Virus record (IMG/VR): IMGVR_UViG_3300037047_000246
DNA from: a virus
Lineage: Duplodnaviria; Caudoviricetes
Length of the DNA: 64,000 bases
Direction: 5' to 3' (one strand)
Numbering within the stretch: position 1 is the first letter of the stretch; the number at the start of each line of letters is the position of its first letter. A program made the translations under genes and the position numbers. The notes beneath the pieces were generated by a model. The model was not told where the DNA came from. It saw only the letters and a program-made list of their open reading frames with translations, and ran no database searches. This document shows positions 1-64,000 of the stretch, piece after piece.

Positions 1-38
1 AGGCGAAGTCCTGGCCCCGGAACGGCTCCGGATGCAAA

Positions 39-837
39 ATGCGGCCCTTCCCGTCGCTCGGCAGGTCGAGCGCGGCCGTCACCATGACGCATTTGCCGCG
101 GACCAGGCTGTTGCGGGCCCGGAGATACCAGACGGCGGAGTCGGCAGCCGACACGACCACGAAATCGGGCTTGCGCGACAGGACCTTGCAAAACATCTTG
201 GCGAGAATGCGGACCATGGCCGAGCTTACGCCAAAGAGCGGCAGATTTCCACACCTGAAATTGGACGCGGTCCGAAGTACCCGGAGCGAACAGGAGTATT
301 CGCAACGGAGGCCGCAAATGCCGGACGCAGACCAGCCGCGGAAGAATGGCAAATGGACGCTGACGGGGCAGGCAAACACGCAATCCGACAAGGAATATTG
401 GCAGCGCAACAAGGAGAAGGTCAAGGCGCAGCACGACCGGTATCGGCGGGAGAATCGGGACAAAATCAACGACAAGCGCAAGGACAGGAGGTGGTGCGAC
501 GGGTACTCGCTCGCAGAGCGGTTTGCCAACGGCAAGGCATGCGCCGCCAAGCGAGGCATCGAATTTTCCTTGACATGCGAGGAACCCGCCGCCACAATCT
601 CGCTCCCGTGCCATTATTGCGGCGGCGGGTTCGGCGAGAAGACTCGAGCCAGCCTCGGCTTGGACAGGCTGGACAGTAAGAGCGGCTACGTCGCCAGAAA
701 CGTGGTGAGCTGCTGCCGGATCTGCAACAACAATTAAATGGGACAAGTTCACTCCGGAGGAGACGAAGGCGATGGTGCGAATTGTCATGGAGATGCGAGG
801 AATATTGAAAGAAGCATGCCAGACATCTGATCGTTAA
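39..837 (+). pseudogene. HNH-type endonuclease, +1 frameshift near 730
   Basis: CHYCGG...LGLDRLD...NVVSCCRICN motif; ORF stops at 737 but the +1 frame continues TIKWDKFTPEETKAM to a stop at 837; start uncertain at window edge. Confidence 0.7.
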
Positions 838-914
838 ACCTAGATGCGAGGGATCCCTCCAGTTCTATGAAATCCGTCTTGATTTATTTGGCTGAGTTCA
901 AACTGCGAGGCGGG

Positions 915-959
915 ACTGCGCTAGCCTTTCGGCCCTTCGGGCCGAAAGGCTAGCGCAGT
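915..959. terminator. 21-bp perfect stem, 3-nt loop, at convergence of + and - blocks
   Basis: ACTGCGCTAGCCTTTCGGCCC-TTC-GGGCCGAAAGGCTAGCGCAGT. Confidence 0.7.
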
Positions 960-1048
960 TAAAAGTACTGAACAAGCGTTTGGTAAAACTATATGCCAGA
1001 CACTTCGCTGACCCCTGCCATATACTTAGCAAGTATATGGCATATACT

Positions 1049-1357
1049 TCAGCTGTCGTGCACTTCGGCGACGTCGATGGTGGTCAAGGCGATGTCCAGA
1101 TGCTGGCGCAGCTGCAGCACTTCGTCCCGGGTCAGGTCGAGGCTGGTGCGGCACCCGGAGTCTGGTCGGTCCAGGGTCAGGCACACGTGCCGGTCAAAAC
1201 GGTCTGGCGGCTCGTTCTCACAAGAGTAAAAGACAACAGACACGCCAACCTGGGCGCCCGTATGCAGCGAAGACTTGAACTGGCAGCAGTACTGGACGCT
1301 GCGGGCAAGCTCCTGGACAGTTTTGGCCGAGCGGCGGCCAGCTAGCAAGCGCTTCAT
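1049..1357 (-). CDS. hypothetical, C-terminal tag (..IDVAEVHDS)
   Basis: ATGA overlap with upstream gene; tag. Confidence 0.7.
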   Translation of the reverse strand: MKRLLAGRRSAKTVQELARSVQYCCQFKSSLHTGAQVGVSVVFYSCENEPPDRFDRHVCLTLDRPDSGCRTSLDLTRDEVLQLRQHLDIALTTIDVAEVHDS

Positions 1358-1638
1358 GAGTTTTGCACTTCCCAGACAGCAAGGTGCTTTTGCACAGTGG
1401 ACACCGCCCGAGCCAGGTTGGCCATCCGAGTCCGGTCGACCCGAGTCTTTGTCCGCTCTGGCTTGCGCTGCAAGCTGGTCAGATAGTCCTGCAGGTGGTC
1501 GAGCTCCCAGCGCCTCTGCATCGCGTCCACGGCGGACGCCACGGGCTCATCCGACACTTTTGTGCGCACTTTCGTGCGCTGCGCAGACGGAACTTGCAGC
1601 CAGGACCGGTTTGGGGCGGCTCGCCAGGAGTCAGGCAT
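1354..1638 (-). CDS. hypothetical, C-terminal tag (..HLAVWEVQNS)
   Basis: coupled operon gene; tag. Confidence 0.7.
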   Translation of the reverse strand: MPDSWRAAPNRSWLQVPSAQRTKVRTKVSDEPVASAVDAMQRRWELDHLQDYLTSLQRKPERTKTRVDRTRMANLARAVSTVQKHLAVWEVQNS

Positions 1639-1870
1639 TGCGCAGCCTGCGGGCCAGCCGGGGGCTCAGCAGAAGCTGCTGCTGGTCGGTCGGACCTATC
1701 TGGACCCGCAGCGCGGCAGCCAGCTGGGCTTCGAAGTCCTGGGCGGCTTTGAATGCGGGGTCGTTTGGACGAGTGGCTTGCAAAGCCGCCTGCACCCAGT
1801 TCAGCACCACTACGGCTTGCGAAGGGTGCATTTCGAACGCAATCTTCTTTCGAAAGGGGACTCTAGGCAT
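1631..1870 (-). CDS. hypothetical protein
   Basis: ORF MPRVPFRKK.. coupled to downstream gene. Confidence 0.6.
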   Translation of the reverse strand: MPRVPFRKKIAFEMHPSQAVVVLNWVQAALQATRPNDPAFKAAQDFEAQLAAALRVQIGPTDQQQLLLSPRLARRLRNA

Positions 1871-1898
1871 TTGGAAACGGCTCCTTTGAATCCCCACC

Positions 1899-2078
1899 TT
1901 ACAGCAGGGAGCTCAAGAGGTTCCCCTGTCCCACTCGACGGCCGGAGCGGTCCCTGGTGACGTCCTGGCTTTTGTCGTACTCTCCCACTTTGCGGCCAGT
2001 CTCGTCGAAGGCCTCGAGTTTGTTGCCCCGGTCTTCGATGCGCCCCACTCGCTTTCCCGACGCGTCTTTGAGCACCAT
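1899..2078 (-). CDS. 59-aa small beta-rich protein (MVLKDASGKRVGRIEDRGNK..GRRVGQGNLLSSLL)
   Basis: manually translated (below ORF-track cutoff); GGAG SD; repeated D-x-x-G-R/K-x-V-G units. Confidence 0.7.
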   Translation of the reverse strand: MVLKDASGKRVGRIEDRGNKLEAFDETGRKVGEYDKSQDVTRDRSGRRVGQGNLLSSLL

Positions 2079-2145
2079 TGCAAATCTCCCTTCAGGATTG
2101 CCTACGGGGAAACTCGTCCCATTTACGGCAAATCCCCTCCGGGGA

Positions 2146-2289
2146 TGTGTTCAAACTGTGGCCTTTGAAGCTTTGGCAAAGCACATATGGCCTTCGAAGC
2201 AGTTCAACCGATCAGGCCGCTGGCCACCCCGAGGGTGTGTTCAAACTGTGGCCTTTGAAGCTTTGGCAAAGCACATATGGCCTTCGAAG
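2146..2289. repeat. two exact 54-bp direct repeats, period 90 bp
   Basis: TGTGTTCAAACTGTGGCCTTTGAAGCTTTGGCAAAGCACATATGGCCTTCGAAG at 2146-2199 and 2236-2289. Confidence 0.95.
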
Positions 2290-2557
2290 ATACAAGTTTA
2301 CCCGGCGATTTTCTCTTTCCCTTTTGGACCTCCCGCTCGTGTCTCTGTTTGGAATCCAGCAGTGCGGGCTTACAACAGCAACTGTCTAGGTCTGGGAAGC
2401 GAGGCCGGGTCTTTTGTTCAACTTCGCCTTCGAATGTCGAACTCGGGTGCAGCTGCACCAACTTGAACCGTTGCAGCTCCGCTACGCGCCTTTTATCCTA
2501 GGAAAGGGTGAGGCTTCGCTGCGACGGCACAGTCCGTGCGCCATAAAAGGCCTGAAA

Positions 2558-3160
2558 TTACGAGTCTTGCACCTGTTTGGTGACTAGGTCCTGCAGAAAT
2601 TTCTCCAACACCTTTTCGGACGGGTTCCTGATTCTACAGATAGTGCCGTCCCGCCGGACAGCTTCGAGCTGCACCTTTTCGGACGGCCGCTCTATGTACT
2701 GAATTGCCCAACTGTTTCGCCGTACTGCTGCAAGCTGCACCTTTTCGGACGGCCGCTTGATGAACTGTACAGCGGTCCAGTTTTTCTTGACTGCTGCAAG
2801 CTGGACCTGCTCGGACGGACTTTTGATGCACTGAATCGAATCCCCGTCCATTTTGACTGCTGCAAGCTGCACCTGCTCGGACGGTCGCTTGATGTACTGG
2901 ACTGAGCGCCAATTCTGCCGGACTGCTGCAAGCTGAACCTGCTCGGAGGGGTTTTTGATATACCGGATCAACCAGCCGTTCTGCCGGACTGCTGCGAGCT
3001 GAACCTGCTCGGAGGGGTTTTTGGTATACCGGATCAACCAGTTTTGCTTGACTGCTTCGAGCTGGAACCGCTCCTGGCACAGACCCAGCGCGCATTTCAA
3101 GCCCAACTCGAATGCCACTTCAGGAGTCAGTCCGTACTTTTTCAACAAAGACTTCAGCAT
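2558..3160 (-). CDS. DUF4116-like 24-aa repeat protein with C-terminal tag (..DLVTKQVQDS)
   Basis: tandem PSEQVQLAAVRQNGWLIRYIKN repeats. Confidence 0.8.
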   Translation of the reverse strand: MLKSLLKKYGLTPEVAFELGLKCALGLCQERFQLEAVKQNWLIRYTKNPSEQVQLAAVRQNGWLIRYIKNPSEQVQLAAVRQNWRSVQYIKRPSEQVQLAAVKMDGDSIQCIKSPSEQVQLAAVKKNWTAVQFIKRPSEKVQLAAVRRNSWAIQYIERPSEKVQLEAVRRDGTICRIRNPSEKVLEKFLQDLVTKQVQDS

Positions 3161-3189
3161 GACGGCCCTTCCAGCGGGATGTGGCAGGT

Positions 3190-3894
3190 TCAGCCGAACT
3201 TGAGCGCCGGCTCGACCCTCTTGACCGCCTGGGCCAGCAGCGCGCGGGTGTTGTCGTCGACTTCCTTGATGCGCCTTTCGTAGTCCTTGGAAGCCGAGAC
3301 CTTGGTTTCGGTGTCGAACAGGGTCTGCATGGCGTTTTCCAGGTCATCGCCGACCATGCCGAGCTCGCCGAGCAGTCCCCGCACCAGCTCTTCTGCGTTG
3401 GCCTTGAGGCGTTTGGCGGTCTCGACCACGAACAACCGGTCGAAAGTGGCCTGGTCCAGCACCTGGGCCTGCAGCATCCCCAGAGCCGCGTCGCGCGCCA
3501 CCGTGTAGCGGTTGGTGCACACCACGGACACGTACCGGGTCTCCCTTGCGGCAGGGTCCCCCGGCACTTCCACCGAGTACGGGACGGAGACGGTGGTCAC
3601 GTCGCATTTGAACGTGTCGTTGTACAGCTCCCTCTTGTCGGCGCCGTACTGGCGCATGTCGGACTGAATCATCGAGAACCTGGCCTCTGCCTCCTGCAGC
3701 GCCGCCTTGAGCTCGGCCGCGGTCTGGGCCTTTTCGGCCATGGCCGGGTCGAATCCGAGGCGGACCACGTTCTTGTCCCTGCGGGCGCCAGCCAGAGCCG
3801 GGTCCTGCAGCTGGACAGTCAGGGCCGAAGCGGCCTGTCCGTCCACGGTCTTTTTGCTGGCAAGCCGCTTGAGGGTGTCGAGTGCTGATGTCAT
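3190..3894 (-). CDS. hypothetical phage protein
   Basis: long ORF, GGAG SD, promoter motif upstream. Confidence 0.8.
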   Translation of the reverse strand: MTSALDTLKRLASKKTVDGQAASALTVQLQDPALAGARRDKNVVRLGFDPAMAEKAQTAAELKAALQEAEARFSMIQSDMRQYGADKRELYNDTFKCDVTTVSVPYSVEVPGDPAARETRYVSVVCTNRYTVARDAALGMLQAQVLDQATFDRLFVVETAKRLKANAEELVRGLLGELGMVGDDLENAMQTLFDTETKVSASKDYERRIKEVDDNTRALLAQAVKRVEPALKFG

Positions 3895-3904
3895 GCGCGT
3901 CGTC

Positions 3905-3970
3905 TCCTGGGTTGGTTGTCTGCTCGCTGCTCGGTACGCAGCAAGCCGCCCAGCTTCCGCCACTCACTGA
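3905..3970 (-). promoter_or_regulatory. CGTAC-class element with C/A-rich leader
   Basis: CGTACCG then AGACAACCAACCCAGGAG; upstream box weak. Confidence 0.5.
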
Positions 3971-4248
3971 GACTGCACTTTATACACCTCGGCATCAAGC
4001 AGCAGCTGGGCGGCTTGCTCGTCGGTCAGCGCTAAACGCCGGCTTTTGGTGGCAGGCACAACCGCCCAACACTGCTGGCAATACCGGGTTAGAACGGTGT
4101 TGAACTGGTCTGGATTTTGGTCATCCTCGCACCAGAACACCACCCACTGGGTGGGCAGGTTGAGGCATCGGTGGCGCCACCGGGCCGGGCATGACCGGCC
4201 GCAGTCATCGGTGTTGTAAACGAATCGTCCAGTAATTTCTATCATCAT
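3964..4248 (-). CDS. Cys-rich hypothetical, tag (..AEVYKVQSQ)
   Basis: AGGAG SD; several Cys pairs; tag. Confidence 0.7.
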   Translation of the reverse strand: MMIEITGRFVYNTDDCGRSCPARWRHRCLNLPTQWVVFWCEDDQNPDQFNTVLTRYCQQCWAVVPATKSRRLALTDEQAAQLLLDAEVYKVQSQ

Positions 4249-4410
4249 GCGAGGAGCTCCTTGGGTCTACTGCAGGCCGCGCAAAGTTTCCAGGCGCGAC
4301 GCTGCTGCGGCGGCGCGGGCGGCGGGCCGAGCGAGCGGCGCGCGGCGCGCGGAGCGCGGCGCGCGGACGGCCCAAGCGCTCGGCGGCGCGAGCCAGGCGC
4401 GCGGCGCCGC

Positions 4411-4908
4411 TCATGACTCGTGCACCAGTTCCACTTGAACTTCGCTTACCGTTTCCAGCATCTGCTCGTGCGTGCCGCCCCGCTTGAAGAACGTCCGAAC
4501 GGCACGTTGCAAATTATCTTTTGCTGACCTCAAAGCCTCTTCGGCGTTTGAGGCGTCTGCTTGGGCGAACTGCTCTGGCGGAATGGAGGCGACGAACTCG
4601 ACGAACTTTTGCTGTAATATCAGGAAAGTTTGTTCGTAGTCTGATGACCAACTGTCGCAGCAAGTGTTGGCGTACTGCTGCAAACTGTTTGATATGATCT
4701 GCAGGTCTTCGGTGCGAGAAGGCTTTCTGAACGAAATGAACCAAGATGGCCTGGGGTCGTAGTCACCCAAGTGGGCCCGAGGCGTGTCGTACTTCGGATC
4801 TCCCGTGACGAACCTGGCCGACACCCTGGACCGGCTGAATACTCGGTCCAGCTCGAAGTGACCTTTCCGAGCCATTCGCTCCATGCGCTTGCGATCTCTA
4901 TCATTCAT
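4411..4908 (-). CDS. hypothetical, extended tag (..GGTHEQMLETVSEVQVELVHES)
   Basis: ORF track; tag. Confidence 0.8.
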   Translation of the reverse strand: MNDRDRKRMERMARKGHFELDRVFSRSRVSARFVTGDPKYDTPRAHLGDYDPRPSWFISFRKPSRTEDLQIISNSLQQYANTCCDSWSSDYEQTFLILQQKFVEFVASIPPEQFAQADASNAEEALRSAKDNLQRAVRTFFKRGGTHEQMLETVSEVQVELVHES

Positions 4909-4940
4909 TTTGAGGCAAGCAGCTTGCTAAAAACTCAGAA

Positions 4941-5363
4941 TCACTCATTGTGGATGATCTCCACTTGGAGCTCGGGGCTGTACGGCCCGGACTCGTCTTG
5001 GGCCGACGGGGTCTGTCGGCCCAAAATGTGGCCGAACAGCTCGGTGAGCACGAGCACATCGTCCTCGTTCCTGTCGAACGGCAGGCGCAGCTTTTCGGCC
5101 ACGTAGTTAGGCGCCAGGTACCCGGCCGGAGCCAGCACGCAGCAGCGCCCGCTGCAAGCGCCGTCCGCGAGCGACACCACGAACGAGCCGGGAAAGCATC
5201 CGATCCCTTCTTCTGCGCCCCCGGGCACCTGCACGAACGACACCACATACCTGGAGCCGTTGCCCGGCTGGTACTCGAGCAGCACCTGGCGGGAGAACAG
5301 CCTGGTCGGGTCGTGATGATCGCGGATCCAGCAGATGGACTCTTGAATCGTCTTGGTTCGCAT
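4941..5363 (-). CDS. hypothetical, tag (..ELQVEIIHNE)
   Basis: GAGGTGA SD; tag. Confidence 0.75.
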   Translation of the reverse strand: MRTKTIQESICWIRDHHDPTRLFSRQVLLEYQPGNGSRYVVSFVQVPGGAEEGIGCFPGSFVVSLADGACSGRCCVLAPAGYLAPNYVAEKLRLPFDRNEDDVLVLTELFGHILGRQTPSAQDESGPYSPELQVEIIHNE

Positions 5364-5372
5364 TCAGTCACC

Positions 5373-5573
5373 TCAACTGTTGTGCACGAGCCACAGCTCG
5401 GCTTCTCGCTCTGTGATTTCCGTATTCGCAAACAGCCAGCGCCCGTCCGGGTGTGGGCAATCGTCTTCTGCGTGCCATTTGCACCAGGCTACAAGCTCCT
5501 GCCCTAGTGTGGCAAACCGGACAGCTGTGCAGCGGCATTTGCGGTCGTCATCGTCCACGTAGTTGCAATTCAT
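5373..5573 (-). CDS. small Cys/His putative Zn-binding protein, tag (..EAELWLVHNS)
   Basis: C..C...CxxH pattern shared with paralogs. Confidence 0.75.
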   Translation of the reverse strand: MNCNYVDDDDRKCRCTAVRFATLGQELVAWCKWHAEDDCPHPDGRWLFANTEITEREAELWLVHNS

Positions 5574-5683
5574 GACTCTTGCACCGCCTCGACCACGGTC
5601 TCTTTGACGAGCTCGGCCAGCTCCTGCTCAAGCTCGTCGGTGTCGGCCCCGGCGGCGTCAGTCAGCTTTGATGCACCAGCCAT
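5570..5683 (-). CDS. 37-aa tag-only micro-ORF
   Basis: MAGASKLTDAAGADTDELEQELAELVKETVVEAVQES*, manual translation. Confidence 0.6.
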   Translation of the reverse strand: MAGASKLTDAAGADTDELEQELAELVKETVVEAVQES

Positions 5684-5856
5684 ACCTCGGCCTCTTGTTC
5701 GGTCACTTCAGCATACAGGAACAGCCAAATGCCGCTTGCGTTCAAACCAAGCGCGTAATGCGCCTCGCACCTGGTCACCAAATAACCGTCGCCCGTCAGG
5801 GCGAACCGGACAGCTGGTCCGTTGCAGTACTCGGTTTCTGAGTGGTTGCATTTCAT
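5662..5856 (-). CDS. small Cys/His putative Zn-binding protein, tag (..EAEVWLVHQS)
   Basis: paralog of 5373-5573. Confidence 0.75.
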   Translation of the reverse strand: MKCNHSETEYCNGPAVRFALTGDGYLVTRCEAHYALGLNASGIWLFLYAEVTEQEAEVWLVHQS

Positions 5857-5866
5857 GGTGCCAATC

Positions 5867-6337
5867 TCACGACTGGTGCACTCCCTCGCAAATGGCTTCC
5901 CTCACGAGCTGCTGCAGCTGCTTTTGCGTCATGCCGCGGTTGACCAGATCTTGCACTTGCTCCTTGAAAGCTCGGCACTTCAGTTCCAAATTCCTTTTGT
6001 CCAGTGCCCGGCGTGAAGACTTGGCGCCGGCGGCAGCTTGGCGCAGGGCCTTCGCCACAGCTTTTTGCTGACCAGAGTCGGCTCTGGCCTCGTTTGCCCG
6101 AGCGGCCACCTGGCCGGACAGCTGAGCGGCGTCCTGCTCGGACAAGCAGACTCCGAAAGACAACGCCCAAGCGCGCAAGTGCTCTTTGGTTTTGTCAACG
6201 TCTCCTGAGTCCAGAACTTTGCACTCGACATATTTGCTGCCTGCAGCGGACTTGAACAGCACCGGCACGGACACTGGCACGGACACTTTGCCGGAGCCGT
6301 CCATCCAGAGTTTGCCGAGTCCAACCTCAAACTTCAT
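5867..6337 (-). CDS. hypothetical, extended tag (..GMTQKQLQQLVREAICEGVHQS)
   Basis: start MKFEVG after AGGAG SD and promoter motif. Confidence 0.8.
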   Translation of the reverse strand: MKFEVGLGKLWMDGSGKVSVPVSVPVLFKSAAGSKYVECKVLDSGDVDKTKEHLRAWALSFGVCLSEQDAAQLSGQVAARANEARADSGQQKAVAKALRQAAAGAKSSRRALDKRNLELKCRAFKEQVQDLVNRGMTQKQLQQLVREAICEGVHQS

Positions 6338-6360
6338 TACTAGCTCCTTCTTCCCCGGCT

Positions 6361-6400
6361 CGGTACGCGCGGCGCGCGGCGCCTTGCGCCGGCGCTCAAG
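6361..6400 (-). promoter_or_regulatory. bipartite promoter-like element
   Basis: TTGAGC-N26-CGTACCG; 39/40 identical to 17775-17814. Confidence 0.7.
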
Positions 6401-6929
6401 CTTCCTGCACCAAGCGAATGAGCTTGACCCGGTCGCGATATAGCCCATCCGGCTCCATCGAGTACTGGACCTGGCAGCAGTCGGCGAGTTTGGCCCAGAA
6501 CCGGAGCTTCTGGATGGTCTTGCCGTTCTTGCCCACGACCCTCCAAGTGATGGAGTCGTAATCATCCCCTTCCTTCAGGCGCCCCTTGTTGAAGGTCCGG
6601 ATGTAGACCCGGTCGCACTCCAAAGCCAGACCGGCCGGCAGGGTCACTTGGGTGCGCTTCAGAACTCCTCCGTAGCGCTGGCCCTCGACTGAGTCGTAGC
6701 AATCCTTCCAGTGATTGCCTGTGGGTTTGAAAACTCCGAGCGCCTTGCCGAACTCGTGGTTGCGACCCTCGAAATACAGCGTGAAGGTCCAAGACTCGGC
6801 CAGCACAATCCGGTCTCCGCAAGCTGGAATGAACAGCTTGGTAGCTTGCTTACGCGCCAGCGGCGTCTTGGACGCAAGTTCGCTCAAGTCCAACGGCCCG
6901 TTCTGTTTTGTCTTCTTGATCTTTGCCAT
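6396..6929 (-). CDS. hypothetical, tag (..KLIRLVQEA)
   Basis: GGAG SD; tag. Confidence 0.8.
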   Translation of the reverse strand: MAKIKKTKQNGPLDLSELASKTPLARKQATKLFIPACGDRIVLAESWTFTLYFEGRNHEFGKALGVFKPTGNHWKDCYDSVEGQRYGGVLKRTQVTLPAGLALECDRVYIRTFNKGRLKEGDDYDSITWRVVGKNGKTIQKLRFWAKLADCCQVQYSMEPDGLYRDRVKLIRLVQEA

Positions 6930-6932
6930 CGG

Positions 6933-7190
6933 TCATCTCCCGGAACCTGAGCAGACCCACTGGCGCACTTCAGCTGCGGCCGGCTCGACGCGGTGCAGCG
7001 CGAAGGTCCAGACTTCGTCGGAGATAAAGCCCCGGCCGCAGCTGCACTCATAGCACTGATCTAAGATTTCGAACCGGACTGTCATCGGCAAGTCGGCCCG
7101 GCGAGCGAACCGCAGAATCTTGCTGGCTTGCTGGGTCGCCAGCTCGTCTTTTTTGGCGAACAGAATTTCCTGCTTGGTTTTCCTAGGCAT
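6933..7190 (-). CDS. small hypothetical with CxCxCG
   Basis: coupled operon gene. Confidence 0.7.
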   Translation of the reverse strand: MPRKTKQEILFAKKDELATQQASKILRFARRADLPMTVRFEILDQCYECSCGRGFISDEVWTFALHRVEPAAAEVRQWVCSGSGR

Positions 7191-7374
7191 CGTGTACCTC
7201 CGCCACTTGGTTGAGTTGGTCGGCCACCGCGCTCGCCTCGCCGTACGTGTCTGCCGCAGCCACCTCCAGGTCTGGGACCTGGCCTAAAAACTCTGGCGTC
7301 ATACGTTCTCTCGGCATGGCCCGGTACCACCCTGACGCGTCCTTCAGCACGGCGTAAAGCTTGGGCTCAGGCAC
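7183..7374 (-). CDS. small hypothetical, tag (..LNQVAEVHDA)
   Basis: coupled; tag. Confidence 0.7.
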   Translation of the reverse strand: MPEPKLYAVLKDASGWYRAMPRERMTPEFLGQVPDLEVAAADTYGEASAVADQLNQVAEVHDA

Positions 7375-7561
7375 CGTGCACCTGCGCCACTTGGTTGAGT
7401 TTTTCGGCCAGCAGACACGCTTCCACGAACGGCATCTTGCTGCTCACAATTTCGACGTGTCTGAACATGAAGAACCACGAGCCCGCTTGGACCGGCGAGT
7501 ATCGCCCGCATATGTCGCGGCGAACAATCCAGCAACAAGCCGTCACATCAGAGTATTGCAT
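7367..7561 (-). CDS. small hypothetical, tag (..LNQVAQVHGA)
   Basis: 3' end near-identical to that of 7183-7374. Confidence 0.55.
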   Translation of the reverse strand: MQYSDVTACCWIVRRDICGRYSPVQAGSWFFMFRHVEIVSSKMPFVEACLLAEKLNQVAQVHGA

Positions 7562-7582
7562 TTTGTCCGCTCCCGGCGCAGG

Positions 7583-8158
7583 TCAGCTAATTTGAACGTC
7601 CGCCACTGCCATGAGGTCCTCGAGCTCCTGCTCGGTTGTCGGCGCAGCGTGGTGCTGCAGCAGCTGCGCCACCATCCCAAGCCGAGTGCCAGGCCGGATG
7701 TTGGTGGGCGTCGTGCCGCCGTTTCGAAGCAGCATCAACTGCACGGCTGACACTAGGTCGCGGACCGGCATCGAATACCCGCGAGCCTCGATCAAGCCCG
7801 CGTCGGCAGAGCGCCATATGAACTCGTTGACGAGCGCCGTCGGGATGGGCCTGATCTTTCTGCATAAGCGCTCGTAAGAGACGGCAAGCTTGGCCAAAGA
7901 CACGGTCAGCATGCCTGCCACAGGCCAATGCGCCCCAGGCTTGGGCTGGAATTTGTCCATCGTCAAACGCCGCAGCAAGTAGTGCCGCAGCGCGGCGGTC
8001 GGATCGCACTTCGGGCAGTCGACTACGTGCTTTTTGACTTCAGTGTACAGATGCACATTGTCGACCATGAACCGTTCGACCCGGTCGGTCTTATCCAGCT
8101 TGAACCGGCCGTTTCCGCCTTTGCCGTTGCCGGACACCGTGATGATGCAGTCAAACAT
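7583..8158 (-). CDS. hypothetical with CxxC, tag (..LMAVADVQIS)
   Basis: start MFDCII; CPKC; tag. Confidence 0.75.
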   Translation of the reverse strand: MFDCIITVSGNGKGGNGRFKLDKTDRVERFMVDNVHLYTEVKKHVVDCPKCDPTAALRHYLLRRLTMDKFQPKPGAHWPVAGMLTVSLAKLAVSYERLCRKIRPIPTALVNEFIWRSADAGLIEARGYSMPVRDLVSAVQLMLLRNGGTTPTNIRPGTRLGMVAQLLQHHAAPTTEQELEDLMAVADVQIS

Positions 8159-8163
8159 ATGCG

Positions 8164-8376
8164 TCACCAATCCCCCAGCGCTCGAAACGCTGCTGTCAGC
8201 TTCGCCATATCCTTGGGCTGCGGCTCGTCGAGCAGCTCCCAGCGCACGTTGAAGACGTGCTTGCGCCGGAACCGCGCGAGCCAGGAGAGCACGCGCCCGA
8301 GCGGGATCGTCGCGTGCGTCGTGGGCGCGTTGCCGGCGCACTTCTCGTACGTCACCTTCATCAGCACTCGGACCAT
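8164..8376 (-). CDS. small hypothetical
   Basis: GGAGGTGA SD and promoter motif upstream. Confidence 0.7.
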   Translation of the reverse strand: MVRVLMKVTYEKCAGNAPTTHATIPLGRVLSWLARFRRKHVFNVRWELLDEPQPKDMAKLTAAFRALGDW

Positions 8377-8383
8377 GCTCTAT

Positions 8384-8435
8384 CACCTCCGCGATCGTAT
8401 ATTCGCGGCGCGCGGCGGGCTCCGGCCGGCTTCAG
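8384..8435 (-). promoter_or_regulatory. bipartite promoter-like element (variant downstream box)
   Basis: CTGAAG-N26-AATATACG...GGAGGTGA. Confidence 0.55.
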
Positions 8436-8443
8436 GGAAGGCG

Positions 8444-9424
8444 TCACTCGGCCATCATGGTGTAAATTTGAAGGAGCGGGATAGCGGCCAGAGCGATGCC
8501 CTTGCCTTTGTGCTCGTGGCGCGCCACGACTTTGGTCATCTCGTAAAGGGCATTCGAAGCCGCGCGGTTGTTTTGATCCCAGCCGTAACCCATCCGAAGC
8601 TTGTCCCAGCTCCAGCGGCGCTCGTTGTAATCCTGGTGCGCCACAGTCATGAGGCGGGCCAAGTCTTCGGGCTCGGGCAGCTTCATGCCTTTGGGCCAAT
8701 GCTGTTCGACGACCTTGACAAACGTCTGGGCGAAGTCGTCCTTGCCCTTGGAAATGAGCTTTTCGATTCGGCGGTCAATCGCCTCCTTCTTCGAGACCAG
8801 GACCTCGGGCCAGGCAACGGCCAGGCGCTGCTGCAGGTCCGCGAAGTGCGGGCTGTTGGCAGCCAACCAATCCAATTCAATCCACTGCTCGAACTCCTTG
8901 GCCACTCGGGTCTCGATCACCAGCGGCGACAGCCCATCTCGCACCAGCTCGAACTTCGGCTGCACCAGCACGCTGCCTTGCTCCTCGACCGGGTCCGGCG
9001 CGTGCTCTCGCTTGTGCGTGGCCATGATGTCTCGAAGCTTGAATTCGATGGGCGCCGAGAGCCATTGCACGGCGCGGTCGCACTCGGCAGGCGCGGTCGC
9101 CCGCGCTCGCTGCCGGAAGGCATATTCGAAGCCGCTCATCTGGCGCGCTTGCGGCCACAGGCTGTCGATGAGCCCGGCCAGGGCTTCAGGCTGCATCTGG
9201 GTGGCCAGCTTGGCCGTTTGCAACAGGAGGCTGCCTTTTGGCGGCGCATACCCCCAGGCGGAGCACTCTCCGCCGCAAGCAATCCTGTAGCCTTCGACCA
9301 GGTCTGTGCCGTTGGTCAGCAGCACCCGGTGCTCAGCCAGCTTGCCTCGGATCTCCCCAAGATCGATCAGGCACATGACGCGCTGCAGCAAGTCGTTGAG
9401 TTCGGCAGGCATCTGCTCGAGCAT
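8444..9424 (-). CDS. hypothetical protein, 326 aa
   Basis: GAGGTGA SD; long ORF. Confidence 0.85.
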   Translation of the reverse strand: MLEQMPAELNDLLQRVMCLIDLGEIRGKLAEHRVLLTNGTDLVEGYRIACGGECSAWGYAPPKGSLLLQTAKLATQMQPEALAGLIDSLWPQARQMSGFEYAFRQRARATAPAECDRAVQWLSAPIEFKLRDIMATHKREHAPDPVEEQGSVLVQPKFELVRDGLSPLVIETRVAKEFEQWIELDWLAANSPHFADLQQRLAVAWPEVLVSKKEAIDRRIEKLISKGKDDFAQTFVKVVEQHWPKGMKLPEPEDLARLMTVAHQDYNERRWSWDKLRMGYGWDQNNRAASNALYEMTKVVARHEHKGKGIALAAIPLLQIYTMMAE

Positions 9425-9428
9425 TCGG

Positions 9429-9481
9429 TCACCTCTTTGGCGGGTACGCGGGAGGGCGGCGCACTGCCGCCCTCCCCTCAG
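9429..9481 (-). promoter_or_regulatory. bipartite promoter-like element with 11-bp inverted repeat spacer
   Basis: CTGAGG-N27-CGTACC; GGGAGGGCGGC/GCCGCCCTCCC. Confidence 0.65.
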
Positions 9482-9484
9482 GGA

Positions 9485-10726
9485 TCATTCGTAATCCCTC
9501 ACGGCGACAAACGAAGCGCATTTAGGTATGCCGTCCGATGTCGTGTCTGCAAAGCGGTAGGTGATTGTCGCACCCACTTTCGGCGGATTGTCGCGCTCGC
9601 GGTCCGTGAGCCCGGTGCCAACGTTGAACGTCTTGCCGTCGGCCATCCGGACCTCGAGCCCGCCCAAGCGACCCTTGTGGCGGCCCTTGCCGGCCACATG
9701 TCTAATGACCACGGCTTCGGCGTCCTTGAATGGCTTGAACTTCATCAAGGTGCTCGATCTTCGCGGCTCGTAGGAGCTGCCCGGCTTGCGGTACATCAGC
9801 CCCTCGGCCCCGTCCGCTGTCGCCTGCTTCAGGTGCGCCTCGGCCTCTGCTCGGCTCTTGCACGGCGAGTGGGGGTGGACGTGCGCGAAGTGTCCCAGCT
9901 CCAGTCCGGCCAGGTATGTCAGGCGCTGCTCGAATCCCTCGGTGCGGTTCGGTGCGTCGAACACCACGAACGAGACCTTGTCCCAGGCCTGGCCGGACCC
10001 GGCAGACCGGACGACCGAAATGGTCTTTTGGAACTGCTTGCGCCCCATCCACAACTCGCCGTCCAGCGGCACCTGGGGCAGCTCCGCCACGAAGAAGTCC
10101 GGGGCCTCGTAGACATTGCCCTGCCGCGAAATGAACTGAACACCTGACCAGTAGGCCCGGACGCCGTCGAGCTTCTCGGACTCGAGCCACCCAGTCGGGT
10201 CGAAGTCGTCCTCGACCGAGTTGGCCAGCAGCACAGGCGGTCCAAACAAATTTGTTTTCTCGTCCTGCCTGAGCTTGCGGCCCAGCCGCGCTTCCTCCTC
10301 GGCGTAGATGATCGTTTTCTCCTGGTCGGTGAAAGGCTGGAATCCGCCGAACCGGTTGACCCGCTTGGTCTTGTCCCGTTCAATGCCACCGTCCTGACAC
10401 GGGACGGTACTTTCCTGGGCTTGGGGCACCCGGGCAGGGGCGCTGACCCCCATGACCTGACGCACGACCTCCTCGGGGTCTTCCTGACCCCGAGCGGGCA
10501 TGGTCACTGGAGAAGTGGCCGGAGCGCCGCTCGAGATACGGGACTCTTCGACCGCTCGGCCTCGCTGGGCAATCAGGTGCTTGCATGTGCGTTGGTCGAT
10601 CGGCTTACTCTGCCGGGTCCAAGCAGGGCACGAGCAGCTGTATACCTCTCCGCGCCGGAGCAGCTTGTAGGGCTTGGCGCCGGAACCTTGAACCTGTCGA
10701 ACTTCCCCGTCTTGCCAGTCTGACAT
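9485..10726 (-). CDS. ATP-dependent DNA ligase with N-terminal SWIM zinc finger
   Basis: motif I SEKLDGVRA, EGLMYR, KFKP, C-terminal OB fold (VGTG..); N-terminal CSCPAW..TCKH. Confidence 0.92.
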   Translation of the reverse strand: MSDWQDGEVRQVQGSGAKPYKLLRRGEVYSCSCPAWTRQSKPIDQRTCKHLIAQRGRAVEESRISSGAPATSPVTMPARGQEDPEEVVRQVMGVSAPARVPQAQESTVPCQDGGIERDKTKRVNRFGGFQPFTDQEKTIIYAEEEARLGRKLRQDEKTNLFGPPVLLANSVEDDFDPTGWLESEKLDGVRAYWSGVQFISRQGNVYEAPDFFVAELPQVPLDGELWMGRKQFQKTISVVRSAGSGQAWDKVSFVVFDAPNRTEGFEQRLTYLAGLELGHFAHVHPHSPCKSRAEAEAHLKQATADGAEGLMYRKPGSSYEPRRSSTLMKFKPFKDAEAVVIRHVAGKGRHKGRLGGLEVRMADGKTFNVGTGLTDRERDNPPKVGATITYRFADTTSDGIPKCASFVAVRDYE

Positions 10727-10730
10727 GTTG

Positions 10731-10784
10731 TCACCTCCGCGATCCGGTACGCGCAACCGCCGCGCGCCTCCGGTGTTGTTTCGC
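10731..10784 (-). promoter_or_regulatory. CGTAC-class element upstream of ligase
   Basis: GCGAAA-N27-CGTACCG...GGAGGTGACAACATG. Confidence 0.6.
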
Positions 10785-10793
10785 CAGCACCAG

Positions 10794-11135
10794 TTACATC
10801 CCGGTTGAAAAACGCTCCCAGATCCGCTGCACGAGCTGTTGAACCTTAGGAAAGGAAACCTCTTCGAACGAAGGCAGCCAGCGGTTGTCTACTTCCACAG
10901 GCTGAGTTGTATCCACAAATGCATGGACGTAGCGGATTTTGTTGACTCCGTCATATTGAGCTTCCTCAACAAACTGAACTTCAATGCGAATGGGCGTCTT
11001 TTTCTTGCCCTCGATCGCCTCAGCGGTCACCTCGTAGCTGGCAAAGCACAGAGACGACTCCGGTTGGATGACCAGTTTCTTGATTCGGGTTGTTGTCTGG
11101 ACCTCTTTGCGCACCTTTTGCGAATTCATCATCAC
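10794..11135 (-). CDS. hypothetical protein
   Basis: GAGGAG SD. Confidence 0.75.
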   Translation of the reverse strand: MMMNSQKVRKEVQTTTRIKKLVIQPESSLCFASYEVTAEAIEGKKKTPIRIEVQFVEEAQYDGVNKIRYVHAFVDTTQPVEVDNRWLPSFEEVSFPKVQQLVQRIWERFSTGM

Positions 11136-11151
11136 TTCTCCTCGATTCTGA
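11132..11151. repeat. 20-bp direct repeat, copy 1
   Basis: TCACTTCTCCTCGATTCTGA, identical at 11876-11895. Confidence 0.9.
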
Positions 11152-11154
11152 GCA

Positions 11155-11544
11155 TCATTTGGTGAGTTGACGCCCTTTCGCCTTCAGTGCTTGCGCCTCT
11201 TCGCACCATTGCTCGAGCACTTCAATGAGCAAGATTGTTTGGCGATCTTCGAAGTATCCGCCGCAGGCCTCGCTTGCTTGGGGCAAGCCGAGGCCAGGAT
11301 GTTCTTCCAGCTCTTGGCCGTTCAGTTCCCATTCCTCCTCGCCGAAGTCGCCGTTCACAACGCCACTGCCTGTCAGCAGACCCAGCGGGGTGTCGGCTTC
11401 CAGCTCGAAGTAGCCAGTGGTGCGATCGTCGCCAGGGTCGAACTTAAACTGCACAATTTTGACCGGGCTCTTTTTGATCAAAAGCTGGTCGATGCGGGCG
11501 CGCTTCGCGCGCAGCTGCTCGGTTGTCATCTCAGATAGCTTCAT
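11155..11544 (-). CDS. hypothetical (MKLSEMTTEQLRAKR..)
   Basis: GAGGTGA SD; N-terminus like 33300 ORF. Confidence 0.75.
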   Translation of the reverse strand: MKLSEMTTEQLRAKRARIDQLLIKKSPVKIVQFKFDPGDDRTTGYFELEADTPLGLLTGSGVVNGDFGEEEWELNGQELEEHPGLGLPQASEACGGYFEDRQTILLIEVLEQWCEEAQALKAKGRQLTK

Positions 11545-11549
11545 GCTCG

Positions 11550-11870
11550 TCACCTCATCGCCTTGTTGACGGCCCTTGCCACGTCGCGAAGCCGCCGCAG
11601 GCTCAAGTCGTCAAATTCGCCGCCAAACGCCTCGCGGATCGGCTCGTCTGCCTCGCAGTCCAGTTCAGGCGCTTCTTCCATTTTGCCGCCGCGCCAGCGC
11701 CAAATCGTGAGAAAGTAGCTGCCGTTGGGCGAGAACAGGTCGTAGTTGTCTGGAAACTTGAACTGGACGCGGATTCGCGTTTCCGGCAGATTGAACTCGA
11801 ATGAGATCTCTCCCATGCTCTTGTCGTTTGCACGCACCAGCTTCACCTCATTGACCTTGATCTTTGGCAT
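11550..11870 (-). CDS. hypothetical protein
   Basis: GAGGAG SD. Confidence 0.75.
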   Translation of the reverse strand: MPKIKVNEVKLVRANDKSMGEISFEFNLPETRIRVQFKFPDNYDLFSPNGSYFLTIWRWRGGKMEEAPELDCEADEPIREAFGGEFDDLSLRRLRDVARAVNKAMR

Positions 11871-11875
11871 GTCCG

Positions 11876-11895
11876 TCACTTCTCCTCGATTCTGA
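11876..11895. repeat. 20-bp direct repeat, copy 2
   Basis: identical to 11132-11151. Confidence 0.9.
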
Positions 11896-12088
11896 AATCC
11901 CACCAATGGACGTCGTCTTCGTGCCCGGAGTTCCAGCCGCACCGCCTCAGCTCCGCCAGCTCTTCTGCGGTGAAGCTGGATGGAGGCGGGGTCCCGATGC
12001 ACAGCCAGCCTTCGTGCAGGCTCGGGTTGCCGACTGCCCTCGGAGCCAGGATTGCCAGACCTCGAGCCAACATCTCGTTCCTGTTCAT
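11876..12088 (-). CDS. small hypothetical
   Basis: GGAGGTGA SD, promoter motif upstream. Confidence 0.75.
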   Translation of the reverse strand: MNRNEMLARGLAILAPRAVGNPSLHEGWLCIGTPPPSSFTAEELAELRRCGWNSGHEDDVHWWDFRIEEK

Positions 12089-12095
12089 GCTGCGG

Positions 12096-12148
12096 TCACC
12101 TCCGCGGTCCGGTACGCGTGGCGCAGCCAGATCGCTGCCTGGCTTCAA
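12096..12148 (-). promoter_or_regulatory. bipartite promoter-like element
   Basis: TTGAAG-N26-CGTACCG...GGAGGTGA. Confidence 0.7.
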
Positions 12149-12342
12149 ACCTGGTGCACCAGCCAGCATTCAACTTCTTCGCGCGTCAGAACAGGTATGC
12201 CATATCGCCGCATCTCTTCATCTGTTATGTAAATGTTGCGATGTGCCGGACACACCGCGATGAGAGCGAGTCCGGCATTCACCAGATGAAAGTGTGTGGG
12301 CGGACTTTTACAACCATGGGCTCTGCAAGAAATGTCAACCAT
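12145..12342 (-). CDS. small Cys/His putative Zn-binding protein, tag (..EVECWLVHQV)
   Basis: CRAHGC..CPAH; tag. Confidence 0.75.
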   Translation of the reverse strand: MVDISCRAHGCKSPPTHFHLVNAGLALIAVCPAHRNIYITDEEMRRYGIPVLTREEVECWLVHQV

Positions 12343-12363
12343 CTTTAACCTTTTCGGTCAGCT

Positions 12364-12564
12364 TCACAGGTCGCAGATTTCGCCGACTCGGCCGATGGCG
12401 TCGTAGCCCTCGACCATGTCGGAAGCCTCTTCCCAGGTGTCGGCCTCGGCGACCTTCTCGACTGTGCCGGCAGCGAATTGCTGCAGCGCCTGCCACTCTT
12501 CTTTGGTCACCGCGCCGTGGACCGTTTTTTCGTGCGTGCGCTTGAAAACCACGAAGTTTTTCAT
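12364..12564 (-). CDS. small hypothetical (MKNFVVFKRTH..)
   Basis: ATGA overlap, GGAAGG SD. Confidence 0.65.
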   Translation of the reverse strand: MKNFVVFKRTHEKTVHGAVTKEEWQALQQFAAGTVEKVAEADTWEEASDMVEGYDAIGRVGEICDL

Positions 12565-12931
12565 TCTGTCCTTCCAGAGTCGAGCTCTTCGTAGACCACG
12601 ACGCAGCAAGACCAGTCGTGCTCCTTCATGTACTTGCCAGATCCTCGAGCATCCACTTGAGGAATGAGGTCCTTTGGCAGACGGCGCAGGCGTCTTCGCC
12701 GCTGCGGAATAAGACATATCTGTCGGTCGGCTGGTGCAAAATCATCTTGTCTTGCTTCAAAAAATGGGTTAGTTTCGTGTCATGCAGCCATTGATCGGTG
12801 CTGTCGCACCAATACACGTCGGCAAGCAGTCCCTGTTGGCCGCTCTCCGATTCGGCCGCTTTGTCTGCCATGTCGGCCATGCGCGCGAATTCTTTGCGTA
12901 GAATTTTGTCGCGGACGACTTCCAACTTCAT
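12561..12931 (-). pseudogene. hypothetical, probable frameshift near 12635
   Basis: EDLA|KYMKEHDWSCCVVVYEE continues in another frame. Confidence 0.5.
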
Positions 12932-13164
12932 GACTTCATAACTCCTCCCACTTCCTCGAGCTGGACCAGCTCGCACTCCTTCTGGTCGTGCTTCGGGTAG
13001 TAAGACTCATGCATCGACAGCCAGCACCTGGGGCAATAAGCCAAGCCCGGGAAATTCGGGTCCAGCAGGCACCCGTTCTCGTGCGGCACCAGCTGGTCCT
13101 GGATCTCTAGCGGGTCCCTAGGCACAGTCCGCTCAAGCGACGTGGCTTCAGGCGTCCGCCTCAT
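12928..13164 (-). CDS. small Cys-containing protein, tag (..LEEVGGVMKS)
   Basis: CPRC; tag. Confidence 0.7.
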   Translation of the reverse strand: MRRTPEATSLERTVPRDPLEIQDQLVPHENGCLLDPNFPGLAYCPRCWLSMHESYYPKHDQKECELVQLEEVGGVMKS

Positions 13165-13613
13165 GTCTTTCGCCTCGGCTCTGCAACCTTCTTGACGATT
13201 CCCCAGTCGGCGCTGCCATCAGGATCTTTGATGATTGTCAGCCCATGCCGATGCGCTTGCAGGCGCATCCTTTGCCCAGCCCCCCAACCCCTTGCCGGAC
13301 AGCCGCTTGAGGAGCTTGCTGAACGCCAAATCCGCCGCCATCTGGGCAGAGCTGGCTTCTGCCGAGGCGGACTCGCCGCTTTGAAACATAATGACGAAGT
13401 ACGTCACAACCCCTCCGTGAGGCCACTCTTGGCCAAGAAGGCCGCGGCGGCCACGTCAGCGTCTCGCTCCACAAACACCGAGGAAGTACCTGGCCTTGCC
13501 ACAGTGCCACTTGATGCAGAAGCTAGCTTCTCGCCCGGCGATTGTCGACACCACCCGAGCCTTGGAGCCGCTCAGCCGGGTGAGGCTGCGCGCCATCTGT
13601 TTGGCGAAGGCTT

Positions 13614-14057
13614 TCACGTCTCCTCCTTGCGGCGTTCGACCAGTTGAGCCAGCTTCAAGGCCAGGTCCCTCAGATCTCCGTAAGGCAGCGTCAGCGACAT
13701 CTCGTACAGCGACTGGACTTGGTCCTTGGGGCGGGCCTCGATCACTTCCAGAGAGTACAGCTCGCCGAGCTGCGGGTTCATGGTCCGGTACCCTCCCTCG
13801 ACCAACTGGCTGTCGACCACGCGGTCGCGATTGTACGCCATGATCGTCAGGACCACCTCGCCCTTTCGAGTCATCCACAGCGACTCGAACGTCCCGACGT
13901 AGTGGCGCCTGGCCAGGCCTTCTTGCAAAGTGGCTCGCTCGCTCTCCAAGACGGCCTGGCCGGTCGGGGGCCGTCCGGCCTTGTACGACACGAACAGCAC
14001 GGATCCGCGTCCGCAATCGGCCAGGGCTTCAATCATCTCTCGTTCGGTCATCGGCAT
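13614..14057 (-). CDS. hypothetical phage protein
   Basis: GGAGGTGA SD, promoter motif upstream. Confidence 0.75.
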   Translation of the reverse strand: MPMTEREMIEALADCGRGSVLFVSYKAGRPPTGQAVLESERATLQEGLARRHYVGTFESLWMTRKGEVVLTIMAYNRDRVVDSQLVEGGYRTMNPQLGELYSLEVIEARPKDQVQSLYEMSLTLPYGDLRDLALKLAQLVERRKEET

Positions 14058-14062
14058 GTGCG

Positions 14063-14116
14063 TCACCTCCGCAGCCCGGTACGACTCGCCGAGCGCGATC
14101 TGCGCCGGCGCTTCAA
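14063..14116 (-). promoter_or_regulatory. bipartite promoter-like element
   Basis: TTGAAG-N27-CGTACCG; near-identical to 14879-14930. Confidence 0.7.
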
Positions 14117-14124
14117 GATCCATG

Positions 14125-14199
14125 TCAGCTCTCCTGGATGCTTTTGACGTTGAACAGATCTTGATGAACGTCATGACCGAGCTCGGTAGATTCGATCAC
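14125..14199 (-). CDS. 24-aa tag-only micro-ORF
   Basis: GTG-IESTELGHDVHQDLFNVKSIQES*, GTGA overlap and GAGGAGG SD. Confidence 0.5.
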   Translation of the reverse strand: MIESTELGHDVHQDLFNVKSIQES

Positions 14200-14735
14200 G
14201 ACGTTTGCACCTCCTCGACCTCAAGCAGGTTTGCGAGCTCCCGGCGCTCGTCGGGCGGGTATCAGTCGAGGAATGCCAAAATTCTGCCCAGCTGCGGCCT
14301 GAACTGGCACGGCACGCTCGCCAGATCCAAGTTGTCTGCCAACATGGCACGTAGGTCAAGGTCGTGCTTGATGCCCAGCTCGCGCATCCATTCCATTTGG
14401 CCCTTGATGTAGAGGATGTCTCTCTTCAACCCGGTAACGGGTGGGGTCTTCTTGCACGCGGAGCGCCTCAGGAGCTCGCTTGCAGCCTCTTCCTCCGTCA
14501 TCTTCCAAAATGCGAACGTGAGCGTTACTTTGTCTGTCCGGATGACCATAGCCACGGGACAGTTGCTTCCCAGGAATCTGCTCGATACTGGCCGGGCTTC
14601 CTCGCAGTTGGCCGATCCAACGGCATACCACTCGTCGTCGAGCACCTCATGCGTGGCCACGGCTCTGACTGTGCCGACGGATTTGCCGTCGAGCAGATTC
14701 TGGCAGATTTTGGACAACTTCACCGAGTACTTCAT
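14196..14735 (-). pseudogene. hypothetical with internal TGA (14262-14264) before tag (..LLEVEEVQTS)
   Basis: in-frame extension YPPDERRELANLLEVEEVQTS* after the annotated stop. Confidence 0.65.
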
Positions 14736-14880
14736 GGTGCTTGCACCTCCCGAACGGCCTCCTCGGCCTCTGATCGACAGACAGGATCTTCATTTCACTC
14801 ATTCGCCGGCGCGCTCGCCTCTTGCTTCGCGTACGGTCAGCGCGCCCGGATCGCCGATGCGGTTTGAACTAGTCGCTCAT
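14732..14880 (-). pseudogene. decayed small tagged gene (..EEAVREVQAP) with two internal TGA
   Basis: AR*PYAKQ..NE*NEDPVCRSEAEEAVREVQAP*; no clean start. Confidence 0.4.
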
Positions 14881-14930
14881 CACTTCCGTCCGGTACGACT
14901 CGCCGGGCGAGATCTGCGCCGGCGCTTGAC
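14879..14930 (-). promoter_or_regulatory. bipartite promoter-like element
   Basis: GTCAAG-N27-CGTACCG. Confidence 0.6.
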
Positions 14931-14940
14931 CGGCCATCGT

Positions 14941-15864
14941 TCAAACGCGCTCTCGCATGCAAAGTAGGCATTCCACCCGCGGACGTCCACTTGCCAGTTT
15001 GCCGACATAACAGCTTTCAACCGGAACAATGCCATGTCGCTCGCAAACTTTGTGTGTAACAACGCCATTCTGCATGACGTAAGTGCGATTTCGCTCTGAG
15101 TTGGCGTTGGCTGCGTCCAAAGCTGCTTGTTTGATCTTGGCCAGTGCCGCAACTGTATGTTTTTTGCCCTTGAAGGCGAGCGTTGTTTTGGCAATATGCT
15201 CCGGGCTGTGCTTCTTGCCACTGAGTGCGGCAGCAATTTTTGCGCGCACTGTTGGTGTCATTGCAGCACGAGACCGTCTCGATTGCGCTGCTTTGAATGT
15301 CGGTGTGTTGTGAGTCGCCACCATTTTCAAATAGGACTCATGACTAAGCAGTGGGTTCGGCAACGTCGCGCGCTTCGCGCGGTAGTCTTGGCGGTTCCAA
15401 GGGTTCCTACGATTTTTGCGCTTCTGCGGACTGACTGACCGCCAGTAAGCAATGGACGCAGCAGATATTTTCGCTTTGACCAGCGCGTCTGGCTTTCGTG
15501 GCGGCCTTGCCAACTGCTTTGCGCGAAACTCAGGCCTGTGCCATGGATTCGTGATCGGGTGCGGCTTGAACCCGCCTCCGGGCGCGAGGTTGAACCCAAA
15601 CATCGGATCGGTTGTCTTAAACTTCTTGATGAAGCGCCTCTCGGCTGCATTTGCTCGCTGCAGGGAGCTGTATTTTGCGAGCACCTCATGGACGAATGCG
15701 TCTTTGCCGTACTTGCGGATTGCATTAGCGAAGTGTGACCACCCACCACGGTTTCGAGTCGACGTGTAAACGTGTTGATTCCAACGCTGCATCACTGTCT
15801 TCTTGGTCAGCCCGATGTAGCGGCGGCCGGATTCGATGTGGGTGTGGCAGTAAACAGTATACAT
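14941..15864 (-). CDS. GIY-YIG homing endonuclease with NUMOD-like basic tail
   Basis: MYTVYCHTHIESGRRYIGLT..; FGFNL; HSPEH/HTVAA repeats. Confidence 0.85.
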   Translation of the reverse strand: MYTVYCHTHIESGRRYIGLTKKTVMQRWNQHVYTSTRNRGGWSHFANAIRKYGKDAFVHEVLAKYSSLQRANAAERRFIKKFKTTDPMFGFNLAPGGGFKPHPITNPWHRPEFRAKQLARPPRKPDALVKAKISAASIAYWRSVSPQKRKNRRNPWNRQDYRAKRATLPNPLLSHESYLKMVATHNTPTFKAAQSRRSRAAMTPTVRAKIAAALSGKKHSPEHIAKTTLAFKGKKHTVAALAKIKQAALDAANANSERNRTYVMQNGVVTHKVCERHGIVPVESCYVGKLASGRPRVECLLCMRERV

Positions 15865-15884
15865 CTACCACATTACCACACCAA

Positions 15885-16313
15885 TCACAAATCCATGACC
15901 TTGCGGCAATAGAATTCATCCAGCGCCATCCGGAAGATTTCTTCCCAGCGGTCCTCCAGGTCTGCGTTGCCCTTGGTGCACATGATGCGCAGAAGCTCGC
16001 GCTTGGCGTCGTGCAGCCGCTTGTCGTCAGCTTCCTCGACGCACTCGGACTCAGTGGCCGGCGCGACGTGCGAAATCTGGCCGCGCAGATGCAGCACCCT
16101 GCGGTCTGAACGCCAATGCGTGCCGCCCCACGAAGCGATTTTGTGCGCTTTGCCCTTGGCGCAGTCGTCGCAGAAGCCGAACACGTCCTGGTATTTGCCG
16201 TTATCTTTGTAAGGCACCAAGTCCGAGTAGTGCACGCGAAAAAAGTGCTTGGCCGGCCGCCCGCAGTTCCTCAGGCGCTTGTCTTCGCTGAGCTTCATTC
16301 CTTTGCATCTCAT
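15885..16313 (-). CDS. Cys-containing hypothetical, tag (..EFYCRKVMDL)
   Basis: CGRPAKHF..FCDDC related to small Zn family. Confidence 0.75.
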   Translation of the reverse strand: MRCKGMKLSEDKRLRNCGRPAKHFFRVHYSDLVPYKDNGKYQDVFGFCDDCAKGKAHKIASWGGTHWRSDRRVLHLRGQISHVAPATESECVEEADDKRLHDAKRELLRIMCTKGNADLEDRWEEIFRMALDEFYCRKVMDL

Positions 16314-16340
16314 TGCGTCACCTCATCGAGAGTTTGCAAG

Positions 16341-16877
16341 CTAAATTTCGTGCACTTCCATGATGCTGAACGCAGTCTCGTGCGCGTCAAGGAATTCGCG
16401 AACCTGCTCGAGCGTGTTCTCGTCCTGCTTGGACAAAGCTCTTTTGCGCGCCCCGGCGGAAACGCGAACTGCCTCCGCATCAGCTGACGTGCAACTCGCT
16501 GCACGGGCAAGCAGCTCCTGCAGGATCACGTCCGCAGGCAGCCGGCCCCGGTGAGCCGAGAAGTGCAGCAGGCATTTGTCCATGTCCCGCGTCTGCAGCA
16601 CCAGTCGAGTGTACTTTGCGTGGTCCAGCTCGGGACGCAGCCGCATAAACCTCGGGTACTCGCGCGCTGCGCTTTGGTAGTAGTAATCGCGCTCGAGGCG
16701 CACGCCGTCCCAGCGCATCTGGTCGCAAATGGACTGGGCGGCCGTGCAGCACTCGCACTCGTCGCCCTGAGCATGATGCTCAACCAGATGTTTGATTAGA
16801 ACAAGGTTTTGGCGTTGGCGCAAATGGTAGTTCACCCATGACTGGACGGCGTTGCTCGTCTTGCGTTTGCGGTTCAT
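16341..16877 (-). CDS. hypothetical with CECC, tag (..AFSIMEVHEI)
   Basis: start MNRKRK after GAGG SD. Confidence 0.75.
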   Translation of the reverse strand: MNRKRKTSNAVQSWVNYHLRQRQNLVLIKHLVEHHAQGDECECCTAAQSICDQMRWDGVRLERDYYYQSAAREYPRFMRLRPELDHAKYTRLVLQTRDMDKCLLHFSAHRGRLPADVILQELLARAASCTSADAEAVRVSAGARKRALSKQDENTLEQVREFLDAHETAFSIMEVHEI

Positions 16878-16884
16878 CGCTCGC

Positions 16885-16935
16885 CTCTCTGCGGTCAGGT
16901 ACGCCGCCGGCCGCCGCACTGGCGGTGCAGCTTGA
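16885..16935 (-). promoter_or_regulatory. leftward bipartite element of divergent pair
   Basis: TCAAGC-N26-CGTACC. Confidence 0.6.
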
Positions 16936-16963
16936 GCCAGAACACTGACTTCAAAGATTACGG

Positions 16964-17001
16964 CCGAAGCGCAGGGGCAAGCAGGGCGCGTCGCGAGTAC
17001 G
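16964..17001 (+). promoter_or_regulatory. rightward bipartite element of divergent pair
   Basis: CCGAAG-N26-AGTACG. Confidence 0.55.
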
Positions 17002-17008
17002 CGAAGAC

Positions 17009-17779
17009 ATGAACAACCGACTGCGCGCCATTTGCGACAAGTTGCCCTGGACGTTCGAAACGTCTGCCGGACGGGACGAGCGGACGAGAGACATCGTGCT
17101 CGGTCTGGGCGATCTTGCCGCTCTCGGGCGCCGGGCGCAGAAAGCGCTCGACGAGCTCGAGCGCTCAGGCAGCTTCAGGGGCCTAGCCCCCTACCTGAAG
17201 ACCAACGAAGGGCGCATTGACCAGCTGAGGTTGGACGCCGCGTCCATGCCGCCTGCTGCAGAGCTCAGCCCAGCGCAGCTGCGCTGGGTGCGGCGCCTGA
17301 AGCTCGAGTGCGTGCGCATCGAACCGAGTTCGGCTTCCACGAGATGGGTAGCTCAACTGTGCGGAGTAGGCTACGATTGGGAGCCCCGCCGCAGCCGATT
17401 CGCAATTGTGCGGACGCAAGTGCAAGTGGCTGCGGCAGTAATTGCCCCATCGCGCAACCACTGCGATTCGTACGCCATAGGGTCTTTCGGTCCAGATCAT
17501 TTGACTCTGGACATGTCGGACGACAGCGCGCCGGAACTGGACCCTGCAAAGCTCGCTCAATCTGCAGCCGAACGGCTGGTGACCTGCTGCGATCGCGGCT
17601 TTCGCTCGGATATGGCCAATGTGCGGGTAGCCAGGAAGCAGGTGCAAGCGAAGCTTGTCGAATCCGGCAAGTGCCTCGAGTGGACGGAGATGTGCCGGGA
17701 AATGATCGCGAGCGCCAAGCGCGAAGCGATGGCGGGCGAGTATGGACAGCAAGCCGTGAAGCACGTGATGGAGACTTGA
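17009..17779 (+). CDS. hypothetical, tag (..QQAVKHVMET)
   Basis: long ORF; tag. Confidence 0.8.
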   Translation: MNNRLRAICDKLPWTFETSAGRDERTRDIVLGLGDLAALGRRAQKALDELERSGSFRGLAPYLKTNEGRIDQLRLDAASMPPAAELSPAQLRWVRRLKLECVRIEPSSASTRWVAQLCGVGYDWEPRRSRFAIVRTQVQVAAAVIAPSRNHCDSYAIGSFGPDHLTLDMSDDSAPELDPAKLAQSAAERLVTCCDRGFRSDMANVRVARKQVQAKLVESGKCLEWTEMCREMIASAKREAMAGEYGQQAVKHVMET

Positions 17780-17815
17780 GCGCCGGCGCAAGGCGCCGTG
17801 CGCCGCGCGTACCGG
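17776..17815 (+). promoter_or_regulatory. bipartite promoter-like element
   Basis: TTGAGC-N26-CGTACCG. Confidence 0.7.
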
Positions 17816-17846
17816 GCAGCGGACAACAAACCAAGAGGCGAACGTC

Positions 17847-18188
17847 ATGGCGAGAAAAGGTTCCGAAGGAGAAGCGGTCGGCACTGTGTTGGACGTGATG
17901 GAAATCACCGGCGTGCTTCGCGGCAAGTCGTTCAGCATCACCGGACATCTGGGTTTGCCGCGCGACCAGGTGGTGGCCATCATTGAAAGGGCCGGGGGCA
18001 CGTTCCACAAGACTCCGACATACGGCACGACGTACCTGGTGACGAACCTCGATTGGAACGAGGGGTCCACTGTGGCGTCGGGCACGTCGCGCAAGTTGAT
18101 CAAGGCCCGCGAGATGGGCATCAAGATCTTGTCGGAAAAGCAGCTGCACGACATGATCACGGAGCTGGCCGAAGCGGACAGCAAATGA
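17847..18188 (+). CDS. stand-alone BRCT-domain protein
   Basis: LRGKSFSITG..RD..IERAGG..TTYLV..SRKLIKAREMGIKILSE, like the NAD-ligase C-terminal BRCT. Confidence 0.85.
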   Translation: MARKGSEGEAVGTVLDVMEITGVLRGKSFSITGHLGLPRDQVVAIIERAGGTFHKTPTYGTTYLVTNLDWNEGSTVASGTSRKLIKAREMGIKILSEKQLHDMITELAEADSK

Positions 18189-18376
18189 AGCGCTTCCCCG
18201 GCATGCGGTGCGAATTCAAGTCGTGCCAAAGAGAGGTGGTGCAGTTTTTGCAGACTTGGGCGGACACCCTGGTGTGCAGGTGCGAAGTGCACAGCATACC
18301 TTTCCTAAATATGCGCCGAGACATCAAAGAGATTGACCTGCAGCAAGCTCAAGTGCTAGACGTGCACAGCAAGTGA
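18185..18376 (+). CDS. small Cys/His putative Zn-binding protein, tag (..QAQVLDVHSK)
   Basis: CEFKSC..CRCEVH; ATGA overlap. Confidence 0.75.
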   Translation: MKRFPGMRCEFKSCQREVVQFLQTWADTLVCRCEVHSIPFLNMRRDIKEIDLQQAQVLDVHSK

Positions 18377-18386
18377 GGGTGACTCG

Positions 18387-19133
18387 ATGGTTGGCAGATT
18401 TGTGGTGGACAACAACTCTGATCCGGCGGAAGCAAAGCAAGTTTTGCGCCAGCTCCGCCGCACAGTCCGGTTGGGCAAGATAGCGGAGCGCGCTCTGAAG
18501 TCTTTGGAGGAGAGAGGATCTTTCGACAGCAGGGTCGTCGTGCTGCACAGGGAATATGGCTACTACTGCGCTGCTGTGCGAAAGTTGTCTGCTTACAGAC
18601 CCTTCAGTCGGGACGACGTGCCCGGTTGGCCTGAGCTGACTGTGGTGTGCGGCAAGAAGACCATAGGGTCCCACGGCGGCTCCCGATTCGACCAAGTGTC
18701 TTTGTGGCTGCTTGGCACAGGGTTTGCGCCGCGCCGCCATATCAAGCCGGTCGACCAGTGGGAGCAGGTGACCCTGCGCAAAGGCGTGCCGGGAGCGAGG
18801 CTCGGCACATGTCGCATGAAGGCGAACGGCGAAGTGACGTTTGTCGTGTCGTCGTCTCTAGAAGAGACGACGAACTGCGTGATACGCATCAGCCGGAATC
18901 CAGGCGCTTCTGCCAAGTCCTTGGCAGAAGCGCAGCGCTTTGCGCGCGTCGTGGCGGCATGCTTGGTGGATGTCGGCCGCCCCCACGAACTGGAGCTGTT
19001 CAAAAAGTGTCCGCAGTACTTGACGGACCTGCGGCGCGCTGCGCCTGACTGGCTCATTGAAGACGGACACGTCCACCGGATGTTCAACGACATTCTGGAC
19101 GCTGTTGCAGTTGTTCGAGTGATGGAGGCGTGA
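18387..19133 (+). CDS. hypothetical, tag (..AVAVVRVMEA)
   Basis: GAGGGTG SD; tag. Confidence 0.8.
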   Translation: MVGRFVVDNNSDPAEAKQVLRQLRRTVRLGKIAERALKSLEERGSFDSRVVVLHREYGYYCAAVRKLSAYRPFSRDDVPGWPELTVVCGKKTIGSHGGSRFDQVSLWLLGTGFAPRRHIKPVDQWEQVTLRKGVPGARLGTCRMKANGEVTFVVSSSLEETTNCVIRISRNPGASAKSLAEAQRFARVVAACLVDVGRPHELELFKKCPQYLTDLRRAAPDWLIEDGHVHRMFNDILDAVAVVRVMEA

Positions 19134-19515
19134 GCATGATCGAATTCAAATCGGCCGGGGCGACGAGGTCTGGCAAGCGGGTGCAGGCGCACTTCAAAGT
19201 GGACGGCCAAACCCGGTGCTGGACTTTGACGCCGACGCTCGCCGAGCAGTTCAAAAAGCAGTTCGATAGAGGCGGCACATCGAGAGACATCACCGTGTAC
19301 CAAATGTTGGCGAGCATGATCGGAGGCGACACGATCAGGCTGCGCCAGACCGCGCAGGAGCGCAAGATGCAGCATCGCGTGCAGCGCTGCGGCTGTCCGA
19401 GGCCGACAGCGCGCTGGTCGCATGGACGAGGCAGGCGCTGCAGTTTGGCATGAGCGATGCCAGGCTGCGCGAGATCTTCGAAGAAGCGATCGTGCAAAAC
19501 ACGCACGAGTCGTGA
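19130..19515 (+). pseudogene. hypothetical, -1 frameshift near 19378, tagged end (..EAIVQNTHES)
   Basis: RKMQH|RAALRLSEADSALVAWTRQALQFGMSDARLREIFEEAIVQNTHES*. Confidence 0.65.
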
Positions 19516-19517
19516 AT

Positions 19518-19561
19518 GCGGATGAGGGCGGATCGATTTGACTCAATCCGCCCTCATCCGC
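19518..19561. terminator. 16-bp perfect stem at convergence of + and - blocks
   Basis: GCGGATGAGGGCGGAT-N12-ATCCGCCCTCATCCGC. Confidence 0.7.
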
Positions 19562-19690
19562 TCCCAGTTTAATTGGAGGACTTCTGCCTCACATATTAAA
19601 TTGGCTACTGCGCGGAATGTCGGGCCATCGTCCGCGCCATCTCGCCCGGCCAGGTGTTCCTATTAGCTACTGTCTAGACGCATGTTGGCC

Positions 19691-20056
19691 TCACATTCCG
19701 TGGATGCTTTTGACAAGATCTTTGCGCAAAAACTGTACAATGAGAGATGCAGCGCGTCTCGGGGATGCGGTTTGGTGTAGCGCGAACTCTGTCGTGAAAA
19801 AAGCCGGAGTGCCCGTCACGACAGTGGCCGTGACCGTAGAGTGGCGGAGCTGGGACTTGAAGAATGACATTTCGGCCACGCGGCATCCGCCAAAGCTCAC
19901 CGACTCCCGGTAAAAGAATACGCCTGCTGCGCGCGATTCGAGCGGCGTCATGGCGAGCTCGTAACCTTCTTTCTTGAGTCTGGCCGCAACGACAGCATGC
20001 GCTTCTCTGGCGAGAATCTCGAAAGCTCTGCTGCGATTGCTAGACAACGCTCTCAA
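19691..20056 (-). CDS. hypothetical, tag variant (..KDLVKSIHGM)
   Basis: TTG start overlapping upstream stop. Confidence 0.55.
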   Translation of the reverse strand: MRALSSNRSRAFEILAREAHAVVAARLKKEGYELAMTPLESRAAGVFFYRESVSFGGCRVAEMSFFKSQLRHSTVTATVVTGTPAFFTTEFALHQTASPRRAASLIVQFLRKDLVKSIHGM

Positions 20057-20406
20057 AATCTGTTGGCCCTTCTTGAGCGGCGCTTGCGCGGGATCGGAGC
20101 GGCTGCTGCTTCAAGCGGCATGACGCCGAAGTGCTCGATTTCCGCGGCCAGCGGATTGGTGTCGCCGGCGCGGCAGTCGAACAGCACCGTGGCGCAGTCG
20201 GCCCGGCCTCCAGCCCGGTCCCGCTTGAGCACAAGCACAATGCCGTCGACCAGCGCCTGGTCGTCTCCCGCAGCCGTTCGCTCTCGAAGAGGGATGGCCT
20301 CGGCGGCCAGGCGCTCCAGCTCCTGCAAAGCCTGCATGCGAGAAGCGCCAGGCATGCGCCGCTCGATGAACCTGTCGACTGCGTGCTCTGTGAAACGGAT
20401 CTTCAT
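20053..20406 (-). CDS. small protein with FTEHAVDRFIER motif (RelE-like fold candidate)
   Basis: N-terminal motif resemblance only. Confidence 0.55.
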   Translation of the reverse strand: MKIRFTEHAVDRFIERRMPGASRMQALQELERLAAEAIPLRERTAAGDDQALVDGIVLVLKRDRAGGRADCATVLFDCRAGDTNPLAAEIEHFGVMPLEAAAAPIPRKRRSRRANRF

Positions 20407-20444
20407 AGCATCCTCAGCTTGTATTCCATCCCCAACACCAAACT

Positions 20445-21416
20445 TTACTTCTTGTGTTTGGCCGCCCACTCCTCAAGCGTCGGGATCTTGACGGGACCGC
20501 TGTTGGTCTTGATAGCTTCGTGCGAGTAGTGCTCCATCAGCACGCGCCACAGAGCGACGCGCGCTGCTGGGTGCTTGGGAACGATCCAACCTTTCTCAAC
20601 GCGATCGAAGAAGGCGCGGGGGATGGCGCCGCAGGCTCGCCCGAACTCTCGGGTCCAGCTGGCGCGCTTGATCCAGACATGGTGGTTGCCCGCATGCAGC
20701 TTGGAATCTTTGATCTGACCAATGACCAGCGAATTCCGCAGGGTATTGGCGAGACGCCCGTATCCGAGCATCTCAATAGCATTGCAACAGGCCGGGTGCA
20801 CCGGCGATTTGCGATTCAGAGCTGCGATGCGCACCAGGCCGTTCATCAGACCGCGCAGGCCAAACGGCTTGTAATGCTCTATCAGAAATTCGACCAGAGC
20901 CGGGTACTCCGCGAGCTCGATCATTGCACCCATTTCGTCAGAGTCTATGGGATCCTCGGCATATCCCTTGCCGGCGCAGTCCGGTCCCAAACATCGCTGG
21001 ATGCTCAGTGCATCGGTCAGCGGCATGCCGCAACTGATGCACTTCTCCGCGATGCCGTTCAGCACCATCGTGCCGTGCACCATCTTCTCGGTCGAGATGG
21101 CCCCGACGATCGCCTTGGACAGCTCCAGGCGGCGGGCCTTCTGCTCCGCGGTCTCGGCCTGAGCGGCCGGGGCGGCCTGAACGGCGGGGGCTTCGACTTC
21201 GGGGGCGGACTCGGCCTGAATGGCCGCGCGCTCCTGCCTGTCGAAGTCCTTCTCGAGCTGCACGGCCTGCTCCTCGCGGCCCTCTTCGGCTGCTGCAGCA
21301 GCCTCTTCGGCTTGGGCGATCTCGGCCAGGTCAGAAGAGGCTGGGGGCGGCTCGCTCGCTGGCTCGCTCGCGCCAGAAATGAGTGCATCCAACTGCGCCA
21401 AGAAACTGTTCGACAT
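20445..21416 (-). CDS. DUF6011-like Zn-motif protein with acidic N-terminus
   Basis: CISCGMPLTDALSIQRCLGPDC. Confidence 0.7.
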   Translation of the reverse strand: MSNSFLAQLDALISGASEPASEPPPASSDLAEIAQAEEAAAAAEEGREEQAVQLEKDFDRQERAAIQAESAPEVEAPAVQAAPAAQAETAEQKARRLELSKAIVGAISTEKMVHGTMVLNGIAEKCISCGMPLTDALSIQRCLGPDCAGKGYAEDPIDSDEMGAMIELAEYPALVEFLIEHYKPFGLRGLMNGLVRIAALNRKSPVHPACCNAIEMLGYGRLANTLRNSLVIGQIKDSKLHAGNHHVWIKRASWTREFGRACGAIPRAFFDRVEKGWIVPKHPAARVALWRVLMEHYSHEAIKTNSGPVKIPTLEEWAAKHKK

Positions 21417-21420
21417 GCTG

Positions 21421-21473
21421 TCACCTCCGCTCCTCGGTACGCGCACAGCGCGCACACTTACGATTTCGTTCCA
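21421..21473 (-). promoter_or_regulatory. bipartite promoter-like element
   Basis: TGGAAC-N26-CGTACCG...GGAGGTGA. Confidence 0.65.
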
Positions 21474-21569
21474 CTCGCGGTCCTGCTCTGCTATGACCTG
21501 CTGCTTGATGGCTCCCATACGGTCACCTACTGCAAATGTGCCGGGATTTACAGAGTTCAGCAGTTTGCG

Positions 21570-21797
21570 CTATTCGTCTTGCACCGCTTCCACCATGACT
21601 TCGTTCCAGGCCTCTGCAATTGCAGCACTAACAGCCTGTTCAAGGCTACGTCGGTCTGTTTCACGAAGCACGCCAAGTTTCGTCATCATCTTCTTCGTCA
21701 CACTTTTCAAATGTTCGGCAATGGCTGCAGATATAGCAAGGCCTCTGAGTTCAGACCATTTGCGAAGAATTTCCTGCATCCGCCGCACGCCTATCAC
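21570..21797 (-). CDS. hypothetical, tag (..EVMVEAVQDE); 5' part possibly decayed
   Basis: tag; start uncertain. Confidence 0.55.
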   Translation of the reverse strand: MIGVRRMQEILRKWSELRGLAISAAIAEHLKSVTKKMMTKLGVLRETDRRSLEQAVSAAIAEAWNEVMVEAVQDE

Positions 21798-21814
21798 TTC
21801 CTTGCAAGCCGCAT

Positions 21815-22292
21815 CTATCGCTTCATTAAATCTGCCCCCTTATCATGATCGTCAAACCACCATTGCTGCGACAAGCAACTCTCTAAAATCTTTCCATGAC
21901 GCCATTTTTCCTCTGCCACAGTCCGCACCGCACGAACAACGTCTTTCTCGTCAATCGAGTACCAGCTAAGCTCCCTGCTGTTGTGTCTCAAAATGTTCAT
22001 GTGTGGCTCGTCGTCAAGTTTGACTGTGATCCCCCCATGCGTCAATGTTGGCAGACACGGCTTCATACCGAAGCCGCAGGTCACCCTCCTTGGCACTCTT
22101 CAGGACGCTAGCCAAGTTCCTTTTATAAGACGCCTTATTTGCAGCTGCCTTTGCAGCCTCCATCTGTTCAACTCGCACCGAGCGAACTTCATCATTCATC
22201 TTTTTCATCAGACGTTTGACTGTCGAAGCAGGGAGGCCTTTTTGTTTGCACAACCGTTCCAATTCTTGCGTCAAACACATATCGTCTCTCAT
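21815..22292 (-). pseudogene. hypothetical, +1 frameshift in C6 run 22031-22036
   Basis: NIDAWG|ITVKLDDE joins two ORF-track entries. Confidence 0.55.
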
Positions 22293-22465
22293 GAATCTTG
22301 CACCATCTGCACCGCGATTTCGCGAACTCGGTCACTTATCTCTTCCGGCGACAGGCCGAGCTTCAACAGAGTTTCCACGCCTGTACGAAGGGACTGTTCC
22401 GCAAGCTCTTTGGCGAGTTTCAGATTCCAATCAGGATCTCCGCCTTGTTTGTCACCTTTCGACAT
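22289..22465 (-). CDS. 58-aa protein, extended tag (..LGLSPEEISDRVREIAVQMVQDS)
   Basis: GGAGTGA SD before MSKGDK. Confidence 0.7.
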   Translation of the reverse strand: MSKGDKQGGDPDWNLKLAKELAEQSLRTGVETLLKLGLSPEEISDRVREIAVQMVQDS

Positions 22466-22497
22466 TCGGTCACTCCACGTTCCAAGGTTTACGCAAA

Positions 22498-22734
22498 TCA
22501 GTCTGTCTGCACGCGGTGCACTATTCACTCTTCGAACGAAATTTCCGATATGCCAAGCAGTGCAAATTGTGGCGAGTGGTACTCGCAGCGCGCCAGCGTT
22601 TCCCCGTCTGCGCGAAGGAAGAAGTGCGCTGCGAATTTTTCGCACTGTTTTAATGGTGAAGGGCTGAGCCCAACATACACGAGACAAAATGCTTCGCACT
22701 GCACGCGGCCAAGAGCTGTCGCCCGGTCACACAT
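22498..22734 (-). pseudogene. small Cys/His Zn family gene with internal TGA (22525-22527) inside tag
   Basis: ..CEKFAAHF..RCEYH..ISFEE*IVHRVQTD*. Confidence 0.65.
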
Positions 22735-23176
22735 CCTGCACTGCCTCAACCAGCACCTCTTTGCACATAACGGCGAGCTCCTGCTCCAGGGAGTCCAACG
22801 TCTCGCCGCGCCTGACCAGGTCGACCAGGAGGGGTCGAAGCTTGCGGATGCACGCTCGGACTCGGATCTTGGTGTTGGTCAACTCGCGTTTCGGCAACCC
22901 AGCGAACCCTTGCGCAATCGCTGCCTCGAGCCGGTCCAGGTCTTCGGCCGGCAGCTCGCAGCACGAAATGTGTCCCACGGATGCCATCGCCGATCTCGTA
23001 GAGGCTAAAAACCAGCTTCCTTCTTCATGCTGCACGATGTGCGAATGCTCATCGCGATTAAATTGACCTTCGTAGTATCGAAGTTGTTTTGCTGCTCCAT
23101 TGTAGCTTACCGAGATCATGACTCTTGGTAAGCTCCTTTTCAGGGCAGACGTCCGCGGCTTCCCAATTTCAATCAC
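22727..23176 (-). CDS. hypothetical, extended tag (..SLEQELAVMCKEVLVEAVQDV)
   Basis: GTGA overlap start; tag. Confidence 0.75.
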   Translation of the reverse strand: MIEIGKPRTSALKRSLPRVMISVSYNGAAKQLRYYEGQFNRDEHSHIVQHEEGSWFLASTRSAMASVGHISCCELPAEDLDRLEAAIAQGFAGLPKRELTNTKIRVRACIRKLRPLLVDLVRRGETLDSLEQELAVMCKEVLVEAVQDV

Positions 23177-23511
23177 GGCACTTTCTCCAGAGGCACGATC
23201 CGCGCCGGGTTGCTGCGGCTGTCGATGTAGCGCTGCAGCTGCTGGGTGCAAATTGCGCACAGCGCCTTCAGGCGCCCGTCTTGGGTGTGCATAGGCTTCC
23301 CATCTTTGTCGACGAGCATCTGCGTGGCTTCGACCGGATGCGCTTCGAGCCAAGCCCGCCTGAACTTCTCGAGCTGAAAGCCGCGCAGCTTTGCGGTGCG
23401 ATTCTGGCAAATTGCTTTGCCCTCGCGGGCGAGAGTCGTGACGTAGACTTTGTCGAGGTGCAGATGTAAATGGCTGTAGCAATTCATATCAGTCGCCTCC
23501 GCCGTCGACAT
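23173..23511 (-). CDS. hypothetical with CAIC
   Basis: follows vWA gene in the same block. Confidence 0.65.
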   Translation of the reverse strand: MSTAEATDMNCYSHLHLHLDKVYVTTLAREGKAICQNRTAKLRGFQLEKFRRAWLEAHPVEATQMLVDKDGKPMHTQDGRLKALCAICTQQLQRYIDSRSNPARIVPLEKVP

Positions 23512-23534
23512 GTGTATGTTCGAGAATGTTCGAG

Positions 23535-25115
23535 CTAAGGCCGATCATGCCGCAAAGGCGCCACACGGCCAAACGCGGGCTTGAATCCGGTGTTGTTCCG
23601 GGTCAGCACCCACACCACGTCGATCCCGCGCGGGCGCAGCTCCAAGGGCACCACGCCGCAGTCGCCGTCAGTCAGGACGATGATGACGTCGAATTCGGTC
23701 CCCAGATGCTTCGGGAAATCCCGAAAAAACTCATCGAATACTGTTCCTCCGCGACCCACCACTTTGGTGCGTTTCAGGTCGGTGGCCTTCTCGACCTTGT
23801 GGACCCCGGCCCAATGTGGTTGGGCGTCGCAGGGGATGACGTACCCTTCGGTATTGCTGCCCAGCACCTGCAGCTGAGAAATCCCGTAAGCCATGTCGTC
23901 GTCGCCCATGGATCCGGAAGTGTCCAGCATCGCCAGCCACCTGGGCTTGTGGGTGTAGCGCTTCGGCAGGTACTGCCGGGGCGTGGTTTGCAGGTACCGG
24001 CGGCGCAGCCGATGCCAATCGTTGTTGAGGCCCGCGTCCTGCACCTTCTTGAGCAGAGCCGACCTCACGATGTCGGTGAACTTCAGTGTCGGCTTCTTGA
24101 GCTCGCCGAGCATTCCCTCGATCTCGGAGGGCACGGTCCCCCTCATCTGGGCGGATTGCTCGGCTGCGCGCATCAGGTCCGCTTGAACCTCTTGCTGCGT
24201 CATGTCTGTCTCGATGTGCGAGTCCATGCCGCCCAATCTGTCGAAGGGGCTGCCGCATGTGTCGCAATGATCTCCGCCGCATCCGCCGCACCCCTGCCCT
24301 GGATTTTGACCGGGCTGGCCCTGGCCGGGCTGGCCCTGACCGGACTGCTTCTGGCCCTGGCCGGGCTGGCCCTGACCGGACTGCTTCTTCTGCCCCTTGG
24401 GGCCCATCGACAGGCTGCCGCAAGACGGGCACTTGCGCGGCGACTTGTTCCAGTGGTCGATGATTTCGTCGTAGATGCTCTCGGGCGACCGGCCGTGCAG
24501 CGATTTGTCGGCGAAGCAGAACTCGTCCTTGGGCAGCTCCTTGGTGCCGTCGATGTAGGCCAGAAACTCTCCGAGCAACATCGGCTGGCCGATGTTGCCG
24601 CCGAACAGCGTCCCCTTGCGGCCGGTCTTCTCCTGGTCGGACAGGATGCACGCGTTGACCACGTAGTCGACAGCGATGTTCCAGACCTTGGATTGCTTGT
24701 CGCGGCCCCGCTTCGGGTGGAAGAACACCACGTGGTAGCCTTCGTGCTGCATCACCGTTGCGATCTCGTCCGGGGTCAGCGTCGCCAGGAACACCGGGTT
24801 CCAGTAGTACTTGCGGCCATCGGTGGCGGCCGTGTCGACGGTCTGGCCGCCGAGCTTGATCACAAGCTCGTGGCACTTCGGGGCGGACAGGGCGAACAAA
24901 AACGGGTTGCCTCCGTTTTCAGGCTTCTTGAACAGCCTGGTCATGCAGGACGTGACCTTCTCCTGCAAATCGTGCAGGCGCACGCCCTTGAACGCCTTGC
25001 GCATCTTCTCGAGCTTGTCTTTGGGGAACTTGTCGTCCTTCTCGAGAGCGTCCAGCCAAAGGACGGCCTCCTTCTCCATCACGTCGCGCGGGTCGGACAA
25101 ACGGGAACCGATCAT
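23535..25115 (-). CDS. metallopeptidase-like + vWA protein (DUF2201-type MoxR partner)
   Basis: ATDG..YYWN, HEGYH, WNIAVDYVVN, MIDAS DTSGSM, VLTDG; Q/G repeat linker. Confidence 0.88.
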   Translation of the reverse strand: MIGSRLSDPRDVMEKEAVLWLDALEKDDKFPKDKLEKMRKAFKGVRLHDLQEKVTSCMTRLFKKPENGGNPFLFALSAPKCHELVIKLGGQTVDTAATDGRKYYWNPVFLATLTPDEIATVMQHEGYHVVFFHPKRGRDKQSKVWNIAVDYVVNACILSDQEKTGRKGTLFGGNIGQPMLLGEFLAYIDGTKELPKDEFCFADKSLHGRSPESIYDEIIDHWNKSPRKCPSCGSLSMGPKGQKKQSGQGQPGQGQKQSGQGQPGQGQPGQNPGQGCGGCGGDHCDTCGSPFDRLGGMDSHIETDMTQQEVQADLMRAAEQSAQMRGTVPSEIEGMLGELKKPTLKFTDIVRSALLKKVQDAGLNNDWHRLRRRYLQTTPRQYLPKRYTHKPRWLAMLDTSGSMGDDDMAYGISQLQVLGSNTEGYVIPCDAQPHWAGVHKVEKATDLKRTKVVGRGGTVFDEFFRDFPKHLGTEFDVIIVLTDGDCGVVPLELRPRGIDVVWVLTRNNTGFKPAFGRVAPLRHDRP

Positions 25116-25119
25116 GTTG

Positions 25120-25173
25120 TCACCTCCATGCTGCGGTACGCGCCGCAGGGCGCGATCGCCGCTGCGCGTTGAA
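25120..25173 (-). promoter_or_regulatory. CGTAC-class element upstream of vWA gene
   Basis: TTCAAC-N27-CGTACCG...GGAGGTGACAACATG. Confidence 0.6.
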
Positions 25174-25175
25174 TG

Positions 25176-26039
25176 TCATACCTGTAGTTCAATGAGTATC
25201 GCCTGTATGTCATCCACCCCGATAAACCTAAGCAGTTTGATAAGCAGCAAACGGGCTTGTCGCAGATGATGTTCTCTGCGCACAGTTTTTTCACGCTCAG
25301 CTCTGGCCGATGCAATTTTTGCTTTATGATCATCGGACAATCGCTTGCCTAGGTTTGCTGCACTTATCTTCGCACGCATTTCGGTGGTCCACGTCCGGTC
25401 TCGACCGGCTTGAGCAGCTCTTTCTCTGGCCAAAGCAGGCCACCCCGAATTTTTGCGAATAGTCGTCTTCCTGTGCTTGGCCGCCTCACTCATATGCTGC
25501 CTGACCTCAGGCGTATACACGCGCTCTTTGGCAGCTTGACTCATCTTAGTTAGAACGTCGGGTCGCGCACAAACCTCCCGAGAAGCTTCTGCTCTTTTGA
25601 CCTTGGACTCGGATGTGCCGAGCGCCGCTTTGTTTGCAGCCCGAGCCTCTTGAGTATGAAGATGGCTGCGGTCAATTGTCATTTGCTTGGCTCGATACTC
25701 CGGGTCGTCCCAAGGATTTTTGCGAACCGGATGCGGCTTGTGTTGCTCACCCTTAGCCAGATTGAAGCCAAACTCGGGGTTGCGAGTGTCATAAAACTCG
25801 ATCCATTTCTGTTCGGCGGCATTGGCCTCTTCGAGCGTTTCACATACTTCGAGCACTTCGTGCTCGAACGCCTCAGGCCCATACTTCCGGATGGCGTTTG
25901 GGAAATGCCAGCGGCCGCCCCTTGTGGATTTGGCTTGGCAGACATGCTGCGCCCAACGCCGTTCCATTGTGCGTTTGGTCAGTCCAACATACCTGCGTTG
26001 CGACTCCGTGTGTATGTGGCAGTAGACAGTCCAACCCAT
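25176..26039 (-). CDS. GIY-YIG homing endonuclease, paralog of 14941-15864
   Basis: MGWTVYCHIHTESQRRYVGLT..FPNAIRKYG..FGFNL. Confidence 0.85.
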   Translation of the reverse strand: MGWTVYCHIHTESQRRYVGLTKRTMERRWAQHVCQAKSTRGGRWHFPNAIRKYGPEAFEHEVLEVCETLEEANAAEQKWIEFYDTRNPEFGFNLAKGEQHKPHPVRKNPWDDPEYRAKQMTIDRSHLHTQEARAANKAALGTSESKVKRAEASREVCARPDVLTKMSQAAKERVYTPEVRQHMSEAAKHRKTTIRKNSGWPALARERAAQAGRDRTWTTEMRAKISAANLGKRLSDDHKAKIASARAEREKTVRREHHLRQARLLLIKLLRFIGVDDIQAILIELQV

Positions 26040-26062
26040 GCTGGACCGGTTCCATAAACGAA

Positions 26063-26674
26063 CTAAACTTTCATGACTCCTTCCACGAAGCACTCGTCCA
26101 CGATGCGGTGCAGGTCTTCCCTTGTCGCGCCCTTGGCGATGGATGCTTTGAGCGGACCCATCAGGTCTGCCATGTGCAGCTCGAGCGGCGAGACCGATGT
26201 CCTGAGCTTGGCCCGCACATTGGCGGCGAGCACGTCGATTTGCGGGTGGTATTCCAGAGTCGGGTCCTCCCGCAAGACCTTTTCGACAGCCTTCATCATT
26301 CGGCAAGCCGCGTCGCTGCTCCAACTGTGCACGGTGTTGCCTTTGTTCGGCCCGTGCTCCAGCACTCGCCCTTTGCCGAACATCTCGGCGCAGTGCTTCG
26401 GCCAGCCGGCATACAGCAGCGACGCCACCAGCAGCGCCTCCAGGCGCGGCCTGGGGTCGTTTGGATGCCGTGGCGCTAGCGAAAGGACGTTCGTCGACAG
26501 CAAAACCCCGTTTCGCTGCGGATATACGTGCACCACGAACGAGCGGCCTCCTGCGCCCTTCATGGTCAGGCAGTCAGCTTCGAGAAAGTCCCAGGCGGCA
26601 GACCCTTCAATCATTTCGCGGACCGCGGCCTCCGCAGCTTTTCGCTGAGCCACTGTCCGCCCAAGTTCGCTCAT
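26063..26674 (-). CDS. hypothetical, extended tag (..GATREDLHRIVDECFVEGVMKV)
   Basis: GGAGGTGA SD; tag. Confidence 0.8.
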   Translation of the reverse strand: MSELGRTVAQRKAAEAAVREMIEGSAAWDFLEADCLTMKGAGGRSFVVHVYPQRNGVLLSTNVLSLAPRHPNDPRPRLEALLVASLLYAGWPKHCAEMFGKGRVLEHGPNKGNTVHSWSSDAACRMMKAVEKVLREDPTLEYHPQIDVLAANVRAKLRTSVSPLELHMADLMGPLKASIAKGATREDLHRIVDECFVEGVMKV

Positions 26675-26678
26675 GCGG

Positions 26679-28514
26679 TCACCTCCGGTGGCTCGCTACT
26701 GGCAGCAGCGGGCGATCGCCGCCGCCCGCTGCGGGCGGCTCCCAGACCCAGCGCTTTTTGCCCAAATCCCAGATTCTGGAGTAACCTTGGGCTTCCCTGA
26801 GCTCGACTTCAGTTTTGCCTGTCTGCTTCTCTGCAGCGGTTTTGCGCAGCCCGGATTTGTGGTGCCTCTTTCCGCCTTTCACCCAGTAGTAGTCCGGCTT
26901 CAGTTCGCCGTCCAGCCTGAATCCGATCTTGCCGTACACGCGGCCGTCGAACAGCCGATTGTCGGAGAAAGACACCACAGACCGTGGCGAACGGTCGACT
27001 GCGAACATTTGCATAACCTTGGACCACACCCCATGTACTCGAAAGCCTGGATGAGCGGACATTCGAACGAGTTCCCAGTCATGCTTGGACTGGCGCGTGG
27101 GGCGCTTAAACGAGCAGCAAGCGATCATTTTTTGGTTGTAGAACACGCCGTAGTTCTCGACAGATTTCGTCTGTCCTATGTAGTGATGCTGCTCGTAGAA
27201 CTTGTCTGCGGCAGTCCTGTCCACAGAGCGAATTTCGCATTCGGACGGCCTGAGCGGCGCTGGCCGGTTCGCTCCGAGCCGGTTTCGCAGCAAATTCTCC
27301 ATCTTGGAGCGGCCAGCCGTCCACTCGTCCTCAAAAATCATGATAAAGTCGCATCCTGACGCAGCGGCGTTGGCATGCTTCTCGGCGTCTCTCTTTCTTG
27401 AGTCCTTGCGCGAATGCCACTTCAGGCCGTTGAACTCGATCGCCAGGTTCTTGGGCGGAACCCAGATGTCGTAAGTCAGATTCCCTACTTTATGCTCCAG
27501 CTCTGCTTCGACGCCGAGGCTCTGGATAAATGCGAATACTTCGTTTTGGCCTCCAGACACCCGCGACGTCGAGCAGCCGCAGGTCAAGGACTTGCCGAGC
27601 CGAATTCCGCTCCATCTAGGGTAGTATTCGCCCGAGCACAACCTACACCGAGCGCGGAACGGCTTGCTTGCGTTTGAAATCGTCTCAAGAGCTACCGGGC
27701 ACCAGTCCGGAAGCTGCTCCGGAGAGATAGGAGCCCGTAGCTTTCGGATTTCGTCTTTGCCTGATTCCCACTTCAGTCTGCAGGACAGGTAGCACCGGCC
27801 GCACGACCTCGCTTTGCCCCGCGTGACGGCGAACACCTTTGAAAAAATTTCTCTGCCGCAATCGCATCGCCACCAGACTTTTTTGTTCGAGTTGGCTTTG
27901 ACGATTTGCGGATCGCGCATTTGCAAGCGACCGAACTTCTTGCCGGCCAAAGACTCAGCCGACAGTTCGTTGCACCGGCCGCAGGTGCCGATTGTACCTT
28001 GCAGCACGTATCTGGCCTGAGCTTCTGTGGTCCGGCCGCAGTCGCACCGCCATGTCAGCTTCCTGTGCGATTCCGGAGCAATGTGCGCCAGGCCCTTTGC
28101 ATCTGCCAGGCATAACTTTCCAAACTTCTTGCCGGATATTTGAACGATAGGCATGTCGCGGCAGTGTCCGCACGTCCTGTCGCGTCCGACGACGTCAAAA
28201 ACGCGGGCGGCGACCTCGCCGCCGCAGTCGCACACCCACTGAACCTTCTTGGCCGACCCTGCGGTGACGGTCGCGGGAGTCTTCATGCGCAGCGACCCGA
28301 ACCGACGCCCGGCCATGTCCCTGGTCGAGATTTCGTTGCACCGGCCGCAGGATCGGGTCCGCCCTTTCAACACGTTGCCGACCAATTTTGTCGCGGTTCT
28401 GCCGCAATCGCATCGCCAACGGGCCTTGGTTCGCCATCCGAATGGGCCTGGGTCTAACAGAATCAGTTTGCCAATGCGCGCATCCTGATGTAAACACTCG
28501 ATTTTGGCTTCCAT
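26679..28514 (-). CDS. Hef-like homing endonuclease with tandem Zn-ribbon repeats
   Basis: repeated GKKFGxL..W.CDCG..xCGxC units; YDIWVP..AIEFNGLKWH nuclease motif; C-terminal ELVRM..YYWV..IWDLGKKRW. Confidence 0.75.
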   Translation of the reverse strand: MEAKIECLHQDARIGKLILLDPGPFGWRTKARWRCDCGRTATKLVGNVLKGRTRSCGRCNEISTRDMAGRRFGSLRMKTPATVTAGSAKKVQWVCDCGGEVAARVFDVVGRDRTCGHCRDMPIVQISGKKFGKLCLADAKGLAHIAPESHRKLTWRCDCGRTTEAQARYVLQGTIGTCGRCNELSAESLAGKKFGRLQMRDPQIVKANSNKKVWWRCDCGREIFSKVFAVTRGKARSCGRCYLSCRLKWESGKDEIRKLRAPISPEQLPDWCPVALETISNASKPFRARCRLCSGEYYPRWSGIRLGKSLTCGCSTSRVSGGQNEVFAFIQSLGVEAELEHKVGNLTYDIWVPPKNLAIEFNGLKWHSRKDSRKRDAEKHANAAASGCDFIMIFEDEWTAGRSKMENLLRNRLGANRPAPLRPSECEIRSVDRTAADKFYEQHHYIGQTKSVENYGVFYNQKMIACCSFKRPTRQSKHDWELVRMSAHPGFRVHGVWSKVMQMFAVDRSPRSVVSFSDNRLFDGRVYGKIGFRLDGELKPDYYWVKGGKRHHKSGLRKTAAEKQTGKTEVELREAQGYSRIWDLGKKRWVWEPPAAGGGDRPLLPVASHRR

Positions 28515-28658
28515 ACCATCAAACGTACAATTAAAAACCAACGACGGGATAACATACAGTCGCGGAGCCACTCTCAATGGTTTACACCGGGCCGTTCTGA
28601 ATTCAGGCTTATTGGAGGAAACGGAGGAGGGGATCTGGCGGTATTGCTGAACCGGTGC

Positions 28659-29765
28659 TCAGTCGTTGAGGCTCTTGCGGATCTTGACGTAGACAGACAT
28701 CAGCTCCTGCACCCGGGTGAGCTTCCAGTCCTGGATGATCTTCATCGACAGGACCGACTTGACCGCGCCGATCGCGAACTCGGACGGGATGTCGTTCATC
28801 CACCCGAAGACGTTCTTGGTGATCTTCATGATCTTTTCGTCCTGCTTGGCCCGATCGGTGCCGGACGGTGCTTCGCGGCCGAGCTTGGCGATTTCGCCGC
28901 AGCCCGCGATGGCGCAAACCATGATGCGGTCCACGGTCATGCCGTCGATGTTGGGCTTGACGCCTTCCCGGACCAGCTTGTTGATGATGGGTTCGACATG
29001 CCGGTAGTGGTCGAGCCATACTCGAAACTTGACCGCTGCCGCCTGCCCGACGCGCCCAGCCACCAGCATCGTCTGGAAGTCCACAGACTCCTTCGCCGCC
29101 AGGTTCAGATCGCGAGCGGCCTGGGTCCAGGCGCGGGGCGAGGGGTGGCTGTAGGCGGTGTCGTCGCCCTCGGGCGGCGGCATCAGCAGGTATTCCTGGT
29201 TCTTGCTCAGGAAGCCCACGACCAGGCCGTTGATGCCGGAGTCCGTGGCCCACTGCTGCCAGGGGTCGAAGCTGGACTCCACCTTGTAGACCATGCAGCG
29301 GTTGGTCAGGGCGTGCGACACCGGGAGGCTGAATGCGCCCTCCTCGGGCAAGTTGCCCGTGGCGATGATGCTGTGGATGTCGAGCGCCCGGCCGTTGATG
29401 CTCCGGAACTGGAACAGCTCCAGCATCGGGTTCTGCAGCTCCGGCTTGGCCTTGTCGATCTCGTCCACGATGAGGACCACGCCCTGGGGCCGCGTGCCCT
29501 TGATGGGCAAGAACTTGGGGGTGGCGTACTCCGAGAGCTTGGTCTCGGAGTCGATCATCGGCAGGCCCATCAGGTCGGGGGCCTCGAGCACGGACAGGTT
29601 CAGGTAGACCTGCTCCCGGCCCTTGGACTGCGCGGCCTGTATTGCGCACTCCGTCTTCCCCACTCCAGCGTTGCCGAAGATGATGACGTTCCCGCCCGCC
29701 TCGATCGAGAAGCGGTAGATGGTCATCATTGTGGCCTGGTCGATGCTGTGTACGCCGGTAAGCAT
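28659..29765 (-). CDS. MoxR-like AAA+ ATPase
   Basis: Walker A GNAGVGKT, Walker B LIVDEID, IIATGN, ALTNR. Confidence 0.9.
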   Translation of the reverse strand: MLTGVHSIDQATMMTIYRFSIEAGGNVIIFGNAGVGKTECAIQAAQSKGREQVYLNLSVLEAPDLMGLPMIDSETKLSEYATPKFLPIKGTRPQGVVLIVDEIDKAKPELQNPMLELFQFRSINGRALDIHSIIATGNLPEEGAFSLPVSHALTNRCMVYKVESSFDPWQQWATDSGINGLVVGFLSKNQEYLLMPPPEGDDTAYSHPSPRAWTQAARDLNLAAKESVDFQTMLVAGRVGQAAAVKFRVWLDHYRHVEPIINKLVREGVKPNIDGMTVDRIMVCAIAGCGEIAKLGREAPSGTDRAKQDEKIMKITKNVFGWMNDIPSEFAIGAVKSVLSMKIIQDWKLTRVQELMSVYVKIRKSLND

Positions 29766-29769
29766 TCTG

Positions 29770-29856
29770 TCACCTCATTGGGTTGGTTGTCTGTCGGGGC
29801 TCCATCGCCCCATCCGCCGATACGCGGCACGGCGGCGCGCCTCCGCCACCTTTTGA
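29770..29856 (-). promoter_or_regulatory. CGTAT variant element with C/A-rich leader
   Basis: TCAAAA-N26-CGTATC; CAGACAACCAACCCA; GAGGTGA. Confidence 0.5.
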
Positions 29857-29871
29857 GCAGTACGGTACCAC

Positions 29872-30597
29872 ATGAAACCGAGATGGTGCAGCGAACATGC
29901 GATGGAGTTCAAACAGTTTGGGCCTCGAAGCTTCCAGTGCCCCGAGTGTTACAATCGGAAGAGGCGAGCGCGCTACGCTGTCCGCAAGGACAGTTTGCGC
30001 GCGGTCCAAACAAGGGACCGCGCTCGGCGCGCGGCTTCTGGCAAAACGCGAGCTTGGCGCGTGGCTTACCACGAGAAGCTGAAGTGCGAAACCTTCTCGC
30101 ACTACGGCAGCAAGTGTCCTTGCGGCGAAACCAGGCTGAGTCGCCTGGCGCTCGATCATGTTCGAGACGACGGGCATGCGCACCGTGTCAAGACTCGCCT
30201 GAGCGGCTGCAAATTGTACTCCTGGCTCAGGATGCACAACTGGCCTGGAGGCTACAAGGTACTTTGTCACAATTGCAACATTCTGAAGCGCGCTGCTCGG
30301 TATGGCAGCCGTGAGCAAACACGTCGCGCTGCCATTAGACTTGCGCGAGAAGCGCGAGTCAAGCTGCAAGTCATCACACATTACGGCGAGAGTAGAGCGG
30401 CTTGCGTGCGCTGCGGATACGACAGGCTCGAAGCCCTCACCATCGATCACGTTGGCAATGATGGACACCTGACTCGCGGTCAAATGTCGCCTGGATACCA
30501 ATTTTATGCTGCGTTGGCCCGGCAGGGATATCCGGACGGATACCAGACGCTGTGCTTTTGCTGCAACATGGAAAAGGAAATATTGCTGCATAGATGA
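29872..30597 (+). CDS. endonuclease with two tandem HNH-like domains
   Basis: CPCGE..LALDHV..VLCHNCN and CVRCG..LTIDHV..TLCFCCN. Confidence 0.8.
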   Translation: MKPRWCSEHAMEFKQFGPRSFQCPECYNRKRRARYAVRKDSLRAVQTRDRARRAASGKTRAWRVAYHEKLKCETFSHYGSKCPCGETRLSRLALDHVRDDGHAHRVKTRLSGCKLYSWLRMHNWPGGYKVLCHNCNILKRAARYGSREQTRRAAIRLAREARVKLQVITHYGESRAACVRCGYDRLEALTIDHVGNDGHLTRGQMSPGYQFYAALARQGYPDGYQTLCFCCNMEKEILLHR

Positions 30598-30691
30598 GGG
30601 TATGCGGCGGGCGACTGCGCTGCCGCTGCCTTTTGAGCGTAATCTTTGGGCTGCTCCGGCCTTTGATCGCGCGACGCGCGCGATCCGCTCT

Positions 30692-30742
30692 TCGAAGAGG
30701 ACGGGAAGTCCGGCCGCCCGCCGCGTACCGAACGGTGAGGTG
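30692..30742 (+). promoter_or_regulatory. bipartite promoter-like element
   Basis: TCGAAG-N26-CGTACCG...GAGGTGA. Confidence 0.7.
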
Positions 30743-30747
30743 ATCTC

Positions 30748-30990
30748 GTGAGATTGCAAGGACACGATTGGGAGCGCATGGAATGGGCGGGGTTCACGGA
30801 CGCCAACCCGTGGGATCGCGACGCGCAGCGCCAGTTTCTGTACATCTGGAGATGTAACGACTGCAAGGCCGTGGTCAAAGCCACCGAATCGTGCGGAATG
30901 CCGGGCCGGTTGGTTCTCGTGTGCGCCGGGCTGCCTGCCGGGTTGACTTGCGAGCAGTCGGCAGCGCTGAGAGACGTTCATTTGAGCTGA
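30748..30990 (+). CDS. small Cys-rich protein, tag (..SAALRDVHLS)
   Basis: CNDC; SD; tag. Confidence 0.7.
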   Translation: MRLQGHDWERMEWAGFTDANPWDRDAQRQFLYIWRCNDCKAVVKATESCGMPGRLVLVCAGLPAGLTCEQSAALRDVHLS

Positions 30991-31216
30991 CAGGAGGCAA
31001 CCTGTGCCGAAGTGCATGGCGGAAAACGACGACTCCAGCTGCAGCAACGAGGCGACTGTTTTCGGCGCACTGGGGCGGTCAAATCCTTTGCTTCTGTGCT
31101 GATGCGACGAGCACTGGGTGCACTGCCTTCCAGGCGAGCGCCGCATGGACCAGGACGAGTGGCTTGGTTTGCAGGCTTTGCAAGAGGTGCACCGCATTTG
31201 AGTAGCGCCCTGGCCC

Positions 31217-31269
31217 GCAAAAGCAGGCGGAGCTGCTCCGCCCGATCGCGTATTGGGCAGCGGAGGTGA
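31217..31269 (+). promoter_or_regulatory. CGTAT variant element with inverted-repeat spacer
   Basis: GGCGGAGC-T-GCTCCGCC; CGTATTG...GGAGGTGA. Confidence 0.55.
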
Positions 31270-31274
31270 CGGAC

Positions 31275-31895
31275 ATGGCAGAGTCGAGCTATGCGAAAGT
31301 CAGCAGGCTCATCGCAGAGACAGCGGCTGGCAGGGCTATGTTTGCTCGGGCGCGCGAGCGCCTCGTGACGCTCAATGTGTCCGGCGTGAGGTTCAAGCTG
31401 CAAACAGCGAGAAGCGTCGGCGACAAGGCCGTCGCCTTGCCGATGGCCGTAGTGTCCCACTGCGACGGAGAATACGGCAGCACGCACAACGGGCAAATTT
31501 GGATGGCCGGCTCTAGCTTTTTGAGCAGCCAGGAGTGCCACGACCTTGTGCGCGCCGCGTTCGGCGTGACGGTCAAGACGTACTTCATCGACAAAGGGGT
31601 GCTCGTCGGCAACAAACACCGCAAGAACACCGCGAGCTTCTACGAGTATGCGGCGGGCATGTTCGAGAAGGAGTATGCCGCAGAGATGCAGGCGGCCCAG
31701 GGTCGGCTCCTGAAGCAAACGCAAGAACTGCTGGAATCGAGCGAGACGGTCAGGCTTGGCGAGGAGTTTCTCGCGCAGCATGCGGTGGCAGACATCAAGC
31801 TCGCTCTGGCCGCATACGCGCACCTCGGCAAAGACATCCTGAAGCAAGCGATACAGGAGTATATCGTGGACGACGTTTTTGAGTTCGATTCTTGA
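31275..31895 (+). CDS. hypothetical, tag-like end with 3-aa extension (..EYIVDDVFEFDS)
   Basis: GGAGGTGA SD. Confidence 0.8.
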   Translation: MAESSYAKVSRLIAETAAGRAMFARARERLVTLNVSGVRFKLQTARSVGDKAVALPMAVVSHCDGEYGSTHNGQIWMAGSSFLSSQECHDLVRAAFGVTVKTYFIDKGVLVGNKHRKNTASFYEYAAGMFEKEYAAEMQAAQGRLLKQTQELLESSETVRLGEEFLAQHAVADIKLALAAYAHLGKDILKQAIQEYIVDDVFEFDS

Positions 31896-31905
31896 CTGGA
31901 ACAAA

Positions 31906-32190
31906 ATGATGCAAACGATTGCAATCGTGCTGATATTGGCGTTCGTAGCGGCGTCAGTATTCGCGTCCTGGTGGGTGCTCGCTGCCATGGTGGAGCGTGC
32001 GGAGCAGCGACTGGAAAAACGCATCCAACGGCTCGAAGCCGCCATCATCGACCAGGTCATGGAAGACGAGGTTGCCGTCCGAGCCATGGTGGCGGAGCGT
32101 GTGATGCAGACGTACCTGGAGCTCTACAACAGCGGCATGTTGTGGTCTCAGGCCATGGATGAGGCTCGCAAACTATGGAAGGTCGAGTGA
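31906..32190 (+). CDS. membrane-anchored protein with internal tag-like motifs
   Basis: hydrophobic N-terminus; AAIIDQVMED and MVAERVMQT. Confidence 0.7.
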   Translation: MMQTIAIVLILAFVAASVFASWWVLAAMVERAEQRLEKRIQRLEAAIIDQVMEDEVAVRAMVAERVMQTYLELYNSGMLWSQAMDEARKLWKVE

Positions 32191-32402
32191 TGGCCAAGAA
32201 GCGAGACATCGGGGAAGCTTCTGCGGTCCAGTTGCTGGATCGCCAGAACCGGGACTTGTTCGAAGTCGCTCGCGAAAGAGACCTTCTGCTTGGGCTGCTG
32301 AACGACTGGGCAGACTGGCGGCGAGGCCAGTGCGACCTCAGCCAGGCCTCGCCAGAGGAGCTGGCGCTACTGGCCTTGTGCAAGCGAGGCGAGCGTGGCT
32401 AG
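32190..32402 (+). CDS. small hypothetical
   Basis: coupled start. Confidence 0.6.
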   Translation: MAKKRDIGEASAVQLLDRQNRDLFEVARERDLLLGLLNDWADWRRGQCDLSQASPEELALLALCKRGERG

Positions 32403-32775
32403 GCGAGGCAGTTGGGCACGTTCGATGACGGTGGAGCTGGTCATTTCGAGGTGGGTCAATAGAGACACCGGGGAAGCCCAACTCCACGAGCCTGACTTGA
32501 CCGAGGAACAGGAGCGAGCGGAGGCGCTTGCCGAGGTGCACGAGCAAGACCCGCTGTGGTCCGAAAAGGAGTTCATTTGTGAAGTCTCGGGCACAGCCTC
32601 GTCGGAGCCGGACACTCAGTGGGAGCCGGGAGGGCTGGACTTCGAGGTGACGGCATTCCGGTGCGAATGCTCCGGCGTGGCGAAGTTCGAGGACTTGACT
32701 GCCGAAGAGCAGCGCGACGCCAAGGAGCGCATTTGCGAAAGCGAGTGGGATTGCGACGACTACGAGCCTGGGTGA
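32395..32775 (+). CDS. acidic hypothetical protein
   Basis: coupled GTG start. Confidence 0.6.
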   Translation: MARRGSWARSMTVELVISRWVNRDTGEAQLHEPDLTEEQERAEALAEVHEQDPLWSEKEFICEVSGTASSEPDTQWEPGGLDFEVTAFRCECSGVAKFEDLTAEEQRDAKERICESEWDCDDYEPG

Positions 32776-32809
32776 CGACGTCACCAAAGACACAGAAGAC
32801 ACAGAAGAC

Positions 32810-33214
32810 TCAGTCTCCAAAGACCCAGTACTCGATTTTCTCAGAATTGGTCGGGGAGACCAGCACCGTGACGGCTGCCTCGGTCAGCGGGCTGACGCCG
32901 GTGGACGCGTCCACCGGACACTCGTACGACATCTTGCCGCCAGGCGGCAACGTGATCGGATCGGCCGAGCCGTTCAGGGCCACGTCGATGTCCGAGGTCA
33001 TCAGGTTTTTAATGGTCATGTGCTTGGCTTTGCTGACCGAGCCAAACGGAATCTGGAACACCGTCAAAGGAGGCGTGGCCGGCGGCACGCCGATGGTGCC
33101 TACGTTTTGCTCGTTGTAGCTCGCCTGCTGCACGAAGGCGCTCTGACCGGAGTTGACTGCTGCCGAGGGAGGGGTCCACTGCAGCGTGCTGGTGCTGACG
33201 ACCGTGTGTGCCAT
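32810..33214 (-). CDS. lone reverse-strand beta-rich protein (possible virion component)
   Basis: T/S/P/V-rich composition; inverted within + block. Confidence 0.7.
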   Translation of the reverse strand: MAHTVVSTSTLQWTPPSAAVNSGQSAFVQQASYNEQNVGTIGVPPATPPLTVFQIPFGSVSKAKHMTIKNLMTSDIDVALNGSADPITLPPGGKMSYECPVDASTGVSPLTEAAVTVLVSPTNSEKIEYWVFGD

Positions 33215-33299
33215 AACCCAGCCGGCGGCAAAAGGAGCCTATCGCGCGCCATCGGCGATTAGGCCGCGCGGCGCGTACTGGGCCGGGGAGGTGATCCGC

Positions 33300-33565
33300 A
33301 TGAAGTTTTCCGAAATGACGCTGGAGCAACTGATTTGTAAGCGCGATCGACTGAACCGAGAAATCGATCGGCGAATGCGCCTGCGCATTCGCCAGCCGGC
33401 CGCGCCATTAAGTATATCAAAAATCTGCCGAATCGATTTGTTGTTTTGTCGGACTGCTTCGATCTGCACTTGCTCGGACGGTCGCTTGATGTGCTGAATC
33501 AAGCTGTCATGTTTGACTGGAGAAATTTCTGCAAAGCCTAGCGATAAAACTGGTGCAAAATTCAT
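33300..33565 (+). pseudogene. truncated gene interrupted by an inverted DUF4116-like repeat fragment
   Basis: MKFSEMTLEQLICKRDRL.. on +; IQHIKRPSEQVQIEAVRQN on -. Confidence 0.6.
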
Positions 33566-33598
33566 GAGGCACCAGCTTTATCGAACCAGGAGGAACTG

Positions 33599-33985
33599 AT
33601 GTCGTTCGTGAGAGCACTTGAAATGGACGAGGTGAAGTTCGAACTTGCGGCAGAGCAAGAGCTGGAAAGTCTGGAGAAAGCCTTCGACGTCCCGGAGCAG
33701 CTGCGATGGGTGCGGGAGCAGCTCGCCTCAGGCAACTGTTGGGCCTGGTGCACCGCAGTGCTCCGGGCCAGGTGGGGCCCGTTTGTGGGGGAAGCCTGTC
33801 TTGGCGGCTGCTCGTATGAGTCAGAGGAGAAGTTTTTGGAGGACTCGTGCTACTACGACGGCATGGCGGTGGACGCCCTGAACGACTTGCAGAACAAGGT
33901 CGAGCAAGCGGCCGGGGCGCTCGAGCCGCTTATGACGCGAGAATCGGTCGACGAGTGGTTCGTCCGCCGGGTGCAGGAGGACTGA
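33599..33985 (+). CDS. hypothetical phage protein, tag (..EWFVRRVQED)
   Basis: WAWC..LGGCSY; tag; possible 5' frameshift near 33586. Confidence 0.8.
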   Translation: MSFVRALEMDEVKFELAAEQELESLEKAFDVPEQLRWVREQLASGNCWAWCTAVLRARWGPFVGEACLGGCSYESEEKFLEDSCYYDGMAVDALNDLQNKVEQAAGALEPLMTRESVDEWFVRRVQED

Positions 33986-33987
33986 TT

Positions 33988-34039
33988 CTGAAGATCGCCG
34001 GAGCTGCGCGCCCGCTGCGCGTACTGGACCAGGAGGTGA
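33988..34039 (+). promoter_or_regulatory. bipartite promoter-like element
   Basis: CTGAAG-N26-CGTACTG...GGAGGTGA. Confidence 0.7.
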
Positions 34040-34044
34040 CCCGC

Positions 34045-34440
34045 ATGGCGAAATTCGTAGAGGTTCCCGCAGCAGCAATCGAACAACCCTTGCAAGCGCT
34101 AGGGTTCCGCCGCGTGTGCACGCACGGCCAGGTCGTGTACATCAAAGAGCACGACTGCTGCCGCAACGTGCTGGTCAAAGTGTACACTTCGATCCCGTAC
34201 TCTTTGGTTGCTCCGGCGGGCGCCGAAGCCGTCCGCCGAGCGGGAAAGGACTCCATCCGGGTGTGTTGCGCCTACGAGAGCTCGGTCAAGAACTTCGGCA
34301 TTGGCAAGTTCCCTTACATCGCCCGGGTGGGCACGGTCGAAGGCGTCGTGCAGCGCATGCTTGAAACCGTCAAGGCGGCATGGGTACGCGGCCAGGATTG
34401 GTTCGACGGCGTCCAGGTCAAGCAGGTGATGAGCGCATGA
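34045..34440 (+). CDS. hypothetical, tag (..GVQVKQVMSA)
   Basis: SD; tag. Confidence 0.8.
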   Translation: MAKFVEVPAAAIEQPLQALGFRRVCTHGQVVYIKEHDCCRNVLVKVYTSIPYSLVAPAGAEAVRRAGKDSIRVCCAYESSVKNFGIGKFPYIARVGTVEGVVQRMLETVKAAWVRGQDWFDGVQVKQVMSA

Positions 34441-34676
34441 GCCCGCCCAGCCTGCCCTCGCCCCACAAGGGCTCCGTCGACCGATGCGACGCCATTGTCG
34501 ACGTGGACGGCACATCCGTCGTCGCGCGCTGCGGCGCACCTCCGATGCAGTGGCTGCGCATTGGCCTCAACCTGTACTGCAGGTGTTCCCGCCACATCAT
34601 CGACCGCACAGGCAAGCCCATGATCAAGGTCCTGACCTACGAGGAGGCGCTCGTGCTGAGCGTCCAGGAGAGCTGA
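34437..34676 (+). CDS. small Cys/His putative Zn-binding protein, tag (..EALVLSVQES)
   Basis: C..CGAPP..CRCSRH. Confidence 0.75.
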   Translation: MSPPSLPSPHKGSVDRCDAIVDVDGTSVVARCGAPPMQWLRIGLNLYCRCSRHIIDRTGKPMIKVLTYEEALVLSVQES

Positions 34677-34678
34677 CG

Positions 34679-34891
34679 ATGGACGTGAACCGCTGCAACC
34701 ACATTGACTGCGGCGTTCCAGCTGTGCAGTGGATATTCTGCGGCGCTCCAGCTGTGCAGTGGACATTTTTGACCGGAGCTGACGTGCTTTTTTGCCTGTG
34801 CTGCAGCCACACCATGGACAACATGTCCGACAGGTGGAAAAACCTAACTCATGAAGAAGCGCTGGTTTTGTCAGTGCAGGAGGACTTGTGA
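34679..34891 (+). CDS. small Cys/His putative Zn-binding protein, tag (..EALVLSVQEDL)
   Basis: CNHIDCGVPAVQW..CLCCSH. Confidence 0.75.
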   Translation: MDVNRCNHIDCGVPAVQWIFCGAPAVQWTFLTGADVLFCLCCSHTMDNMSDRWKNLTHEEALVLSVQEDL

Positions 34892-35481
34892 TCATCACGC
34901 AGGCCGACATCGACGCCGGGAAAGTCAAAGATGCCATACGCCATATGCCCAGCGTCACCAGAGAGGTGGGAGCAGCCGCGCGCAAGCTGGCCGGGCAAGC
35001 CCAAGTGAGCTCGGACTTGAGAACGTACGGAGGCGCAGTGCACGTCCGTGTCCGCATCAAGCTGGCTGGCTCGAACGAGTATGCGCACTGGTTTGAGGAT
35101 GAGCAAGATCTGCGAGACTGCAAGCACATCGTGTGCATCGTGCTTGGGCTGCACTACAAGATGGGCATTGTGCCAGATGAGTTGTTCGATCCGAATGTGG
35201 ACTGGAAAACAGCAGGAGACGCTCTTGCTGGAGCCATGTACGAGCTTGTGTACGACGTCGCTCAGCCGGATGTGGACCGGCTACACGGCCGGGTGCTTCG
35301 GCTGCTCGACAAGCGATCCAAGACAGTGCCGGAGATGTCGAAGCGAGCCCGCGCCGCCTGGGTCAAGGAGGTGATGGACGACGTCCGCGACAAGCTGCGC
35401 CTGGTGCGAGCCGAGGTGCAGGAGCAGGACGTCGTGGACTTGTGGCGCGAGGTGTTGTGCGAGGAGACTCAAGACAGCTGA
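34888..35481 (+). CDS. hypothetical, extended tag (..DVVDLWREVLCEETQDS)
   Basis: GTGA overlap; tag. Confidence 0.8.
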   Translation: MIITQADIDAGKVKDAIRHMPSVTREVGAAARKLAGQAQVSSDLRTYGGAVHVRVRIKLAGSNEYAHWFEDEQDLRDCKHIVCIVLGLHYKMGIVPDELFDPNVDWKTAGDALAGAMYELVYDVAQPDVDRLHGRVLRLLDKRSKTVPEMSKRARAAWVKEVMDDVRDKLRLVRAEVQEQDVVDLWREVLCEETQDS

Positions 35482-35495
35482 GGAGGGCGACAAAA

Positions 35496-35717
35496 ATGGG
35501 AACCTTTGACTGCTCTTGGTGCGGCAGCCCGGCAACGCAGTTCGTGGTGCAGGGCCTGCGCATCGTCTGGCACCGGTGCGAGCGCCACAAGTTGGAAAGG
35601 TCGCTGTCTGGCTCCGGCTGCACGGGAGGGACAAGCGGCTATATCGGCGGAGCAGTTTTCACGAACGAGCAAGATGCGCTGAACTTCATCTACGTCCGGC
35701 GCGTTCAAGAGGGCTAG
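35496..35717 (+). CDS. small Cys/His putative Zn-binding protein, tag (..FIYVRRVQEG)
   Basis: CSWCGSPATQF..RCERH. Confidence 0.75.
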   Translation: MGTFDCSWCGSPATQFVVQGLRIVWHRCERHKLERSLSGSGCTGGTSGYIGGAVFTNEQDALNFIYVRRVQEG

Positions 35718-35769
35718 TCATAGCCCGGCGGAACTGCGCGCGACTCGTGCGTACCGGACTGCGGAGGTG
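35718..35769 (+). promoter_or_regulatory. CGTAC-class element
   Basis: CGTACCG...GGAGGTGA; upstream box weak. Confidence 0.55.
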
Positions 35770-35839
35770 ACGGTATGCCGAAGACGAAGCTGACTGAATT
35801 CCGTCTCTCCGACGAGGATCAGGACGAGGAGGTGACAGT

Positions 35840-36820
35840 ATGAGACTACAGGACCATAACGTTATCAAGGCGATCATGGAAGCCATCACCCAGCCCGAGA
35901 TGGACTCCGCCCACATTGAGCGCGACCTGCCGCTCCGGGACGGGCTGCCGGTCACCCGCATCGACGGTGTGCCGTGCGCGATGGACGTCGTCAACGGGGT
36001 GATCCAGGCCGGAGAGGGCCGCGAGCAGCAGTGGTTCGAGGTGCATCTGCGCGACGTGACCCCCAAGCGCTTCCGCTCGCCCGAGGAGCAAACGAAGCTC
36101 GAGCAGGAGCACGAAGACTGGTGGCATGTGTCGTCGAGCCAGCGCTCCGTGTTTGTGCGCAACCGCTCCCGCTCCGGGGCCGTGGAGGACTTTCTGCGCA
36201 GGTTCCCCGGCGAGGCAGCCTCCGGTCTGGACATGCCCGATGCAGAGCTCGCCCGCGGGTTCGAATTCATCGACGACGAGGGGGACCGAATCCGCGCAGA
36301 GTTCATCGCTAAAGAGGTCATGGAGACCGAGGCCGAGGCCGCTCCCGACCCCCAGTATCCGCAGCCAGGTCAGAACTCTGCGAGCTCGCAAGGAGTTGGC
36401 GGTTGCCCGGCCGGCCAGTGCTCCTGCGGCGGGTGCTACCCGGAGCCGTCCGAGGACGAGGAGCAGGACGAACAGGACGACGATATCAACGCGGTCGATC
36501 CGAACGACCCCTACCAGAATCTGAAGCCCGAGGAGTGCTATTTTGGGGTAGCCGGCGAGTCGTGCGGCGGAGACCCGGACAGCAAATGGCTGATGGTGTG
36601 CCCCAAGGACTATTGGGACAAGAACCATCGCGCCTACGACGGCTACCTGGGCAACATCTGGAAGCACTTCCCCAGCTACATGCAGGCGCCTGAGGACATG
36701 GAGTGCACCTGGGCCATCCCGGACGACAAGGGCACCGAAGACGTCGCGATCGACATGACAGTGGCGGGGTTTGAGCGCAACCTGGAGCTGGAAAGTCTGA
36801 TCGAAGCAGAGGAGCCGTGA
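35840..36820 (+). CDS. acidic two-domain hypothetical protein
   Basis: GAGGAGGTGA SD; D/E-rich linker. Confidence 0.85.
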   Translation: MRLQDHNVIKAIMEAITQPEMDSAHIERDLPLRDGLPVTRIDGVPCAMDVVNGVIQAGEGREQQWFEVHLRDVTPKRFRSPEEQTKLEQEHEDWWHVSSSQRSVFVRNRSRSGAVEDFLRRFPGEAASGLDMPDAELARGFEFIDDEGDRIRAEFIAKEVMETEAEAAPDPQYPQPGQNSASSQGVGGCPAGQCSCGGCYPEPSEDEEQDEQDDDINAVDPNDPYQNLKPEECYFGVAGESCGGDPDSKWLMVCPKDYWDKNHRAYDGYLGNIWKHFPSYMQAPEDMECTWAIPDDKGTEDVAIDMTVAGFERNLELESLIEAEEP

Positions 36821-37443
36821 AAGCGCAGTTCGAAGCAGCAGAGGTGAAGGCGCGATTCGAGGCCTATTTGGCACCCATTGGCCTTTACCTGTACTGGACG
36901 TCTTTGACACTTCAGAACCAGAAAGACTTGGTTCGGTCCATAGTTGGCTGCGTGCAAGAACAAGAAGCCGCTCTGCGGAGCGCTAAAATTCAGGCCTACT
37001 GCGTGGCCTCAGGTCACACAGTTTCGATCCGCTTGAAGTGCCGTACAGGCACCAGACGGCTCCAAAAGGTCGTGCCTCGGAAGGGAGCTCCGACAGTCTC
37101 AGAGGTGGTGCTGGCATGCACGCCCCATTTCAAAGTAGTCCCGAACGGCGAAGCGTACGCGGCCCTGCACGCCGCTGCCCGCTGGTTTTCTGTGCTCGAG
37201 CTGGAATCGGCTCTGGGCGATGAGCTGCGAATCAAGATCGACGAGGCGCTGGCTGCACTGCCGACAGCGCAGAAGGCAAAGGCGCTGCAGCAAGCCGAGG
37301 CCAATCGGCACAACACCAGGTTGCGCCAACGGCAGGCGGCTTTGGAGCGGCTGGCGGAGACGATGCGCACCTGGGAGTACGGCGAGTCGGACGTGATGGA
37401 GGCTTGGCGCATGTCTCAAGTGGAAAGGGTGCAGCAGTCATGA
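36817..37443 (+). CDS. hypothetical, extended tag (..DVMEAWRMSQVERVQQS)
   Basis: GTGA overlap; tag. Confidence 0.8.
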   Translation: MKAQFEAAEVKARFEAYLAPIGLYLYWTSLTLQNQKDLVRSIVGCVQEQEAALRSAKIQAYCVASGHTVSIRLKCRTGTRRLQKVVPRKGAPTVSEVVLACTPHFKVVPNGEAYAALHAAARWFSVLELESALGDELRIKIDEALAALPTAQKAKALQQAEANRHNTRLRQRQAALERLAETMRTWEYGESDVMEAWRMSQVERVQQS

Positions 37444-37859
37444 CGTCGTCTCAGTCATCGGTGGTCGGCGCGTGCGAGTCGCAAGTGCTGGCCCTGCTCG
37501 ACTGGTGGGTGGAAAAACACCAGGACGCCATCTTGGGCGTCTTGGAAGGTGCCGATCCGGGCGTCTTCGGCTCGGTGAGCTTGGATGCTGTGGGGTTCAA
37601 AATCCTGGAGCACTGGAGCGGATGGGAGGAGCTGTTCTTCAGGGACGTATATGCCGATTCGTTCGCCGCATTCACCTGGAACCGCTACGACAGCTATTGG
37701 GTGGGCATTAATACCAACGGCGTCAGGCATCTGGACGGGGAGCTGCACGGCCGGATCGGGTTGGTTGCCAAGGAAGCCGGCTGGATCGATAAACATCGCC
37801 GGACCATCCTCGCCACGCAGCGCCGCCTGCGCCAGATCAAGAAAGTGCAGGAAGCATGA
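37440..37859 (+). CDS. hypothetical, tag (..LRQIKKVQEA)
   Basis: ATGA overlap; tag. Confidence 0.75.
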   Translation: MTSSQSSVVGACESQVLALLDWWVEKHQDAILGVLEGADPGVFGSVSLDAVGFKILEHWSGWEELFFRDVYADSFAAFTWNRYDSYWVGINTNGVRHLDGELHGRIGLVAKEAGWIDKHRRTILATQRRLRQIKKVQEA

Positions 37860-37918
37860 AAGACTTGCTGCAAGAGTGCGGGCTGACTCCTGAAGAAGCG
37901 TTCAAATCAGGTCTGTAA
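37856..37918 (+). pseudogene. 5' remnant of DUF4116-like family gene
   Basis: MKDLLQECGLTPEEAFKSGL* vs MKDLLQKHGLTPEEAFKLGL at 55432. Confidence 0.75.
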
Positions 37919-37952
37919 CTACTAATCGCCCGGACTGGGCGAAGGAGGGCGA

Positions 37953-38342
37953 GTGATGCTGGAAGTCAAGCTGGAACTCCTCGTCGAACGCCAGGAGCTA
38001 GGCAGCGAGTCGTACTTTCTGCAGATCGAGGTGGAGTCGAAGGACAACCCGCTGCCGATCGATCGTAAGGAGCTCAAACAGGCGGCGGCGGCGGCGGCTC
38101 TCGCGGGCCTCTCGTCCAGCGAGCCCGCCGACGTCGTGGACCTGTGGTTTGACGGCAAAGATTTGATGGTGTCCGACGACAACGTCGTCCCGGCATACAT
38201 CTCGAAGGTCAAAGTGCTGCGATGGGTGATGGAGACCGCGAGGGTCGACAACTGGTATGTGCACCTGGCGACCGGGCGGTACTTCGCCAAAGACAACTTC
38301 GACCTGGGGAACAACATATGGCATGGCCGGGCGCCCGCTTGA
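37953..38342 (+). CDS. hypothetical protein
   Basis: GGAGG SD. Confidence 0.75.
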   Translation: MMLEVKLELLVERQELGSESYFLQIEVESKDNPLPIDRKELKQAAAAAALAGLSSSEPADVVDLWFDGKDLMVSDDNVVPAYISKVKVLRWVMETARVDNWYVHLATGRYFAKDNFDLGNNIWHGRAPA

Positions 38343-38374
38343 GGTGTCCGGCCATCCAGAATATGCAACATCCC

Positions 38375-38438
38375 TTTGAAGCCGACCTTCGAGCGCAACT
38401 GGAGGTCGGGCCGGCTCGCGCGTACAGAGTGCAGGAGA
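38375..38438 (+). promoter_or_regulatory. 64-bp promoter cassette, copy 1 (63/64 identical to 41172-41235)
   Basis: TCGAGC-N26-CGTAC, AGGAG SD; downstream ORF truncated. Confidence 0.75.
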
Positions 38439-38784
38439 GATGATTGAAATGTCCAAGAAGCGCAAGCCCGAGCCGATGCAGTCATCCTGGTGTCGTACGT
38501 GCCGCTGCTCATGAGCGCCGATCGCGGATCCGCGCGCCTGGCGCGTACCGAACAGCGAGGCGGGCACCGGCCGCTCGGTCAGCCTGGCTGGCTCCCCCGA
38601 GCGGACACGGCCCCGCCCCAATTTTACATCAACCGCGCCGCAAGGCGCGCTGAGGGGTCATGAGACAGCAAGCCGACTTGACGCAGGACCCGGTGGGCCG
38701 AGGCCGTCTCTCTCGGCCAGTTCGAGCTGGCGCAGCAAGGCCCCGAATGCGGCTACATCGTCGAGCAGCTCAAGGAGCAACTCA

Positions 38785-39063
38785 ATGGCTGACAAAGAGC
38801 TGTATCAAGTAGTGACTTTTCTGGATTTCGAGGTGTCTGTGGCGGAGCATGCCGATCCGGTGCAAGCAGTCAACCTGGCGATCGATGCCACTTACCCTGG
38901 AGACCCGACTCACGCCACATACTTCATGGCCGATCCTCGCGAGTGGGAAGCCGGGCAAGAAAACCTGTCGGCCATTGGTCCGACGGACTTCGCGCTGTTG
39001 GTCATCGTAGGTGAAGTTGACACGAATCCATATCCGTTGGGCATCATTCGGAGAAAGAGGTGA
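38785..39063 (+). CDS. hypothetical protein
   Basis: AAGGAG SD. Confidence 0.75.
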   Translation: MADKELYQVVTFLDFEVSVAEHADPVQAVNLAIDATYPGDPTHATYFMADPREWEAGQENLSAIGPTDFALLVIVGEVDTNPYPLGIIRRKR

Positions 39064-39068
39064 CTGGC

Positions 39069-39290
39069 ATGGCGGAGAAGAAAGACACCTACTTCAAGCT
39101 CAATTTGGATCAGGTGGACGAGATCCTGTCCGAATTCGGCATGACGGTGCAGCAGGCTAAGAATGTTGGAGCGGGTGTCCGACGCGCTGGACGAGGCGGC
39201 GAAGGTCCGCAGGGAGCTCGACGAGATGCGCGAAGACCGCTCCGGAGGCCGCTTCCGAGGGTATCCGGTGCAATCCTACACTATCTCTGA
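39069..39290 (+). pseudogene. hypothetical, frameshift near 39162
   Basis: QQAK|MLERVSDALDEAAKVRREL continues in another frame. Confidence 0.5.
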
Positions 39291-39339
39291 GGCCCGCCGC
39301 AGGTCAGCGCGCCTGGCGCGTACTGGGCCAGGAGGTGAC
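39287..39339 (+). promoter_or_regulatory. bipartite promoter-like element
   Basis: CTGAGG-N26-CGTACTG...GGAGGTGA. Confidence 0.7.
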
Positions 39340-39343
39340 TCGC

Positions 39344-39757
39344 ATGCCGAGAGCGAAGCAAGCCAAGAGCAGAGCAGCAGTCGCGCAGGTGATGCTCGAC
39401 CTGCCCGAGGACCTGAAGGCGCCGGAGGGTTTGTCCGAGCGCAGCCTGCAGGCCTGGGAAACCATCGTGCAGTTCCTGGTCGCCAACGACCTGACTTACA
39501 CTGGCGGCTGCGGGGCGTTCATGGACCCGAAGGAGTGGAAGGAACGCGGCGGCGAGTATGGAACGGAGTCCGTGCTCGTCATCTTCCACGAGGGCTCCGA
39601 GGTCGGCCAAGCGTTCTCGATGGACGACTGCTACGAGCGCGGAGGCGGGGCGAACTGCTACGCCAAGCTCGAGGCGATGTCGGACGAGCTGGCGAAGATC
39701 GGGCTGTTCGCCGAGCAGTGCACGCGGCGCTACTCGGCCGTCTACGAAATCAAGTGA
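39344..39757 (+). CDS. hypothetical phage protein
   Basis: SD and promoter motif. Confidence 0.8.
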   Translation: MPRAKQAKSRAAVAQVMLDLPEDLKAPEGLSERSLQAWETIVQFLVANDLTYTGGCGAFMDPKEWKERGGEYGTESVLVIFHEGSEVGQAFSMDDCYERGGGANCYAKLEAMSDELAKIGLFAEQCTRRYSAVYEIK

Positions 39758-39766
39758 GGTGGCGCC

Positions 39767-39979
39767 GTGAAGAAAGCGATGCTCAAGCGACTGGGACTGA
39801 AGAGCGTGACTCCTTGGAGCAACGGCCGAGATCCTACGGAGTTCGGGTGGGTCATCGATGGCGAGAACTGGACGGCGGACAGCCTGAACGCAGATAACGC
39901 TCCGGGAAATCTCGTCGACGTGGCCAAAGAAGAGGGATATGGCGACGACGTAACGGGGTTTCTGCAAGACCGCTGCTGA
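39767..39979 (+). CDS. small hypothetical
   Basis: GAGGTG SD. Confidence 0.65.
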   Translation: MKKAMLKRLGLKSVTPWSNGRDPTEFGWVIDGENWTADSLNADNAPGNLVDVAKEEGYGDDVTGFLQDRC

Positions 39980-40046
39980 CTGCGCAGTATATGCCAGGCA
40001 GTTCGCGAATATGTGCCATGACATGCGCCCGTACGCGCGGAGTCCG

Positions 40047-40100
40047 CCGAATCCAGCCGGGAGCCGAGCGGCGCCCGCCGTACCGGGCGCAGGAGGTGAC
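40047..40100 (+). promoter_or_regulatory. bipartite promoter-like element
   Basis: CCGAAT-N26-CGTACCG...GGAGGTGA. Confidence 0.6.
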
Positions 40101-40103
40101 GAA

Positions 40104-40424
40104 ATGTCGAGCCAGACCAAGCCGTACCGAGCAGCGGGCATCTTCTACACGACGTACCAGAATGAACCGTCGCAGCCGTTCTGCCTGGAGCTGCGCCGCG
40201 GCCAAGCGGCCGAAGACTTGGCAGAGTTTTACCGCAAGTCCTGCCAGGATCCGGAGGATCCGGACGCGTTTCAGCCGGGCGTGCTGTCGGCCGAGGAGTA
40301 CTACGGAGACGTCGCGATGCGCGGGCCTGACGACGAGGAGTCCGAGATCCTGTTCGTGACGTTCGCCGACGAGGACCGGGTCGAGGCGCTGGCCGAGCTC
40401 GACTTGCCGGCAGAGGAGTCATGA
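40104..40424 (+). CDS. acidic hypothetical protein
   Basis: SD and promoter motif. Confidence 0.75.
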   Translation: MSSQTKPYRAAGIFYTTYQNEPSQPFCLELRRGQAAEDLAEFYRKSCQDPEDPDAFQPGVLSAEEYYGDVAMRGPDDEESEILFVTFADEDRVEALAELDLPAEES

Positions 40425-40864
40425 AAGTCAAGCTTGTCAAGCTCGAGCTAATACATACCGGCGCGGCCATCGTGGACGTGGCGTTCCTGCTGCCAGGGTG
40501 CAAACGCAGCCGCGAGGTCAAGTTCTTCGTCCGAATGCAGGGCGGCGTCCTCGCCGTCGATGTGCATCCGATTCCGCTCAGCGTGCCCAAAAACATCAGG
40601 CAGCGGCTTGGAGAGGCAGGTTGGGAGCGCATCCGTGCCGAGAGCTTCCGGCTATTCGCAGAAGCCGGAGGTCCGAAAGCCCTAGCCGAGCGCATGACCA
40701 AAAGCGAAGCAGAAGACCGCCAGCGCCTGATCCAGGAGGCCACCACATCGGTGAAGTATGCTGCGGCGAAGCTGCTGCGGTGCAAGCTGGGATGCCAAGA
40801 TGCAGAGGACATCGTTCGAGATGTGGTTCGAGAAGTGTTCGTCAAACAAGTCATGCAAAGCTGA
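40421..40864 (+). CDS. hypothetical, extended tag (..DIVRDVVREVFVKQVMQS)
   Basis: ATGA overlap; tag. Confidence 0.8.
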   Translation: MKVKLVKLELIHTGAAIVDVAFLLPGCKRSREVKFFVRMQGGVLAVDVHPIPLSVPKNIRQRLGEAGWERIRAESFRLFAEAGGPKALAERMTKSEAEDRQRLIQEATTSVKYAAAKLLRCKLGCQDAEDIVRDVVREVFVKQVMQS

Positions 40865-41171
40865 CTTTTGAACACCCCCGGCTGAAGCGGATCGGAGGGC
40901 CGAGCGCTGCGCGCGTAGCGGCGAGTGCGACAGACGCGGGCAACGGCCGACGACCCGCCAACCAATTCGCTGAAACATGGAGGTCTGCATGCACTGGCAT
41001 TAGGCGTGACTCCGCAAGGGTGCCGCGTTCCGCTCGTGGCGGCGCCCCAGGAGAAGCAAGCGCGAGGGCCGGCGGACATGATCACTCCGTCGGATGGCGT
41101 GGCCGGGCATCCTCTGCAACCTTCGGGTCGACGCGGAGGCTGGCCCGGCCACCGTCGCGCCGGGGATCCCT

Positions 41172-41235
41172 TTTGAAGCCGACCTTCGAGCGCAACTGGA
41201 GGTCGGGCCGGCTCGCGCGTACCGAGTGCAGGAGA
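41172..41235 (+). promoter_or_regulatory. 64-bp promoter cassette, copy 2
   Basis: 63/64 identical to 38375-38438. Confidence 0.75.
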
Positions 41236-41241
41236 TGACGC

Positions 41242-41619
41242 ATGGCGAAGAGAAAGACCCCTGAGCAGATTGTCGCCGAAGTGCATGAGCACAATCCGGA
41301 CGGGCTCGACATCGGCGTGCCGGTCGACTACGCGCCGTCCGACGGCGAGGTGGACAACATCGTCTATCTGGTGTGCAAATACGCCGCGAACTGGCCCATG
41401 CGCGGCGCGGACTTGGCCATCTGCAAGATGATGGCCGGCGAGATGCGAGGGCGCGAGGGCATTGAGCAGCTCGTGCGCGTGACGTGCGAGTACGTCTGGG
41501 ACCATATCTGCGGCGAGCCCAAGAAGCCGACGGCCAAAGACTTTTTCAAGCACATGAAGCCTCTTCTCGAGGAGTGGTATAGCAAAACCTCGGCGGACGA
41601 CAGGAGCAAAACGTCATGA
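41242..41619 (+). CDS. hypothetical protein
   Basis: AGGAG SD; N-terminus resembles 42100 ORF (AEVHE). Confidence 0.8.
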   Translation: MAKRKTPEQIVAEVHEHNPDGLDIGVPVDYAPSDGEVDNIVYLVCKYAANWPMRGADLAICKMMAGEMRGREGIEQLVRVTCEYVWDHICGEPKKPTAKDFFKHMKPLLEEWYSKTSADDRSKTS

Positions 41620-41687
41620 CCCGTGCTCGACCTGTGGCGCGAGGTGATCGCCAGAGATCTCGGAGCCTTGAGTTGAAGGAGGATGGA

Positions 41688-41807
41688 ATGAAGGCACTGC
41701 TGGCGAAGTATGGGATGACTCCGGAGCAAGTATACGAAACCGGTGTGTTTTGTGCGTTGGATCTGTGTGCAAGACTCATAATCTTGCAGCCACGACGCAG
41801 ATCGTAG
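41688..41807 (+). pseudogene. 5' remnant of DUF4116-like family gene
   Basis: MKALLAKYGMTPEQVYETGVFCALDLC. Confidence 0.65.
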
Positions 41808-41846
41808 CCCGGCTGACGTATCGCCCGCCGGAAGGAGCAAGAAGTC

Positions 41847-42077
41847 ATGATTCAGATCACCACCATCACGCGCGGCTACTTGACTCACGCCGACCGCAAG
41901 CGCGCCATCAAGCACCTCCGTCGCCGCGGCTATGATCACTTCGTCGAGTACCGGGACACGGCCGCGAAGTACGCGCTGTGCTACGGCAAGTACATCCGGC
42001 TCGAGCGGATGCAATGCCAGGACCTGCTCGGGCTGGCCGCCGGGCCGGTCCAGCTTCCCCTGGCAGGAGTTCGGTGA
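41847..42077 (+). CDS. small hypothetical
   Basis: AAGGAG SD. Confidence 0.6.
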   Translation: MIQITTITRGYLTHADRKRAIKHLRRRGYDHFVEYRDTAAKYALCYGKYIRLERMQCQDLLGLAAGPVQLPLAGVR

Positions 42078-42099
42078 TGTCCGGCGGGAGGGACGACTG

Positions 42100-42462
42100 A
42101 TGACAGACGAAGACAAACTGATTGCCGAAGTGCACGAGGAAGAGATCAAGAAGATCTTTCTGTTCGTCCGCGGTCCGCTGGACAATGCCATATCTTGGGC
42201 TGAGCTCTGGACTCAGCGGCAGGCTGAGGACTACGTCAAGCACGACCTGGCGAAAGCCGGCGTTCTAGGGAAGCCTTTCGAATCGTACAGGGTGGAGCGC
42301 CACCGGGAAGAGAGCGAGGTCTCCATCTTGATCTGGGGCGAAGACAGTCCGAGCGTCCAGCTCGACGACTACGGAGACAAGAAAGGCCTGCTCGTAAAGC
42401 TGGATGGCAAAGAAGTCTTCAGCAATCTTCGACCCATCGAAGATGATGAGGAGGTCGAATGA
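42100..42462 (+). CDS. hypothetical protein
   Basis: GGAGG SD. Confidence 0.75.
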   Translation: MTDEDKLIAEVHEEEIKKIFLFVRGPLDNAISWAELWTQRQAEDYVKHDLAKAGVLGKPFESYRVERHREESEVSILIWGEDSPSVQLDDYGDKKGLLVKLDGKEVFSNLRPIEDDEEVE

Positions 42463-42902
42463 AGACCGTGCTCACCATCGGCGGGTTCATCGCGGCGGCG
42501 GTCTTGGCTTGCATGGCTCTGGTCTTGGTGGGGGCCTTGAACCTGGTGCTCAACGGCTACCACTCGGAGTGCGGCATCTGGGAGAACGCGGTGCCGTTCG
42601 CTTGCAACCCCGGCAAGAAGCCTGAGGGGAAAGCCAACGTCGCCCGCCCTGCCCCGCCCGCCAAGGCCTCCTTGAAGGCGTCCGCCGCGCCGCAAAGGCC
42701 GGCCGGCCGCCTCGCGCCGCAGAAAGCAGCCGCAGTTTCAAAGCCCTCAAACAATCCGTACACGGGCCGGCGAGAGCCTTGGGGCTGCGGCCCGCTTCAA
42801 GCCGAGCCTTACCGGGTGCAGTGCGTCAACGGGATCTGCTACCACGACCCTGGATTTCGCGCAAACTGCGGCCTGGCGCACGACTGGAGGGACGGGCAAT
42901 GA
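42459..42902 (+). CDS. secreted or membrane-anchored Cys/Pro/Ala-rich protein
   Basis: hydrophobic N-terminus, Cys pairs. Confidence 0.7.
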   Translation: MKTVLTIGGFIAAAVLACMALVLVGALNLVLNGYHSECGIWENAVPFACNPGKKPEGKANVARPAPPAKASLKASAAPQRPAGRLAPQKAAAVSKPSNNPYTGRREPWGCGPLQAEPYRVQCVNGICYHDPGFRANCGLAHDWRDGQ

Positions 42903-43505
42903 AGACTCGGCAAGAGTTGCTGAACTTGATCCAGCAGTCGTCCGACGACCTGCTCAAAGCGATGTCGGATGCCGTTCAGCTACATAGGCATAATGTCAAC
43001 AGTCAGCTGCAGCAAGAGCAAAAAATATAAGAAGCCCGCAATCGCATCGCGAAAGACCGTGCGGGCTTCAAGCGGCTTCTGCTGCGCTCGAAGCTGCAGG
43101 TGGCCCGGGTCAAGGGCTATGAGCTGCGCAAGTGGAATCTGCGTTTGATCGACGCCAGCCCGGTCGCCCAAGTCCCGGTCGTGCACGAGATCACGCTCTG
43201 CTCGGGCGACTACAGCGACTACAAGCTCGAGGAGCTGCTGCGAATTGCGGTGGCCAAAGAATACCAGGTGCCATGGTTTATGGGTAGTAACGGGCAAAAG
43301 ACTCGAAGTTGCCCGAAGCATGCATCCGGACGTCTGGTCCAAGGCGATGAAGCGGCTGCGCCGCAAGGCCGCTTGGATGACCGCCATGGACGCGGCCCGA
43401 TGCACGGCCAACCCGGCCGCACAGCACATGTCCAAAGACAAGCTGCTGGAGCTGGTCGGCCGCGCGTACGACAACGTGGTCCTGAAAGCAGTGCAGGATG
43501 TCTGA
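42899..43505 (+). pseudogene. tagged gene (..NVVLKAVQDV) with in-frame TAA at 43028 and frameshift near 43280
   Basis: three ORF-track pieces join into one reading frame. Confidence 0.7.
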
Positions 43506-43866
43506 GCGCCTCAGGCCGTCCAGACGCCAGCTGGCGCAGGAGCTTGAAATGAGCGTCGAGATTCTGGAGTTCATGTTGGGTCTGGACCACTTCAGGCTGC
43601 GCTGGCGCAATCCGCTGCACGGCCCGGAGCGCAGCGAAGTCTACCGGTTCAGGCTCACTCCGGGCCGCAAGCAGCTGTCTGTGGCCACGACCGGATTCCC
43701 TTCGTTTGCGCCTCCGCCCGAGCTGCGCCAAGCGCTGGAAAAAGCCGGACACTGGACGGCGATCCGAGACCAGCTGATTCGCCAGGAGCTGGATGCCCTG
43801 GCCGCGCAATTCGGCGAGACGGTGCTGGCGCAGATTATGAAGTCAAGACGCGGCAGGCGCACTTGA
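43498..43866 (+). CDS. hypothetical protein
   Basis: coupled start. Confidence 0.65.
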   Translation: MSERLRPSRRQLAQELEMSVEILEFMLGLDHFRLRWRNPLHGPERSEVYRFRLTPGRKQLSVATTGFPSFAPPPELRQALEKAGHWTAIRDQLIRQELDALAAQFGETVLAQIMKSRRGRRT

Positions 43867-44129
43867 CAGCAAGGGCAGTGTTTGATCTTTCATTTGCGGC
43901 AACCTGCATGAGCAACATTCACGTGCGCGTCGCCGCTAGGGCGATTCAAGCAGCTCGATTCGAAGTCGATGGCCAGCCGTTCGACGAGCTTTATCTGGCT
44001 GCCCAAGAGGCGGAGTTTGCCCACTCGGACGACGGACAGCCGCACCAAGTGCTGGCCGTCGTGGACGACGAGCACGGCATGTTTTCGGCTGGAGAAGTGG
44101 TCTACACGTCCAAAGGCGCGCCGGAGTAG
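43863..44129 (+). CDS. small hypothetical
   Basis: coupled TTG start. Confidence 0.55.
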   Translation: MTARAVFDLSFAATCMSNIHVRVAARAIQAARFEVDGQPFDELYLAAQEAEFAHSDDGQPHQVLAVVDDEHGMFSAGEVVYTSKGAPE

Positions 44130-44187
44130 CCGCGCAGGCTTGCATGCTTGGCGCGCAGGTGCGCTGTAAAGTCAGGGAGGTGACAAC

Positions 44188-44340
44188 ATGCACGCCTGCG
44201 GAAACCCTTTGCACGACGTTCCCCTGTACATCGTCATGGCGCTGCCGTTCTTGGCGCCCCTGCTGGTGTGGCTGAAGATGAAGTTCGGCCGCCGCTGCGA
44301 ATGCGGACACGACCACGCGCAAGACCACGAGCATACCTGA
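44188..44340 (+). CDS. 50-aa membrane peptide with His-rich tail
   Basis: GGAGGTGACAACATG; MHACGNPLHDVPLYIVMALPFLAPLLVWL..HDHAQDHEH. Confidence 0.65.
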   Translation: MHACGNPLHDVPLYIVMALPFLAPLLVWLKMKFGRRCECGHDHAQDHEHT

Positions 44341-44353
44341 CTTCGTCTGCGCG

Positions 44354-44406
44354 TCGAAGGGCCGGAGGAGATGCGGCGCGGCGGCGCGTACCTGTGCCGA
44401 GAGGTG
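44354..44406 (+). promoter_or_regulatory. bipartite promoter-like element
   Basis: TCGAAG-N27-CGTACC...GAGGTG. Confidence 0.65.
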
Positions 44407-44410
44407 CCGC

Positions 44411-44689
44411 ATGCTTCGAGATCGCAAAAATTTGAAGGACCTGGAGTTTGCAGCTGTGCTGCAGTTCGGCGTTCAGGCGGCGCGCTTGCGGTGCACTTCG
44501 GCTGAGCAAAACAGTCTGGGGTTTGTCAATCTCGACAAATCTGGCAATTCGACGCATGAGCAGTTGTCCATATCGTTCATGTCGTCCCGCGAAGTCGGGT
44601 TCGACCGGGTCATGTGCGGACTGTTGCACGCTGCTTACGGCGAGCAGTTCACTGGCTACAGGCATGACTACTGGATGCAATGCGGCTAG
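44411..44689 (+). CDS. small hypothetical
   Basis: SD and promoter motif. Confidence 0.65.
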   Translation: MLRDRKNLKDLEFAAVLQFGVQAARLRCTSAEQNSLGFVNLDKSGNSTHEQLSISFMSSREVGFDRVMCGLLHAAYGEQFTGYRHDYWMQCG

Positions 44690-44787
44690 CCACCATCTGC
44701 CTGAAGCTGGCGGCGTTCCTGGACATGATTGAAGTGGACGCACTTTGAGAGGTCATAAGAACAACGAGTAGGCTGAGGAGAAGCGTC

Positions 44788-45036
44788 ATGGACCCGAACG
44801 CAGCACGGATGAGGCAAGCGCAGAAGCAATTGGCTGCAGACTGGAACAAGAAACACCGAGTGGGTACGCCAGTGCGATACTGGCTCTCTGACAAACAAGT
44901 CGCGGCCGACGGCGAATCGGTCACAGGGACCGGGTCCGCAGTGCTGGGAGGCCGGGCAGGCGTGTTCGTGAAGGGTGTGGCGCATTTTGTGCCGCTGGAA
45001 ATGCTCGAGCCGATAGAGCCTGAGCAAAAGAGCTGA
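44788..45036 (+). CDS. small SH3-like phage protein
   Basis: WN..H.VGTPVRY..LGG.AGVFV.G. Confidence 0.65.
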   Translation: MDPNAARMRQAQKQLAADWNKKHRVGTPVRYWLSDKQVAADGESVTGTGSAVLGGRAGVFVKGVAHFVPLEMLEPIEPEQKS

Positions 45037-45038
45037 TT

Positions 45039-45311
45039 ATGAACCAGTTCAAGTTCAAGTTCAAGCCCGAGCGCGACGCCAAGGGCAACGCCGTCTTTGA
45101 TCCGCACCGCCCGTGGTGCTGCTGCTGGTCAGCAGCAGGCTTCTGCGGCCGACCAGCCAGGTTCTTGTGGTGCAACTTGGCGCGCCCCTCGCTGCAGGTG
45201 GGAGGAGGTGTGATGGCGCTGTGCAATCAGCACAACTGGAAGGCAGGTTACGACCAGTGGCGCCGAGTGACGGCCGACGAGCTGGACGTGCTGCTGGTGC
45301 ATGAGGTCTGA
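45039..45311 (+). CDS. small Cys/His putative Zn-binding protein, tag (..ELDVLLVHEV)
   Basis: CCW..CGRPARF..LCNQH. Confidence 0.75.
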   Translation: MNQFKFKFKPERDAKGNAVFDPHRPWCCCWSAAGFCGRPARFLWCNLARPSLQVGGGVMALCNQHNWKAGYDQWRRVTADELDVLLVHEV

Positions 45312-45360
45312 AGCCGGGCGAAGGCCGAGCCCGCTCGCGCGTACCGAGGGGTGGAGGAAC
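45308..45360 (+). promoter_or_regulatory. bipartite promoter-like element
   Basis: CTGAAG-N26-CGTACCG...GGAGG. Confidence 0.7.
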
Positions 45361-45366
45361 CTGGCG

Positions 45367-45558
45367 ATGCCCGAAGATCTCAACTACATCTGCGTGGACC
45401 GGTGCGACTGCTGCGGCTGCAGGCGAGTGGGCACGATGCTGCACCACTTGGGAACGCCGGTGCTGTTCCTGTGCGCCTCTTCCGAGTGCGGCGGCCGGGC
45501 AGTGTTCGAGGCGACAGCCCGGAGAGACATCGACCGGTGGCTCCAGGAGGCGGCCTGA
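45367..45558 (+). CDS. small Cys-rich protein
   Basis: CDCCGC; SD. Confidence 0.7.
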   Translation: MPEDLNYICVDRCDCCGCRRVGTMLHHLGTPVLFLCASSECGGRAVFEATARRDIDRWLQEAA

Positions 45559-45605
45559 TGCAAGCTGGCGTTTTGGACGGTTTCACTCTTGCTGGAGGTG
45601 ATTGC

Positions 45606-45833
45606 ATGGCTCCGAAGTTCGAGCACGATTGCGACGAAGGCTGCCGGTTCCTGGGGCATCTGGCAGGCGTGGACCACTGGGTGCACGCCGAGAGCGATCC
45701 GGCCGGCTGCGAGCTCATCCAGCGCCGGAGCGACCAGCCGGCCGACTACTCCGCCTGGCCTCTGCAGGACGTCCCTTTGCTGCCCGCGCCCGCGCGCCAG
45801 CGCTGGGCGCTCACCCTGGCCTTGCTGGGCTGA
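45606..45833 (+). CDS. small phage protein (PKFEHDCDEGCRFLG)
   Basis: GGAGGTGA SD. Confidence 0.7.
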   Translation: MAPKFEHDCDEGCRFLGHLAGVDHWVHAESDPAGCELIQRRSDQPADYSAWPLQDVPLLPAPARQRWALTLALLG

Positions 45834-45917
45834 GGTCCGCGTAGAGCTTTTGGAGCCCGCCCTGCTGCTCGGGGCGGGCCTTGGAATCGCAACCTTTCTG
45901 CTGTGGAGGTGACGGAC

Positions 45918-46280
45918 ATGTCGAATCCGAGTCTTACCAAGAAGATTGCCGGCGATCTGGCGAACAAGTACGGAGTGCCGATCGAGGCCGTGCTGCACGC
46001 GATGACGGCTGGACGTGGCTTGGCAATCGAGGAGTTGCGCGAAGGTCAACGACTGGCCGAATTCAGCGATCCGCAGCTGGCTTGCGCCGTACTGGCCGCT
46101 GTGCCGCGGGTGCGGCTGGTGGCTGGTCTTCGAGGCCTGGAGCTGCGGCCCGAGCGGCTGCTGGACGACCAGGGCATGGCCGAGCTGCAGTCGCTGGTGG
46201 CCATAGCTGAGCGCGCGGCTCGAGCCATGATGCCTCCCGAGGCAGAAGGCGCTCCGAGCGCGTACCAGGAGGGGCCTTAG
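45918..46280 (+). CDS. hypothetical protein
   Basis: GGAGGTGA SD. Confidence 0.75.
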   Translation: MSNPSLTKKIAGDLANKYGVPIEAVLHAMTAGRGLAIEELREGQRLAEFSDPQLACAVLAAVPRVRLVAGLRGLELRPERLLDDQGMAELQSLVAIAERAARAMMPPEAEGAPSAYQEGP

Positions 46281-46328
46281 CCGCAAGTGCCGGCAGTTTT
46301 AAATATGGCACAGATGTGAGCAAAATCT

Positions 46329-46730
46329 ATGTCAAATATTCGGCAAATGCGTTTGGGCACTGGAAGCCGGCTGAACTGCGCGCCGAAAGGCCGCAGCGCG
46401 GCTCTCGACAAATTCGACCGAGACTGGAAGGCGCAGCTGTACGGCAGAACAGACGCGCTGTGGCAGCTGCGCTGCAGGCAGGACGTCCTTGTGGCTCGCC
46501 TGCGCGACGCGCTGCGGCAGCTTGACCTGGAGGTAAAGATGAAGACGTGGAAAGTGTGCATGGTGGATGAGTCTGGTTGCCCGACGTCTCAAAAGCTGCA
46601 AGCATCAAGCCGGGACCAGGCGTGCGCCCTGGTGCTCGAGGGGCTGCGGCAGCAGGGCCTGCAAGCGGCAGTGCAGGTGCTGTGGGCCGAAGAAGTGCTG
46701 CCCGAGGACAGTTCGGACACTGACGTTTGA
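46329..46730 (+). CDS. hypothetical (possibly two fused genes)
   Basis: internal GGAGG-ATG at MKTWKV. Confidence 0.55.
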   Translation: MSNIRQMRLGTGSRLNCAPKGRSAALDKFDRDWKAQLYGRTDALWQLRCRQDVLVARLRDALRQLDLEVKMKTWKVCMVDESGCPTSQKLQASSRDQACALVLEGLRQQGLQAAVQVLWAEEVLPEDSSDTDV

Positions 46731-46748
46731 ACCTGAAAGGAAGGCGAC

Positions 46749-47066
46749 ATGCTGAAGCCAGGTCAAAGAGTGTCGCACGACGGCCGAGGACTAGGCCGAG
46801 TGCTGGCAATCCGCCCGCTGCAGCCGAGCTGCGCCTGCCAGCTGGGCCGAGCCCTCGACTCCGGAGAGCCTGGCTTCGGCGCGCTGGCCTGCGCAGCCGT
46901 CTACGGGCCGGACAGGTACCCATACCTCGTTCGGTTCGATTGCGGCTACGAAGACGTGTACGCGCAGTCCGACCTGACCGAGGTCGCGGACTGCGCCGTC
47001 CTGCCCCGGGAAGGGCCTTCGGAGCCCGCCATCGAACAAGGTGGGGCTCGAGGTCGTCCGACCTAG
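46749..47066 (+). CDS. hypothetical, SH3-like
   Basis: MLKPGQRVSH..YPYLVRFDCG. Confidence 0.65.
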   Translation: MLKPGQRVSHDGRGLGRVLAIRPLQPSCACQLGRALDSGEPGFGALACAAVYGPDRYPYLVRFDCGYEDVYAQSDLTEVADCAVLPREGPSEPAIEQGGARGRPT

Positions 47067-47361
47067 GCCAAGGCGCAGGGAAGGCCAAGCTCGCTCAAGC
47101 GGCAGGCCAGTCCAGTCCAGGGGGCAGGACTGGGGCAGGTTTCCAAACCCCATGGCATATGCTCGCCAAAGGTATGTACCCTATTCGGCAAAGGAGCAGG
47201 GATTCGGTTCGAACCATGCCGTACCTTTGAACACCCTACCCTACTCCCTTTGAAGATGCGCGGCAGGAGTTCTGCCTTAGGGGCAGTATGCCAGACCAGG
47301 AGCCAGCAGCCCGACATAGTGCCTTGGGATAGTCTGCAAGTGTGTGGCATGGATAGAGCCA

Positions 47362-47958
47362 CTACTGCACATGCCTTGCGCCGGGATTATCTATAGGCAC
47401 CCAAGGCGCGCGGGGCTCGGTCCAAGGGTATGTGCCCGTTGGCCTGGGGCGCCTATCTCCGTCCAGACCTACCCGTGTCCAGTGGTCGCGAATGCTGCGG
47501 CATACTTGCAAGAATACTGGCACATCTGCCAAGCGCCACTGCTGCGCAGTTTTGAAACCCATCTCGCCCCCTCCGTCGCGAGAAGAGCAGTTGCGAACGG
47601 CCAGCGCCTGGAAATCTACCGAGACCCCTGCCAGATGCTCGAAGAGTCTGCCGGTATACTTCCAAACCCTGCTCTGGTGCCCTTCAGGCATAGCTGCCAG
47701 CAGCTCGGACCATCCCTGGCAGGCAGCAAGGCACACCCCCAGCTGCAGTTCGAGGGGCAGGCGCCAGTACTGCTCTGCGTAGGGCCTGCCTCGAAGCAAG
47801 TCCTCGGCTACGTTTCGGACCAGAGTTCGGTCCGCTTTGAGCAGGATCTGGCAGGGGATCCAGCGGTCCCTGCACCGGATCAGGTGCACAGAAGCTGAGG
47901 GCTTGTAGCGCCTGTAGTTCGACAGCGCTCTGTCTAGCACGGCGGATTTGCAAATCAT
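47362..47958 (-). CDS. hypothetical of atypical composition
   Basis: longest ORF in a lower-GC zone. Confidence 0.5.
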   Translation of the reverse strand: MICKSAVLDRALSNYRRYKPSASVHLIRCRDRWIPCQILLKADRTLVRNVAEDLLRGRPYAEQYWRLPLELQLGVCLAACQGWSELLAAMPEGHQSRVWKYTGRLFEHLAGVSVDFQALAVRNCSSRDGGGEMGFKTAQQWRLADVPVFLQVCRSIRDHWTRVGLDGDRRPRPTGTYPWTEPRAPWVPIDNPGARHVQ

Positions 47959-48090
47959 GGAGGTCTGGGTGTCCTTTCAGGTAGGCCGGTGGGCACTTCT
48001 CGCCAAACGTCGGATACGACTTTGGGCGGACGCCCGCCAGGGGACGTCCGCCCAAAGAGAGGGGAGGGGCCTTGCGGCCCCTCCCGCGGG

Positions 48091-48567
48091 TCACTTCACC
48101 GAGAACATCTGGGCCGTGACGGCCAGTTCGGGATTCTCGGCCATGGCCCAGGTCCTGAGGCAGACGCTCGTCTGCTTGGCGTAGCGGCCGCCGATGTGCT
48201 GCAAGAAGGCCTCATGGCCCGTGAACTTCTGGCCATCGCAGCGGTACTCCAGGGCCTCGTCAGGGGAGGCGCCCAGGATGAGGGATTGGATCAGCTTGCT
48301 GGCCGAGGCGGCGTGCGAGCTCATCAGGCCACGCTTGTTCTTCTCGATGGTCTCCCGCTTGGCCTGCTCCGCGTCGGTCTGCAGGTGGAACATCGTGACC
48401 GCCACCAGGGTGCGCAGGTCCGGGTCGTTCTCCAGCCGGGCACGCACCGCCTTTTCCCCCACGAAGGGGTAGACCCTGGCGTCGCGAGAGACCACGGGCG
48501 GGACCGCCTCGGCGAGGCGCTGCAGGCAGGTGTCCAGAGAGGTGAGCTCGGTGATGTTGATCGTCAT
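48091..48567 (-). CDS. hypothetical protein
   Basis: AAGGAG SD; GC3-rich codons. Confidence 0.8.
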   Translation of the reverse strand: MTINITELTSLDTCLQRLAEAVPPVVSRDARVYPFVGEKAVRARLENDPDLRTLVAVTMFHLQTDAEQAKRETIEKNKRGLMSSHAASASKLIQSLILGASPDEALEYRCDGQKFTGHEAFLQHIGGRYAKQTSVCLRTWAMAENPELAVTAQMFSVK

Positions 48568-48765
48568 TGGCTGGCTCCTTTGGGGCTCGCGGCCCCGTTG
48601 CAGTTGCGCGGTCGCCCGCGCCTTCGTTACTCGCGGCCAGGCGCGATCGCCGAGCGGCCGCCGGTCCCGCGCGATCGTCGCGCCGTCCCGCACCACCTGA
48701 TACGCGCGCAGCCGCACAGCCGCCGGGAATCCGTAAATCGGACAGGGCGGCATGGCCCCAGGGCG

Positions 48766-48815
48766 GCGTACCCATCCCGGATTTACGGGGCCCCGTAAAT
48801 CCGGGATGGGTACGC
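48766..48815. repeat. 50-bp perfect loop-less palindrome
   Basis: GCGTACCCATCCCGGATTTACGGGG|CCCCGTAAATCCGGGATGGGTACGC. Confidence 0.97.
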
Positions 48816-49029
48816 ATATACGTATAGGGAGGGATTATACGGTATGTATATGTAGTATAATATCCTACCCAGTAAATATGGGAGGGCGGCGAGTATCTCT
48901 TTTGGGGTGGGGAACCGGATGCACACTTTGTAAATCCGGGGACCCGCGGAAATAGGGTCGTTCGATATGCGCGACGACGATCCCGCGAAGAAGTTCAAAT
49001 AGACTGACAGTTTGTTCAGTTATATCCAG

Positions 49030-49074
49030 TCCGGATCAGTCATATCCGGATCAGTCATATCCGGCTCAGTCATA
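49030..49074. repeat. 3 x 15-bp tandem repeat
   Basis: TCCGGATCAGTCATA x2 + TCCGGCTCAGTCATA. Confidence 0.9.
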
Positions 49075-49109
49075 CCCAATCATGATAGCATGCCGGCTCC
49101 GGAAGGCTG

Positions 49110-49400
49110 TCATGACTGCGACGGCGAACCGGCGGACGGTGTTTCTGGCGTTTTCGCGGGCTCGACGTCGCCTGCGTTCGCATCTTCCGCGACGATGCCG
49201 ATCACCTCGGGCTGGCCGACCATGCGGACGAACGACGGCAGCCGGCACATGTTCTCTTCCACCAGCCGCTTGGCCTCGCGGCCCGCTTGGTCGAACAGCT
49301 GGTGGAGCGTGCAGTCTTTGCCCCACCGGCCGGCCGTCACTTCGACCGTCAGCCGCACCCGTGCGGTGCCGACAATCTTCTTATCATCATTCAGTTTCAT
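49110..49400 (-). CDS. hypothetical phage protein
   Basis: MKLNDDKKIVGTARVRLTVEV..W..DCT. Confidence 0.7.
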   Translation of the reverse strand: MKLNDDKKIVGTARVRLTVEVTAGRWGKDCTLHQLFDQAGREAKRLVEENMCRLPSFVRMVGQPEVIGIVAEDANAGDVEPAKTPETPSAGSPSQS

Positions 49401-49476
49401 GATCCGCCTTTCTGGTGGAGCGCCACCAGTCGAGTGCCGTTTGGCAGGCTGTAGAGCCGTCGGCTTTTTCCCTTCA

Positions 49477-49869
49477 TCATCGCCTTCCTTCGGGTAGCTG
49501 CGGCGGTGGGGGAGGGCCGTGCGGCATCTTCTCCCGCCAGGCCAGCCAGCGCAGGTATTCCTTGTCGTGCCCACCTTCGTTCTTCAGGTAGTCCTCGGCC
49601 GAGAACCAGTTGATATGTCGGGCCAGCCCGTGCGGATCTTCGTCGCCGTCGTAGATGACCTGCGCGACGGACCGCATCCAGCGCGCGATCGAGTACACCA
49701 TCGCCCTGTCGGGCCCGTGCAGGCAGCTGTATTCGATGGTGATTTTGCGCCCGCGCCGCTTTTCCGGAGGGCCCGCCCACTGGGACCATCTCCAGCTTTG
49801 CCCTGTCGCGCGAATCATCGCGTCGCGCAGCTTCGCAGACCGCGCCGCCACTTCCAAACAAGAGCTCAT
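49477..49869 (-). CDS. hypothetical protein
   Basis: ORF track; plausible codon use. Confidence 0.65.
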   Translation of the reverse strand: MSSCLEVAARSAKLRDAMIRATGQSWRWSQWAGPPEKRRGRKITIEYSCLHGPDRAMVYSIARWMRSVAQVIYDGDEDPHGLARHINWFSAEDYLKNEGGHDKEYLRWLAWREKMPHGPPPPPQLPEGRR

Positions 49870-49974
49870 GCCTTGGTTTACACCAGGGATCCCCAGATTT
49901 TCGCTCGCTGTGAGGCTTGTGATTGAGAGGGGCATGGACAAGCTGCAGCGCATCGCGGGTGGCCGAATGACCCG

Positions 49975-50490
49975 TCAGCTCTCCATCGTCTCCCACACCA
50001 GCCATTCGGCTGCTATCTCTTCCGCTCGCTCGCCTCGGATCTCCGCGAAAACTTCTTTTGAAGACGGCCACAGCGATCCTGGCAGGCTTTCGGGTCCCCA
50101 GCCGAGGTCCTCGGGTGGGACGGCGCACAGCCCGGCGCGCAGGACGATCTCGGCCCCGATGCGCGGCCCGCCCAGCGACAGCACCCCCTCGGACGCGACC
50201 AGCGCCCGAAAGTCGCACGGGCCGCAGAATTCCGCCAGCCGCGCGAGCTTTTCGGCCAGCTGCCGCCTGACGGACGAGCGCAGCTCTTGCAGCATCTGGT
50301 CGATGGACTGGAACCGGCAGTTCGGATCGAACTTGGTCTTGGACGCGCCGGATCGCACTTCGATCAGGTCCAGCATGAACCGGCGCCCAAAGGCGAGCGG
50401 AATGCGCGGCCCTGCAGGCCCAAGGGCCGCGATGGCGTCGTCCACTGTCGGCAGCGCCCCGCCCAAGTTCTCCGGCAAAACCCTCAGCAT
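49975..50490 (-). CDS. hypothetical, tag (..EWLVWETMES)
   Basis: tag; 3' end homologous to 54503-54600. Confidence 0.75.
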   Translation of the reverse strand: MLRVLPENLGGALPTVDDAIAALGPAGPRIPLAFGRRFMLDLIEVRSGASKTKFDPNCRFQSIDQMLQELRSSVRRQLAEKLARLAEFCGPCDFRALVASEGVLSLGGPRIGAEIVLRAGLCAVPPEDLGWGPESLPGSLWPSSKEVFAEIRGERAEEIAAEWLVWETMES

Positions 50491-50971
50491 CGCTCACGGC
50501 CCGCGCAAGATTTTCTTTCAACGCGGCGATTCAACCGCGCAGGCAGACGCATTTTACAGCTTTTGACTGCGCATTTCTGCGTCGTAGGCAGGCCTATGCG
50601 CCTACGACGAGCTCGGCTGGAACGACTGGACGCCCGCCTCCGATTTCGGCGACGTCGAGCGCAAAATCCGCGAGATGTGCGGGAACGGCCGGCTCATCGG
50701 GAACGCCGACGCGTACGCCGACGAGGCGCGCGAAAACTGGGAGGACTACAAGCACATCTGGGAGAAGCACTACCTGAAGGGCAACGCCGACGAGCCGTTC
50801 ACTCCCGAGGAGAGCGCAGAGGTTGACCAACTCGTGAATCAGCAGCGGCAGCAGCGGCCCTAGCTCTCCATCACGCACCACACGGCGCGTTCCTTCGGCC
50901 CCAGCACTCGCACCCCGCGACAATCCCGCGTTCAACGAGACGTTCGCAAAGGAGCTGGCATGACCGGCCTG

Positions 50972-51673
50972 CTACGAGTCGCCGTCGCCCAAAGTGCCCC
51001 GAGGCTCTTCGGGGCAATGCGCCTGCAGCCGCGGCGGCGCCTTTTGGGCTTTGTCGGCCAGAGACCGCATTCCCTCGGCCATCGCGCACGCAGAGACGAA
51101 AGCGTCGATCTCCGTCTTCGCAGCATTCGCCATTCTCTGGGCGGCTTGTCGAAATTGGTCCAGCATGAACGGCATGTCTTCTTTCACTGACCTGATCATC
51201 CTGTCGAGCCTCTTCAAAATTTTTTCTCTGTCATGCTTGCCCAAACTCTTCTTTGACTCGAACGCCGCCGCAATCTCGCCGCGGGCCGCCTCCATCTCTG
51301 CAGCCAGCGATTTCGCGTCGCTTTCGAACCCTGCCTGCACGAGCTGCTGCTCGGTGGGCTCGTCCGGGCATGGCTCCACCGGCTGGCCTCCGAGGCGCAC
51401 GACGGTGCACGGCACGCCTTGCCCTATGTTCATGGTCGTGATGAGCTCGGCGAACTGCGCCGCCGACAAGTTTGCTTCGACTATGTCGCCGTCTTGCCCA
51501 AAAAACCCGTCCTCACCCAGCCTGTGCGTCCGCTCAGCCCTGCCCAGCCGCAGGCGCACAAAGTTTTGGTGATCTGTCAGCGGCGATCCGAACAGCTTTC
51601 CGGGATTCCCGGAGATTCGGGAGAACGACACCATTGCGTGCGACCTGTGCTGCGCCTTGAATTTTTCGTCCAT
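50972..51673 (-). CDS. conserved phage hypothetical protein
   Basis: MVSFSRISG..LFGS..SAAQFAELITTMNIGQGVPCT, a pattern I recall from phage hypothetical proteins. Confidence 0.8.
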   Translation of the reverse strand: MDEKFKAQHRSHAMVSFSRISGNPGKLFGSPLTDHQNFVRLRLGRAERTHRLGEDGFFGQDGDIVEANLSAAQFAELITTMNIGQGVPCTVVRLGGQPVEPCPDEPTEQQLVQAGFESDAKSLAAEMEAARGEIAAAFESKKSLGKHDREKILKRLDRMIRSVKEDMPFMLDQFRQAAQRMANAAKTEIDAFVSACAMAEGMRSLADKAQKAPPRLQAHCPEEPRGTLGDGDS

Positions 51674-51827
51674 GCCCGCATGTTACAGGCGAAGCCTTTT
51701 TGTAGAGAGGGCCTTTCTCCTGGGGCTTCGCTTTCGGGTCCCTGCTGCATGCCTCCCGAAAGCGAAGCCCGCTCCGCCTGTAGTTTGCTTGCCGGCATTT
51801 CGCTCCGGCGGCAAGGACTGTTTTGAC

Positions 51828-52121
51828 ATGATCGTTCGCAAACCCGGGCAGCCGAAGGCAGATCTTTCCGAGGAGACCACGGCCGAAGTCTTGAAGAAAG
51901 CCAAAGCCCTCATCCGCACCGACTGGGGAGGGCAGAACCCCGATCAGGCCATCTTCCGCAAGCTTCTGGCCGCTGGGATGGAAGCCTCCCCTCAGCTCGT
52001 GGCTGCTTGTTTGGCCATCGCCGAGCAGCAAGTGGCCGGGTGCCGCAGACGCACTTCCAGGCGCTTGAACGAAGCCATCCGCCGCCTGGAGACCGGCCCG
52101 GCCGCCAAAAAGGCGCCCTGA
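51828..52121 (+). CDS. hypothetical protein
   Basis: AAGGA SD; start uncertain. Confidence 0.55.
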   Translation: MIVRKPGQPKADLSEETTAEVLKKAKALIRTDWGGQNPDQAIFRKLLAAGMEASPQLVAACLAIAEQQVAGCRRRTSRRLNEAIRRLETGPAAKKAP

Positions 52122-52171
52122 CCCCGCCCGGACGCGCCGTAAATCTGCGCCGCAAGCGAGTACGCTCTGGC

Positions 52172-54208
52172 ATGAAACTTCATGCTCTGCTTGTGTGCCT
52201 GTCGGCAATCGTTGCCTGCGGAGGGCCGCCTGAAACTGCTGCGGAGAGCCTCGCTGGCGCCTCCGGCGAGTCGGGAGCTTCCGGCGCGGCCGGCGCGCCT
52301 GTCTCCGCTGGCGCTGCCGGCGAATCCAGCTTCGCCGGATCCGCTGGCGCCTCCGGCGAAGCTGGATCGTCGGGCGCAACTGGCGCATCTGGAGCTGCCG
52401 GAGAATCTGGCGCATCTGGAGCTGCCGGAGAATCTGGCGCATCTGGCGCATCGGGCGCGGCCGGAGAATCTGGGTCATCTGGCGCCGCTGGGGCGCCTGC
52501 TGGAGGCGCAGCCGGCGCTGGAGGAGCGGCGACCGAGTGCGCGCCGGGAGCCAAAAACTGCGTGGGGCTGACGCTGCTCGAATGCAACCCGATGGGCTTT
52601 TGGATCCAAAAGCAGCAGTGCCAATATGTCTGCCAATCCGGCAGCTGCGCAGGAGAATGCGTGCCCGGCGCCAGCCAATGTGCCGGGCTTGTGCCGCAGC
52701 ACTGCGACCAATCTGCCGCTTGGCAGCCGTCTCCCGCCTGCCCCTTTGTGTGCCAAAGCGGCGCCTGCGCCGGCGTCTGCGTCCCGGGAGCCCAAGAGTG
52801 CGCAGGCGCTGCGCCTCGCACATGCTCTGCGGCCGGCCAATGGCAGGTAGCCGCGGACTGCCCCTTTGTGTGCCAAAGCGGCGCCTGCGCCGGCGTCTGC
52901 GCTCCAGGCGACTCCAGGTGCTTCGGCGCAGACGTCCAGTCCTGCCATTCGGACGGGCAGTGGCACGTCGAGCAGACTTGCCAGTTCGTCTGCGTCGGCG
53001 GCGCGTGCGCCGGCGCCTGCGTCCCCGGGCAGATGCGATGCTCCGGATCGGCGCTGCAGCAGTGCTCCGCACTCGGCCAGTGGGTCGACGCTGTCGTTTG
53101 CCCGTACGCGTGCCACGAGCTGTCGTGCGCTGGCGTCTGCGTCCCTGGCCAGAAGCAGTGCTCCGGCGCAACTGTCCAGCAGTGCAGCCTGGCCGGGCAG
53201 TGGGCGGACCTGCAAGCCTGCCCGTCCGGCCCCGGCGCCGAGGCCGCGTGCTCGGAAGGCGCCTGCTCGCTTGCGTGCCTGGCTGGCCGGGGCGACTGCA
53301 ACGGCGACATCTCTGACGGCTGCGAGGCCAGCTTGACTGCAAACGACCCCGCCAACTGCGGCGCGTGTGGCCGCGCGTGCGCCAGCGCTGCAGTGTGCAT
53401 CATCGGCAGGTGCGCTCAAACGCTGGCCGTGGAGAGCAGCTCTGTGCTGGACATCAAGATCGATGCGGCGTTCGTCTATTATTCGGTGGAAGGCAAAGTC
53501 ATGAAAGTCGCCAAGAGCGGCGGCACCCCCGTTGCGCTGGCTGCAGGCACGACGGTGACAAATCTGGCTGTCAACAGCTCGCACGTGTTCTGGGTGGACG
53601 GCGGCAACTACGTGCGCAGGGTGAGCAAGAGCGGCGGCGCAACAGACGTGTTGTCCAGCGCAGCCAACATGGCTCAGCAGGTGGTGGCGGACTCGTCTTA
53701 CGTCTACTTTTCCAGCTACGGCTTGATCGCAATCCGCAAAATCCCTGTCGGCGGTGGCGCCGCGACGACGGTGTGCGCGGGGTCCCCGAAGCGCATGGCC
53801 TTGGACTCGGTGCAGGGCGCCGTGCTGTGGACCAATTTCGACTCCGTTCGCGGATGCTCGACGTCAGCGCCGCACTCGTGGGTGGTGGCGTCAGGGCAAA
53901 ACGGCCCGTCAGGCATAGCGATCGACAAAGCGTCAGCCGCCTACTGGACCAACGCGGGCCCTGGCCTGAAGGCCGTGATGGGTCCTGGCGCGGTCGCGAT
54001 TGCTGTCGATGCCGCCTTTGGGCCGATCGCGGTCGACGACAGCCGCGCGTATTGGTACAACTATGTCGAAAGCAAGATCAAGCGCGTATCCAAATATGGC
54101 GGCGCGGTGGAAACTGTGGCATCGTCCGTTGTGGCAAGTGCGATTGCTGTCGACGACGAGTCTGTCTACCACGCGGCGCACAACATCTTGGCAAAGACAG
54201 ACAAATGA
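52172..54208 (+). CDS. myxobacterial-type Cys-rich surface lipoprotein with C-terminal beta-propeller
   Basis: signal peptide with IVA-C16 lipobox, G/A/S/E linker, six ~40-aa 6-Cys repeats, DCNGDISDGCE..NCGACG, propeller repeats (IAVDD..VYW). Confidence 0.88.
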   Translation: MKLHALLVCLSAIVACGGPPETAAESLAGASGESGASGAAGAPVSAGAAGESSFAGSAGASGEAGSSGATGASGAAGESGASGAAGESGASGASGAAGESGSSGAAGAPAGGAAGAGGAATECAPGAKNCVGLTLLECNPMGFWIQKQQCQYVCQSGSCAGECVPGASQCAGLVPQHCDQSAAWQPSPACPFVCQSGACAGVCVPGAQECAGAAPRTCSAAGQWQVAADCPFVCQSGACAGVCAPGDSRCFGADVQSCHSDGQWHVEQTCQFVCVGGACAGACVPGQMRCSGSALQQCSALGQWVDAVVCPYACHELSCAGVCVPGQKQCSGATVQQCSLAGQWADLQACPSGPGAEAACSEGACSLACLAGRGDCNGDISDGCEASLTANDPANCGACGRACASAAVCIIGRCAQTLAVESSSVLDIKIDAAFVYYSVEGKVMKVAKSGGTPVALAAGTTVTNLAVNSSHVFWVDGGNYVRRVSKSGGATDVLSSAANMAQQVVADSSYVYFSSYGLIAIRKIPVGGGAATTVCAGSPKRMALDSVQGAVLWTNFDSVRGCSTSAPHSWVVASGQNGPSGIAIDKASAAYWTNAGPGLKAVMGPGAVAIAVDAAFGPIAVDDSRAYWYNYVESKIKRVSKYGGAVETVASSVVASAIAVDDESVYHAAHNILAKTDK

Positions 54209-54262
54209 GTCCCGAGGCTTTTTGGCGGCTGGCAGTGAAGCTTTGATTGCGCAAGCTCCTGC

Positions 54263-54499
54263 ATGGACAAGTTGCAGCGCATCGCCGCTCGCGTGGCTGG
54301 ATCGGAGCAAGACCAAGCTGACAGGGACGCTGAGGCAGAGGTGCTGGACGCAATGGCCGCAGGAGACAGCTGCGTCCAGAGCGTTTATCTGCAGCTCAAG
54401 CGCAGCGGGCTTTGGGAAGCGCAGCGCGGCTTGCCTTGGTTCCTGGCGTGGCTGGAGAGCCGAGGCTTTTCGCTGGCAGGCTCCGAGATCCGCCTATAG
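54263..54499 (+). CDS. small protein MDKLQRIAARVAG..
   Basis: no SD; AAGCTTTGATT upstream. Confidence 0.65.
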   Translation: MDKLQRIAARVAGSEQDQADRDAEAEVLDAMAAGDSCVQSVYLQLKRSGLWEAQRGLPWFLAWLESRGFSLAGSEIRL

Positions 54500-54502
54500 G
54501 CT

Positions 54503-54655
54503 TCAGCTCTCCATTATCTTCGCGACCAGCCATTCGACCGATATCTCTGCAACCCGCCCGCCTCTGGCGATCTCCGCGAAAATCTCGCCGAAGTGCCGGA
54601 CAAAGCGCGGCGCTGCCTTTTCTGGAACTGGAGGCGCGCGCGCAGCGCTTCCCAT
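54503..54655 (-). pseudogene. 3' remnant of paralog of 49975-50490, tag (..EWLVAKIMES)
   Basis: IFAEIARGGRVAEISVEWLVAKIMES*. Confidence 0.7.
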
Positions 54656-54673
54656 TGTATGATTCGGGTGACC

Positions 54674-55372
54674 ATGTGCAACACATGCAAATTTCTCGAG
54701 GACGAATCCTGCGACGATGCGTCTCCCAACGACTGGTGCCCGAGATACGAGCCAGGCTCGTCAGCCGACAACGCCCGCCTTGCCGCCGAGAAAGCTGGGC
54801 TGGATGAGAAGCACAAGCAGCTCATGGACGGGTACGAGAGCTGCTACGACGCAGCCTCGCTGCAGGGAGATGCGCGCCGCCCCGAAGCGCTGCGGAACTG
54901 GATCGATGCCACCGTAGCTGAGCGCGACCAGCTCGATCGCGAGAACGCGGAGATCGGCGCCGACCGCGACATGATGCGCGGGGCGCAGAAGGAGGCAGAT
55001 CGGCTCCGGCACGGCGTGGCGATCAAAGGCGACTTCGTGTGCCCGAACGGCCTGCGCGCGACCGTAGCCGAGCAGGAGTTGGCAGAGGCGCGCATGTCAA
55101 TCGCCGCGCTGACCGGGGCGATTGCAGACGGCTCGCTGGAGCGCGACAAGCTGGCAGCCGAGCGAGACGAGGCGCGGGAGGCGCTGAAGCAGTGCGCGAA
55201 GGTGCGGCTCGAATACCAGCAGCAGCGCGACGAGTATCGGGCAGTGCTGGAAGACTTATCCTGCGACGGGTGCGAATACGGCGACAACTGCCCTCCGTTT
55301 GGCACCAATCACGGACAGTGTATGCCGTGCAAATGCAGGGAAGCCCTTGACCGGACGAGGAGGGGAGGATGA
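54674..55372 (+). CDS. coiled-coil protein with terminal Cys clusters
   Basis: CNTC..WC; heptads; CDGC..C..CMPC. Confidence 0.75.
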   Translation: MCNTCKFLEDESCDDASPNDWCPRYEPGSSADNARLAAEKAGLDEKHKQLMDGYESCYDAASLQGDARRPEALRNWIDATVAERDQLDRENAEIGADRDMMRGAQKEADRLRHGVAIKGDFVCPNGLRATVAEQELAEARMSIAALTGAIADGSLERDKLAAERDEAREALKQCAKVRLEYQQQRDEYRAVLEDLSCDGCEYGDNCPPFGTNHGQCMPCKCREALDRTRRGG

Positions 55373-55431
55373 GCTGCGCGATGGCGCGAAGATGCGGCTG
55401 CCGCCGCAACGCGCAGGAGCCGCGAGGCGAT

Positions 55432-56103
55432 ATGAAAGACTTGTTGCAGAAGCATGGGCTGACTCCTGAAGAGGCGTTCAAATTAGGTTTGCGCTGCATA
55501 CTGGACCTATGCCCGGAGCAGGTGCAGTTCGAAGCAGTCCAACAAAATGGGTACTTGATACAGTTCATAAAGAATCCGTCCGAACAGGTGCAGCTCGCAG
55601 CAGTCCGGCAGAGCGGCTTCTCAATCCAGTCCATCGAGCAGCCGTCCGAGCAGGTGCAGCTCGAAGCAGTCAAAGAAAACAGGGACTCGATCCGGTTCAT
55701 CGAGCGACCGTACGAGCAAGTTCAGCTCGCAGCAATCAAACAAGATGGGTTTTTGATCCAGTTCCTCAATGACCCGTCCGAACAAGTGCAACTCGAAGCA
55801 ATCCGGCAGAACGGTGAGGCGATTCAATTCGTCAAGAATCCATCCGAACAAATACAGCTTGCAGCAGTTAGGCAGTATGGGCAATCAGTTAGATTCGTCA
55901 AGCGGCCGTCCGAGCAGGTGCAACTCGCAGCAGTCCGTGAGAACGGACTATCGATCCAGCACGTCAAGAACCCGTCCGAGCAAGTGCAGCTCGCAGCAGT
56001 CAGACAGTACGGAGACTCAATTCTGTTCATCAATGATCCGTCGCATGAAATATTGGAGAGATTATTGACGGACTTGGCGATCAGGAGCGTGCAGGACTCG
56101 TGA
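55432..56103 (+). CDS. DUF4116-like 24-aa repeat protein, tag (..DLAIRSVQDS)
   Basis: tandem PSEQVQLAAVRQ repeats; paralog of 2558-3160. Confidence 0.85.
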   Translation: MKDLLQKHGLTPEEAFKLGLRCILDLCPEQVQFEAVQQNGYLIQFIKNPSEQVQLAAVRQSGFSIQSIEQPSEQVQLEAVKENRDSIRFIERPYEQVQLAAIKQDGFLIQFLNDPSEQVQLEAIRQNGEAIQFVKNPSEQIQLAAVRQYGQSVRFVKRPSEQVQLAAVRENGLSIQHVKNPSEQVQLAAVRQYGDSILFINDPSHEILERLLTDLAIRSVQDS

Positions 56104-56157
56104 GGTAGCTGACGGCGCAGTGCCGAATGCCTCGGAGCGCCAAACAAATTGAAACTG

Positions 56158-56391
56158 ATGAGCAACCTGAAGCTGGAGCCAAAATGGGAGCGTTGGGAAC
56201 CGGGCGTGCATGTGTACGGCCGCCATGCCCCAGGCAGCCCGGATCCGTACGGCGTATCTGTTTGCCTCGGATCGGATGGCAGGTGGTGCGCGTACGTTAC
56301 CACAATCAAGTCTCCAGGTGATTCTCAACACAGGACTTTGCGCGAAGCAAAAATTGCCGCAGAGAAGGGATACCTGAAGAAGATCGCGTAG
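56158..56391 (+). CDS. small hypothetical
   Basis: ORF track. Confidence 0.55.
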   Translation: MSNLKLEPKWERWEPGVHVYGRHAPGSPDPYGVSVCLGSDGRWCAYVTTIKSPGDSQHRTLREAKIAAEKGYLKKIA

Positions 56392-56435
56392 AGCGTAAGT
56401 CATGACAGCGACTATTTCAACTATGGATTTGACGA

Positions 56436-56630
56436 GTGATGATCATGCCTAACATCGCCGCGCTCTTGGCCGGGCGGGACTACGTTGACGACGTGCTTGT
56501 GGCCGATGGACTGTCATTCGCCGACGCGCACATGCTTGCCTATACCAAGAACTGCGCAGAGCCTGGGGACAGCCCATCTTACTACCGAGTCGTTGATGAC
56601 GATTACGAACTACAGAGGTTTGAACCATGA
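56436..56630 (+). CDS. small hypothetical
   Basis: coupled to next gene. Confidence 0.6.
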   Translation: MMIMPNIAALLAGRDYVDDVLVADGLSFADAHMLAYTKNCAEPGDSPSYYRVVDDDYELQRFEP

Positions 56631-56986
56631 CCAACGCCGACATTGACCGCATCATCGGGGAGTGGAGCAGCCAAGAATCGAAGTCACTGCGCGACCTGTG
56701 CCGCACCATCGCCACCCGCGCCACCAAGGTGGAGAGGGAGGCGTGTGCCTGTTACCTGTTCGACCGTGCCGAGCAGTACGACCCGAGCACCGGCACGCGC
56801 GCGGCATTCGACGAGTTGATCCGCGACGTTCGAGCGGGCTGGCATGCCGAGTGTTTTGCAGCGGGGGAGTATGACGACCTGCGAGCGGCACGCAAGGTGG
56901 GAGAACTGAAACTGCCCCCGCGCGAAAGCGTTTACAAGATGGCAATGGTGCGAGCGGCCGAAATCCGCGCAAGGGGTGCGAAATGA
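56627..56986 (+). CDS. hypothetical protein
   Basis: ATGA overlap. Confidence 0.65.
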   Translation: MTNADIDRIIGEWSSQESKSLRDLCRTIATRATKVEREACACYLFDRAEQYDPSTGTRAAFDELIRDVRAGWHAECFAAGEYDDLRAARKVGELKLPPRESVYKMAMVRAAEIRARGAK

Positions 56987-57243
56987 GCGAACCGAGCGAC
57001 AAAGACCTATTCTACACCTACCGCATCGCGGTCGAGGCATCTGAGCGCACGCCGGCTTCGGCCGCAGAGGTGGATGGTCTTCGTGCCGTCTTCGAGGCAG
57101 GCCGCGCCGCCGAGAGGGATAGCCGCTTCTCGTACCTTACACGCATCGCGGAAGCGGTCGCTGAGGCCACCATCACGACCGGCAAGGCAAACATTGTTGA
57201 GGCAATTTTGGCAATGGGGATGGGGGTGAAGGATGAAACGTGA
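56983..57243 (+). CDS. small hypothetical
   Basis: ATGA overlap. Confidence 0.6.
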   Translation: MSEPSDKDLFYTYRIAVEASERTPASAAEVDGLRAVFEAGRAAERDSRFSYLTRIAEAVAEATITTGKANIVEAILAMGMGVKDET

Positions 57244-57446
57244 GCGAGCCTGCGAGCGAATTGTCTGCCAAAATCCATTCCTTTGTGCTGTGGGCCGTTC
57301 TCAGGGCTGTTCTGCGAACCGCTCAAAATATTGGATCCACCATCCATCGCCGACAGGCTACTCGATCGCGGAGTTGGTGACGGGACGGACGAGCGAACTG
57401 CCGCCGGCGGTGCGTAGGTCTGGAACTCTATGGAGTAACAGTCGAG

Positions 57447-57779
57447 ATGAAGCACAAAGGCCGCCACTGGGGCCGCAGCTGGGAAGCGACCGAGGACGTG
57501 TCAGAGCAGCTCGTCGATGGCCGCGTGCGTACTGCGCTTGAGTGCGCGTTCGCGTCAGCTTGCATGGACGTCGAGGCAGGCTCCGAAGAGCTCGCCTCTG
57601 CCAAGGTGAGAAAAACTCCAAACGGAATGTGGAAAGTTTCAGCAACCTGCTGCGGAAAGCTGGCGCACCGAGTGACGTCAAGGTGCGCTTCGTGCGGCGC
57701 AGACGTCATGCCCGGAGGTTCTGATCACCCAATGAACGGGTGCATCGAAGTGGCCGTGCAAGAGGTCATGGAGATCTGA
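57447..57779 (+). CDS. Cys-rich hypothetical, tag (..EVAVQEVMEI)
   Basis: CASC; tag. Confidence 0.7.
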   Translation: MKHKGRHWGRSWEATEDVSEQLVDGRVRTALECAFASACMDVEAGSEELASAKVRKTPNGMWKVSATCCGKLAHRVTSRCASCGADVMPGGSDHPMNGCIEVAVQEVMEI

Positions 57780-57813
57780 GACCGGCGTAGGCTTTTGATT
57801 CGCGTTGTCGAGC

Positions 57814-58566
57814 ATGACTACAAAAATTGCTCGCGCCGCACGCATGTTTGCCGACAAGCTTGAAGCAAAGAGCACGGCACACCAGAACGCGTCTCGCCAG
57901 TTGATTGCTCTAGCTTTCAGCTTGGCTGCGGATCCGGTGGAAATGCTGCGGCACCGAGCGGCATCTGCATCGAGCGCCAGTGTCAAAGCGGCCTTGACCA
58001 AGGCCGCACAAAGCGTAGCGGCTGCCGGCAGGCTTGCGGCGGACAAAGCTGACCCGCTGGTCGTGCTGCGACAGCAGATTGACCTAGCGAAGGATGCGGA
58101 AGTCAAGAAAGCGCTTGAGGAAGTCCTCGAGAAGCTGGAAGGCTTGCGCTCCAAAGCGGCTTCAGTCCTGGCTGCTGACGACAAAACAGTGTTCACTCGC
58201 ATGAGCGAAATGTTCCCTGACGGCGCGCCGAAGACTCCGCAAGACGACAAAGCTGTGTTTGCCCGCATCGAAGACGTGCTTGGAGACTCAGCGAGCGACC
58301 CTGAGGTCAAGCGCGCCGTGGAAGAGCTCATGCGGGCTTTGGAGCAGTCCGGCCAAACCAAATCCGCCTCTGCGCGTCGTTTGGCCGTGGACGGCGTAAT
58401 CGACGCGAGCACTCTGATCAAGACTTTAGAGGGTGCGCTGCGCGCCGGAAAGCTCACGCCGGAGCAAGAAAAGAATGCCAAGCTGCTGCTGCAGCAGCTG
58501 CAAGAGTCGTCTCAAGACAAGCAAGAAAAAGTGGCCGCACGGCTTGCAGCAAGGTTCGCGCGGTAG
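57814..58566 (+). CDS. helical protein with KIARAA/KVAARLA termini (possible virion protein)
   Basis: internal DDKxVFxR repeats; TAGGCTTTTGATT upstream, no SD. Confidence 0.75.
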   Translation: MTTKIARAARMFADKLEAKSTAHQNASRQLIALAFSLAADPVEMLRHRAASASSASVKAALTKAAQSVAAAGRLAADKADPLVVLRQQIDLAKDAEVKKALEEVLEKLEGLRSKAASVLAADDKTVFTRMSEMFPDGAPKTPQDDKAVFARIEDVLGDSASDPEVKRAVEELMRALEQSGQTKSASARRLAVDGVIDASTLIKTLEGALRAGKLTPEQEKNAKLLLQQLQESSQDKQEKVAARLAARFAR

Positions 58567-59405
58567 ATTCCGCATCCGATGCGGATGACGTGGTCGTCGC
58601 CGAGCAGCTTGCCCCAATACCGGACCAGCTCCGGGTCATCGTAGTGCTGGGTACCGCGTGGGATCATGAAGAACACATTGTACCTCTGCTGACAAGCCTG
58701 GACAATCTCTTCTACGTCGAGGCTGTCGGGGGGTCTGCTTATTGGCTTTTGCCAACGGTTCCGTTGCGCCTTTATCGGCGAGCTTGGCGGCTTCGGCATC
58801 CGGCAGATCGCCGAGCACATCGCGCAGCTGGGTGGCCGGAGTCTTGCGGTACGCATGCTCATCGCCTACGACGAACAAGTACCCTTTCTTGCCGCGCTTC
58901 TCGAGGCAATCGCAACTGGTGCGGTGCGCGAAGAAGTACAGGGCGTTCTGATACGATTCTTCATACGAGCCGCCACCTCCGCCTTCGAGCACAAACTTCG
59001 TGAGGTTGTCATCCATTTCGATGCCAGATTCGAACTGGCCGATCTGCAGCGGCACCCGGTCCGAAAAGTAGTCGCCAATGGCGCCGAACAGCACTTGCGG
59101 TCCTTGACGTAGCCCTTGCGGATGAGCATGCCCATCAGCTGCGGCAGCTTCTTCTGCATGATGGCAGGCTTGTCCGACATCGACCCGGTCACGTCGAACA
59201 GCACGGCGATGGCGAGCGACTCTGGGTGCGCTGCCGAATCGCGAGCCTCTCGCACTTTGCCCTTCACATCGAGGGAGTCGTGCACCTTCCTGTCCACACG
59301 CCCAGCTCTGTAGTCCGCGTCGTAGCTGAACGTCGGCACCGCGCGCTTGGCCCTGTCGGTGACCCGGCTGGTGTAGTGATCATCGCTCCATGAACTGCCG
59401 CCCAT
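58563..59405 (-). pseudogene. vWA-domain protein, two frameshifts (near 59099 and 58730) and 3' truncation
   Basis: MGGSSWS.., DVTGSM MIDAS, GAIGD..LQIGQFES, EGGGGG, VGDE. Confidence 0.8.
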
Positions 59406-59427
59406 TTTCAATCTCCTTGTTGTGCCC

Positions 59428-60542
59428 TCATGAGGGCTGAGGCATCGCAAAAGGCCTGTACGTGCGCTTGCCCACCAGCTGGTACATCAGCTCATCGAAC
59501 TCTCTGTGCAGCTCCCAGGCATCGTCTGGCCGCGCGTGGGGCGCGTCGAGCGCGCATCCCCTCAAGAAGGATTGCAGCTTCTTGGGCACGGCGTCCGGCA
59601 TCCTTAGAGTCGCCGGATCTCCACCCAGCAACATAACCATCGTCTTGGCCACCATAAAGATGTCTGTGCGCGGCGTCGGCGCGCCTTTGCTCAGCACCTC
59701 TGGCGCGTAGCATGCACGCCAAGCGCGGCTGGCGAACGGAATGCGCGCGCCGTCTTGCGCGGCCGACGTCCAGTCCAACAGGATCGCCCCGTGGTTGATC
59801 GGGTGCACCATGACGTGCGGCGGAATCACGGCGCCGTGCACGACTCCGGCGCCGTGCACCAGGTGCAGCGCTGACAGCAGGCGCTTGAACATCCAAGCGG
59901 CGTCTTTGCAGTCGATGCCCTTGGGGAAGGCGTGCAGCACGCGCTCGAGCGGAATGTGCTCGTCGTAGCAGGCGAAGATGTTGACTCGTCTGCTGGCGCC
60001 TTTGGCGTCGCGCATGCTGAAGTCGTCGACCAGCTCCGGCAGAAGCTTGAGCAGCTTCTCGGCTCGGGCTGACGTCTTCTTGAAGACGTGGCGCAGGGTC
60101 TTGGCTTCATTCTCTATCAAGTCGTTGTCGCCCGCGTTGCGAGCGACTTTGAACACCGCCTTGCGGTCTTGCGCGCCGTCCGCCCAGGTGCAGTCGTACA
60201 CGTCCGCGATATCTCCCGAGCACCGCAAGGCGCCGACCACGTACTTGCGGCGCTTGACTTGCACCACGACGGGACTGGCCTTCGGAGCAGGAGCCGCGGC
60301 GGCCTTGTCGCCATAAGTGCCGGCTCTTACTTTGGCCTCGGCTGCAGCGTTTATGGCTGTGAGCTTGGTGAACGCTGCAGTCGCTTGCGACTTGTCGGCA
60401 TGATGGTCGGGGTGAACGACTTGCACGAGCTGCCGATATAGCGCCTTCAGATCATGCAGCTGTTTGGCCTGGTCGCCGCTCAGCGCGCCGAACACATCTT
60501 CAGGGGCGCCGCCAGAATGCTCTGCAACACCTTGTCTGCCAT
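59428..60542 (-). CDS. J-domain-like + protein-kinase-fold protein (probable pseudokinase), 5' frameshift near 60507
   Basis: HPD motif; VFKVAR; catalytic loop HGAVIPPH; LLDW; APEV; RTDIFM. Confidence 0.75.
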
Positions 60543-60596
60543 TGGTTCACCCGCGCCACATTACACCCCGCCAGGCGTAATTTTCGGGCTGGGTGA

Positions 60597-61244
60597 TCAC
60601 AACTGACGAAGGTATTCGCTCACTCGACGTCGGCACAGTTCTGCCGCCGCGTCATCAAACGCGGTCCTCGCACCTTTCGACGCGTTGCATGTCTGGTGGG
60701 CGATGCGCGCATTCTCGGGGCAGTGAGTGCCGCCAAACTTCAATGGTACAACATGGTCGATAGTTGGCCTGAGCTTGATGTCAGGGCAGTCCGCTATCGT
60801 GTCGATGCCGCAAATGTGACAAGCACACCCTCGCCCACGGATCAGGTCACCGATGGTGAAGGCTTCAAGCTGTTCCATCTTGCGTTTGGCTCTGCGCTGC
60901 GCAATTTGGGCCCTCTTCTTCCCGGGGTTGGCCTTGTAGAAGGCCGACACTCTGGCGCGCTCTTTGATCCTGTCCTCCTCCGAGCGATTGGCTCGGGCAG
61001 CCGATATAACTTCTTGGCTGCGTTCGTACCGCGAGTGATTTGCGCGCTTGCACTCGGCCTGATGTTCCATCCTATACTTGCGTGTCCTGGACTTCACCTT
61101 TTCTTTGTTGGCCACATACCTTCGCGAAGTTCTTCCCCTGGTGCAGTATACGCACTCCGCCATCCGGCGGATTTTGCCGCATGTCTTCCGGGTGTAGAAC
61201 TCGCCTGGCTCACGCGGAAGCCCGCAGATCGAACAATTAATCAT
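60597..61244 (-). CDS. HNH endonuclease with N-terminal Zn finger
   Basis: CSICG..CVYC; CHICG..TIDHVVP..GG.H..N..AH..CN. Confidence 0.88.
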   Translation of the reverse strand: MINCSICGLPREPGEFYTRKTCGKIRRMAECVYCTRGRTSRRYVANKEKVKSRTRKYRMEHQAECKRANHSRYERSQEVISAARANRSEEDRIKERARVSAFYKANPGKKRAQIAQRRAKRKMEQLEAFTIGDLIRGRGCACHICGIDTIADCPDIKLRPTIDHVVPLKFGGTHCPENARIAHQTCNASKGARTAFDDAAAELCRRRVSEYLRQL

Positions 61245-61281
61245 ATGAGCAAAGAACCACAAAAAGCCAAGGAGGTCCAGC

Positions 61282-62181
61282 ATGCGGAGCAAACCAACTG
61301 TGACGGCGGCCAGCAAAGGCAAAATCGTAGTCCACAGCGGGTTTCAAGGATATGATGTATACATCAACTCGTATGTCGGATGTGAGTTCGGGTGCTCGTA
61401 CTGCTACGTCAGGTGGTTCCTGAAGGATGCGCGCCCCTGGGGGCAGTTCGTGCGCCCCAGGATGCACCTGCCCAAGCGGCTAGCCAAGGAGTTGGCGCTG
61501 GTGGCGGGCAAGCGCGTGGTCATGGGGACGATGACAGATCCTTACCAGCCGCTCGAGCGCCAAATGCGGCTGACCCGCCAGGCGCTGCAACTGATGGCGA
61601 ACGCCCCGGTACCGCCAAGCAAAGTCGGCATCTTCACCCGCTCGCCGATCATGCTCGATGACCTGGCTCTGATTGCATCGCTACCCAAGGCTCGCGTGCA
61701 CATGACAGTGCCGCCGCTGCCGCGCGACGCCCAAGTGCTGATGGAGCCCATTCCAGTGCTGGCTCGGGCGCGCTGGGACGCGGTGGCCAAGCTCAAGGCA
61801 GCTGGAATTCGGGTGCACGTCAACATCGCGCCGTCTATCCCGATACTGTCCGACGGGTTGGTGGAGGCCAACGCGCGAATGCTGGCGGCGCTGGGAGTGG
61901 ACGAGTTCTTCGTCGACTCGATGCAAGCGTACTCAGACAGCTTCGCCTGCACCGCCGCGGTGATGGCGGGGCACCCGGACTGGCCGGCCATAACCAAGAT
62001 CATCCAGGACAAGGCGGCGTACGCCGTCTGGAAGAAGAAGCACCGGGACGACTGGATGTCGGCCTGGAAGCAAGTGGGCCAGCCCGGCGCACTGCCCATC
62101 TGGTGCGATCACGAGACGCGAGTCTGGGAAGACATGAGGACTGGCTTGGCGCTGGACCCTGCGACCTACGACGCGGCTTGA
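61282..62181 (+). CDS. radical SAM protein, SplB/spore-photoproduct-lyase-like
   Basis: YVGCEFGCSYCYV; TDPYQPLE; FTRSP. Confidence 0.85.
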   Translation: MRSKPTVTAASKGKIVVHSGFQGYDVYINSYVGCEFGCSYCYVRWFLKDARPWGQFVRPRMHLPKRLAKELALVAGKRVVMGTMTDPYQPLERQMRLTRQALQLMANAPVPPSKVGIFTRSPIMLDDLALIASLPKARVHMTVPPLPRDAQVLMEPIPVLARARWDAVAKLKAAGIRVHVNIAPSIPILSDGLVEANARMLAALGVDEFFVDSMQAYSDSFACTAAVMAGHPDWPAITKIIQDKAAYAVWKKKHRDDWMSAWKQVGQPGALPIWCDHETRVWEDMRTGLALDPATYDAA

Positions 62182-62183
62182 CG

Positions 62184-62732
62184 ATGGCGAACTGGGATCG
62201 CATCTACGCCTCGCTACAAGCTGCCGTAGTGGCTGCCGAGGGGTGTCTGACCGACGCGCCTTCCAGAGCGCACGGCACGAAAGCGGACTGGCACATTCGC
62301 ACGCTGCAGCGCGGAGAGATGCCCTGGTGCGCCACCATGAGATCGGATGGCCTGCTAGTGCAAGCTGGCCATAATGCAGCATTCTCCATTCGGCTGACAA
62401 ACCGCGAGCCTGAAAGCCTGCGCCGGCTTGTGGGATTCCTGTGTATGCTGAGCACCATGCACACGATCGGGGGCAGGGAGCAACTTCATGTTAATGTCGA
62501 GCATGAGGCCAAGCGACTGTCGCGCTTCATCAGATGTGATATGGGTCCGCGTGCGGCCTCATTCTATAGCGAAGTGATGGAATATTGGCGCGATCCTCTA
62601 GATATCCGACGCGCCAAAGTCGAGCAAGTTATGCGACATATTTTAGCCGAATGTCTTGATGTCGGGATGACCATGCAGGACGTCGCCAAGATGTGGGACG
62701 AAATGCAGGTGCAGAAAGTCCACGACGAGTGA
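62184..62732 (+). CDS. hypothetical, extended tag (..GMTMQDVAKMWDEMQVQKVHDE)
   Basis: tag. Confidence 0.75.
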   Translation: MANWDRIYASLQAAVVAAEGCLTDAPSRAHGTKADWHIRTLQRGEMPWCATMRSDGLLVQAGHNAAFSIRLTNREPESLRRLVGFLCMLSTMHTIGGREQLHVNVEHEAKRLSRFIRCDMGPRAASFYSEVMEYWRDPLDIRRAKVEQVMRHILAECLDVGMTMQDVAKMWDEMQVQKVHDE

Positions 62733-62733
62733 G

Positions 62734-62916
62734 CTATGTGCCTTTGTAGCCGTCAGCCGCCCATCCGGAGCCTTTGAGCACAAACAACGCAGCCGACACG
62801 AGGCGCTTGGCTGACTCTTGGCTGCACTGCGGGCATTTCTTGTCTGGCTCCGCGGTGATTGGTGCCTCTTTTTCCCATTTGTGGCCGCATGCGCAACATT
62901 CGTACTCATATGTCAT
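62734..62916 (-). CDS. FmdB-family zinc-ribbon protein
   Basis: MTYEYECCACG..CPQC..RLVS..FVLKGSGWAADGY. Confidence 0.88.
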   Translation of the reverse strand: MTYEYECCACGHKWEKEAPITAEPDKKCPQCSQESAKRLVSAALFVLKGSGWAADGYKGT

Positions 62917-63031
62917 GTCGGACGTTACTGTAATTTGCCTATGTCATAAACCTCACTATCTGCGCGATGTGGCCAAAGGTCCGCGGGATCGCCAAGACCG
63001 ACAAACGCTCGTGCTGGGGAAGGAGGCTTGA

Positions 63032-63244
63032 GTGCCTATCGAGTGTGTCTTGCTACATACGCAGTCCAGCCTGTTCGCGGTGTGCCCGAAGTGTGGCGAG
63101 CGGTTTGAGCATTTCATGCGAGGACAGGTGCAGTCATGGTGGCGACGGTGGGCTGGCATTGGCTACTGCGCCGCAATCTGCCGCGAGTGCAAGTGTGTGG
63201 TTGGGTGGGAGAAGCCCACCACGGCTGGGAGGAGTGGTGGATGA
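63032..63244 (+). CDS. small Zn-ribbon protein
   Basis: CPKCG..CRECK..GWE. Confidence 0.6.
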   Translation: MPIECVLLHTQSSLFAVCPKCGERFEHFMRGQVQSWWRRWAGIGYCAAICRECKCVVGWEKPTTAGRSGG

Positions 63245-63547
63245 CTAACGGCGGCCGACTGACCACTGCGGCTCGGCACGCGCTCCCGGCGGAGCTGACT
63301 GAACCGGTCCGGCCCTGTAGTCATCACCAACAAAGCAGCACATGCCTGCGGGACAGCCAGTGCCCACTGGACCCCCGCACACTTCGCTGTTCCAGCAGCA
63401 CAGCAGCGGATTCGTGCTGCAGGCATGGGCACGTGTGCCGCACGGGTGCTCGGGAGTCACCGGGTTGTGTGGCCTATTGCAGTCTTTACAGCTACAGAGT
63501 ATTGTCAATGCCGCGACCAGCATGGCGATTCGCATACTTACCATCAA
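63245..63547 (-). CDS. small Cys-rich putative lipoprotein
   Basis: hydrophobic leader with LCSC; CC pairs. Confidence 0.65.
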   Translation of the reverse strand: MMVSMRIAMLVAALTILCSCKDCNRPHNPVTPEHPCGTRAHACSTNPLLCCWNSEVCGGPVGTGCPAGMCCFVGDDYRAGPVQSAPPGARAEPQWSVGRR

Positions 63548-63582
63548 TATTGAAAATGTAAGATCACGCAGTACTCACACAC

Positions 63583-63825
63583 ATGAGGTCAGTTATGCAG
63601 ACGGTACAAGGTAAGAAAATGCGCGACGGGTCTGTGCTTGTATTTCGAGGGACCAACTGGAAATTAGCCGGCGACTCTAAATGGGCGGCGCATGGTACGT
63701 CGTACGTTGCCAACGGCAACGAGAAGTATGTCGGAAGTCGGAAAATCGGCGGCGTGGAACACGAAGTGTTCGTGCTGTGCGATGATGACTTTGGCGCTCA
63801 GCCGAAAGAGCAGCCGGCAGCGTGA
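63583..63825 (+). CDS. small hypothetical
   Basis: GAGG upstream. Confidence 0.6.
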   Translation: MRSVMQTVQGKKMRDGSVLVFRGTNWKLAGDSKWAAHGTSYVANGNEKYVGSRKIGGVEHEVFVLCDDDFGAQPKEQPAA

Positions 63826-63827
63826 AG

Positions 63828-63866
63828 TGATGGGGGCAGTTCAGTCAAACTGAACTGCCCCCATCA
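63828..63866. terminator. 18-bp perfect stem, 3-nt loop
   Basis: TGATGGGGGCAGTTCAGT-CAA-ACTGAACTGCCCCCATCA, immediately after a stop. Confidence 0.7.
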
Positions 63867-63929
63867 TTAAATGCCCTATTAGGCTTTTAATGTAAATTGG
63901 TTGGTAACCACCAAACACTGATCAAGCAC

Positions 63930-64000
63930 ATGAGCGAATTTGGCAACTACATCAAAGCGCTGCGGGAAGCCAAGAGGACCCAAGACAAGTCCTGGTCTGT
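63930..64000 (+). CDS. XRE-type HTH protein, truncated by window end
   Basis: MSEFGNYIKALREAK..SWS. Confidence 0.55.
   Translation, partial: MSEFGNYIKALREAKRTQDKSWS

What the first reader, a model, noticed from the sequence alone, without database searches (positions are those of the whole stretch)
1049..62732. A shared C-terminal peptide tag on ~48 unrelated proteins: candidate undescribed protein-targeting system
Seen: about 48 ORFs or remnants on both strands (manual count), with no other common sequence, end in E(-10)-x-x-[VILC](-7)-x-x-[VTI](-4)-[QHM](-3)-[EDQN](-2)-[SAV..](-1)-stop. Examples: EVQVELVHES (4411), EAELWLVHNS (5373), EAICEGVHQS (5867), EFYCRKVMDL (15885), EVLVEAVQDV (22727), ECFVEGVMKV (26063), EWFVRRVQED (33985), EVFVKQVMQS (40864), EWLVWETMES (49975), EVAVQEVMEI (57779), EMQVQKVHDE (62732). 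Codons vary (GTG/GTC/GTT/ACG; CAA/CAG/CAC/CAT/ATG; TGA/TAA/TAG). The tag also ends genes with no coupled downstream ORF (2558, 19515, 49975, 62732). Together these point to selection on the peptide, with i/i+3 helical spacing and a free C-terminus. The ligase, MoxR, vWA proteins, radical SAM, kinase, BRCT, lipoproteins and all endonucleases lack it. Inference: a common docking signal that routes a cargo class to one partner, e.g. virion loading/ejection, import into a phage compartment, a protease/PDZ adaptor, or a host hub protein. Known analogies are the T4 internal-protein capsid-targeting sequence, ssrA-type degrons and C-terminal secretion signals. I know no description of this particular motif.
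Basis: partly seen in the sequence, partly recalled or inferred. Interest (0 to 1): 0.95.

Follow-up and report, generated by a model that had tools for sequence, protein, structure and literature searches.

The report
Shared C-terminal address tag, huge phage
About a third of the genes in this window, and a sixth of this 362-kb phage's genes, encode small, otherwise unrelated orphan proteins that end in the same short helix (V-x-x-V-[M/Q/H]-[E/D]-S-stop); the tag is conserved across a whole clade of huge phages, looks like an undescribed address label, and its reader is still unknown.

Summary
With my own gene calls, 40 of 131 window genes (plus 2 uncalled ORFs) and 78 of 478 genes in the 362-kb phage end in E(-10)..V(-7)..V(-4)-[M/Q/H]-[E/D]-S-COOH. 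Only 51 of 103,039 internal positions score as well (P about 1e-167).

Four related huge phages with 40-50% GC carry the tag (mostly [VI]MES-COOH) on 10-26% of their genes. A sister clade with the same GC as this phage (59%) has none.

Selection acts on the peptide:
- All synonymous codons are used, including both serine codon families.
- The tag does not depend on a coupled downstream gene.

The tagged proteins:
- They are small (median 91 aa), have no Pfam or PHROG match, and are mostly genome-specific.
- After the tails are removed, 432 tagged proteins form 311 clusters.
- AlphaFold2 puts the tag at the end of a C-terminal helix in two unrelated folds.
- The tag differs between genomes but is uniform across families within a genome (VHDL-COOH in one relative). 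This points to one co-evolving reader.

Reader candidates:
- Best candidate, weakly supported: a phage class-A DnaJ found only in the tagged clade.
- Rejected: MoxR/vWA, release factor, BMC shells, T4-type protease.
- Capsid conservation is uninformative.

No description turned up in the literature. This scan has noted different tags of the same kind on other phage DNA.

The parts
62184..62732 (+). tagged gene, 182 aa, tail VQKVHDE
   Evidence: 24.0 bits; no Pfam/PHROG hit (36, 108)
57447..57779 (+). tagged gene, 110 aa, tail VQEVMEI
   Evidence: 21.8 bits
55432..56103 (+). tagged gene, 223 aa, DUF4116, tail IRSVQDS
   Evidence: 15.0 bits; Pfam
54503..54655 (-). tagged gene, 50 aa, tail VAKIMES
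   Evidence: 16.1 bits
49975..50490 (-). tagged gene, 171 aa, tail VWETMES
   Evidence: 21.1 bits
45039..45311 (+). tagged gene, 90 aa, tail VLLVHEV
   Evidence: 17.8 bits
43320..43505 (+). tagged gene, 61 aa, tail LKAVQDV
   Evidence: 12.5 bits
40421..40864 (+). tagged gene, 147 aa, tail VKQVMQS
   Evidence: 22.5 bits
37440..37859 (+). tagged gene, 139 aa, all-helical family in 5 genomes, tail IKKVQEA
   Evidence: 14.4 bits; alignment; model (tag = end of helix 120-138)
36817..37443 (+). tagged gene, 208 aa, tail VERVQQS
   Evidence: 17.9 bits
35496..35717 (+). tagged gene, 73 aa, Zn-ribbon family 2, tail VRRVQEG
   Evidence: 13.4 bits; family
34888..35481 (+). tagged gene, 197 aa, tail CEETQDS
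   Evidence: 19.5 bits
34437..34676 (+). tagged gene, 79 aa, Zn-ribbon family 2, tail VLSVQES
   Evidence: 18.4 bits
33955..34440 (+). tagged gene, 161 aa, tail VKQVMSA
   Evidence: 16.6 bits
33599..33985 (+). tagged gene, 128 aa, tail VRRVQED
   Evidence: 19.3 bits
30778..30990 (+). tagged gene, 70 aa, Zn-ribbon family 1, tail LRDVHLS
   Evidence: 12.4 bits; family
26063..26674 (-). tagged gene, 203 aa, tail VEGVMKV
   Evidence: 16.8 bits
22727..23119 (-). tagged gene, 130 aa, tail VEAVQDV
   Evidence: 20.1 bits
22289..22465 (-). tagged gene, 58 aa, tail VQMVQDS
   Evidence: 19.4 bits
21570..21779 (-). tagged gene, 69 aa, tail VEAVQDE
   Evidence: 19.9 bits
19477..19515 (+). tail and stop of a tagged ORF that my gene caller missed, tail VQNTHES
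   Evidence: 15.1 bits
18387..19133 (+). tagged gene, 248 aa, the only tagged gene conserved in all four relatives, tail VVRVMEA
   Evidence: 15.1 bits; core list
18185..18376 (+). tagged gene, 63 aa, Zn-ribbon family 2, tail VLDVHSK
   Evidence: 11.7 bits
17009..17779 (+). tagged gene, 256 aa, tail VKHVMET
   Evidence: 14.4 bits
16341..16877 (-). tagged gene, 178 aa, tail IMEVHEI
   Evidence: 13.2 bits
15885..16313 (-). tagged gene, 142 aa, tail CRKVMDL
   Evidence: 16.5 bits
14125..14163 (-). tail and stop of a short tagged ORF that my gene caller missed, tail VKSIQES
   Evidence: 12.5 bits
12928..13164 (-). tagged gene, 78 aa, tail VGGVMKS
   Evidence: 11.7 bits
12145..12282 (-). tagged gene, 45 aa, tail CWLVHQV
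   Evidence: 16.8 bits
7583..8158 (-). tagged gene, 191 aa, tail VADVQIS
   Evidence: 17.2 bits
7367..7561 (-). tagged gene, 64 aa, tail VAQVHGA
   Evidence: 15.6 bits
7183..7374 (-). tagged gene, 63 aa, tail VAEVHDA
   Evidence: 18.5 bits
6396..6929 (-). tagged gene, 177 aa, tail IRLVQEA
   Evidence: 11.4 bits
5867..6448 (-). tagged gene, 193 aa, tail CEGVHQS
   Evidence: 17.7 bits
5662..5856 (-). tagged gene, 64 aa, Zn-ribbon family 2, tail VWLVHQS; the protein that was modelled and docked
   Evidence: 22.4 bits; model (tag = helix 53-63, pLDDT 92-96); complex
5570..5683 (-). tagged gene, 37 aa, tail VEAVQES
   Evidence: 19.2 bits
5373..5573 (-). tagged gene, 66 aa, Zn-ribbon family 2, tail LWLVHNS
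   Evidence: 18.7 bits
4941..5363 (-). tagged gene, 140 aa, tail VEIIHNE
   Evidence: 15.3 bits
4411..4875 (-). tagged gene, 154 aa, tail VELVHES
   Evidence: 23.6 bits
2558..3160 (-). tagged gene, 200 aa, DUF4116, tail TKQVQDS
   Evidence: 15.6 bits; Pfam
1354..1638 (-). tagged gene, 94 aa, tail VWEVQNS
   Evidence: 19.5 bits
1049..1357 (-). tagged gene, 102 aa, tail VAEVHDS
   Evidence: 17.2 bits

Best explanation
The motif is a real C-terminal address tag. It is an 11-residue amphipathic helix, often opened by an S/T/C/D residue and E-E, that ends exactly at the free carboxyl end as [VI]-x-x-[VI]-[M/Q/H]-[E/D]-S. It is attached to the small, fast-evolving orphan proteins encoded in the genome arms of one clade of huge phages. 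Inferred mechanism: one common partner, which co-evolves with the tag, grips the hydrophobic face (-8, -7, -4, -3) together with the acidic end and the terminal carboxylate, and so handles 40 to 180 unlike proteins per genome as one class. My leading candidate for that partner is the phage's own class-A DnaJ (J domain with HPD, zinc finger, client-binding C-terminal domains; genome 58631-59530, outside the window). It would pass tagged proteins to host Hsp70 for folding, holding or hand-over. Shown: the tag, its peptide-level selection, its strict terminal position, its helical state in models, its restriction to one clade and one class of proteins, and its genome-wise variation. Inferred: that a single reader exists (about 0.6).
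For: Enrichment: 78/478 C-termini against 51/103,039 internal positions. Relatives: 111/638, 75/565, 138/670 and 30/391 with this phage's matrix, or 10-26% with each genome's own matrix. Peptide-level selection: every synonymous codon occurs at the conserved V, E and S positions, including both AGY and TCN for Ser. The tag holds from 40% to 66% GC. 192 tagged genes have no downstream start within 50 nt or face a convergent gene (14.7% tagged, against 18.3% of coupled genes). Strictly terminal: in G003, 113 hits lie at the end and 0 of 5,880 positions within 10 residues of it. Cargo class: median length 91 aa and only 4 of 432 over 300 aa. 65 of 78 have no homologue in four relatives and only 1 is core. 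20 tested window proteins gave one real Pfam family (DUF4116, on two of them) and 10 gave no PHROG. Bodies form 311 clusters from 432 proteins. 25% of arm genes are tagged against 5% of core-region genes. Helix: AlphaFold2 puts the tag in helix 53-63 of a 64-aa Zn-ribbon protein and at the end of helix 120-138 of a 139-aa all-helical protein, with pLDDT above 90. One reader: the tail is the best-kept part of divergent families. Tag status is stable between homologues (only 4 of 625 untagged-to-tagged pairs). The tag varies by genome and not by family: M at -3 in 88-96% of G001/G003 tags, a mix of M, Q and H in this phage, H in G004, and V-x-x-V-H-D-L in G012, where members of Zn-ribbon family 1 carry that variant. 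The sister clade (capsid protein 75% identical) has no tag and no members of the two large tagged families. DnaJ: DnaJ_C is present in all 8 tag-bearing records in which it could be expected and absent from the complete and the 87%-complete tag-less genomes. Full DnaJ is rare in phages, 15 of 50,697 records. C-terminal domain I of class-B J-proteins is known to bind the extreme C-terminal EEVD of Hsp70 and to need the free carboxylate (PMC8913300). Complex prediction of DnaJ with the 64-aa tagged protein gave weak support: ipSAE 0.44 (runs 0.00, 0.44, 0.45), best control 0.00. The mark was reached by 58 of 80 solved complexes and 2 of 110 mismatched pairs, but a score of 0.60 or under by only 7 of those 80 and by both mismatches that passed. 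The runs agree in at least 4% of contacts, and the partner's pLDDT is at least 66. My own alignments were used, so these counts hold only roughly. Solved J-protein-peptide complexes exist, so the pass may come from memory.
Against: No reader has been shown to bind. The DnaJ link rests on a single clade split that 38 other core genes share, so the co-occurrence amounts to one evolutionary event. The complex score lies in the range where a pass is more often wrong than right, and no interface was returned. DnaJ is among the faster-evolving core proteins (25-40% identity) while the tag core is stable, and its divergence does not track the tag variants. Known C-terminal domain I ligands bind extended, whereas the tag is modelled as a well-packed helix; a packed helix could equally be part of each fold. 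The known class-A DnaJ preference (from my own knowledge) is for hydrophobic or aromatic peptides without acidic residues. Other huge phages with DnaJ lack this particular motif.
Confidence: 0.6

Rival explanations
1. Capsid cargo signal. The tag docks the small proteins onto the inner face of the HK97-fold capsid, the scaffold or the portal, so they are packed and injected with the DNA as ready-made effectors. This would resemble encapsulin cargo-loading peptides, the P22 scaffold C-terminus or the T4 capsid-targeting sequence.
For: The signal is short, C-terminal and helical, and sits on many small proteins. A capsid of this size offers thousands of identical sites (inference). The major capsid protein is 89-94% identical across relatives whose median core identity is 43-55%.
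Against: The capsid protein is just as frozen in the tag-less sister clade (92% between G007 and G008, with neighbouring genes at 45-62%), so its conservation says nothing about the tag. The putative scaffold ends differently (LESLWDRP-like) and its one tag-like internal stretch is not conserved. Tagged genes lie in the accessory arms and not with the head genes. No T4- or HK97-type prohead protease was detected. Packing 40 to 180 different proteins would be without precedent.
Confidence: 0.12
2. Degron. The tag marks accessory (probably early) proteins for timed destruction by a host or phage AAA+ protease that recognises the free C-terminus, as ClpX recognises ssrA.
For: Strict dependence on the very end of the chain. 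The carriers are one class of small accessory proteins. C-terminal degrons read with the carboxylate are an established kind (my own knowledge).
Against: The tail is acidic and polar at the end, unlike the non-polar ssrA or Tsp signals (my own knowledge). The only phage-encoded AAA+/peptidase pair near the tags (MoxR and DUF2201 vWA-metallopeptidase) is missing from G003, the most tag-rich genome. A host protease common to hosts of 40-66% GC phages would not explain the genome-specific variants or the complete absence from the sister clade.
Confidence: 0.12
3. No external reader. The helix is an intrinsic module, such as a folding cap or an oligomerisation or mixing helix by which tagged proteins pair with themselves or each other. 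It would be kept because new genes in this clade are built onto, or recombine at, a common 3' end.
For: Both AlphaFold2 models place the tag in a confident, apparently packed terminal helix. In the Zn-ribbon families the last metal ligand sits right before the helix. The hydrophobic pattern -8, -7, -4, -3 is what a packed or coiled helix needs.
Against: Unrelated folds (Zn-ribbon, all-helical, DUF4116 repeats) would not need the same polar residues E(-10), E/D(-2), S(-1), nor an end exactly one residue after the acid. The concerted genome-wide switch to VHDL in G012 within a family that ends VMES elsewhere fits a shared partner better than many separate folds, although mutual pairing between tags would also evolve in concert. 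The DNA of the tails is not conserved, so recent cassette exchange is excluded.
Confidence: 0.12
4. Nucleic-acid or translation artefact. The codons serve as the ribosome-binding site or start overlap of the next gene, or the nascent peptide tunes termination.
For: TCA-TGA (an ATGA start-stop overlap) and TGA stops are over-used in tagged genes, and GTG-ATG resembles the 3' part of the GGAGGTGA ribosome-binding site.
Against: The tag is almost as frequent when no gene follows (14.7% against 18.3%). Third codon positions vary freely and Ser uses both codon families. M is replaced by Q or H, which destroys the GTGATG string. The motif persists from 40% to 66% GC and is absent from a GC-matched sister phage. 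The phage release-factor gene is present only in G000 and G001 and not in tag-rich G002 and G003. The tag has none of the W/P/R features of known arrest peptides (my own knowledge).
Confidence: 0.03

Closest known systems
Hsp70/Hsp90 C-terminal EEVD motif, read by TPR carboxylate clamps and by C-terminal domain I of class-B J-domain proteins
   Same: A short motif at the extreme C-terminus that mixes hydrophobic and acidic residues. The free carboxylate is required (PMC8913300). A J-protein with client-binding C-terminal domains is encoded by every tag-bearing complete genome.
   Different: The sequence and register differ (V-x-x-V-M-E-S against I-E-E-V-D). The tag sits on hundreds of different clients rather than on the chaperone itself. 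The phage protein is class A. The tag is modelled as a helix, whereas EEVD binds extended. Binding has only weak in-silico support.
Peroxisomal PTS1 (SKL-COOH) and similar C-terminal sorting signals
   Same: A few residues at the very end plus upstream context. One receptor serves many unrelated cargo proteins, and the signal is not tolerated away from the end.
   Different: That is a eukaryotic organelle import system. No compartment or TPR receptor is known or was found for this phage.
Encapsulin cargo-loading peptides, and the T4 capsid-targeting sequence of internal proteins
   Same: Short terminal peptides that address unrelated cargo to the inside of an HK97-fold shell.
   Different: The T4 signal is N-terminal, is cut by gp21, and sits on a handful of proteins. 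Encapsulin peptides have another consensus and their cargo genes lie next to the shell gene. Here the carriers number 40-180 per genome, lie far from the head genes, and no T4-type protease was found.
Bacterial microcompartment encapsulation peptides, e.g. EutC residues 1-19 (MDQKQIEEIVRSVMAS..., PMC3299773)
   Same: An amphipathic helix with the pattern E-E-I-V-x-x-V-M-x-S, almost the same as E-E-A-I-V-x-x-V-M-E-S.
   Different: Encapsulation peptides work at either end behind a linker and need BMC shell proteins. The phages encode no PF00936 or PF03319 protein, and the tag is strictly terminal.
Effector translocation signals shared by large, fast-evolving effector sets (Legionella Dot/Icm C-terminal E-block signal; oomycete RxLR)
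   Same: Scores of unrelated, rapidly changing orphan proteins marked by one short signal. The Dot/Icm signal is C-terminal, rich in Glu near -10, and has a hydrophobic residue near -3/-4 (my own knowledge).
   Different: Those signals are loose and serve secretion machines of cells. This tag is far sharper, viral, and has no known translocon.
Other shared terminal tags on phage orphan proteins noted in this scan and in LR756502.1
   Same: The same kind of pattern: many unrelated small proteins of a large phage share one terminal peptide that is uniform within a genome and specific to a clade.
   Different: The sequences differ (for example R-[DN]-x-K-L-x-x-[LI]-G-I-COOH, or N-terminal MKHLK.Y). 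In some cases the partner is a radical-SAM enzyme. None has a proven reader.

Membership tests
C-terminal docking or sorting signal read by one partner (generic kind) | Enriched at the exact C-terminus of unrelated proteins, far above internal frequency | tested here: met
   78/478 against 51/103,039; 311 body clusters among 432 tagged proteins; strictly terminal
C-terminal docking or sorting signal read by one partner (generic kind) | Selection on the peptide and not on the DNA | tested here: met
   All synonymous codons and both Ser codon families are used; the tag is independent of GC and of gene coupling
C-terminal docking or sorting signal read by one partner (generic kind) | A defined receptor that binds the signal | tested here: inconclusive
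   Only weak in-silico support for DnaJ (0.44 against best control 0.00). The genome-wise concerted tag variants argue that a reader exists
   Class-A DnaJ with HPD, zinc finger and DnaJ_C in all tag-bearing complete genomes and absent from the tag-less ones. TPR proteins were not searched
EEVD-type motif and J-protein/TPR reader | Motif sequence E-E-V-D at the end, bound in extended form | tested here: not met
   The consensus is V-M-E-S, V-Q-E-S or V-H-D-L, and it is modelled as a helix
BMC encapsulation peptide | BMC-H or BMC-P shell proteins present | tested here: not met
   PF00936 and PF03319 are absent from five genomes
BMC encapsulation peptide | Amphipathic helix of 15-20 residues at a protein end | tested here: met
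   Helix of 11 or more residues with hydrophobic -8, -7, -4, -3; resembles EutC 1-19
T4 capsid-targeting sequence | N-terminal position and removal by a gp21-type (S77) protease at L/I-x-E | tested here: not met
   The tag is C-terminal. There is no PF03420 hit above cut-off and no PF04586 hit
Encapsulin-type cargo-loading peptide | Cargo gene next to the shell gene, and peptide binding to the shell lumen | tested here: not met
   Tagged genes lie in the arms, and only 5% of core-region genes are tagged. Binding is not testable here. Capsid conservation is the same in the tag-less clade
ssrA-like C-terminal degron | Non-polar last residues read by ClpX/ClpA/Tsp, and tag-dependent turnover | not testable with these tools
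   The tail ends E-S (polar), so by sequence it is unlike LAA. Turnover cannot be measured in silico
MoxR AAA+/vWA partner docking | The MoxR and vWA pair co-occurs with the tag | tested here: not met
   The pair is present in G000, G001, G002 and G004 but absent from G003, which has the most tags
Shine-Dalgarno or start-stop overlap constraint | The motif occurs only where a downstream start is coupled, and the conservation is at DNA level | tested here: not met
   14.7% of uncoupled genes are tagged against 18.3% of coupled ones; third codon positions are free

The most novel reading that the evidence does not exclude
The tag is the address of an unknown protein-sorting pathway of huge phages, with a dedicated reader that is not a known chaperone, protease or shell. 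It would move a sixth to a quarter of the viral proteome, the fast-evolving orphan arsenal, to one destination, for example into the capsid for co-injection or to a phage-built site in the cell. Different clades would use different terminal codes: VMES-COOH here, R..KL..LGI-COOH and MKHLK.Y- in a 642-kb phage. Terminal 'postcodes' would then be a general organising principle of very large phage genomes.
Probability: 0.25. Interest if true: 0.95.

Novelty: new variant of a known kind. Interest (0 to 1): 0.86.

Why it matters
Most genes of huge phages are orphans with no clue to their function. A tag that marks hundreds of them as one class gives the first handle on this dark matter. It defines a testable set of proteins, predicts a single partner that a peptide pull-down could fish out, and offers a way to sort unknown genes in metagenomes by sequence alone. 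A portable 11-14-residue tag would also be a useful tool.

Tried and rejected
1. GC or codon-use artefact: rejected. A sister phage with the same GC (59%) has no signal at any C-terminal position, and relatives with 40-50% GC have the tag.
2. Ribosome-binding-site or ATGA overlap: rejected.
3. One diverged gene family: rejected as a full explanation. BLAST gives 73 clusters from 78 bodies, and iterative HMM search gives 311 from 432, with only two sizeable Zn-ribbon families.
4. BMC compartment: no shell genes.
5. T4- or HK97-type prohead protease site: no such protease was detected.
6. Scaffold protein sharing the tag: its tag-like stretch is not conserved.
7. Capsid protein as reader, argued from its extreme conservation: uninformative, because it is equally conserved in the tag-less clade.
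8. MoxR/vWA-metallopeptidase as reader: absent from G003.
9. Phage release factor: present only in G000 and G001.
10. Phage Hsp70: none is encoded.
11. Timing of expression: sigma-70-like promoters and terminators are no more frequent than in shuffled sequence, and k-mer analysis gave only the ribosome-binding site. No conclusion on early or late expression.
12. Function of the cargo: Pfam and PHROGs, the ESM Atlas and Foldseek of two confident models against the PDB gave nothing.
13. N-terminal use of the tag: only a 2-5-fold excess over mid-protein positions in four of five genomes, from a handful of cases.
14. The same VMES motif in other DnaJ-encoding huge phages and in the nearest GenBank relative: not enriched.
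15. Literature: searches on huge and jumbo phages and C-terminal motifs, and on Biggiephage, found no description.
16. The short profile search through the genome search undercounted tags badly, so it was replaced by whole-genome gene calls.

Full report
**What the window is.** The 64-kb window is the minus strand of bases 265348-329347 of a 362,524-bp virus record with direct terminal repeats and about 60% GC. The record encodes a phage DNA polymerase, a DnaB-like helicase, exonuclease V, a portal protein and a 295-aa HK97-type major head protein. No cultured relative turned up in GenBank phages; the nearest hit is a 485-kb uncultured phage with 35% identity in the polymerase. IMG/VR holds 481 contigs with a related capsid protein, including complete genomes of 393-448 kb. 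No gene finder was available, so I wrote a codon-usage caller. It gave 478 genes covering 90% of the genome. I applied it unchanged to all the relatives.

- The quoted tails are in the sequence.
- With no preselection, the C-terminal positions of all 478 proteins are enriched for E at -10, V at -7 and -4, M/H/Q at -3, E at -2 and S at -1. The information content is 3-6 times sampling noise.
- A 12-residue matrix gives a bimodal score distribution. 78 C-termini score above 7 bits, most of them above 12. Only 51 of 103,039 internal positions do (P about 1e-167), and 10 of 6,407 uncalled ORF ends, most of which look like genes I missed.
- In the window, 40 of 131 called genes carry the tag, plus two uncalled ORFs.

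**Peptide or DNA?**
- At the conserved V, E and S positions every synonymous codon is used. Ser uses both AGY and TCN, which differ at all three bases.
- There is a secondary DNA signal: TCA-TGA (an ATGA start-stop overlap) is over-used. But the tag is nearly as frequent on genes with no start within 50 nt downstream, or facing a convergent gene (14.7%), as on tightly coupled genes (18.3%).
- The decisive controls are other genomes. Relatives G001 and G002 (50% GC), G003 (40%) and G004 (46%) carry the tag on 19%, 15%, 26% and 10% of their genes, mostly as [VI]-M-E-S-COOH.
- The complete 448-kb sister phage G008, with 59% GC like this phage, has 0 of 653, and its C-terminal positions are at noise level.
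- The DNA pattern for [VI]MES-stop occurs 72, 53 and 35 times in G001, G003 and G002. It never occurs in the five sister-clade records. The reversed control pattern gives 0-1.

**What carries the tag.**
- Tagged proteins are small: median 91 aa, and 4 of 432 exceed 300 aa.
- They lie in the two accessory arms: 25% of arm genes against 5% of genes in the 36-259 kb core block.
- They are orphans. 65 of 78 have no homologue in four relatives, against 192 of 400 untagged genes, and only one is core.
- One of 78 has a match in the sister phage, against 102 of 400 untagged.
- Twenty window proteins gave one real Pfam family (DUF4116, on two of them), and ten gave no PHROG.
- With the last 14 residues removed, iterative HMM searches group 432 tagged proteins from five genomes into 311 clusters. 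Only two are sizeable, both small Zn-ribbon proteins, with 49 and 20 members.
- Where homologues exist, tag status is kept, and the tail is the best-conserved stretch of families whose bodies share 16-23% identity.

**Shape.**
- The extended consensus is a hydrophobic residue, then S/T/C/D, x, E/D, E, two hydrophobic residues, V, x, x, V, M, E, S. That reads as an N-cap followed by three helical turns, with -8, -7, -4 and -3 on one face.
- AlphaFold2 models of two unrelated tagged families, a 64-aa Zn-ribbon protein and a 139-aa all-helical protein, put the tag in a C-terminal helix with pLDDT above 90. Neither fold matches the PDB.
- The motif sits exactly at the end. In G003 there are 113 terminal hits and none at the 5,880 positions within ten residues of the end. 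This suggests that the carboxylate, or steric closure at the chain end, is part of what is recognised.

**Why I infer one reader.** The tag changes by genome and not by protein family.
- M at -3 makes up 88-96% of tags in G001 and G003. This phage has a mix of M, Q and H, and G004 mostly has H.
- G012 (66% GC) has V-x-x-V-H-D-L-COOH.
- Members of Zn-ribbon family 1 end VMES in G001-G003 and VHDL in G012.
- Concerted change across unrelated proteins within a genome is what a shared, co-evolving partner predicts. Many separate folding constraints would not predict it.
- The presence-or-absence split between sister clades also points to a clade-specific factor.

- Thirty-nine genes are core to the tag-bearing genomes and undetectable in G008. 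Many are nucleotide-metabolism genes (PurZ-like synthetase, ThyX, a dNMP kinase, an HD nucleotidase) or sigma factors.
- One is a full class-A DnaJ, with an HPD J domain, a CxxCxGxG zinc finger and both client-binding C-terminal domains.
- DnaJ_C is found in all eight tag-bearing records large enough to be expected to hold it. It is absent from the complete and the 87%-complete tag-less genomes. No phage Hsp70 is encoded, so the partner would be host DnaK.
- Full DnaJ is rare in phages: 15 of 50,697 records, several of them evidently host DNA.
- J-protein C-terminal domain I is a known reader of an extreme C-terminal acidic-hydrophobic motif that needs the free carboxylate (PMC8913300).
- The single complex prediction allowed, DnaJ with the 64-aa tagged protein, returned weak support. 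ipSAE was 0.44 (runs 0.00, 0.44, 0.45), and the best control was 0.00. The mark was reached by 58 of 80 solved complexes and 2 of 110 mismatched pairs, but scores of 0.60 or under by only 7 of those 80 and by both passing mismatches. The runs agree in at least 4% of contacts, and the partner's pLDDT is at least 66. I used my own alignments, so these counts hold only roughly. Similar solved complexes exist, so the pass may come from memory.
- Against DnaJ: the phyletic link is a single event shared with 38 other genes. DnaJ evolves fast (25-40% identity) and its divergence does not track the tag variants. The tag is modelled as a packed helix, not an extended peptide.
- I put DnaJ at about 0.25 and the existence of a single reader at about 0.6.

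**Candidates removed.**
- The MoxR AAA+ and DUF2201 metallopeptidase-vWA pair in the window is absent from G003.
- The phage release factor is present only in G000 and G001.
- No BMC shell proteins, although the tag closely resembles the EutC encapsulation peptide.
- No T4- or HK97-type prohead protease.
- The scaffold-like protein has another C-terminus.
- The capsid protein's 89-94% identity, against a 43-55% median for core genes, is matched in the tag-less clade (92%). It is therefore not evidence either way.

**Comparison with what is known.** In how it works, the tag resembles C-terminal docking signals that one receptor reads on many cargoes: PTS1, EEVD, encapsulin cargo peptides, ssrA, and the Dot/Icm effector signal. 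It meets the generic definition except for a demonstrated receptor. It fails a defining feature of each specific family I could test (see the membership table). I found no description of it in papers on huge or jumbo phages.

This scan has recorded the same tag from neighbouring windows of this genome. It has also recorded different terminal tags of the same kind on other phage DNA. I found two more in the 642-kb phage LR756502.1. The pattern therefore looks general in very large phages, with clade-specific codes.

**Verdict.** I classify it as a new variant of a known kind (terminal docking or sorting signals). There is a real chance that it marks a sorting pathway not yet described.

Noticed in passing
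L227-L258 (LR756502.1, 642-kb uncultured phage, 31.5% GC): This phage has two other shared terminal tags on otherwise different proteins. A C-terminal R-[DN]-x-K-L-x-x-[LI]-G-[IL]-COOH is on 43 of 973 proteins. An N-terminal M-[KR]-H-[LI]-K-x-Y motif is on 65 of 973. No protein carries both. This phage also encodes a full DnaJ.
   Followed up: partly
genome 183928-184815 (L010:3931-4815, minus strand); G007/G008 loci L176, L180: The 295-aa major head protein is 89-94% identical among phages whose median core-protein identity is 43-55%. It is 92% identical within the tag-less sister clade, where neighbouring genes are 45-62% identical. This is an unusually frozen capsid protein.
   Followed up: partly
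genome 138201-139223 (L007:18204-19223, minus strand): A core gene encodes an actin-like protein of the Volactin family (PF25216, E 2e-71). It is 61-68% identical in the relatives and 47% in the sister clade, so this is a conserved phage cytoskeletal protein.
   Followed up: no
window 59428-60495 (-): A 355-aa protein with an N-terminal J domain fused to a protein-kinase domain. It has no homologue in the four relatives. A third J-domain ORF lies at genome 50404-50517.
   Followed up: no
window 28659-29765 (-) and 23535-25115 (-): A MoxR-like AAA+ ATPase and a DUF2201 metallopeptidase with a vWA-like domain. This is the pair described for group 2.2 jumbo phages (PMC7824862). It is present in G000, G001, G002 and G004 and absent from G003 and G008.
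   Followed up: yes
G012 (L210-L223), e.g. 237844-238116, 238113-238553, 75458-75715: A relative with 66% GC uses a variant tag, V-x-x-V-H-D-L-COOH, including on members of the Zn-ribbon family that ends VMES in other genomes.
   Followed up: yes
window 34679-34891 (+) beside 34437-34676 (+); window 43549-43866 (+): Apparent tag decay. One paralogue ends VLSVQEDL, one residue longer than its neighbour's VLSVQES. Another protein has a tag-like IMKS followed by six basic residues.
   Followed up: no
G001 33018-33374, G002 350787-351140, G004 74350-74676; window about 42100-42462 (+) and 41242-41619 (+): A conserved family carries a tag-like VVEVMEV stretch 12-20 residues from the N-terminus, and several proteins of this phage have AEVHEE-type stretches near their N-terminus. 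The excess over mid-protein positions is only 2-5-fold in four of the five genomes.
   Followed up: partly
just downstream of window genes 17009-17779 (+) and 6396-6929 (-): Nearly the same GC-rich 30-nt sequence (GCGCCGGCGCAAGGCGCCG.GCGCCGCGCG) follows the stop of two unrelated tagged genes. It may be a repeated hairpin or terminator. An upstream motif CGCGTACC recurs 8 times in the accessory arms.
   Followed up: no
genome 249167-250366, 253204-254529, 257970-258926, 46220-46855: A PurZ-like adenylosuccinate-synthetase homologue, ThyX, a dNMP kinase and an HD 5'-deoxynucleotidase are core to the tag-bearing clade and undetectable in the sister clade. This fits a clade-specific DNA base modification.
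   Followed up: no
window 52172-54208 (+): A 678-aa core protein with collagen triple-helix repeats near its N-terminus, probably a fibre.
   Followed up: no

Follow-up and report, generated by a model that had tools for sequence, protein, structure and literature searches.

A repeated cassette, most likely an ECF-like promoter, ahead of small accessory genes in uncultivated huge phages

The repeated cassette and its gene block

The 64,000-nucleotide stretch analyzed here (the window; IMG/VR record IMGVR_UViG_3300037047_000246) is part of a complete 362.5-kb phage genome (G000) and carries the same short element again and again. An earlier note read this element as a promoter whose ECF-like box pair is set one helical turn too far apart by a 26-27 bp spacer of almost pure G/C. 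This raises the question of what the element does and whether such an unusual geometry has to be assumed.

The element is no chance repeat: the window contains 31 occurrences of CGTACYG, where 7.3 are expected and 100 shuffles yield 14 at most. The "at least 24 copies" announced earlier hold for the cassette as a whole (21 by eye, 25-27 with a PWM built from other phages), not for the pattern as it was written, YGA[AG][GC]-N26/27-CGTAC[CT]G: this fits only 10 times in the window, where Markov shuffles give 0.18, and 11 times over all 362 kb of the genome. All the clean examples singled out at the time lie at the coordinates given for them. The PWM was trained on other phages only, with the central box and the CGTA box and with the distal box left out. 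At 14 bits or more, it yields 35 matches in G000 and 2 in a null sequence; most G000 matches are inside one block (27 among the matches listed at 11 bits or more).

Cassette copies occur only within genome positions 284,008-325,410 (window 3,938-45,340). This 42-kb block is two-armed and divergently transcribed, with about 25 copies of one oriented cassette ahead of genes. It contains roughly 85 small genes, mostly ORFan and often C-terminally tagged, and also encodes a DNA ligase, a BRCT protein and an AAA+/VWA pair. The individual copies are given below in window coordinates; C denotes the C of CGTAC, taken as position 0 throughout.

3892-3971, minus: cassette; C at 3938; central box CGGAAGC; leader longer than usual; ATG 3894 (234-aa gene); PWM 23.4 bits
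6335-6400, minus: cassette; C at 6367; distal box TTGAGC, its TGA the stop of the upstream 177-aa tagged gene; central box CGCAAGG; ATG 6337; sequence and PWM
9422-9481, minus: cassette; C at 9448; 11-bp GC stem flanking the central box (z = -5.8); ATG 9424 (326 aa); sequence and PWM
10724-10784, minus: cassette; C at 10751; would drive the ATP-dependent DNA ligase gene (9485-10726); sequence and PWM
12086-12149, minus: cassette; C at 12116; distal box TTGAAG; central box poor (CAGCGAT); ATG 12088; below PWM cut-off
14055-14116, minus: cassette; C at 14083; distal box TTGAAG; central box CGCAGAT; ATG 14057; PWM 22.5 bits
14875-14930, minus: orphan cassette; C at 14897; near-duplicate of 14083; directly downstream of a GIY-YIG homing endonuclease gene, then only a 3-codon ORF; PWM 23.3 bits
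16875-16936, minus: cassette; C at 16903; divergent intergenic region; ATG 16877; sequence and PWM
16975-17011, plus: possible leaderless variant facing the 16903 cassette; GGCAAGC-N13-AGTACGCG-AAGAC-ATG (17009); read from sequence
17775-17849, plus: cassette; C at 17808; near-identical to the 6367 cassette, on the other strand; would drive the BRCT-domain gene (17847-18188); sequence and PWM
21414-21474, minus: cassette; C at 21441; central box CGTAAGT; ATG 21416; PWM 22.7 bits
25113-25173, minus: cassette; C at 25140; would drive the DUF2201 metallopeptidase/VWA gene (23535-25115); sequence and PWM
29790-29857, minus: cassette; C at 29824; CGTATCG; upstream of the AAA+ ATPase gene (28659-29765); PWM only, 19.9 bits
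30691-30750, plus: cassette; C at 30724; distal box TCGAAG; central box GGGAAGT; GTG 30748; PWM 21.8 bits
31216-31277, plus: cassette; C at 31249; CGTATTG; central box CGGAGCT; ATG 31275; found by PWM, 16.7 bits
33241-33302, plus: cassette; C at 33274; fills a short divergent spacer beside an opposite-strand ORF; sequence and PWM
33987-34047, plus: cassette; C at 34020; distal box CTGAAG; central box CGGAGCT; ATG 34045; sequence and PWM
35717-35777, plus: cassette; C at 35750; central box CGGAACT; then a 22-codon ORF, then a 326-aa gene at 35840; PWM 20.2 bits
38388-38450, plus: cassette; C at 38421 (CGTACAG); near-duplicate of the 41218 cassette; found by PWM, 20.8 bits
38511-38570, plus: cassette; C at 38544; without a nearby start codon, next called gene about 240 nt downstream; PWM 17.7 bits
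39286-39346, plus: cassette; C at 39319; distal box CTGAGG, its TGA the stop of the upstream gene; central box CGCAGGT; PWM 22.4 bits
40046-40106, plus: cassette; C at 40079; ATG 40104; sequence and PWM
41185-41244, plus: cassette; C at 41218; central box TGGAGGT; ATG 41242; PWM 23.9 bits
41784-41849, plus: cassette; C at 41817; CGTATCG; central box CGCAGAT; ATG 41847; found by PWM, 18.2 bits
44354-44413, plus: cassette; C at 44387; ATG 44411; sequence and PWM
45307-45369, plus: cassette; C at 45340; distal box CTGAAG, its TGA the stop of the tagged upstream gene; central box CGAAGGC; PWM 20.4 bits

Two copies, 14897 and 38544, have no gene directly downstream, a point against a promoter.

A conserved central box at ordinary spacing

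G000 shares three conserved parts with at least nine related huge phages: CGnARRT at -21 to -15, then 14 nt, then CGTA(C/T)(C/T), and a pyrimidine at +12 followed by a purine at +13. The logos of five relatives agree on C-21, G-20, A-18, R, R and T-15, on CGTAYY and on Y+12/R+13. Matches to CGNARRT-N14-CGTAY, compared with a reversed control, number 35:0 in G002, 35:0 in G008, 51:1 in G016, 18:0 in G001, 17:0 in G018 and 15:0 in G019. The central box is degenerate in G000, where the exact form gives only 10 matches against 4 in the control. Among the matches listed, those of the relatives concentrate mostly in one or two stretches, a few tens of kb in size.

The spacer described as near-pure G/C is not featureless, as it contains the conserved box R-23 n C-21 G-20 n A-18 R R T-15. 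Nor are the ECF boxes one helical turn too far apart: in the logos of the five relatives, CGTA has its conserved partner in CGnARRT, 14 nt upstream. Judged from these alignments, the geometry is ordinary, and the probable true "-35" box sits inside the supposed 26-27 bp spacer. Measured from the GGAAG pentamer, CGTA is 15 nt away, and the hexamers CGnARR and TACCGR are 17 nt apart; since either count falls in the 14-17 bp of ECF promoters (PMC5758882), the spacing is within the ordinary range. Counted from a putative start at +13, the -35 box would be CGnARRT at -34 to -28 and, after the 14-nt spacer, the -10 box would be CGTA(C/T)(C/T) at -13 to -8, narrowed to GCGTACCG in G000.

With a probability of roughly 0.7, the cassette is a transcription promoter with a sigma-70-family, ECF-like core, of a class common to a clade of uncultivated huge phages and read by a phage-encoded sigma. 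The promoter-like character and the ECF-like CGTA box proposed in the earlier note are supported, as is specificity to the phage lineage.

A candidate reader

We infer that the reader is a sigma encoded by the phage. The strongest candidate, encoded at genome 244,607-246,280, is an ECF-like sigma of 557 aa that is conserved and has a DnaA-domain-IV-like tail fused to it. It scores 41.7 bits against the ECF model TIGR02937, just under the 42.9-bit cut-off, and its predicted folds match sigma-4 (Z 8-9.4) and, for the tail, DnaA domain IV (Z 10-10.5). Homologues were found in every motif-bearing record where they were sought (G001, G002 and G003), the other motif-bearing records having been located through the candidate sigma itself. 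All complete relatives also encode a canonical factor of the sigma-70 family, together with an orthologue of a 247-aa protein for which Pfam reports sigma region 2 only; co-occurrence therefore cannot single out the reader. The candidate gene's own promoter is of sigma-70 type (TTGCAA-N17-TATTGT), which suggests a cascade in which a host sigma may serve the phage sigma gene and the phage sigma, in turn, the small-gene block.

A host sigma, either ECF or another alternative factor induced by infection, could also read such a promoter. The boxes are of a generic ECF-like type, and the assignment of the phage sigma to the motif is itself inferential. However, the motif is the same in phage regions of 40% and 68% G+C, so these phages probably infect different hosts; their own genomes code for three to four sigma-like proteins, and the motif is concentrated mainly in one or two regions of the phage genome. 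A host reader is thus considered unlikely.

The putative transcription start

The earlier note placed a Shine-Dalgarno (SD) sequence and a start codon within about 20 nt of the CGTA box. The arrangement is tighter, the distance being fixed: GGAGG begins 13 nt downstream of the C in CGTAC. Position +13 is occupied by the opening G of GGAGGTGA-N4-7-ATG or, in 26 cases, by the initiation codon of a long ORF (50-678 codons). Among 218 instances, the SD begins at +13 in 127 and the start codon in 22; of 175 instances, 130 have their first GGAG/GAGG there. Given this fixed position, +13 is almost certainly the transcription start, a purine (+1) preceded by a pyrimidine (-1). The start base in the G000 block would be the first G of GGAGGTGA; mRNAs would therefore open with the Shine-Dalgarno sequence, in a leader of 11-14 nt. 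Elsewhere in G000 and in the relatives, the same promoter would put the ATG at +13, giving leaderless mRNAs. A separate leaderless class in G000, G-TAnnnT-N5/6-ATG (54 genes), shows an identical distance from box to start. The possible variant at 16975-17011 shares the geometry of leaderless members elsewhere.

The fixed distance of SD and start codon would also suit a translation-initiation or processing signal in RNA transcribed from elsewhere, comparable to RNase sites or to the SAS/ESAS of Cluster K mycobacteriophages. The latter are repeated motifs at a fixed distance from the start codon that include the SD, some copies having an upstream inverted repeat, and the cassette resembles them in all these respects. 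Strong GC hairpins exist in a subset (as at 9448), with duplexes as strong as -24.5 kcal/mol in G001 and G002, but the hairpin is not general, and cognate arms are overall no better than non-cognate ones (p = 0.27). Unlike SAS/ESAS, the cassette also precedes leaderless ORFs, where an ATG at +13 leaves no room for a 5' RNA element, and occurs in back-to-back divergent pairs. One such pair in G001, at 248,513 (minus) and 248,555 (plus), occupies the entire ATG-to-ATG spacer, so there is no space for another promoter. Together with the -35/-10 architecture, these features indicate that the cassette acts as a promoter rather than a signal for translation. The Y-1/R+1 signature is also consistent with initiation, and an RNA-level role appears very unlikely.

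The distal box

The box yTGAAG, 26/27 nt upstream of CGTAC, is positionally enriched, as the earlier note had proposed to verify: a sharp peak at -31/-32 includes 10 of 31 sites, over a background of about 0-2 per offset. The box carries about 5 bits in total, is limited to G000 and to G007, its nearest relative, and would lie at -45 to -40 from the putative start. That it forms the functional pair with CGTAC, read by a sigma, RNAP or activator of extended reach, agrees with this position, with the excess of exact matches, with its presence in G007, with its likeness to an ECF or sigma-32 type -35 box and with the additional DNA-binding domain behind sigma-4 in the candidate sigma, but this is the least probable explanation: the logos of G001, G002, G008 and G016 lack the box while keeping the CGTA box, spacing and SD position, the conserved partner at canonical distance is the central box, the PWM recovers the G000 sites without the distal box, G000 promoters of the same class outside the block do not have it, and its TGA is merely the stop codon of the upstream gene at 6 sites. 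From this comparison, the distal box is a putative accessory third element restricted to G000 and G007.

Relation to known promoter classes

Temporal promoter classes defined by phage sigma factors include those of SPO1 gp28 and gp33/34, T4 gp55 and phiEco32 gp36. As in these systems, a lineage-specific consensus marks a co-regulated gene block, and the phages encode sigma-like factors, one of which has a gene with a host-type promoter. The consensus is different, however, and the lineage consists of uncultivated phages of 360-440 kb. We know of no counterpart, among phage sigma promoter classes, of the fixed start at the SD or ATG or of the accessory distal box.

The bipartite -35/-10 layout, the CGTA core of the -10 box and a purine-rich, GAA-type -35 box recall ECF promoters, in particular those of Bacillus subtilis sigma-W (ECF group 4; -35 TGAAAC, -10 CGTA) (PMC5758882), as do the spacer, the high information content and the dedicated regulon. 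In contrast, the cassette's -35 box, CG(G/T/C)A(A/G)(A/G)T, does not have the AAC core that many ECF promoters typically show, a point against the ECF-like reading. The -10 box is extended (GCGTACCG in G000, CGTATYC in the relatives), the putative start falls exactly at the SD or ATG, one subclade has a third, upstream box, and the cognate sigma is only a candidate. The relatives' consensus, CGTAAAT-N14-CGTAT, holds the same two words in the same order as the PvdS IS box, TAAAT-N16-CGT (PMC2235872). The likeness covers the boxes and not the sigmas, with a spacer 2 nt shorter and a phage setting instead of a siderophore regulon; relative to sigma-W (TGAAAC-N16-CGTA; TGAAA-N16-CGTA in the earlier note) or PvdS, the spacing is 1-2 nt shorter.

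Co-regulation of the tagged-gene block, as the earlier note suggested, is supported insofar as the element heads transcription units of small, often C-terminally tagged genes. Most likely, it is a promoter that turns on small accessory genes in this phage family.

The Cassette and Its Anatomy

The sequence CGTACYG occurs 31 times in the window, compared with 7.3 expected. When all CGTACY sites were listed with their flanks, 21 copies of one oriented cassette became apparent, located directly 5' of start codons. Positions are counted from the C of CGTAC (position 0), and each cassette is named by its window coordinate. Minus-strand copies extend from 3938 to 25140, and plus-strand copies are found at 17808 and from 30724 to 45340. 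Genome-wide, SD-followed copies are confined to 284,008-325,410, within a two-armed gene region of 42 kb, the block.

The earlier note had described a distal box (yTGAAG) separated from CGTAC by 26-27 bp, in at least 24 copies. The repeated element is real, as even this literal pattern has 10 matches in the window versus 0.18 in shuffles; the number of copies holds for the cassette in a looser sense, not for the literal pattern. The same note had made its reading depend on a fixed position of the distal box, and this was borne out: enrichment peaks at offsets -31/-32 from CGTAC.

In the information profile, the distal box appears as T-32, R-30, A-29, R-28 and S-27. The spacer, previously taken as mere G/C, is not featureless, since a second conserved box lies within it: R-23, C-21, G-20, A-18, R-17, R-16 and T-15. 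This central box (CGnARRT) had escaped the earlier note. On its 3' side, a G/C-only stretch leads to G-1 and CGTACCG; GGAGGTGA starts at +13 and the start codon lies at about +25.

Three pairs of cassettes are nearly identical (6335-6400 and 17775-17849; 14055-14116 and 14875-14930; 41185-41244 and 38388-38450), one of them with members on opposite strands, which suggests a recent duplication or recombination of promoter modules. Two high-scoring cassettes, at 14875-14930 and 38511-38570, have no gene directly behind them. The first (14897), a near-copy of the 14083 cassette, adjoins a GIY-YIG homing endonuclease gene. Behind the second (38544), no ORF was called over ~240 nt, and a small RNA or a decayed gene could be located there.

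Genome Setting

The window corresponds to bases 265,348-329,347, read on the reverse strand, in a complete IMG/VR virus record of 362,524 bp, with direct terminal repeats and a G+C content of 57%. Its nameable genes are a typical huge-phage set: an ATP-dependent DNA ligase, GIY-YIG and HNH homing endonucleases, an AAA+ ATPase whose gene adjoins that of a DUF2201/VWA protein, and a BRCT protein, next to many small ORFans. Among the public runs listed, the stretch is represented in six groundwater or coal DNA metagenomes and in no RNA run. Outside the promoter block, a 48-bp near-perfect palindrome (CGTACCCATCCCGGATTTACGGGGCCCCGTAAATCCGGGATGGGTACG; window 48767-48860) directly adjoins an A+T-rich segment dense with TATAC/ATACG repeats; a bidirectional terminator and an origin-like feature are both possible readings of it.

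Conservation in Related Phages and Probable Promoter Geometry

In an exact-pattern scan of IMG/VR, three further large phage contigs proved to carry the cassette, and whole-record scans showed the copies clustered in one region of each. These regions were compared, as were the corresponding ones from four additional phages. The relatives differ in base composition (68% G+C in G001, 46% in G003, 40-53% in G008). The logos of G001, G002, G003, G008 and G016 concur: C-21 G-20 n A-18 R R T-15, 14 nt, and CGTA(C/T)(C/T), followed by Y at +12 and R at +13. The spacing in CGnARRT-N14-CGTAYY is invariant across these five relatives, in whose sets CGTA was preset by the search pattern. Upstream of -23, no conservation is visible in the logos of G001, G002, G008 and G016, and some positions are conserved in G003.

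Matches to CGNARRT-N14-CGTAY were counted against a reversed-pattern control, giving 35:0 in G002, 35:0 in G008, 51:1 in G016, 18:0 in G001, 17:0 in G018, 15:0 in G019 and 10:4 in the phage of the window (G000). A position weight matrix built from the relatives only found 35 matches of at least 14 bits in G000, versus 2 in null sequence. Most matches lie in the block (27 of those listed at 11 bits or more), and four sites absent from the earlier note were added: 29824(-), 31249, 38421 and 41817. Because logos, pattern counts and matrix concur, the central box is regarded as the conserved partner of CGTA.

The predicted -35 box is thus the central box, with the consensus CG(G/T/C)A(A/G)(A/G)T. 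A-18 is present in 14 of the 21 G000 copies, and in the relatives' sets it was set by the search pattern. Judged against the GGAAC/AAC core of ECF -35 elements, the box has no conserved C after AA. The -10 box has the CGT core of ECF promoters: CGTA is common to 21/21 hand-picked G000 copies, themselves chosen on CGTAC, and to the relatives' sets, where it was preset, whereas G007 has A or C as the first base. As read from the sequence, the distance between the two boxes lies within the 14-17 bp reported for ECF promoter spacers (PMC5758882). The long-spacer geometry is therefore not supported: across the related phages, the distal box is not the conserved partner of CGTAC, and the attractive idea that an ECF promoter had been lengthened by a helical turn is very unlikely to be right. 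The proposal of a promoter read by a phage factor gains support, as the consensus is unchanged across 40-68% G+C, which argues for a phage-encoded reader.

The boxes resemble those of sigma-W (-10 CGTA, -35 TGAAAC; PMC5758882) and the PvdS IS box (TAAAT-N16-CGT; PMC2235872). Compared with both, the cassette spacer is 1-2 nt shorter, not 10 nt longer.

Probable Position of the Transcription Start

In strict two-box instances from the relatives and elsewhere in G000, GGAGG begins at +13 in 127 of 218, and in 130/175 instances GGAG/GAGG first occurs at +13. Moreover, 26 ORFs of 50-678 codons, eight of them in G008, have their start codon exactly at +13. Every selected copy of G001, G002, G008 and G016 carries a pyrimidine at +12 and a purine at +13, which is the usual -1/+1 preference. 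In ECF-type promoters, the start is expected 6-9 nt downstream of the -10 box. The simplest reading of these sequences is that +13 is the transcription start; the mRNAs of the block would then begin with their SD.

A separate, promoter-like leaderless class is present in the genome, in which nG-TAnnnT is followed after 5-6 nt by ATG. It comprises 54 genes; in 49 of them a G immediately precedes TA, and no conserved -35 box accompanies the class. Its box-to-start distance equals that of the cassette, and the block's homing-endonuclease genes belong to it. Widespread leaderless mRNAs are thereby implied. Examples in the window are:

29872, plus strand, start of a gene of the nG-TAnnnT class
28514, minus strand, start of a gene of the nG-TAnnnT class
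15864, minus strand, start of a gene of the nG-TAnnnT class

A 22-codon ORF (window 35775-35843) starts at the canonical distance from the 35750 promoter, and its end overlaps the ATG (35840) of a gene for a 326-aa protein. It may encode a leader peptide or serve in translational coupling.

RNA-Level and Hairpin Readings

The cassette could also act at the RNA level, for example as a start-associated translation signal of the SAS/ESAS type inside a transcript. This has a low probability because of the leaderless members and the divergent pairs. In G001, back-to-back cassettes at 248,513(-) and 248,555(+) occupy the entire spacer between divergent start codons, where an element needing upstream transcription would find no promoter; the G000 cassettes 16903(-) and 33274(+) are likewise located in short divergent spacers. 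The 26 ORFs starting at +13 cannot hold any 5' RNA signal. A SAS/ESAS-like signal would be restricted to SD-led starts within a transcript, and both findings speak against it.

At 9448, 14083/14897, 6367/17808 and 25140, the central box sits in the loop of a strong GC stem. With thresholds set per phage, 13/69 copies have such stems (4/21 in G000, 5/15 in G002, 3/20 in G001, 1/13 in G003). Single-sequence folds gave a mean z of about -0.9, and cognate 5' and 3' arms had no overall pairing advantage over non-cognate ones (p = 0.27). Since cognate arms pair no better overall and only a minority stands out, a hairpin was rejected as a defining feature and lies outside the definition of the element. 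The same tests, together with the lack of a U-tract in the cassette copies, dismiss an N4-type hairpin promoter or an intrinsic terminator.

In a minority of promoters from several phages, a perfect GC stem of 7-11 bp brackets the -35 box, with the box in the loop:

G001, 246086, minus strand, promoter with GC stem
G001, 246432, minus strand, promoter with GC stem
G002, 333426, minus strand, promoter with GC stem
G002, 337949, minus strand, promoter with GC stem
G016, 1038, minus strand, promoter with GC stem
G016, 14811, minus strand, promoter with GC stem
Window, 9448, minus strand, promoter with GC stem

This stem could be a terminator-promoter overlap or protect the mRNA 3' end of the upstream gene.

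A tRNA or mobile-element origin was rejected, as the window contains no tRNA gene and the copies, save the three near-duplicate pairs, are alike in their boxes alone.

The Distal Box

The distal box is strong in G000 but missing from promoters of the same class outside the block, as well as from the G001, G002, G008 and G016 logos. G007, the closest relative of G000 by two marker proteins, has a weaker distal box at the same position (R-30 in 18/20 cassettes, A-29 in 13/20). This phage had seemed motif-free because the first base of its -10 box is A or C, often A, and was missed by CGTA-based patterns.

In six G000 cassettes, the distal-box TGA doubles as the stop codon of the gene upstream, often one with a V(H/Q)x(S/A) tag. 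A dozen other sites have TCGAAG, CTCAAG or a similar sequence instead, which does not form a stop codon. Many small proteins (window ~1049-45311) share a tail, roughly (V/A)xE(V/A)(H/Q)(D/E/N/Q)(S/A)-stop, and its coding sequence (..CTGGTGCA..) accounts for the conserved TGGTGCA upstream of some cassettes. The upstream TGGTGCA/CTTGAA strings were also considered as sigma-54 or sigma-32 elements, which was rejected: TGGTGCA encodes the C-terminal tag (LVH/LVQ) of the gene upstream, and no CCCCAT-type -10 is present after them. On this comparative evidence, we conclude that the distal box represents a real, subclade-specific accessory element at about -45 to -40 from the predicted start, not the -35 box.

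Candidate Reader Proteins

The search for sigma and RNAP genes that the earlier note had proposed gave three Sigma70_r2 matches in the G000 genome and no match to RNAP beta (PF00562); a phage multisubunit RNAP was thus rejected as the reader. Two group-3-like sigmas (278 and 258 aa) are encoded in the genome, as is a 247-aa protein in which Pfam detects sigma region 2 alone. Another of its unusual sigma-like proteins, of 557 aa, combines a zinc-finger insertion with a DnaA-like tail. This 557-aa protein has Sigma70_r4 at residues 421-468 and a near-threshold ECF-superfamily match at residues 328-469 (41.7 bits vs. a cut-off of 42.9). Its structure model is confident (pLDDT 84.6). Foldseek with the whole model returned weak E-values only; domain-level comparison gave a sigma-4 fold at 395-470 (Z 8-9.4) and a DnaA-domain-IV-like domain at 470-550 (Z 10-10.5, rmsd 2.3 Å over 77 residues). 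The protein has more than 100 homologues, some labelled sigma-24 family by JGI, and its own gene carries a sigma-70-type promoter, TTGCAA-N17-TATTGT.

Homologues of the 557-aa protein occur in every motif-bearing record where they were sought, G007 included. Co-occurrence is uninformative as to the reader, because the canonical sigma and an orthologue of the 247-aa protein are likewise present in all complete relatives. As the box types are ECF-like, the 557-aa protein is our favoured candidate, though at somewhat less than even odds.

The 557-aa sigma gene (genome 244,607-246,280) is followed by a second 557-aa gene without a Pfam match (242,862-244,535). A PurA/PurZ-family adenylosuccinate-synthetase-like gene (249,203-250,210) is located 3 kb from the sigma gene; if the phage DNA contains 2-aminoadenine, adaptation to this modified DNA could underlie both the dedicated sigmas and the G/C-richness of the -10 box.

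It is also conceivable, if unlikely, that the promoter of G000 and G007 is truly tripartite. In this subclade, the distal yTGAAG box precedes the -35 box by 11 bp, a single helical turn. The DnaA-domain-IV-like domain fused directly behind sigma-4 in the 557-aa protein would read it, so that one polypeptide would contact three elements. To our knowledge, no sigma carrying its own upstream-element reader has been described, and no paper on one was found in literature searching that was not aimed at this fusion. An alignment of the C-terminal domain showed no obvious G000/G007-specific signature explaining the distal box.

Significance for Huge-Phage Gene Expression

Phage-lineage-specific sigma-type promoter classes are known from SPO1, T4 and phiEco32, and the cassette resembles these in function. 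What is new is the consensus itself and its conservation across a clade of uncultivated phages of 180-440 kb, as well as the accessory distal box and a predicted start that falls exactly on the SD or ATG. We are aware of almost nothing on the timing of gene expression in uncultivated huge phages. The cross-validated model (CGnARRT-N14-CGTAYY, start at +13) holds in at least 10 phage records of 180-440 kb, and in each it marks out a co-regulated block of fast-evolving accessory genes. It predicts mRNAs that start exactly at the SD or start codon, and these 5' ends can be searched for in metatranscriptomes. Within the clade, the model can guide the annotation of transcription units and the correction of start codons, and it allows testing which of the unusual sigma-like proteins reads the promoter. 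The interest would rise if the DnaA-like tail of the sigma does read the distal box.

Follow-up and report, generated by a model that had tools for sequence, protein, structure and literature searches.

Short reading frames that end in the shared C-terminal tag of this phage are probably by-products of fast gene turnover in an accessory-gene region rather than dedicated free tag peptides. The tag-only frames resemble 3′ remnants of tagged genes, left behind by copying, truncation, a frameshift or an interrupting stop codon. The window, the whole stretch of 64,000 nucleotides analysed here, is part of a complete 362.5-kb groundwater phage genome, in which the tag ends about 83 reading frames compared with about 2 expected by chance. 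Five further public contigs are identical to it in sequence, so neither the stops nor the frameshift described below is an assembly error; no variant strain was found. All six short frames of the genome fall within this one 64-kb window, where two GIY-YIG genes and repeat-bracketed cassettes are also located.

The sequence-only reading had singled out four micro-ORFs (m1–m4, Table 1) as consisting almost only of the tag. All four are present with strong tags, but they are four different kinds of thing, and one of them, m3, is an ordinary 58-aa gene.

Table 1. Coordinates of the tagged frames, neighbouring genes and repeats discussed in the text.
Feature	Coordinates	Strand	Evidence or remark
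m1, 37-aa chimeric micro-ORF	5570..5683	-	tag score 19.0; coding score 0.45 bit/codon
c64, 64-aa tagged Cys-Cys-Cys-His family gene, upstream of m1	5662..5856	-	alignment; 46% identical to c66
c66, 66-aa tagged Cys-Cys-Cys-His family gene	5373..5573	-	ATG overlaps m1 stop
p149, 149-aa tagged gene	22727..23176	-	tail is closest relative of m1 tail (tail identity)
c69, 69-aa Cys-Cys-Cys-His family gene directly after p149	22498..22734	-	alignment
m2, 24-aa micro-ORF, GTG start	14125..14199	-	tag score 12.0
21-codon tag fragment, in frame directly after TGA of 14262-14735	14196..14261	-	tag score 17.9
g157, 157-aa gene	14262..14735	-	tag lost to in-frame TGA (14262-14264)
Weak decaying tag fragment	14732..14794	-	tag score 9.1; holds g157 SD, overlaps g157 ATG
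51-nt direct repeat, copy 1	14063..14113	-	just upstream of next gene's SD
51-nt direct repeat, copy 2	14877..14927	-	immediately downstream of GIY-YIG gene; 84% identical, with decayed SD and start
GIY-YIG endonuclease gene, adjoins patchwork unit	14941..15864	-	Pfam PF01541 in public gene calls
m4, 21-codon tag module, displaced end of frameshifted gene 19130-19453	19450..19515	+	tag score 19.7
16-codon tag fragment, DUF4116-repeat paralogue relic	33517..33567	+	tag score 15.1
23-codon tag fragment between two convergent genes	50860..50931	-	tag score 17.1
Orphan copy of 20-bp gene-end and SD junction	11132..11151	-	exact 20-bp match to 11876-11895
m3, 58-aa gene, two-helix tail module alone	22289..22465	-	tag score 18.2

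The tag is conserved at the protein level

Tag scores were derived from a position matrix built on the tagged ends of this phage genome and of its relative G001. Within the last 12 residues, the matrix describes an acidic residue at -10, Val/Ile at -7 and -4, His/Gln/Met at -3, an acidic or amide residue at -2 and Ser/Glu at -1, with the stop codon directly after. The four micro-ORFs and four additional frames (14196-14261, 14732-14794, 33517-33567 and 50860-50931) fit this test. In the whole genome, five frames of at most 45 codons reach a tag score of at least 12, compared with 0.47 expected over all frames; the short tagged frames are therefore not chance.

Tag-coding DNA is also a source of strong SD sequences for downstream starts, with duplex energies of -11.0, -14.0 and -15.5 kcal/mol, the median over genes being -6.1. 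GAG GTG, which encodes the Glu-Val of the tag, is an SD core, GTG accounts for 68% of the Val codons four residues from the end versus 43% genome-wide, and the low-scoring fragment 14732-14794 consists mainly of the g157 SD. That the tags of the short frames are a chance or nucleotide motif, in which the SD of the next gene is read as amino acids, is nevertheless highly improbable. Codon analysis places the conservation at the protein and not at the DNA level: at position -3 Met, His and Gln alternate although their codons have no base in common, both codon families are used for Ser at -1, and all four Val codons are in use at -7 and -4. Furthermore, no gene lies downstream of 50860-50931 on the same strand. 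Codon analysis thus refutes this reading for all frames except 14732-14794.

Probable recycled gene ends and severed tags

Gene packing is so tight here that a tagged gene's last 10–25 codons carry the SD of the next gene and often overlap its start. Because the gene end holds these signals, we propose that any rearrangement (duplication, insertion or deletion) after which the next gene can still be expressed would drag tag DNA along, while point changes could likewise sever a tag from its gene. The products would form a spectrum, from fragments in which no start codon is followed by enough open frame for a gene (14196-14261, 14732-14794 and 33517-33567) through the frameshift-displaced tail m4 to m1, with its accidental ATG, and m2, a 24-codon ORF with an inherited strong SD. 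The order of events and translation itself are what we infer, whereas the anatomy of the frames, the tail paralogy, the repeats, the stops, the frameshift and the absence of a counterpart in the relative are observed.

The micro-ORF m1 joins a borrowed ATG via a short junction to a tail module of 26 codons. Its ATG arises out of frame from the Val-Trp codons of the c64 tag and is preceded by an SD of -5.8 kcal/mol; public gene callers list the frame. As the sequence-only reading had it, m1 is translationally coupled, with a 22-nt overlap with the upstream gene and an ATGA overlap with c66, whose SD lies within the m1 tag codons (-11.0 kcal/mol). The proposed closeness of its tail to that of p149 was borne out as paralogy: their last 24 codons are 61% identical in nucleotides and 58% in amino acids, which places the pair seventh among 3403 tail pairs (blastp-short E = 8e-6); in five of the six closer pairs the proteins are similar into the body as well. 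Both tails directly precede a Cys-Cys-Cys-His family gene, which argues that a junction of gene end and ribosome-binding site was duplicated. We regard m1 as a fragment that gained an accidental ATG. A protein search among 1.84 billion representatives returned m1 itself as the only match. In c69, the family gene behind p149, a TGA (22525-22527) occupies the Trp position of the gene's own tag in frame and is followed by eight more codons; read as Trp, it gives a tag score of 15.3.

The second micro-ORF, m2, sits in an 814-bp patchwork unit with 51-nt direct repeats at both sides and a GIY-YIG gene alongside. A genome-wide search with the 36-nt core of the repeat, allowing up to three mismatches, matched only these two copies. 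The GTG of m2 overlaps the stop of the frame 14196-14261, and m2 had been considered translationally coupled. The sole start-type codon of that frame is, however, its 18th, so the frame is not a gene and offers no termination-coupled start; m2 instead has an SD of its own, GGAGGTG, 8 nt upstream of its start (-15.5 kcal/mol). The next gene probably does not start at the ATG just after the m2 stop but more likely at ATG 14057 (SD -15.2). A 94-aa tagged protein encoded elsewhere in this genome has a tail with weak similarity to that of m2 (E = 0.006). At the other side of g157, the fragment 14732-14794 contains the g157 SD (GGGAGGTG, -14.0 kcal/mol), and its sole start-type codon is the 17th. 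Database searches with g157 matched only g157 itself, which is present on 6 contigs; the fragment 14196-14261 behind its TGA is identical in five other contigs.

For m4, the suggested 21-aa tag peptide, the 21-codon tag frame does exist but is really the tail of a frameshifted gene. It closes, in frame, an open stretch of 81 codons, the coding signal passes from the annotated frame to the m4 frame near 19340-19380, and the SD ahead of the m4 ATG is weak (-5.5 kcal/mol). Similarly, the tail of 33517-33567 matches those of 2558-3160 and 55351-56103, and the adjoining stretch at ~33442-33519 is one DUF4116-family repeat unit in inverted orientation; the sole start-type codon of this fragment is its 13th. 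In 14196-14261, 14732-14794 and 33517-33567, the start-type codon thus lies only 3–4 codons before the stop, and these three fragments cannot be genes. The fragment 50860-50931 is out of frame with the upstream gene. We consider the 20-bp junction repeat an untagged example of the same mechanism: its copy at 11876-11895 ends a real gene, and the pair 11132/11876 brackets a two-gene cassette.

Taken together, homology links m1 to the end of the full-length p149 and 33517-33567 to the DUF4116-repeat family, the match of m2 being weak, and a separating change accompanies other frames: a TGA before 14196-14261, a frame switch before m4 and the 51-nt repeats round the m2 unit. Full-length genes of which the micro-ORFs are scars, which had been sought in relatives, were found inside this genome for m1, m4 and 33517-33567. 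The idea that the tag moves as a module stands in part and in a mundane form, in that the tag-coding 3′ end of a gene, with the ribosome-binding site and often the overlapping start of its downstream neighbour, moves along when that neighbour is duplicated or inserted.

The stops and the frameshift could alternatively be programmed, such that read-through or slippage tags a fraction of the protein and the tag-only frames are the second halves of recoded genes. In two window genes a TGA stands in frame immediately ahead of an intact tag (14262-14264 and 22525-22527), and TGA ends 80% of the tagged frames versus 60% of long ORFs. Behind one G001 gene come TAA, 20 codons and then a strong tag (score 19.4), and a UAA-reading tRNA (anticodon UUA) is encoded by both phages. 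We nonetheless judge recoding very unlikely. The tRNA of this phage reads UAA but the two window sites are UGA, and no slippery heptamer was seen at 19340-19380; only the single TAA in G001 matches its tRNA, and that gene has no further relative for comparison. A nonsense change that removes only a C-terminal tag is tolerated by selection, so that such cases are to be expected even unprogrammed, and recoding leaves both m1 and m2 unexplained.

The tail module as a gene and the case for and against free peptides

In contrast to the tag fragments, m3 is an ordinary small gene whose product is the two-helix tail module and nothing else. The stated length of 58 aa was correct, but the description as almost only tag was not, as public pipelines call m3 as a normal gene (ATG, SD -7.9 kcal/mol). 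Its full length aligns with the last 45–58 residues of six larger tagged proteins, and AlphaFold2 predicts helices at residues 11–35 and 40–57 (mean pLDDT 79). A near-length search among 5.8 billion proteins returned m3 itself as the only match. Among the proteins of this phage there is thus one that consists of hardly more than the tail module.

Several observations count against gene turnover as the source of the short frames. The orphan tags are well kept (scores 19.0, 19.7, 17.9, 17.1 and 15.1), so that either the breaks are all recent or the peptide is still under selection. Both m1 and m2 have a start codon and an SD, the coding score of m1 is good, and m3 demonstrates that a protein close to the bare module is encoded. 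These features would suit functional free tag peptides, with m1, m2 and m3 competing with the ~80 tagged proteins for a putative tag reader as decoy, timer or regulator. The m1 tag is also better kept than neutral drift predicts: in simulations that put half of the m1/p149 tail differences on m1, a score of at least 19 was retained in 0.9% and a score of at least 12 in 9% of runs. In one RNA library, where DNA carry-over is possible, contigs cover m3 (one spanning 22286-22590) and the gene adjacent to m1; none covers m1, m2 or m4.

Comparison with G001 (376 kb; ligase 69% identical), a distant phage and the only sequenced relative, makes free peptides unlikely all the same. The syntenic regions between orthologous flanks in both places harbour other genes and no counterpart, and tblastn found no match; metagenome relatives stop short of the site or are rearranged. 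Conservation in relatives, which had been suggested as a check, was thus not seen in G001. Although G001 has 111 tags, just one or two of its short frames carry a strong one, and the strongest of these lies in frame behind a stop codon and is not a standalone ORF. Since m1 and m3 match only themselves in protein databases, the m1 ATG is an accident of its neighbour's tag codons and three sister fragments are not translatable as ORFs of their own, the proposal of free decoys or competitors found no support. By-products of gene turnover remain our preferred explanation, and m1 and m2 probably undergo some translation as a side effect.

A combined scenario, quite unlikely in our estimate, is that the phage deliberately makes free tail-module peptides from the 58-aa gene, and perhaps from the 37-aa and 24-aa ORFs, and in addition switches tagging at stops. 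The switch would then be UGA in this phage, the relative would use a UAA that its suppressor tRNA reads, and the fate of ~80 accessory proteins would be tuned at translation termination.

As probable debris, the micro-ORFs are still informative about how the C-terminal tag of this lineage spreads and is lost: being the ribosome-binding site of the next gene, tag DNA would travel with duplicated or inserted genes and be shed by single stops or frameshifts. Such frames should not be counted as small-protein genes. In a search for a tag reader, g157, c69, m1 and m3 represent natural tag-less or tag-only variants and possible controls, and m3, as the tail module in its smallest natural form, would suit binding or structural studies.

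Comparison with known systems

Encapsulin cargo-loading peptides resemble the phage tag in that a short C-terminal peptide is common to unrelated proteins, and a free peptide could compete in principle. However, the phage tag has no known shell or receptor, its motif is unrelated in sequence, and there is no conserved free-peptide gene. A 295-aa HK97-type protein is no encapsulin but the ordinary major capsid protein (PDB 6WKK-like, E = 1.6e-57).

Read-through of a UGA extends the coat protein of phage Q-beta to the A1 protein. Here too, a phage gene is followed by an in-frame UGA and an extension, which is functional in Q-beta; the window, in contrast, gives no sign of a leaky or conserved stop, the extension comprises 21 codons, and the phage suppressor tRNA reads UAA.

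In bacterial and phage operons, small upstream ORFs pass ribosomes to an overlapping start by ATGA-type translational coupling. Likewise, m1 ends in an ATGA overlap and contains the SD of the next gene, but instead of being built as a leader it is a recycled gene end whose peptide bears a complete targeting-type tag.

Mosaic phage genomes contain gene remnants and junction duplications at gene boundaries, as well as cassettes moved beside free-standing homing endonuclease genes. The window shares with them 3′ gene-end fragments beside intact genes, direct repeats round inserted units and nearby GIY-YIG genes, and its fragments are lineage-specific and absent from the relative. It differs in that the fragments are easily seen here, because ~80 unrelated genes share one C-terminal tag, and we suggest that a tag-end fragment is retained because the same DNA is the ribosome-binding site of the next gene.

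Sequence and coding basis of the short tagged frames

The window corresponds to the reverse strand of 265348-329347 in a virus record of 362,524 bp that has direct terminal repeats (G000). On either strand, many genes of the window share one terminal peptide, the tag. DNA ligase as an anchor yielded one useful relative from IMG/VR (G001; 376,674 bp, with 69% identity in the ligase) and seven contigs from JGI metagenomes at 30-66% identity; the closest three are rearranged or end short of the site of the 37-aa tagged frame, and the others showed no match to the window beyond the ligase. With the score cutoff set at 8, a 12-column matrix built from the tagged ends of both phages recovers 83 such ends for G000 and 111 for G001, with about 2 expected by chance. 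Since position -3 can be Met, His or Gln, Ser at -1 stems from both codon families and Val from all four codons, this variation shows that conservation of the tag acts on the protein level. The tag codons show a mild enrichment of GTG and of those Ser codons that give rise to an ATGA or GTGA overlap. Throughout the genome TGA is the stop of 80% of tagged frames versus 60% of long ORFs, and such start-stop overlaps account for part of this excess.

The four frames that the sequence-only reading had put forward as micro-ORFs consisting almost entirely of the tag do exist (see table). Open frames of at most 45 codons ending in the tag number six genome-wide, all inside the window, and five of them score at least 12, compared with 0.47 expected. 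A 157-aa gene near the 24-aa frame is present on eight contigs, and the five compared show 99.9-100% identity with the window from end to end; the in-frame stops and the frameshift described below are therefore real sequence. These near-identical contigs confirm the sequence and carry no evolutionary signal. Public DNA runs displayed no variants within the micro-ORFs, and contigs from an RNA library leave the 37-, 24- and 21-aa frames uncovered, being uninformative on them either way. With moderate confidence, we regard the short tagged frames, apart from the 58-aa gene, as by-products of gene turnover.

Short tagged frames, neighbouring genes and recurring elements in the window
Feature	Position	Tag score	Remark
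37-aa frame	5570-5683	19.0	
24-aa frame	14125-14199	12.0	
58-aa gene	22289-22465	18.2	
21-aa frame	19450-19515	19.7	
Weaker fragment upstream of 157-aa gene	14732-14794	9.1	no usable start; holds the SD of the 157-aa gene and overlaps its ATG
Tag fragment	33517-33567		only start-type codon is the 13th of 16
Tag fragment	50860-50931		between convergent genes; frame differs from that of the upstream gene
64-aa gene	5662-5856		Cys-Cys-Cys-His family
66-aa gene	5373-5573		Cys-Cys-Cys-His family
149-aa gene	22727-23176		
Gene after the 149-aa gene	22525-22734		Cys-Cys-Cys-His family
157-aa gene	14262-14735		
Proteins with the ~45-residue module	4411-4908, 5867-6448, 22727-23176, 26063-26695, 61662-62732, 22289-22465		
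Recurring start element	14057-14113, 35750-35781, 31249-31277, 12095-12148, 39283-39350, 17775-17823, 45900-45924		just ahead of gene starts

Junctions at the 37-aa and 24-aa frames

The ATG of the 37-aa frame is an out-of-frame reading of Val-Trp codons in the tag of the upstream 64-aa gene; the first seven codons overlap that gene, and the stop shares bases with the ATG that opens the 66-aa gene downstream. Its proposed closeness to the tail of the 149-aa gene is borne out, as the two are homologous from the Gly at residue 12 onward, with 61% nucleotide and 58% amino-acid identity over the last 24 codons. The pair ranks seventh closest among 3403 tail pairs, and in five of the six closer pairs the proteins are similar into the body too. 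Because the tails are shared and both are followed by a gene of the same family, the junction of tail and Cys-Cys-Cys-His gene occurs twice. The simplest history would be a segmental duplication whose left end lay some 26 codons short of the end of a gene like the 149-aa one. The tag codons of the 37-aa frame supply the Shine-Dalgarno (SD) site of the 66-aa gene (-11.0 kcal/mol versus a gene median of -6.1), and hence this DNA has a reason to persist, whatever the fate of the peptide.

That free tag peptides are functional products is a rather unlikely alternative, even though the fragments retain very good tags. The tail of the 37-aa frame shows 28 differences from that of the 149-aa gene; when half of these were put down to neutral drift, 0.9% of simulated copies kept a score of at least 19, and 9% one of at least 12. 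As neutral simulation so rarely keeps its score, the 37-aa tail has been selected at the protein level through most of its past, a signal that fits a recent truncation and a functional micro-ORF alike. Conservation gives no support to the suggested decoy peptides. An exhaustive HMMER search of 1.84 billion protein representatives with the 37-aa frame retrieved only itself, and at the orthologous site G001 carries three other genes between the flanks and no counterpart.

At the 24-aa frame, the 157-aa gene stops at TGA and is followed by 21 in-frame codons bearing a strong tag (score 17.9), which cannot be translated independently as an ORF. The 24-aa frame starts at a GTG overlapping the stop of this 21-codon frame, with a perfect GGAGGTG 8 nt ahead (-15.5 kcal/mol). 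Because it inherited this strong SD, the 24-aa frame is probably translated; nothing points to any significance of the peptide itself. Chance or an SD artefact could apply solely to the weaker fragment upstream of the 157-aa gene, and is highly improbable. A protein search with the 157-aa product matched only itself. The gene, the 24-aa frame and the two tag fragments flanking the gene lie in an 814-bp unit bracketed by two 51-nt direct repeats (84% identical, core found nowhere else in the genome), directly downstream of a GIY-YIG gene. The downstream repeat copy forms part of the 5' region of the next gene, which probably starts at ATG 14057 behind a strong SD. In G001 the orthologue of this next gene is preceded by unrelated genes, and an IMG/VR search with both genes flanking the 24-aa frame returned no relatives. 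The surroundings consist of gene ends pieced together about an inserted gene. What stands of the idea that the tag moves as a module is that the tag-coding ends of genes move together with the next gene's ribosome-binding site.

Several gene starts are preceded by a recurring element in which a GC-rich palindrome or hairpin comes first and a GCGTACCGG-like box second; a few bases further on stands the SD GGAGGTGA, with the ATG behind it. The layout suggests a cassette of terminator, promoter and RBS common to many operon heads.

Frameshifted, free-standing and broken gene ends

Upstream of the 21-aa candidate, its frame stays open over 81 codons. Near 19340-19380, where no slippery heptamer was seen, the coding signal exits the annotated frame of 19130-19453 and runs on in the frame of the candidate to the tag, which identifies the candidate as the tail of a frameshifted gene. 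Its ATG has a weak SD (-5.5) and is the Met of a Gly-Met-Ser/Thr turn found too in two larger tagged proteins.

The fourth frame is a normal 58-aa gene in a dense operon, called by public pipelines. Its full length can be aligned to the C-terminal 45-58 residues of six larger tagged proteins in a shared pattern of helix, basic residue-Gly-x-Ser/Thr turn and tag helix, and in the AlphaFold2 prediction it has two helices, spanning 11-35 and 40-57 (mean pLDDT 79). Full-length alignment and prediction together mark its product as the tail module standing alone. A near-length search matched only the protein itself, and an RNA-library contig covering the gene is weak evidence for its transcription. 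A module of about 45 residues with this helix-turn-helix order is common to a subset of tagged proteins, which carry the tag as the latter of two helices in a small hairpin. Two larger proteins have internal Met codons where the tail module begins, but no SD precedes them, which leaves internal initiation of free tags unsupported.

Fragment 33517-33567 has a tail matching those of two DUF4116-repeat genes (2558-3160, 55351-56103); the adjoining 78 nt are one DUF4116-family repeat unit, inverted. Pfam searches of neighbour genes gave nothing except DUF4116 in 2558-3160 and one weak UBA-like match. A further broken gene occupies the same spot: the first 40 residues of 33300-33497 match the family of 11155-11553, and the inverted piece of DUF4116 repeat truncates the gene. 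At 11132 and 11876 an untagged gene end is duplicated, SD included, around a two-gene cassette; this exact 20-bp repeat shows a gene end travelling with an SD independently of the tag.

Stops ahead of intact tags

Two TGA codons in the window, 14262-14264 and 22525-22527, remove the tag alone; the second sits exactly at the conserved Trp of the paralogues' tags, with 8 codons following, and read as Trp it gives a tag scoring 15.3. Such in-frame stops just ahead of an intact tag might reflect programmed recoding with conditional tagging, which we judge improbable. In its favour, G001 has at 190721-191425 (L014:10721-11425, minus strand) a gene of about 170 aa whose C-terminal part is capsid-protein-like; behind it come an in-frame TAA, a further 20 codons and a strong tag, scoring 19.4. 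Both phages encode a UAA-reading tRNA (anticodon UUA, one of four tRNA genes in G000), and the suppressor of G001 could add the tag to this protein, for which no other relatives were found. However, the TGA stop in G000 is not matched by its UAA-reading tRNA, and nonsense changes stripping merely a C-terminal tag are of the kind that selection would tolerate. At 210362-210400 of G001, in the orthologue of window gene 4941-5363, a stop codon lies within the tag position; tag loss through a single stop thus occurs in that lineage too.

A full-text literature search turned up no account of this kind of tag, nor of ORFs made of the tag alone. The TAA case of G001 led to a 295-aa HK97-like protein, which was considered as an encapsulin reading the tag and rejected, as it is the major capsid protein. 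The major capsid protein of the phage resembles gp27 of PDB entry 6WKK.
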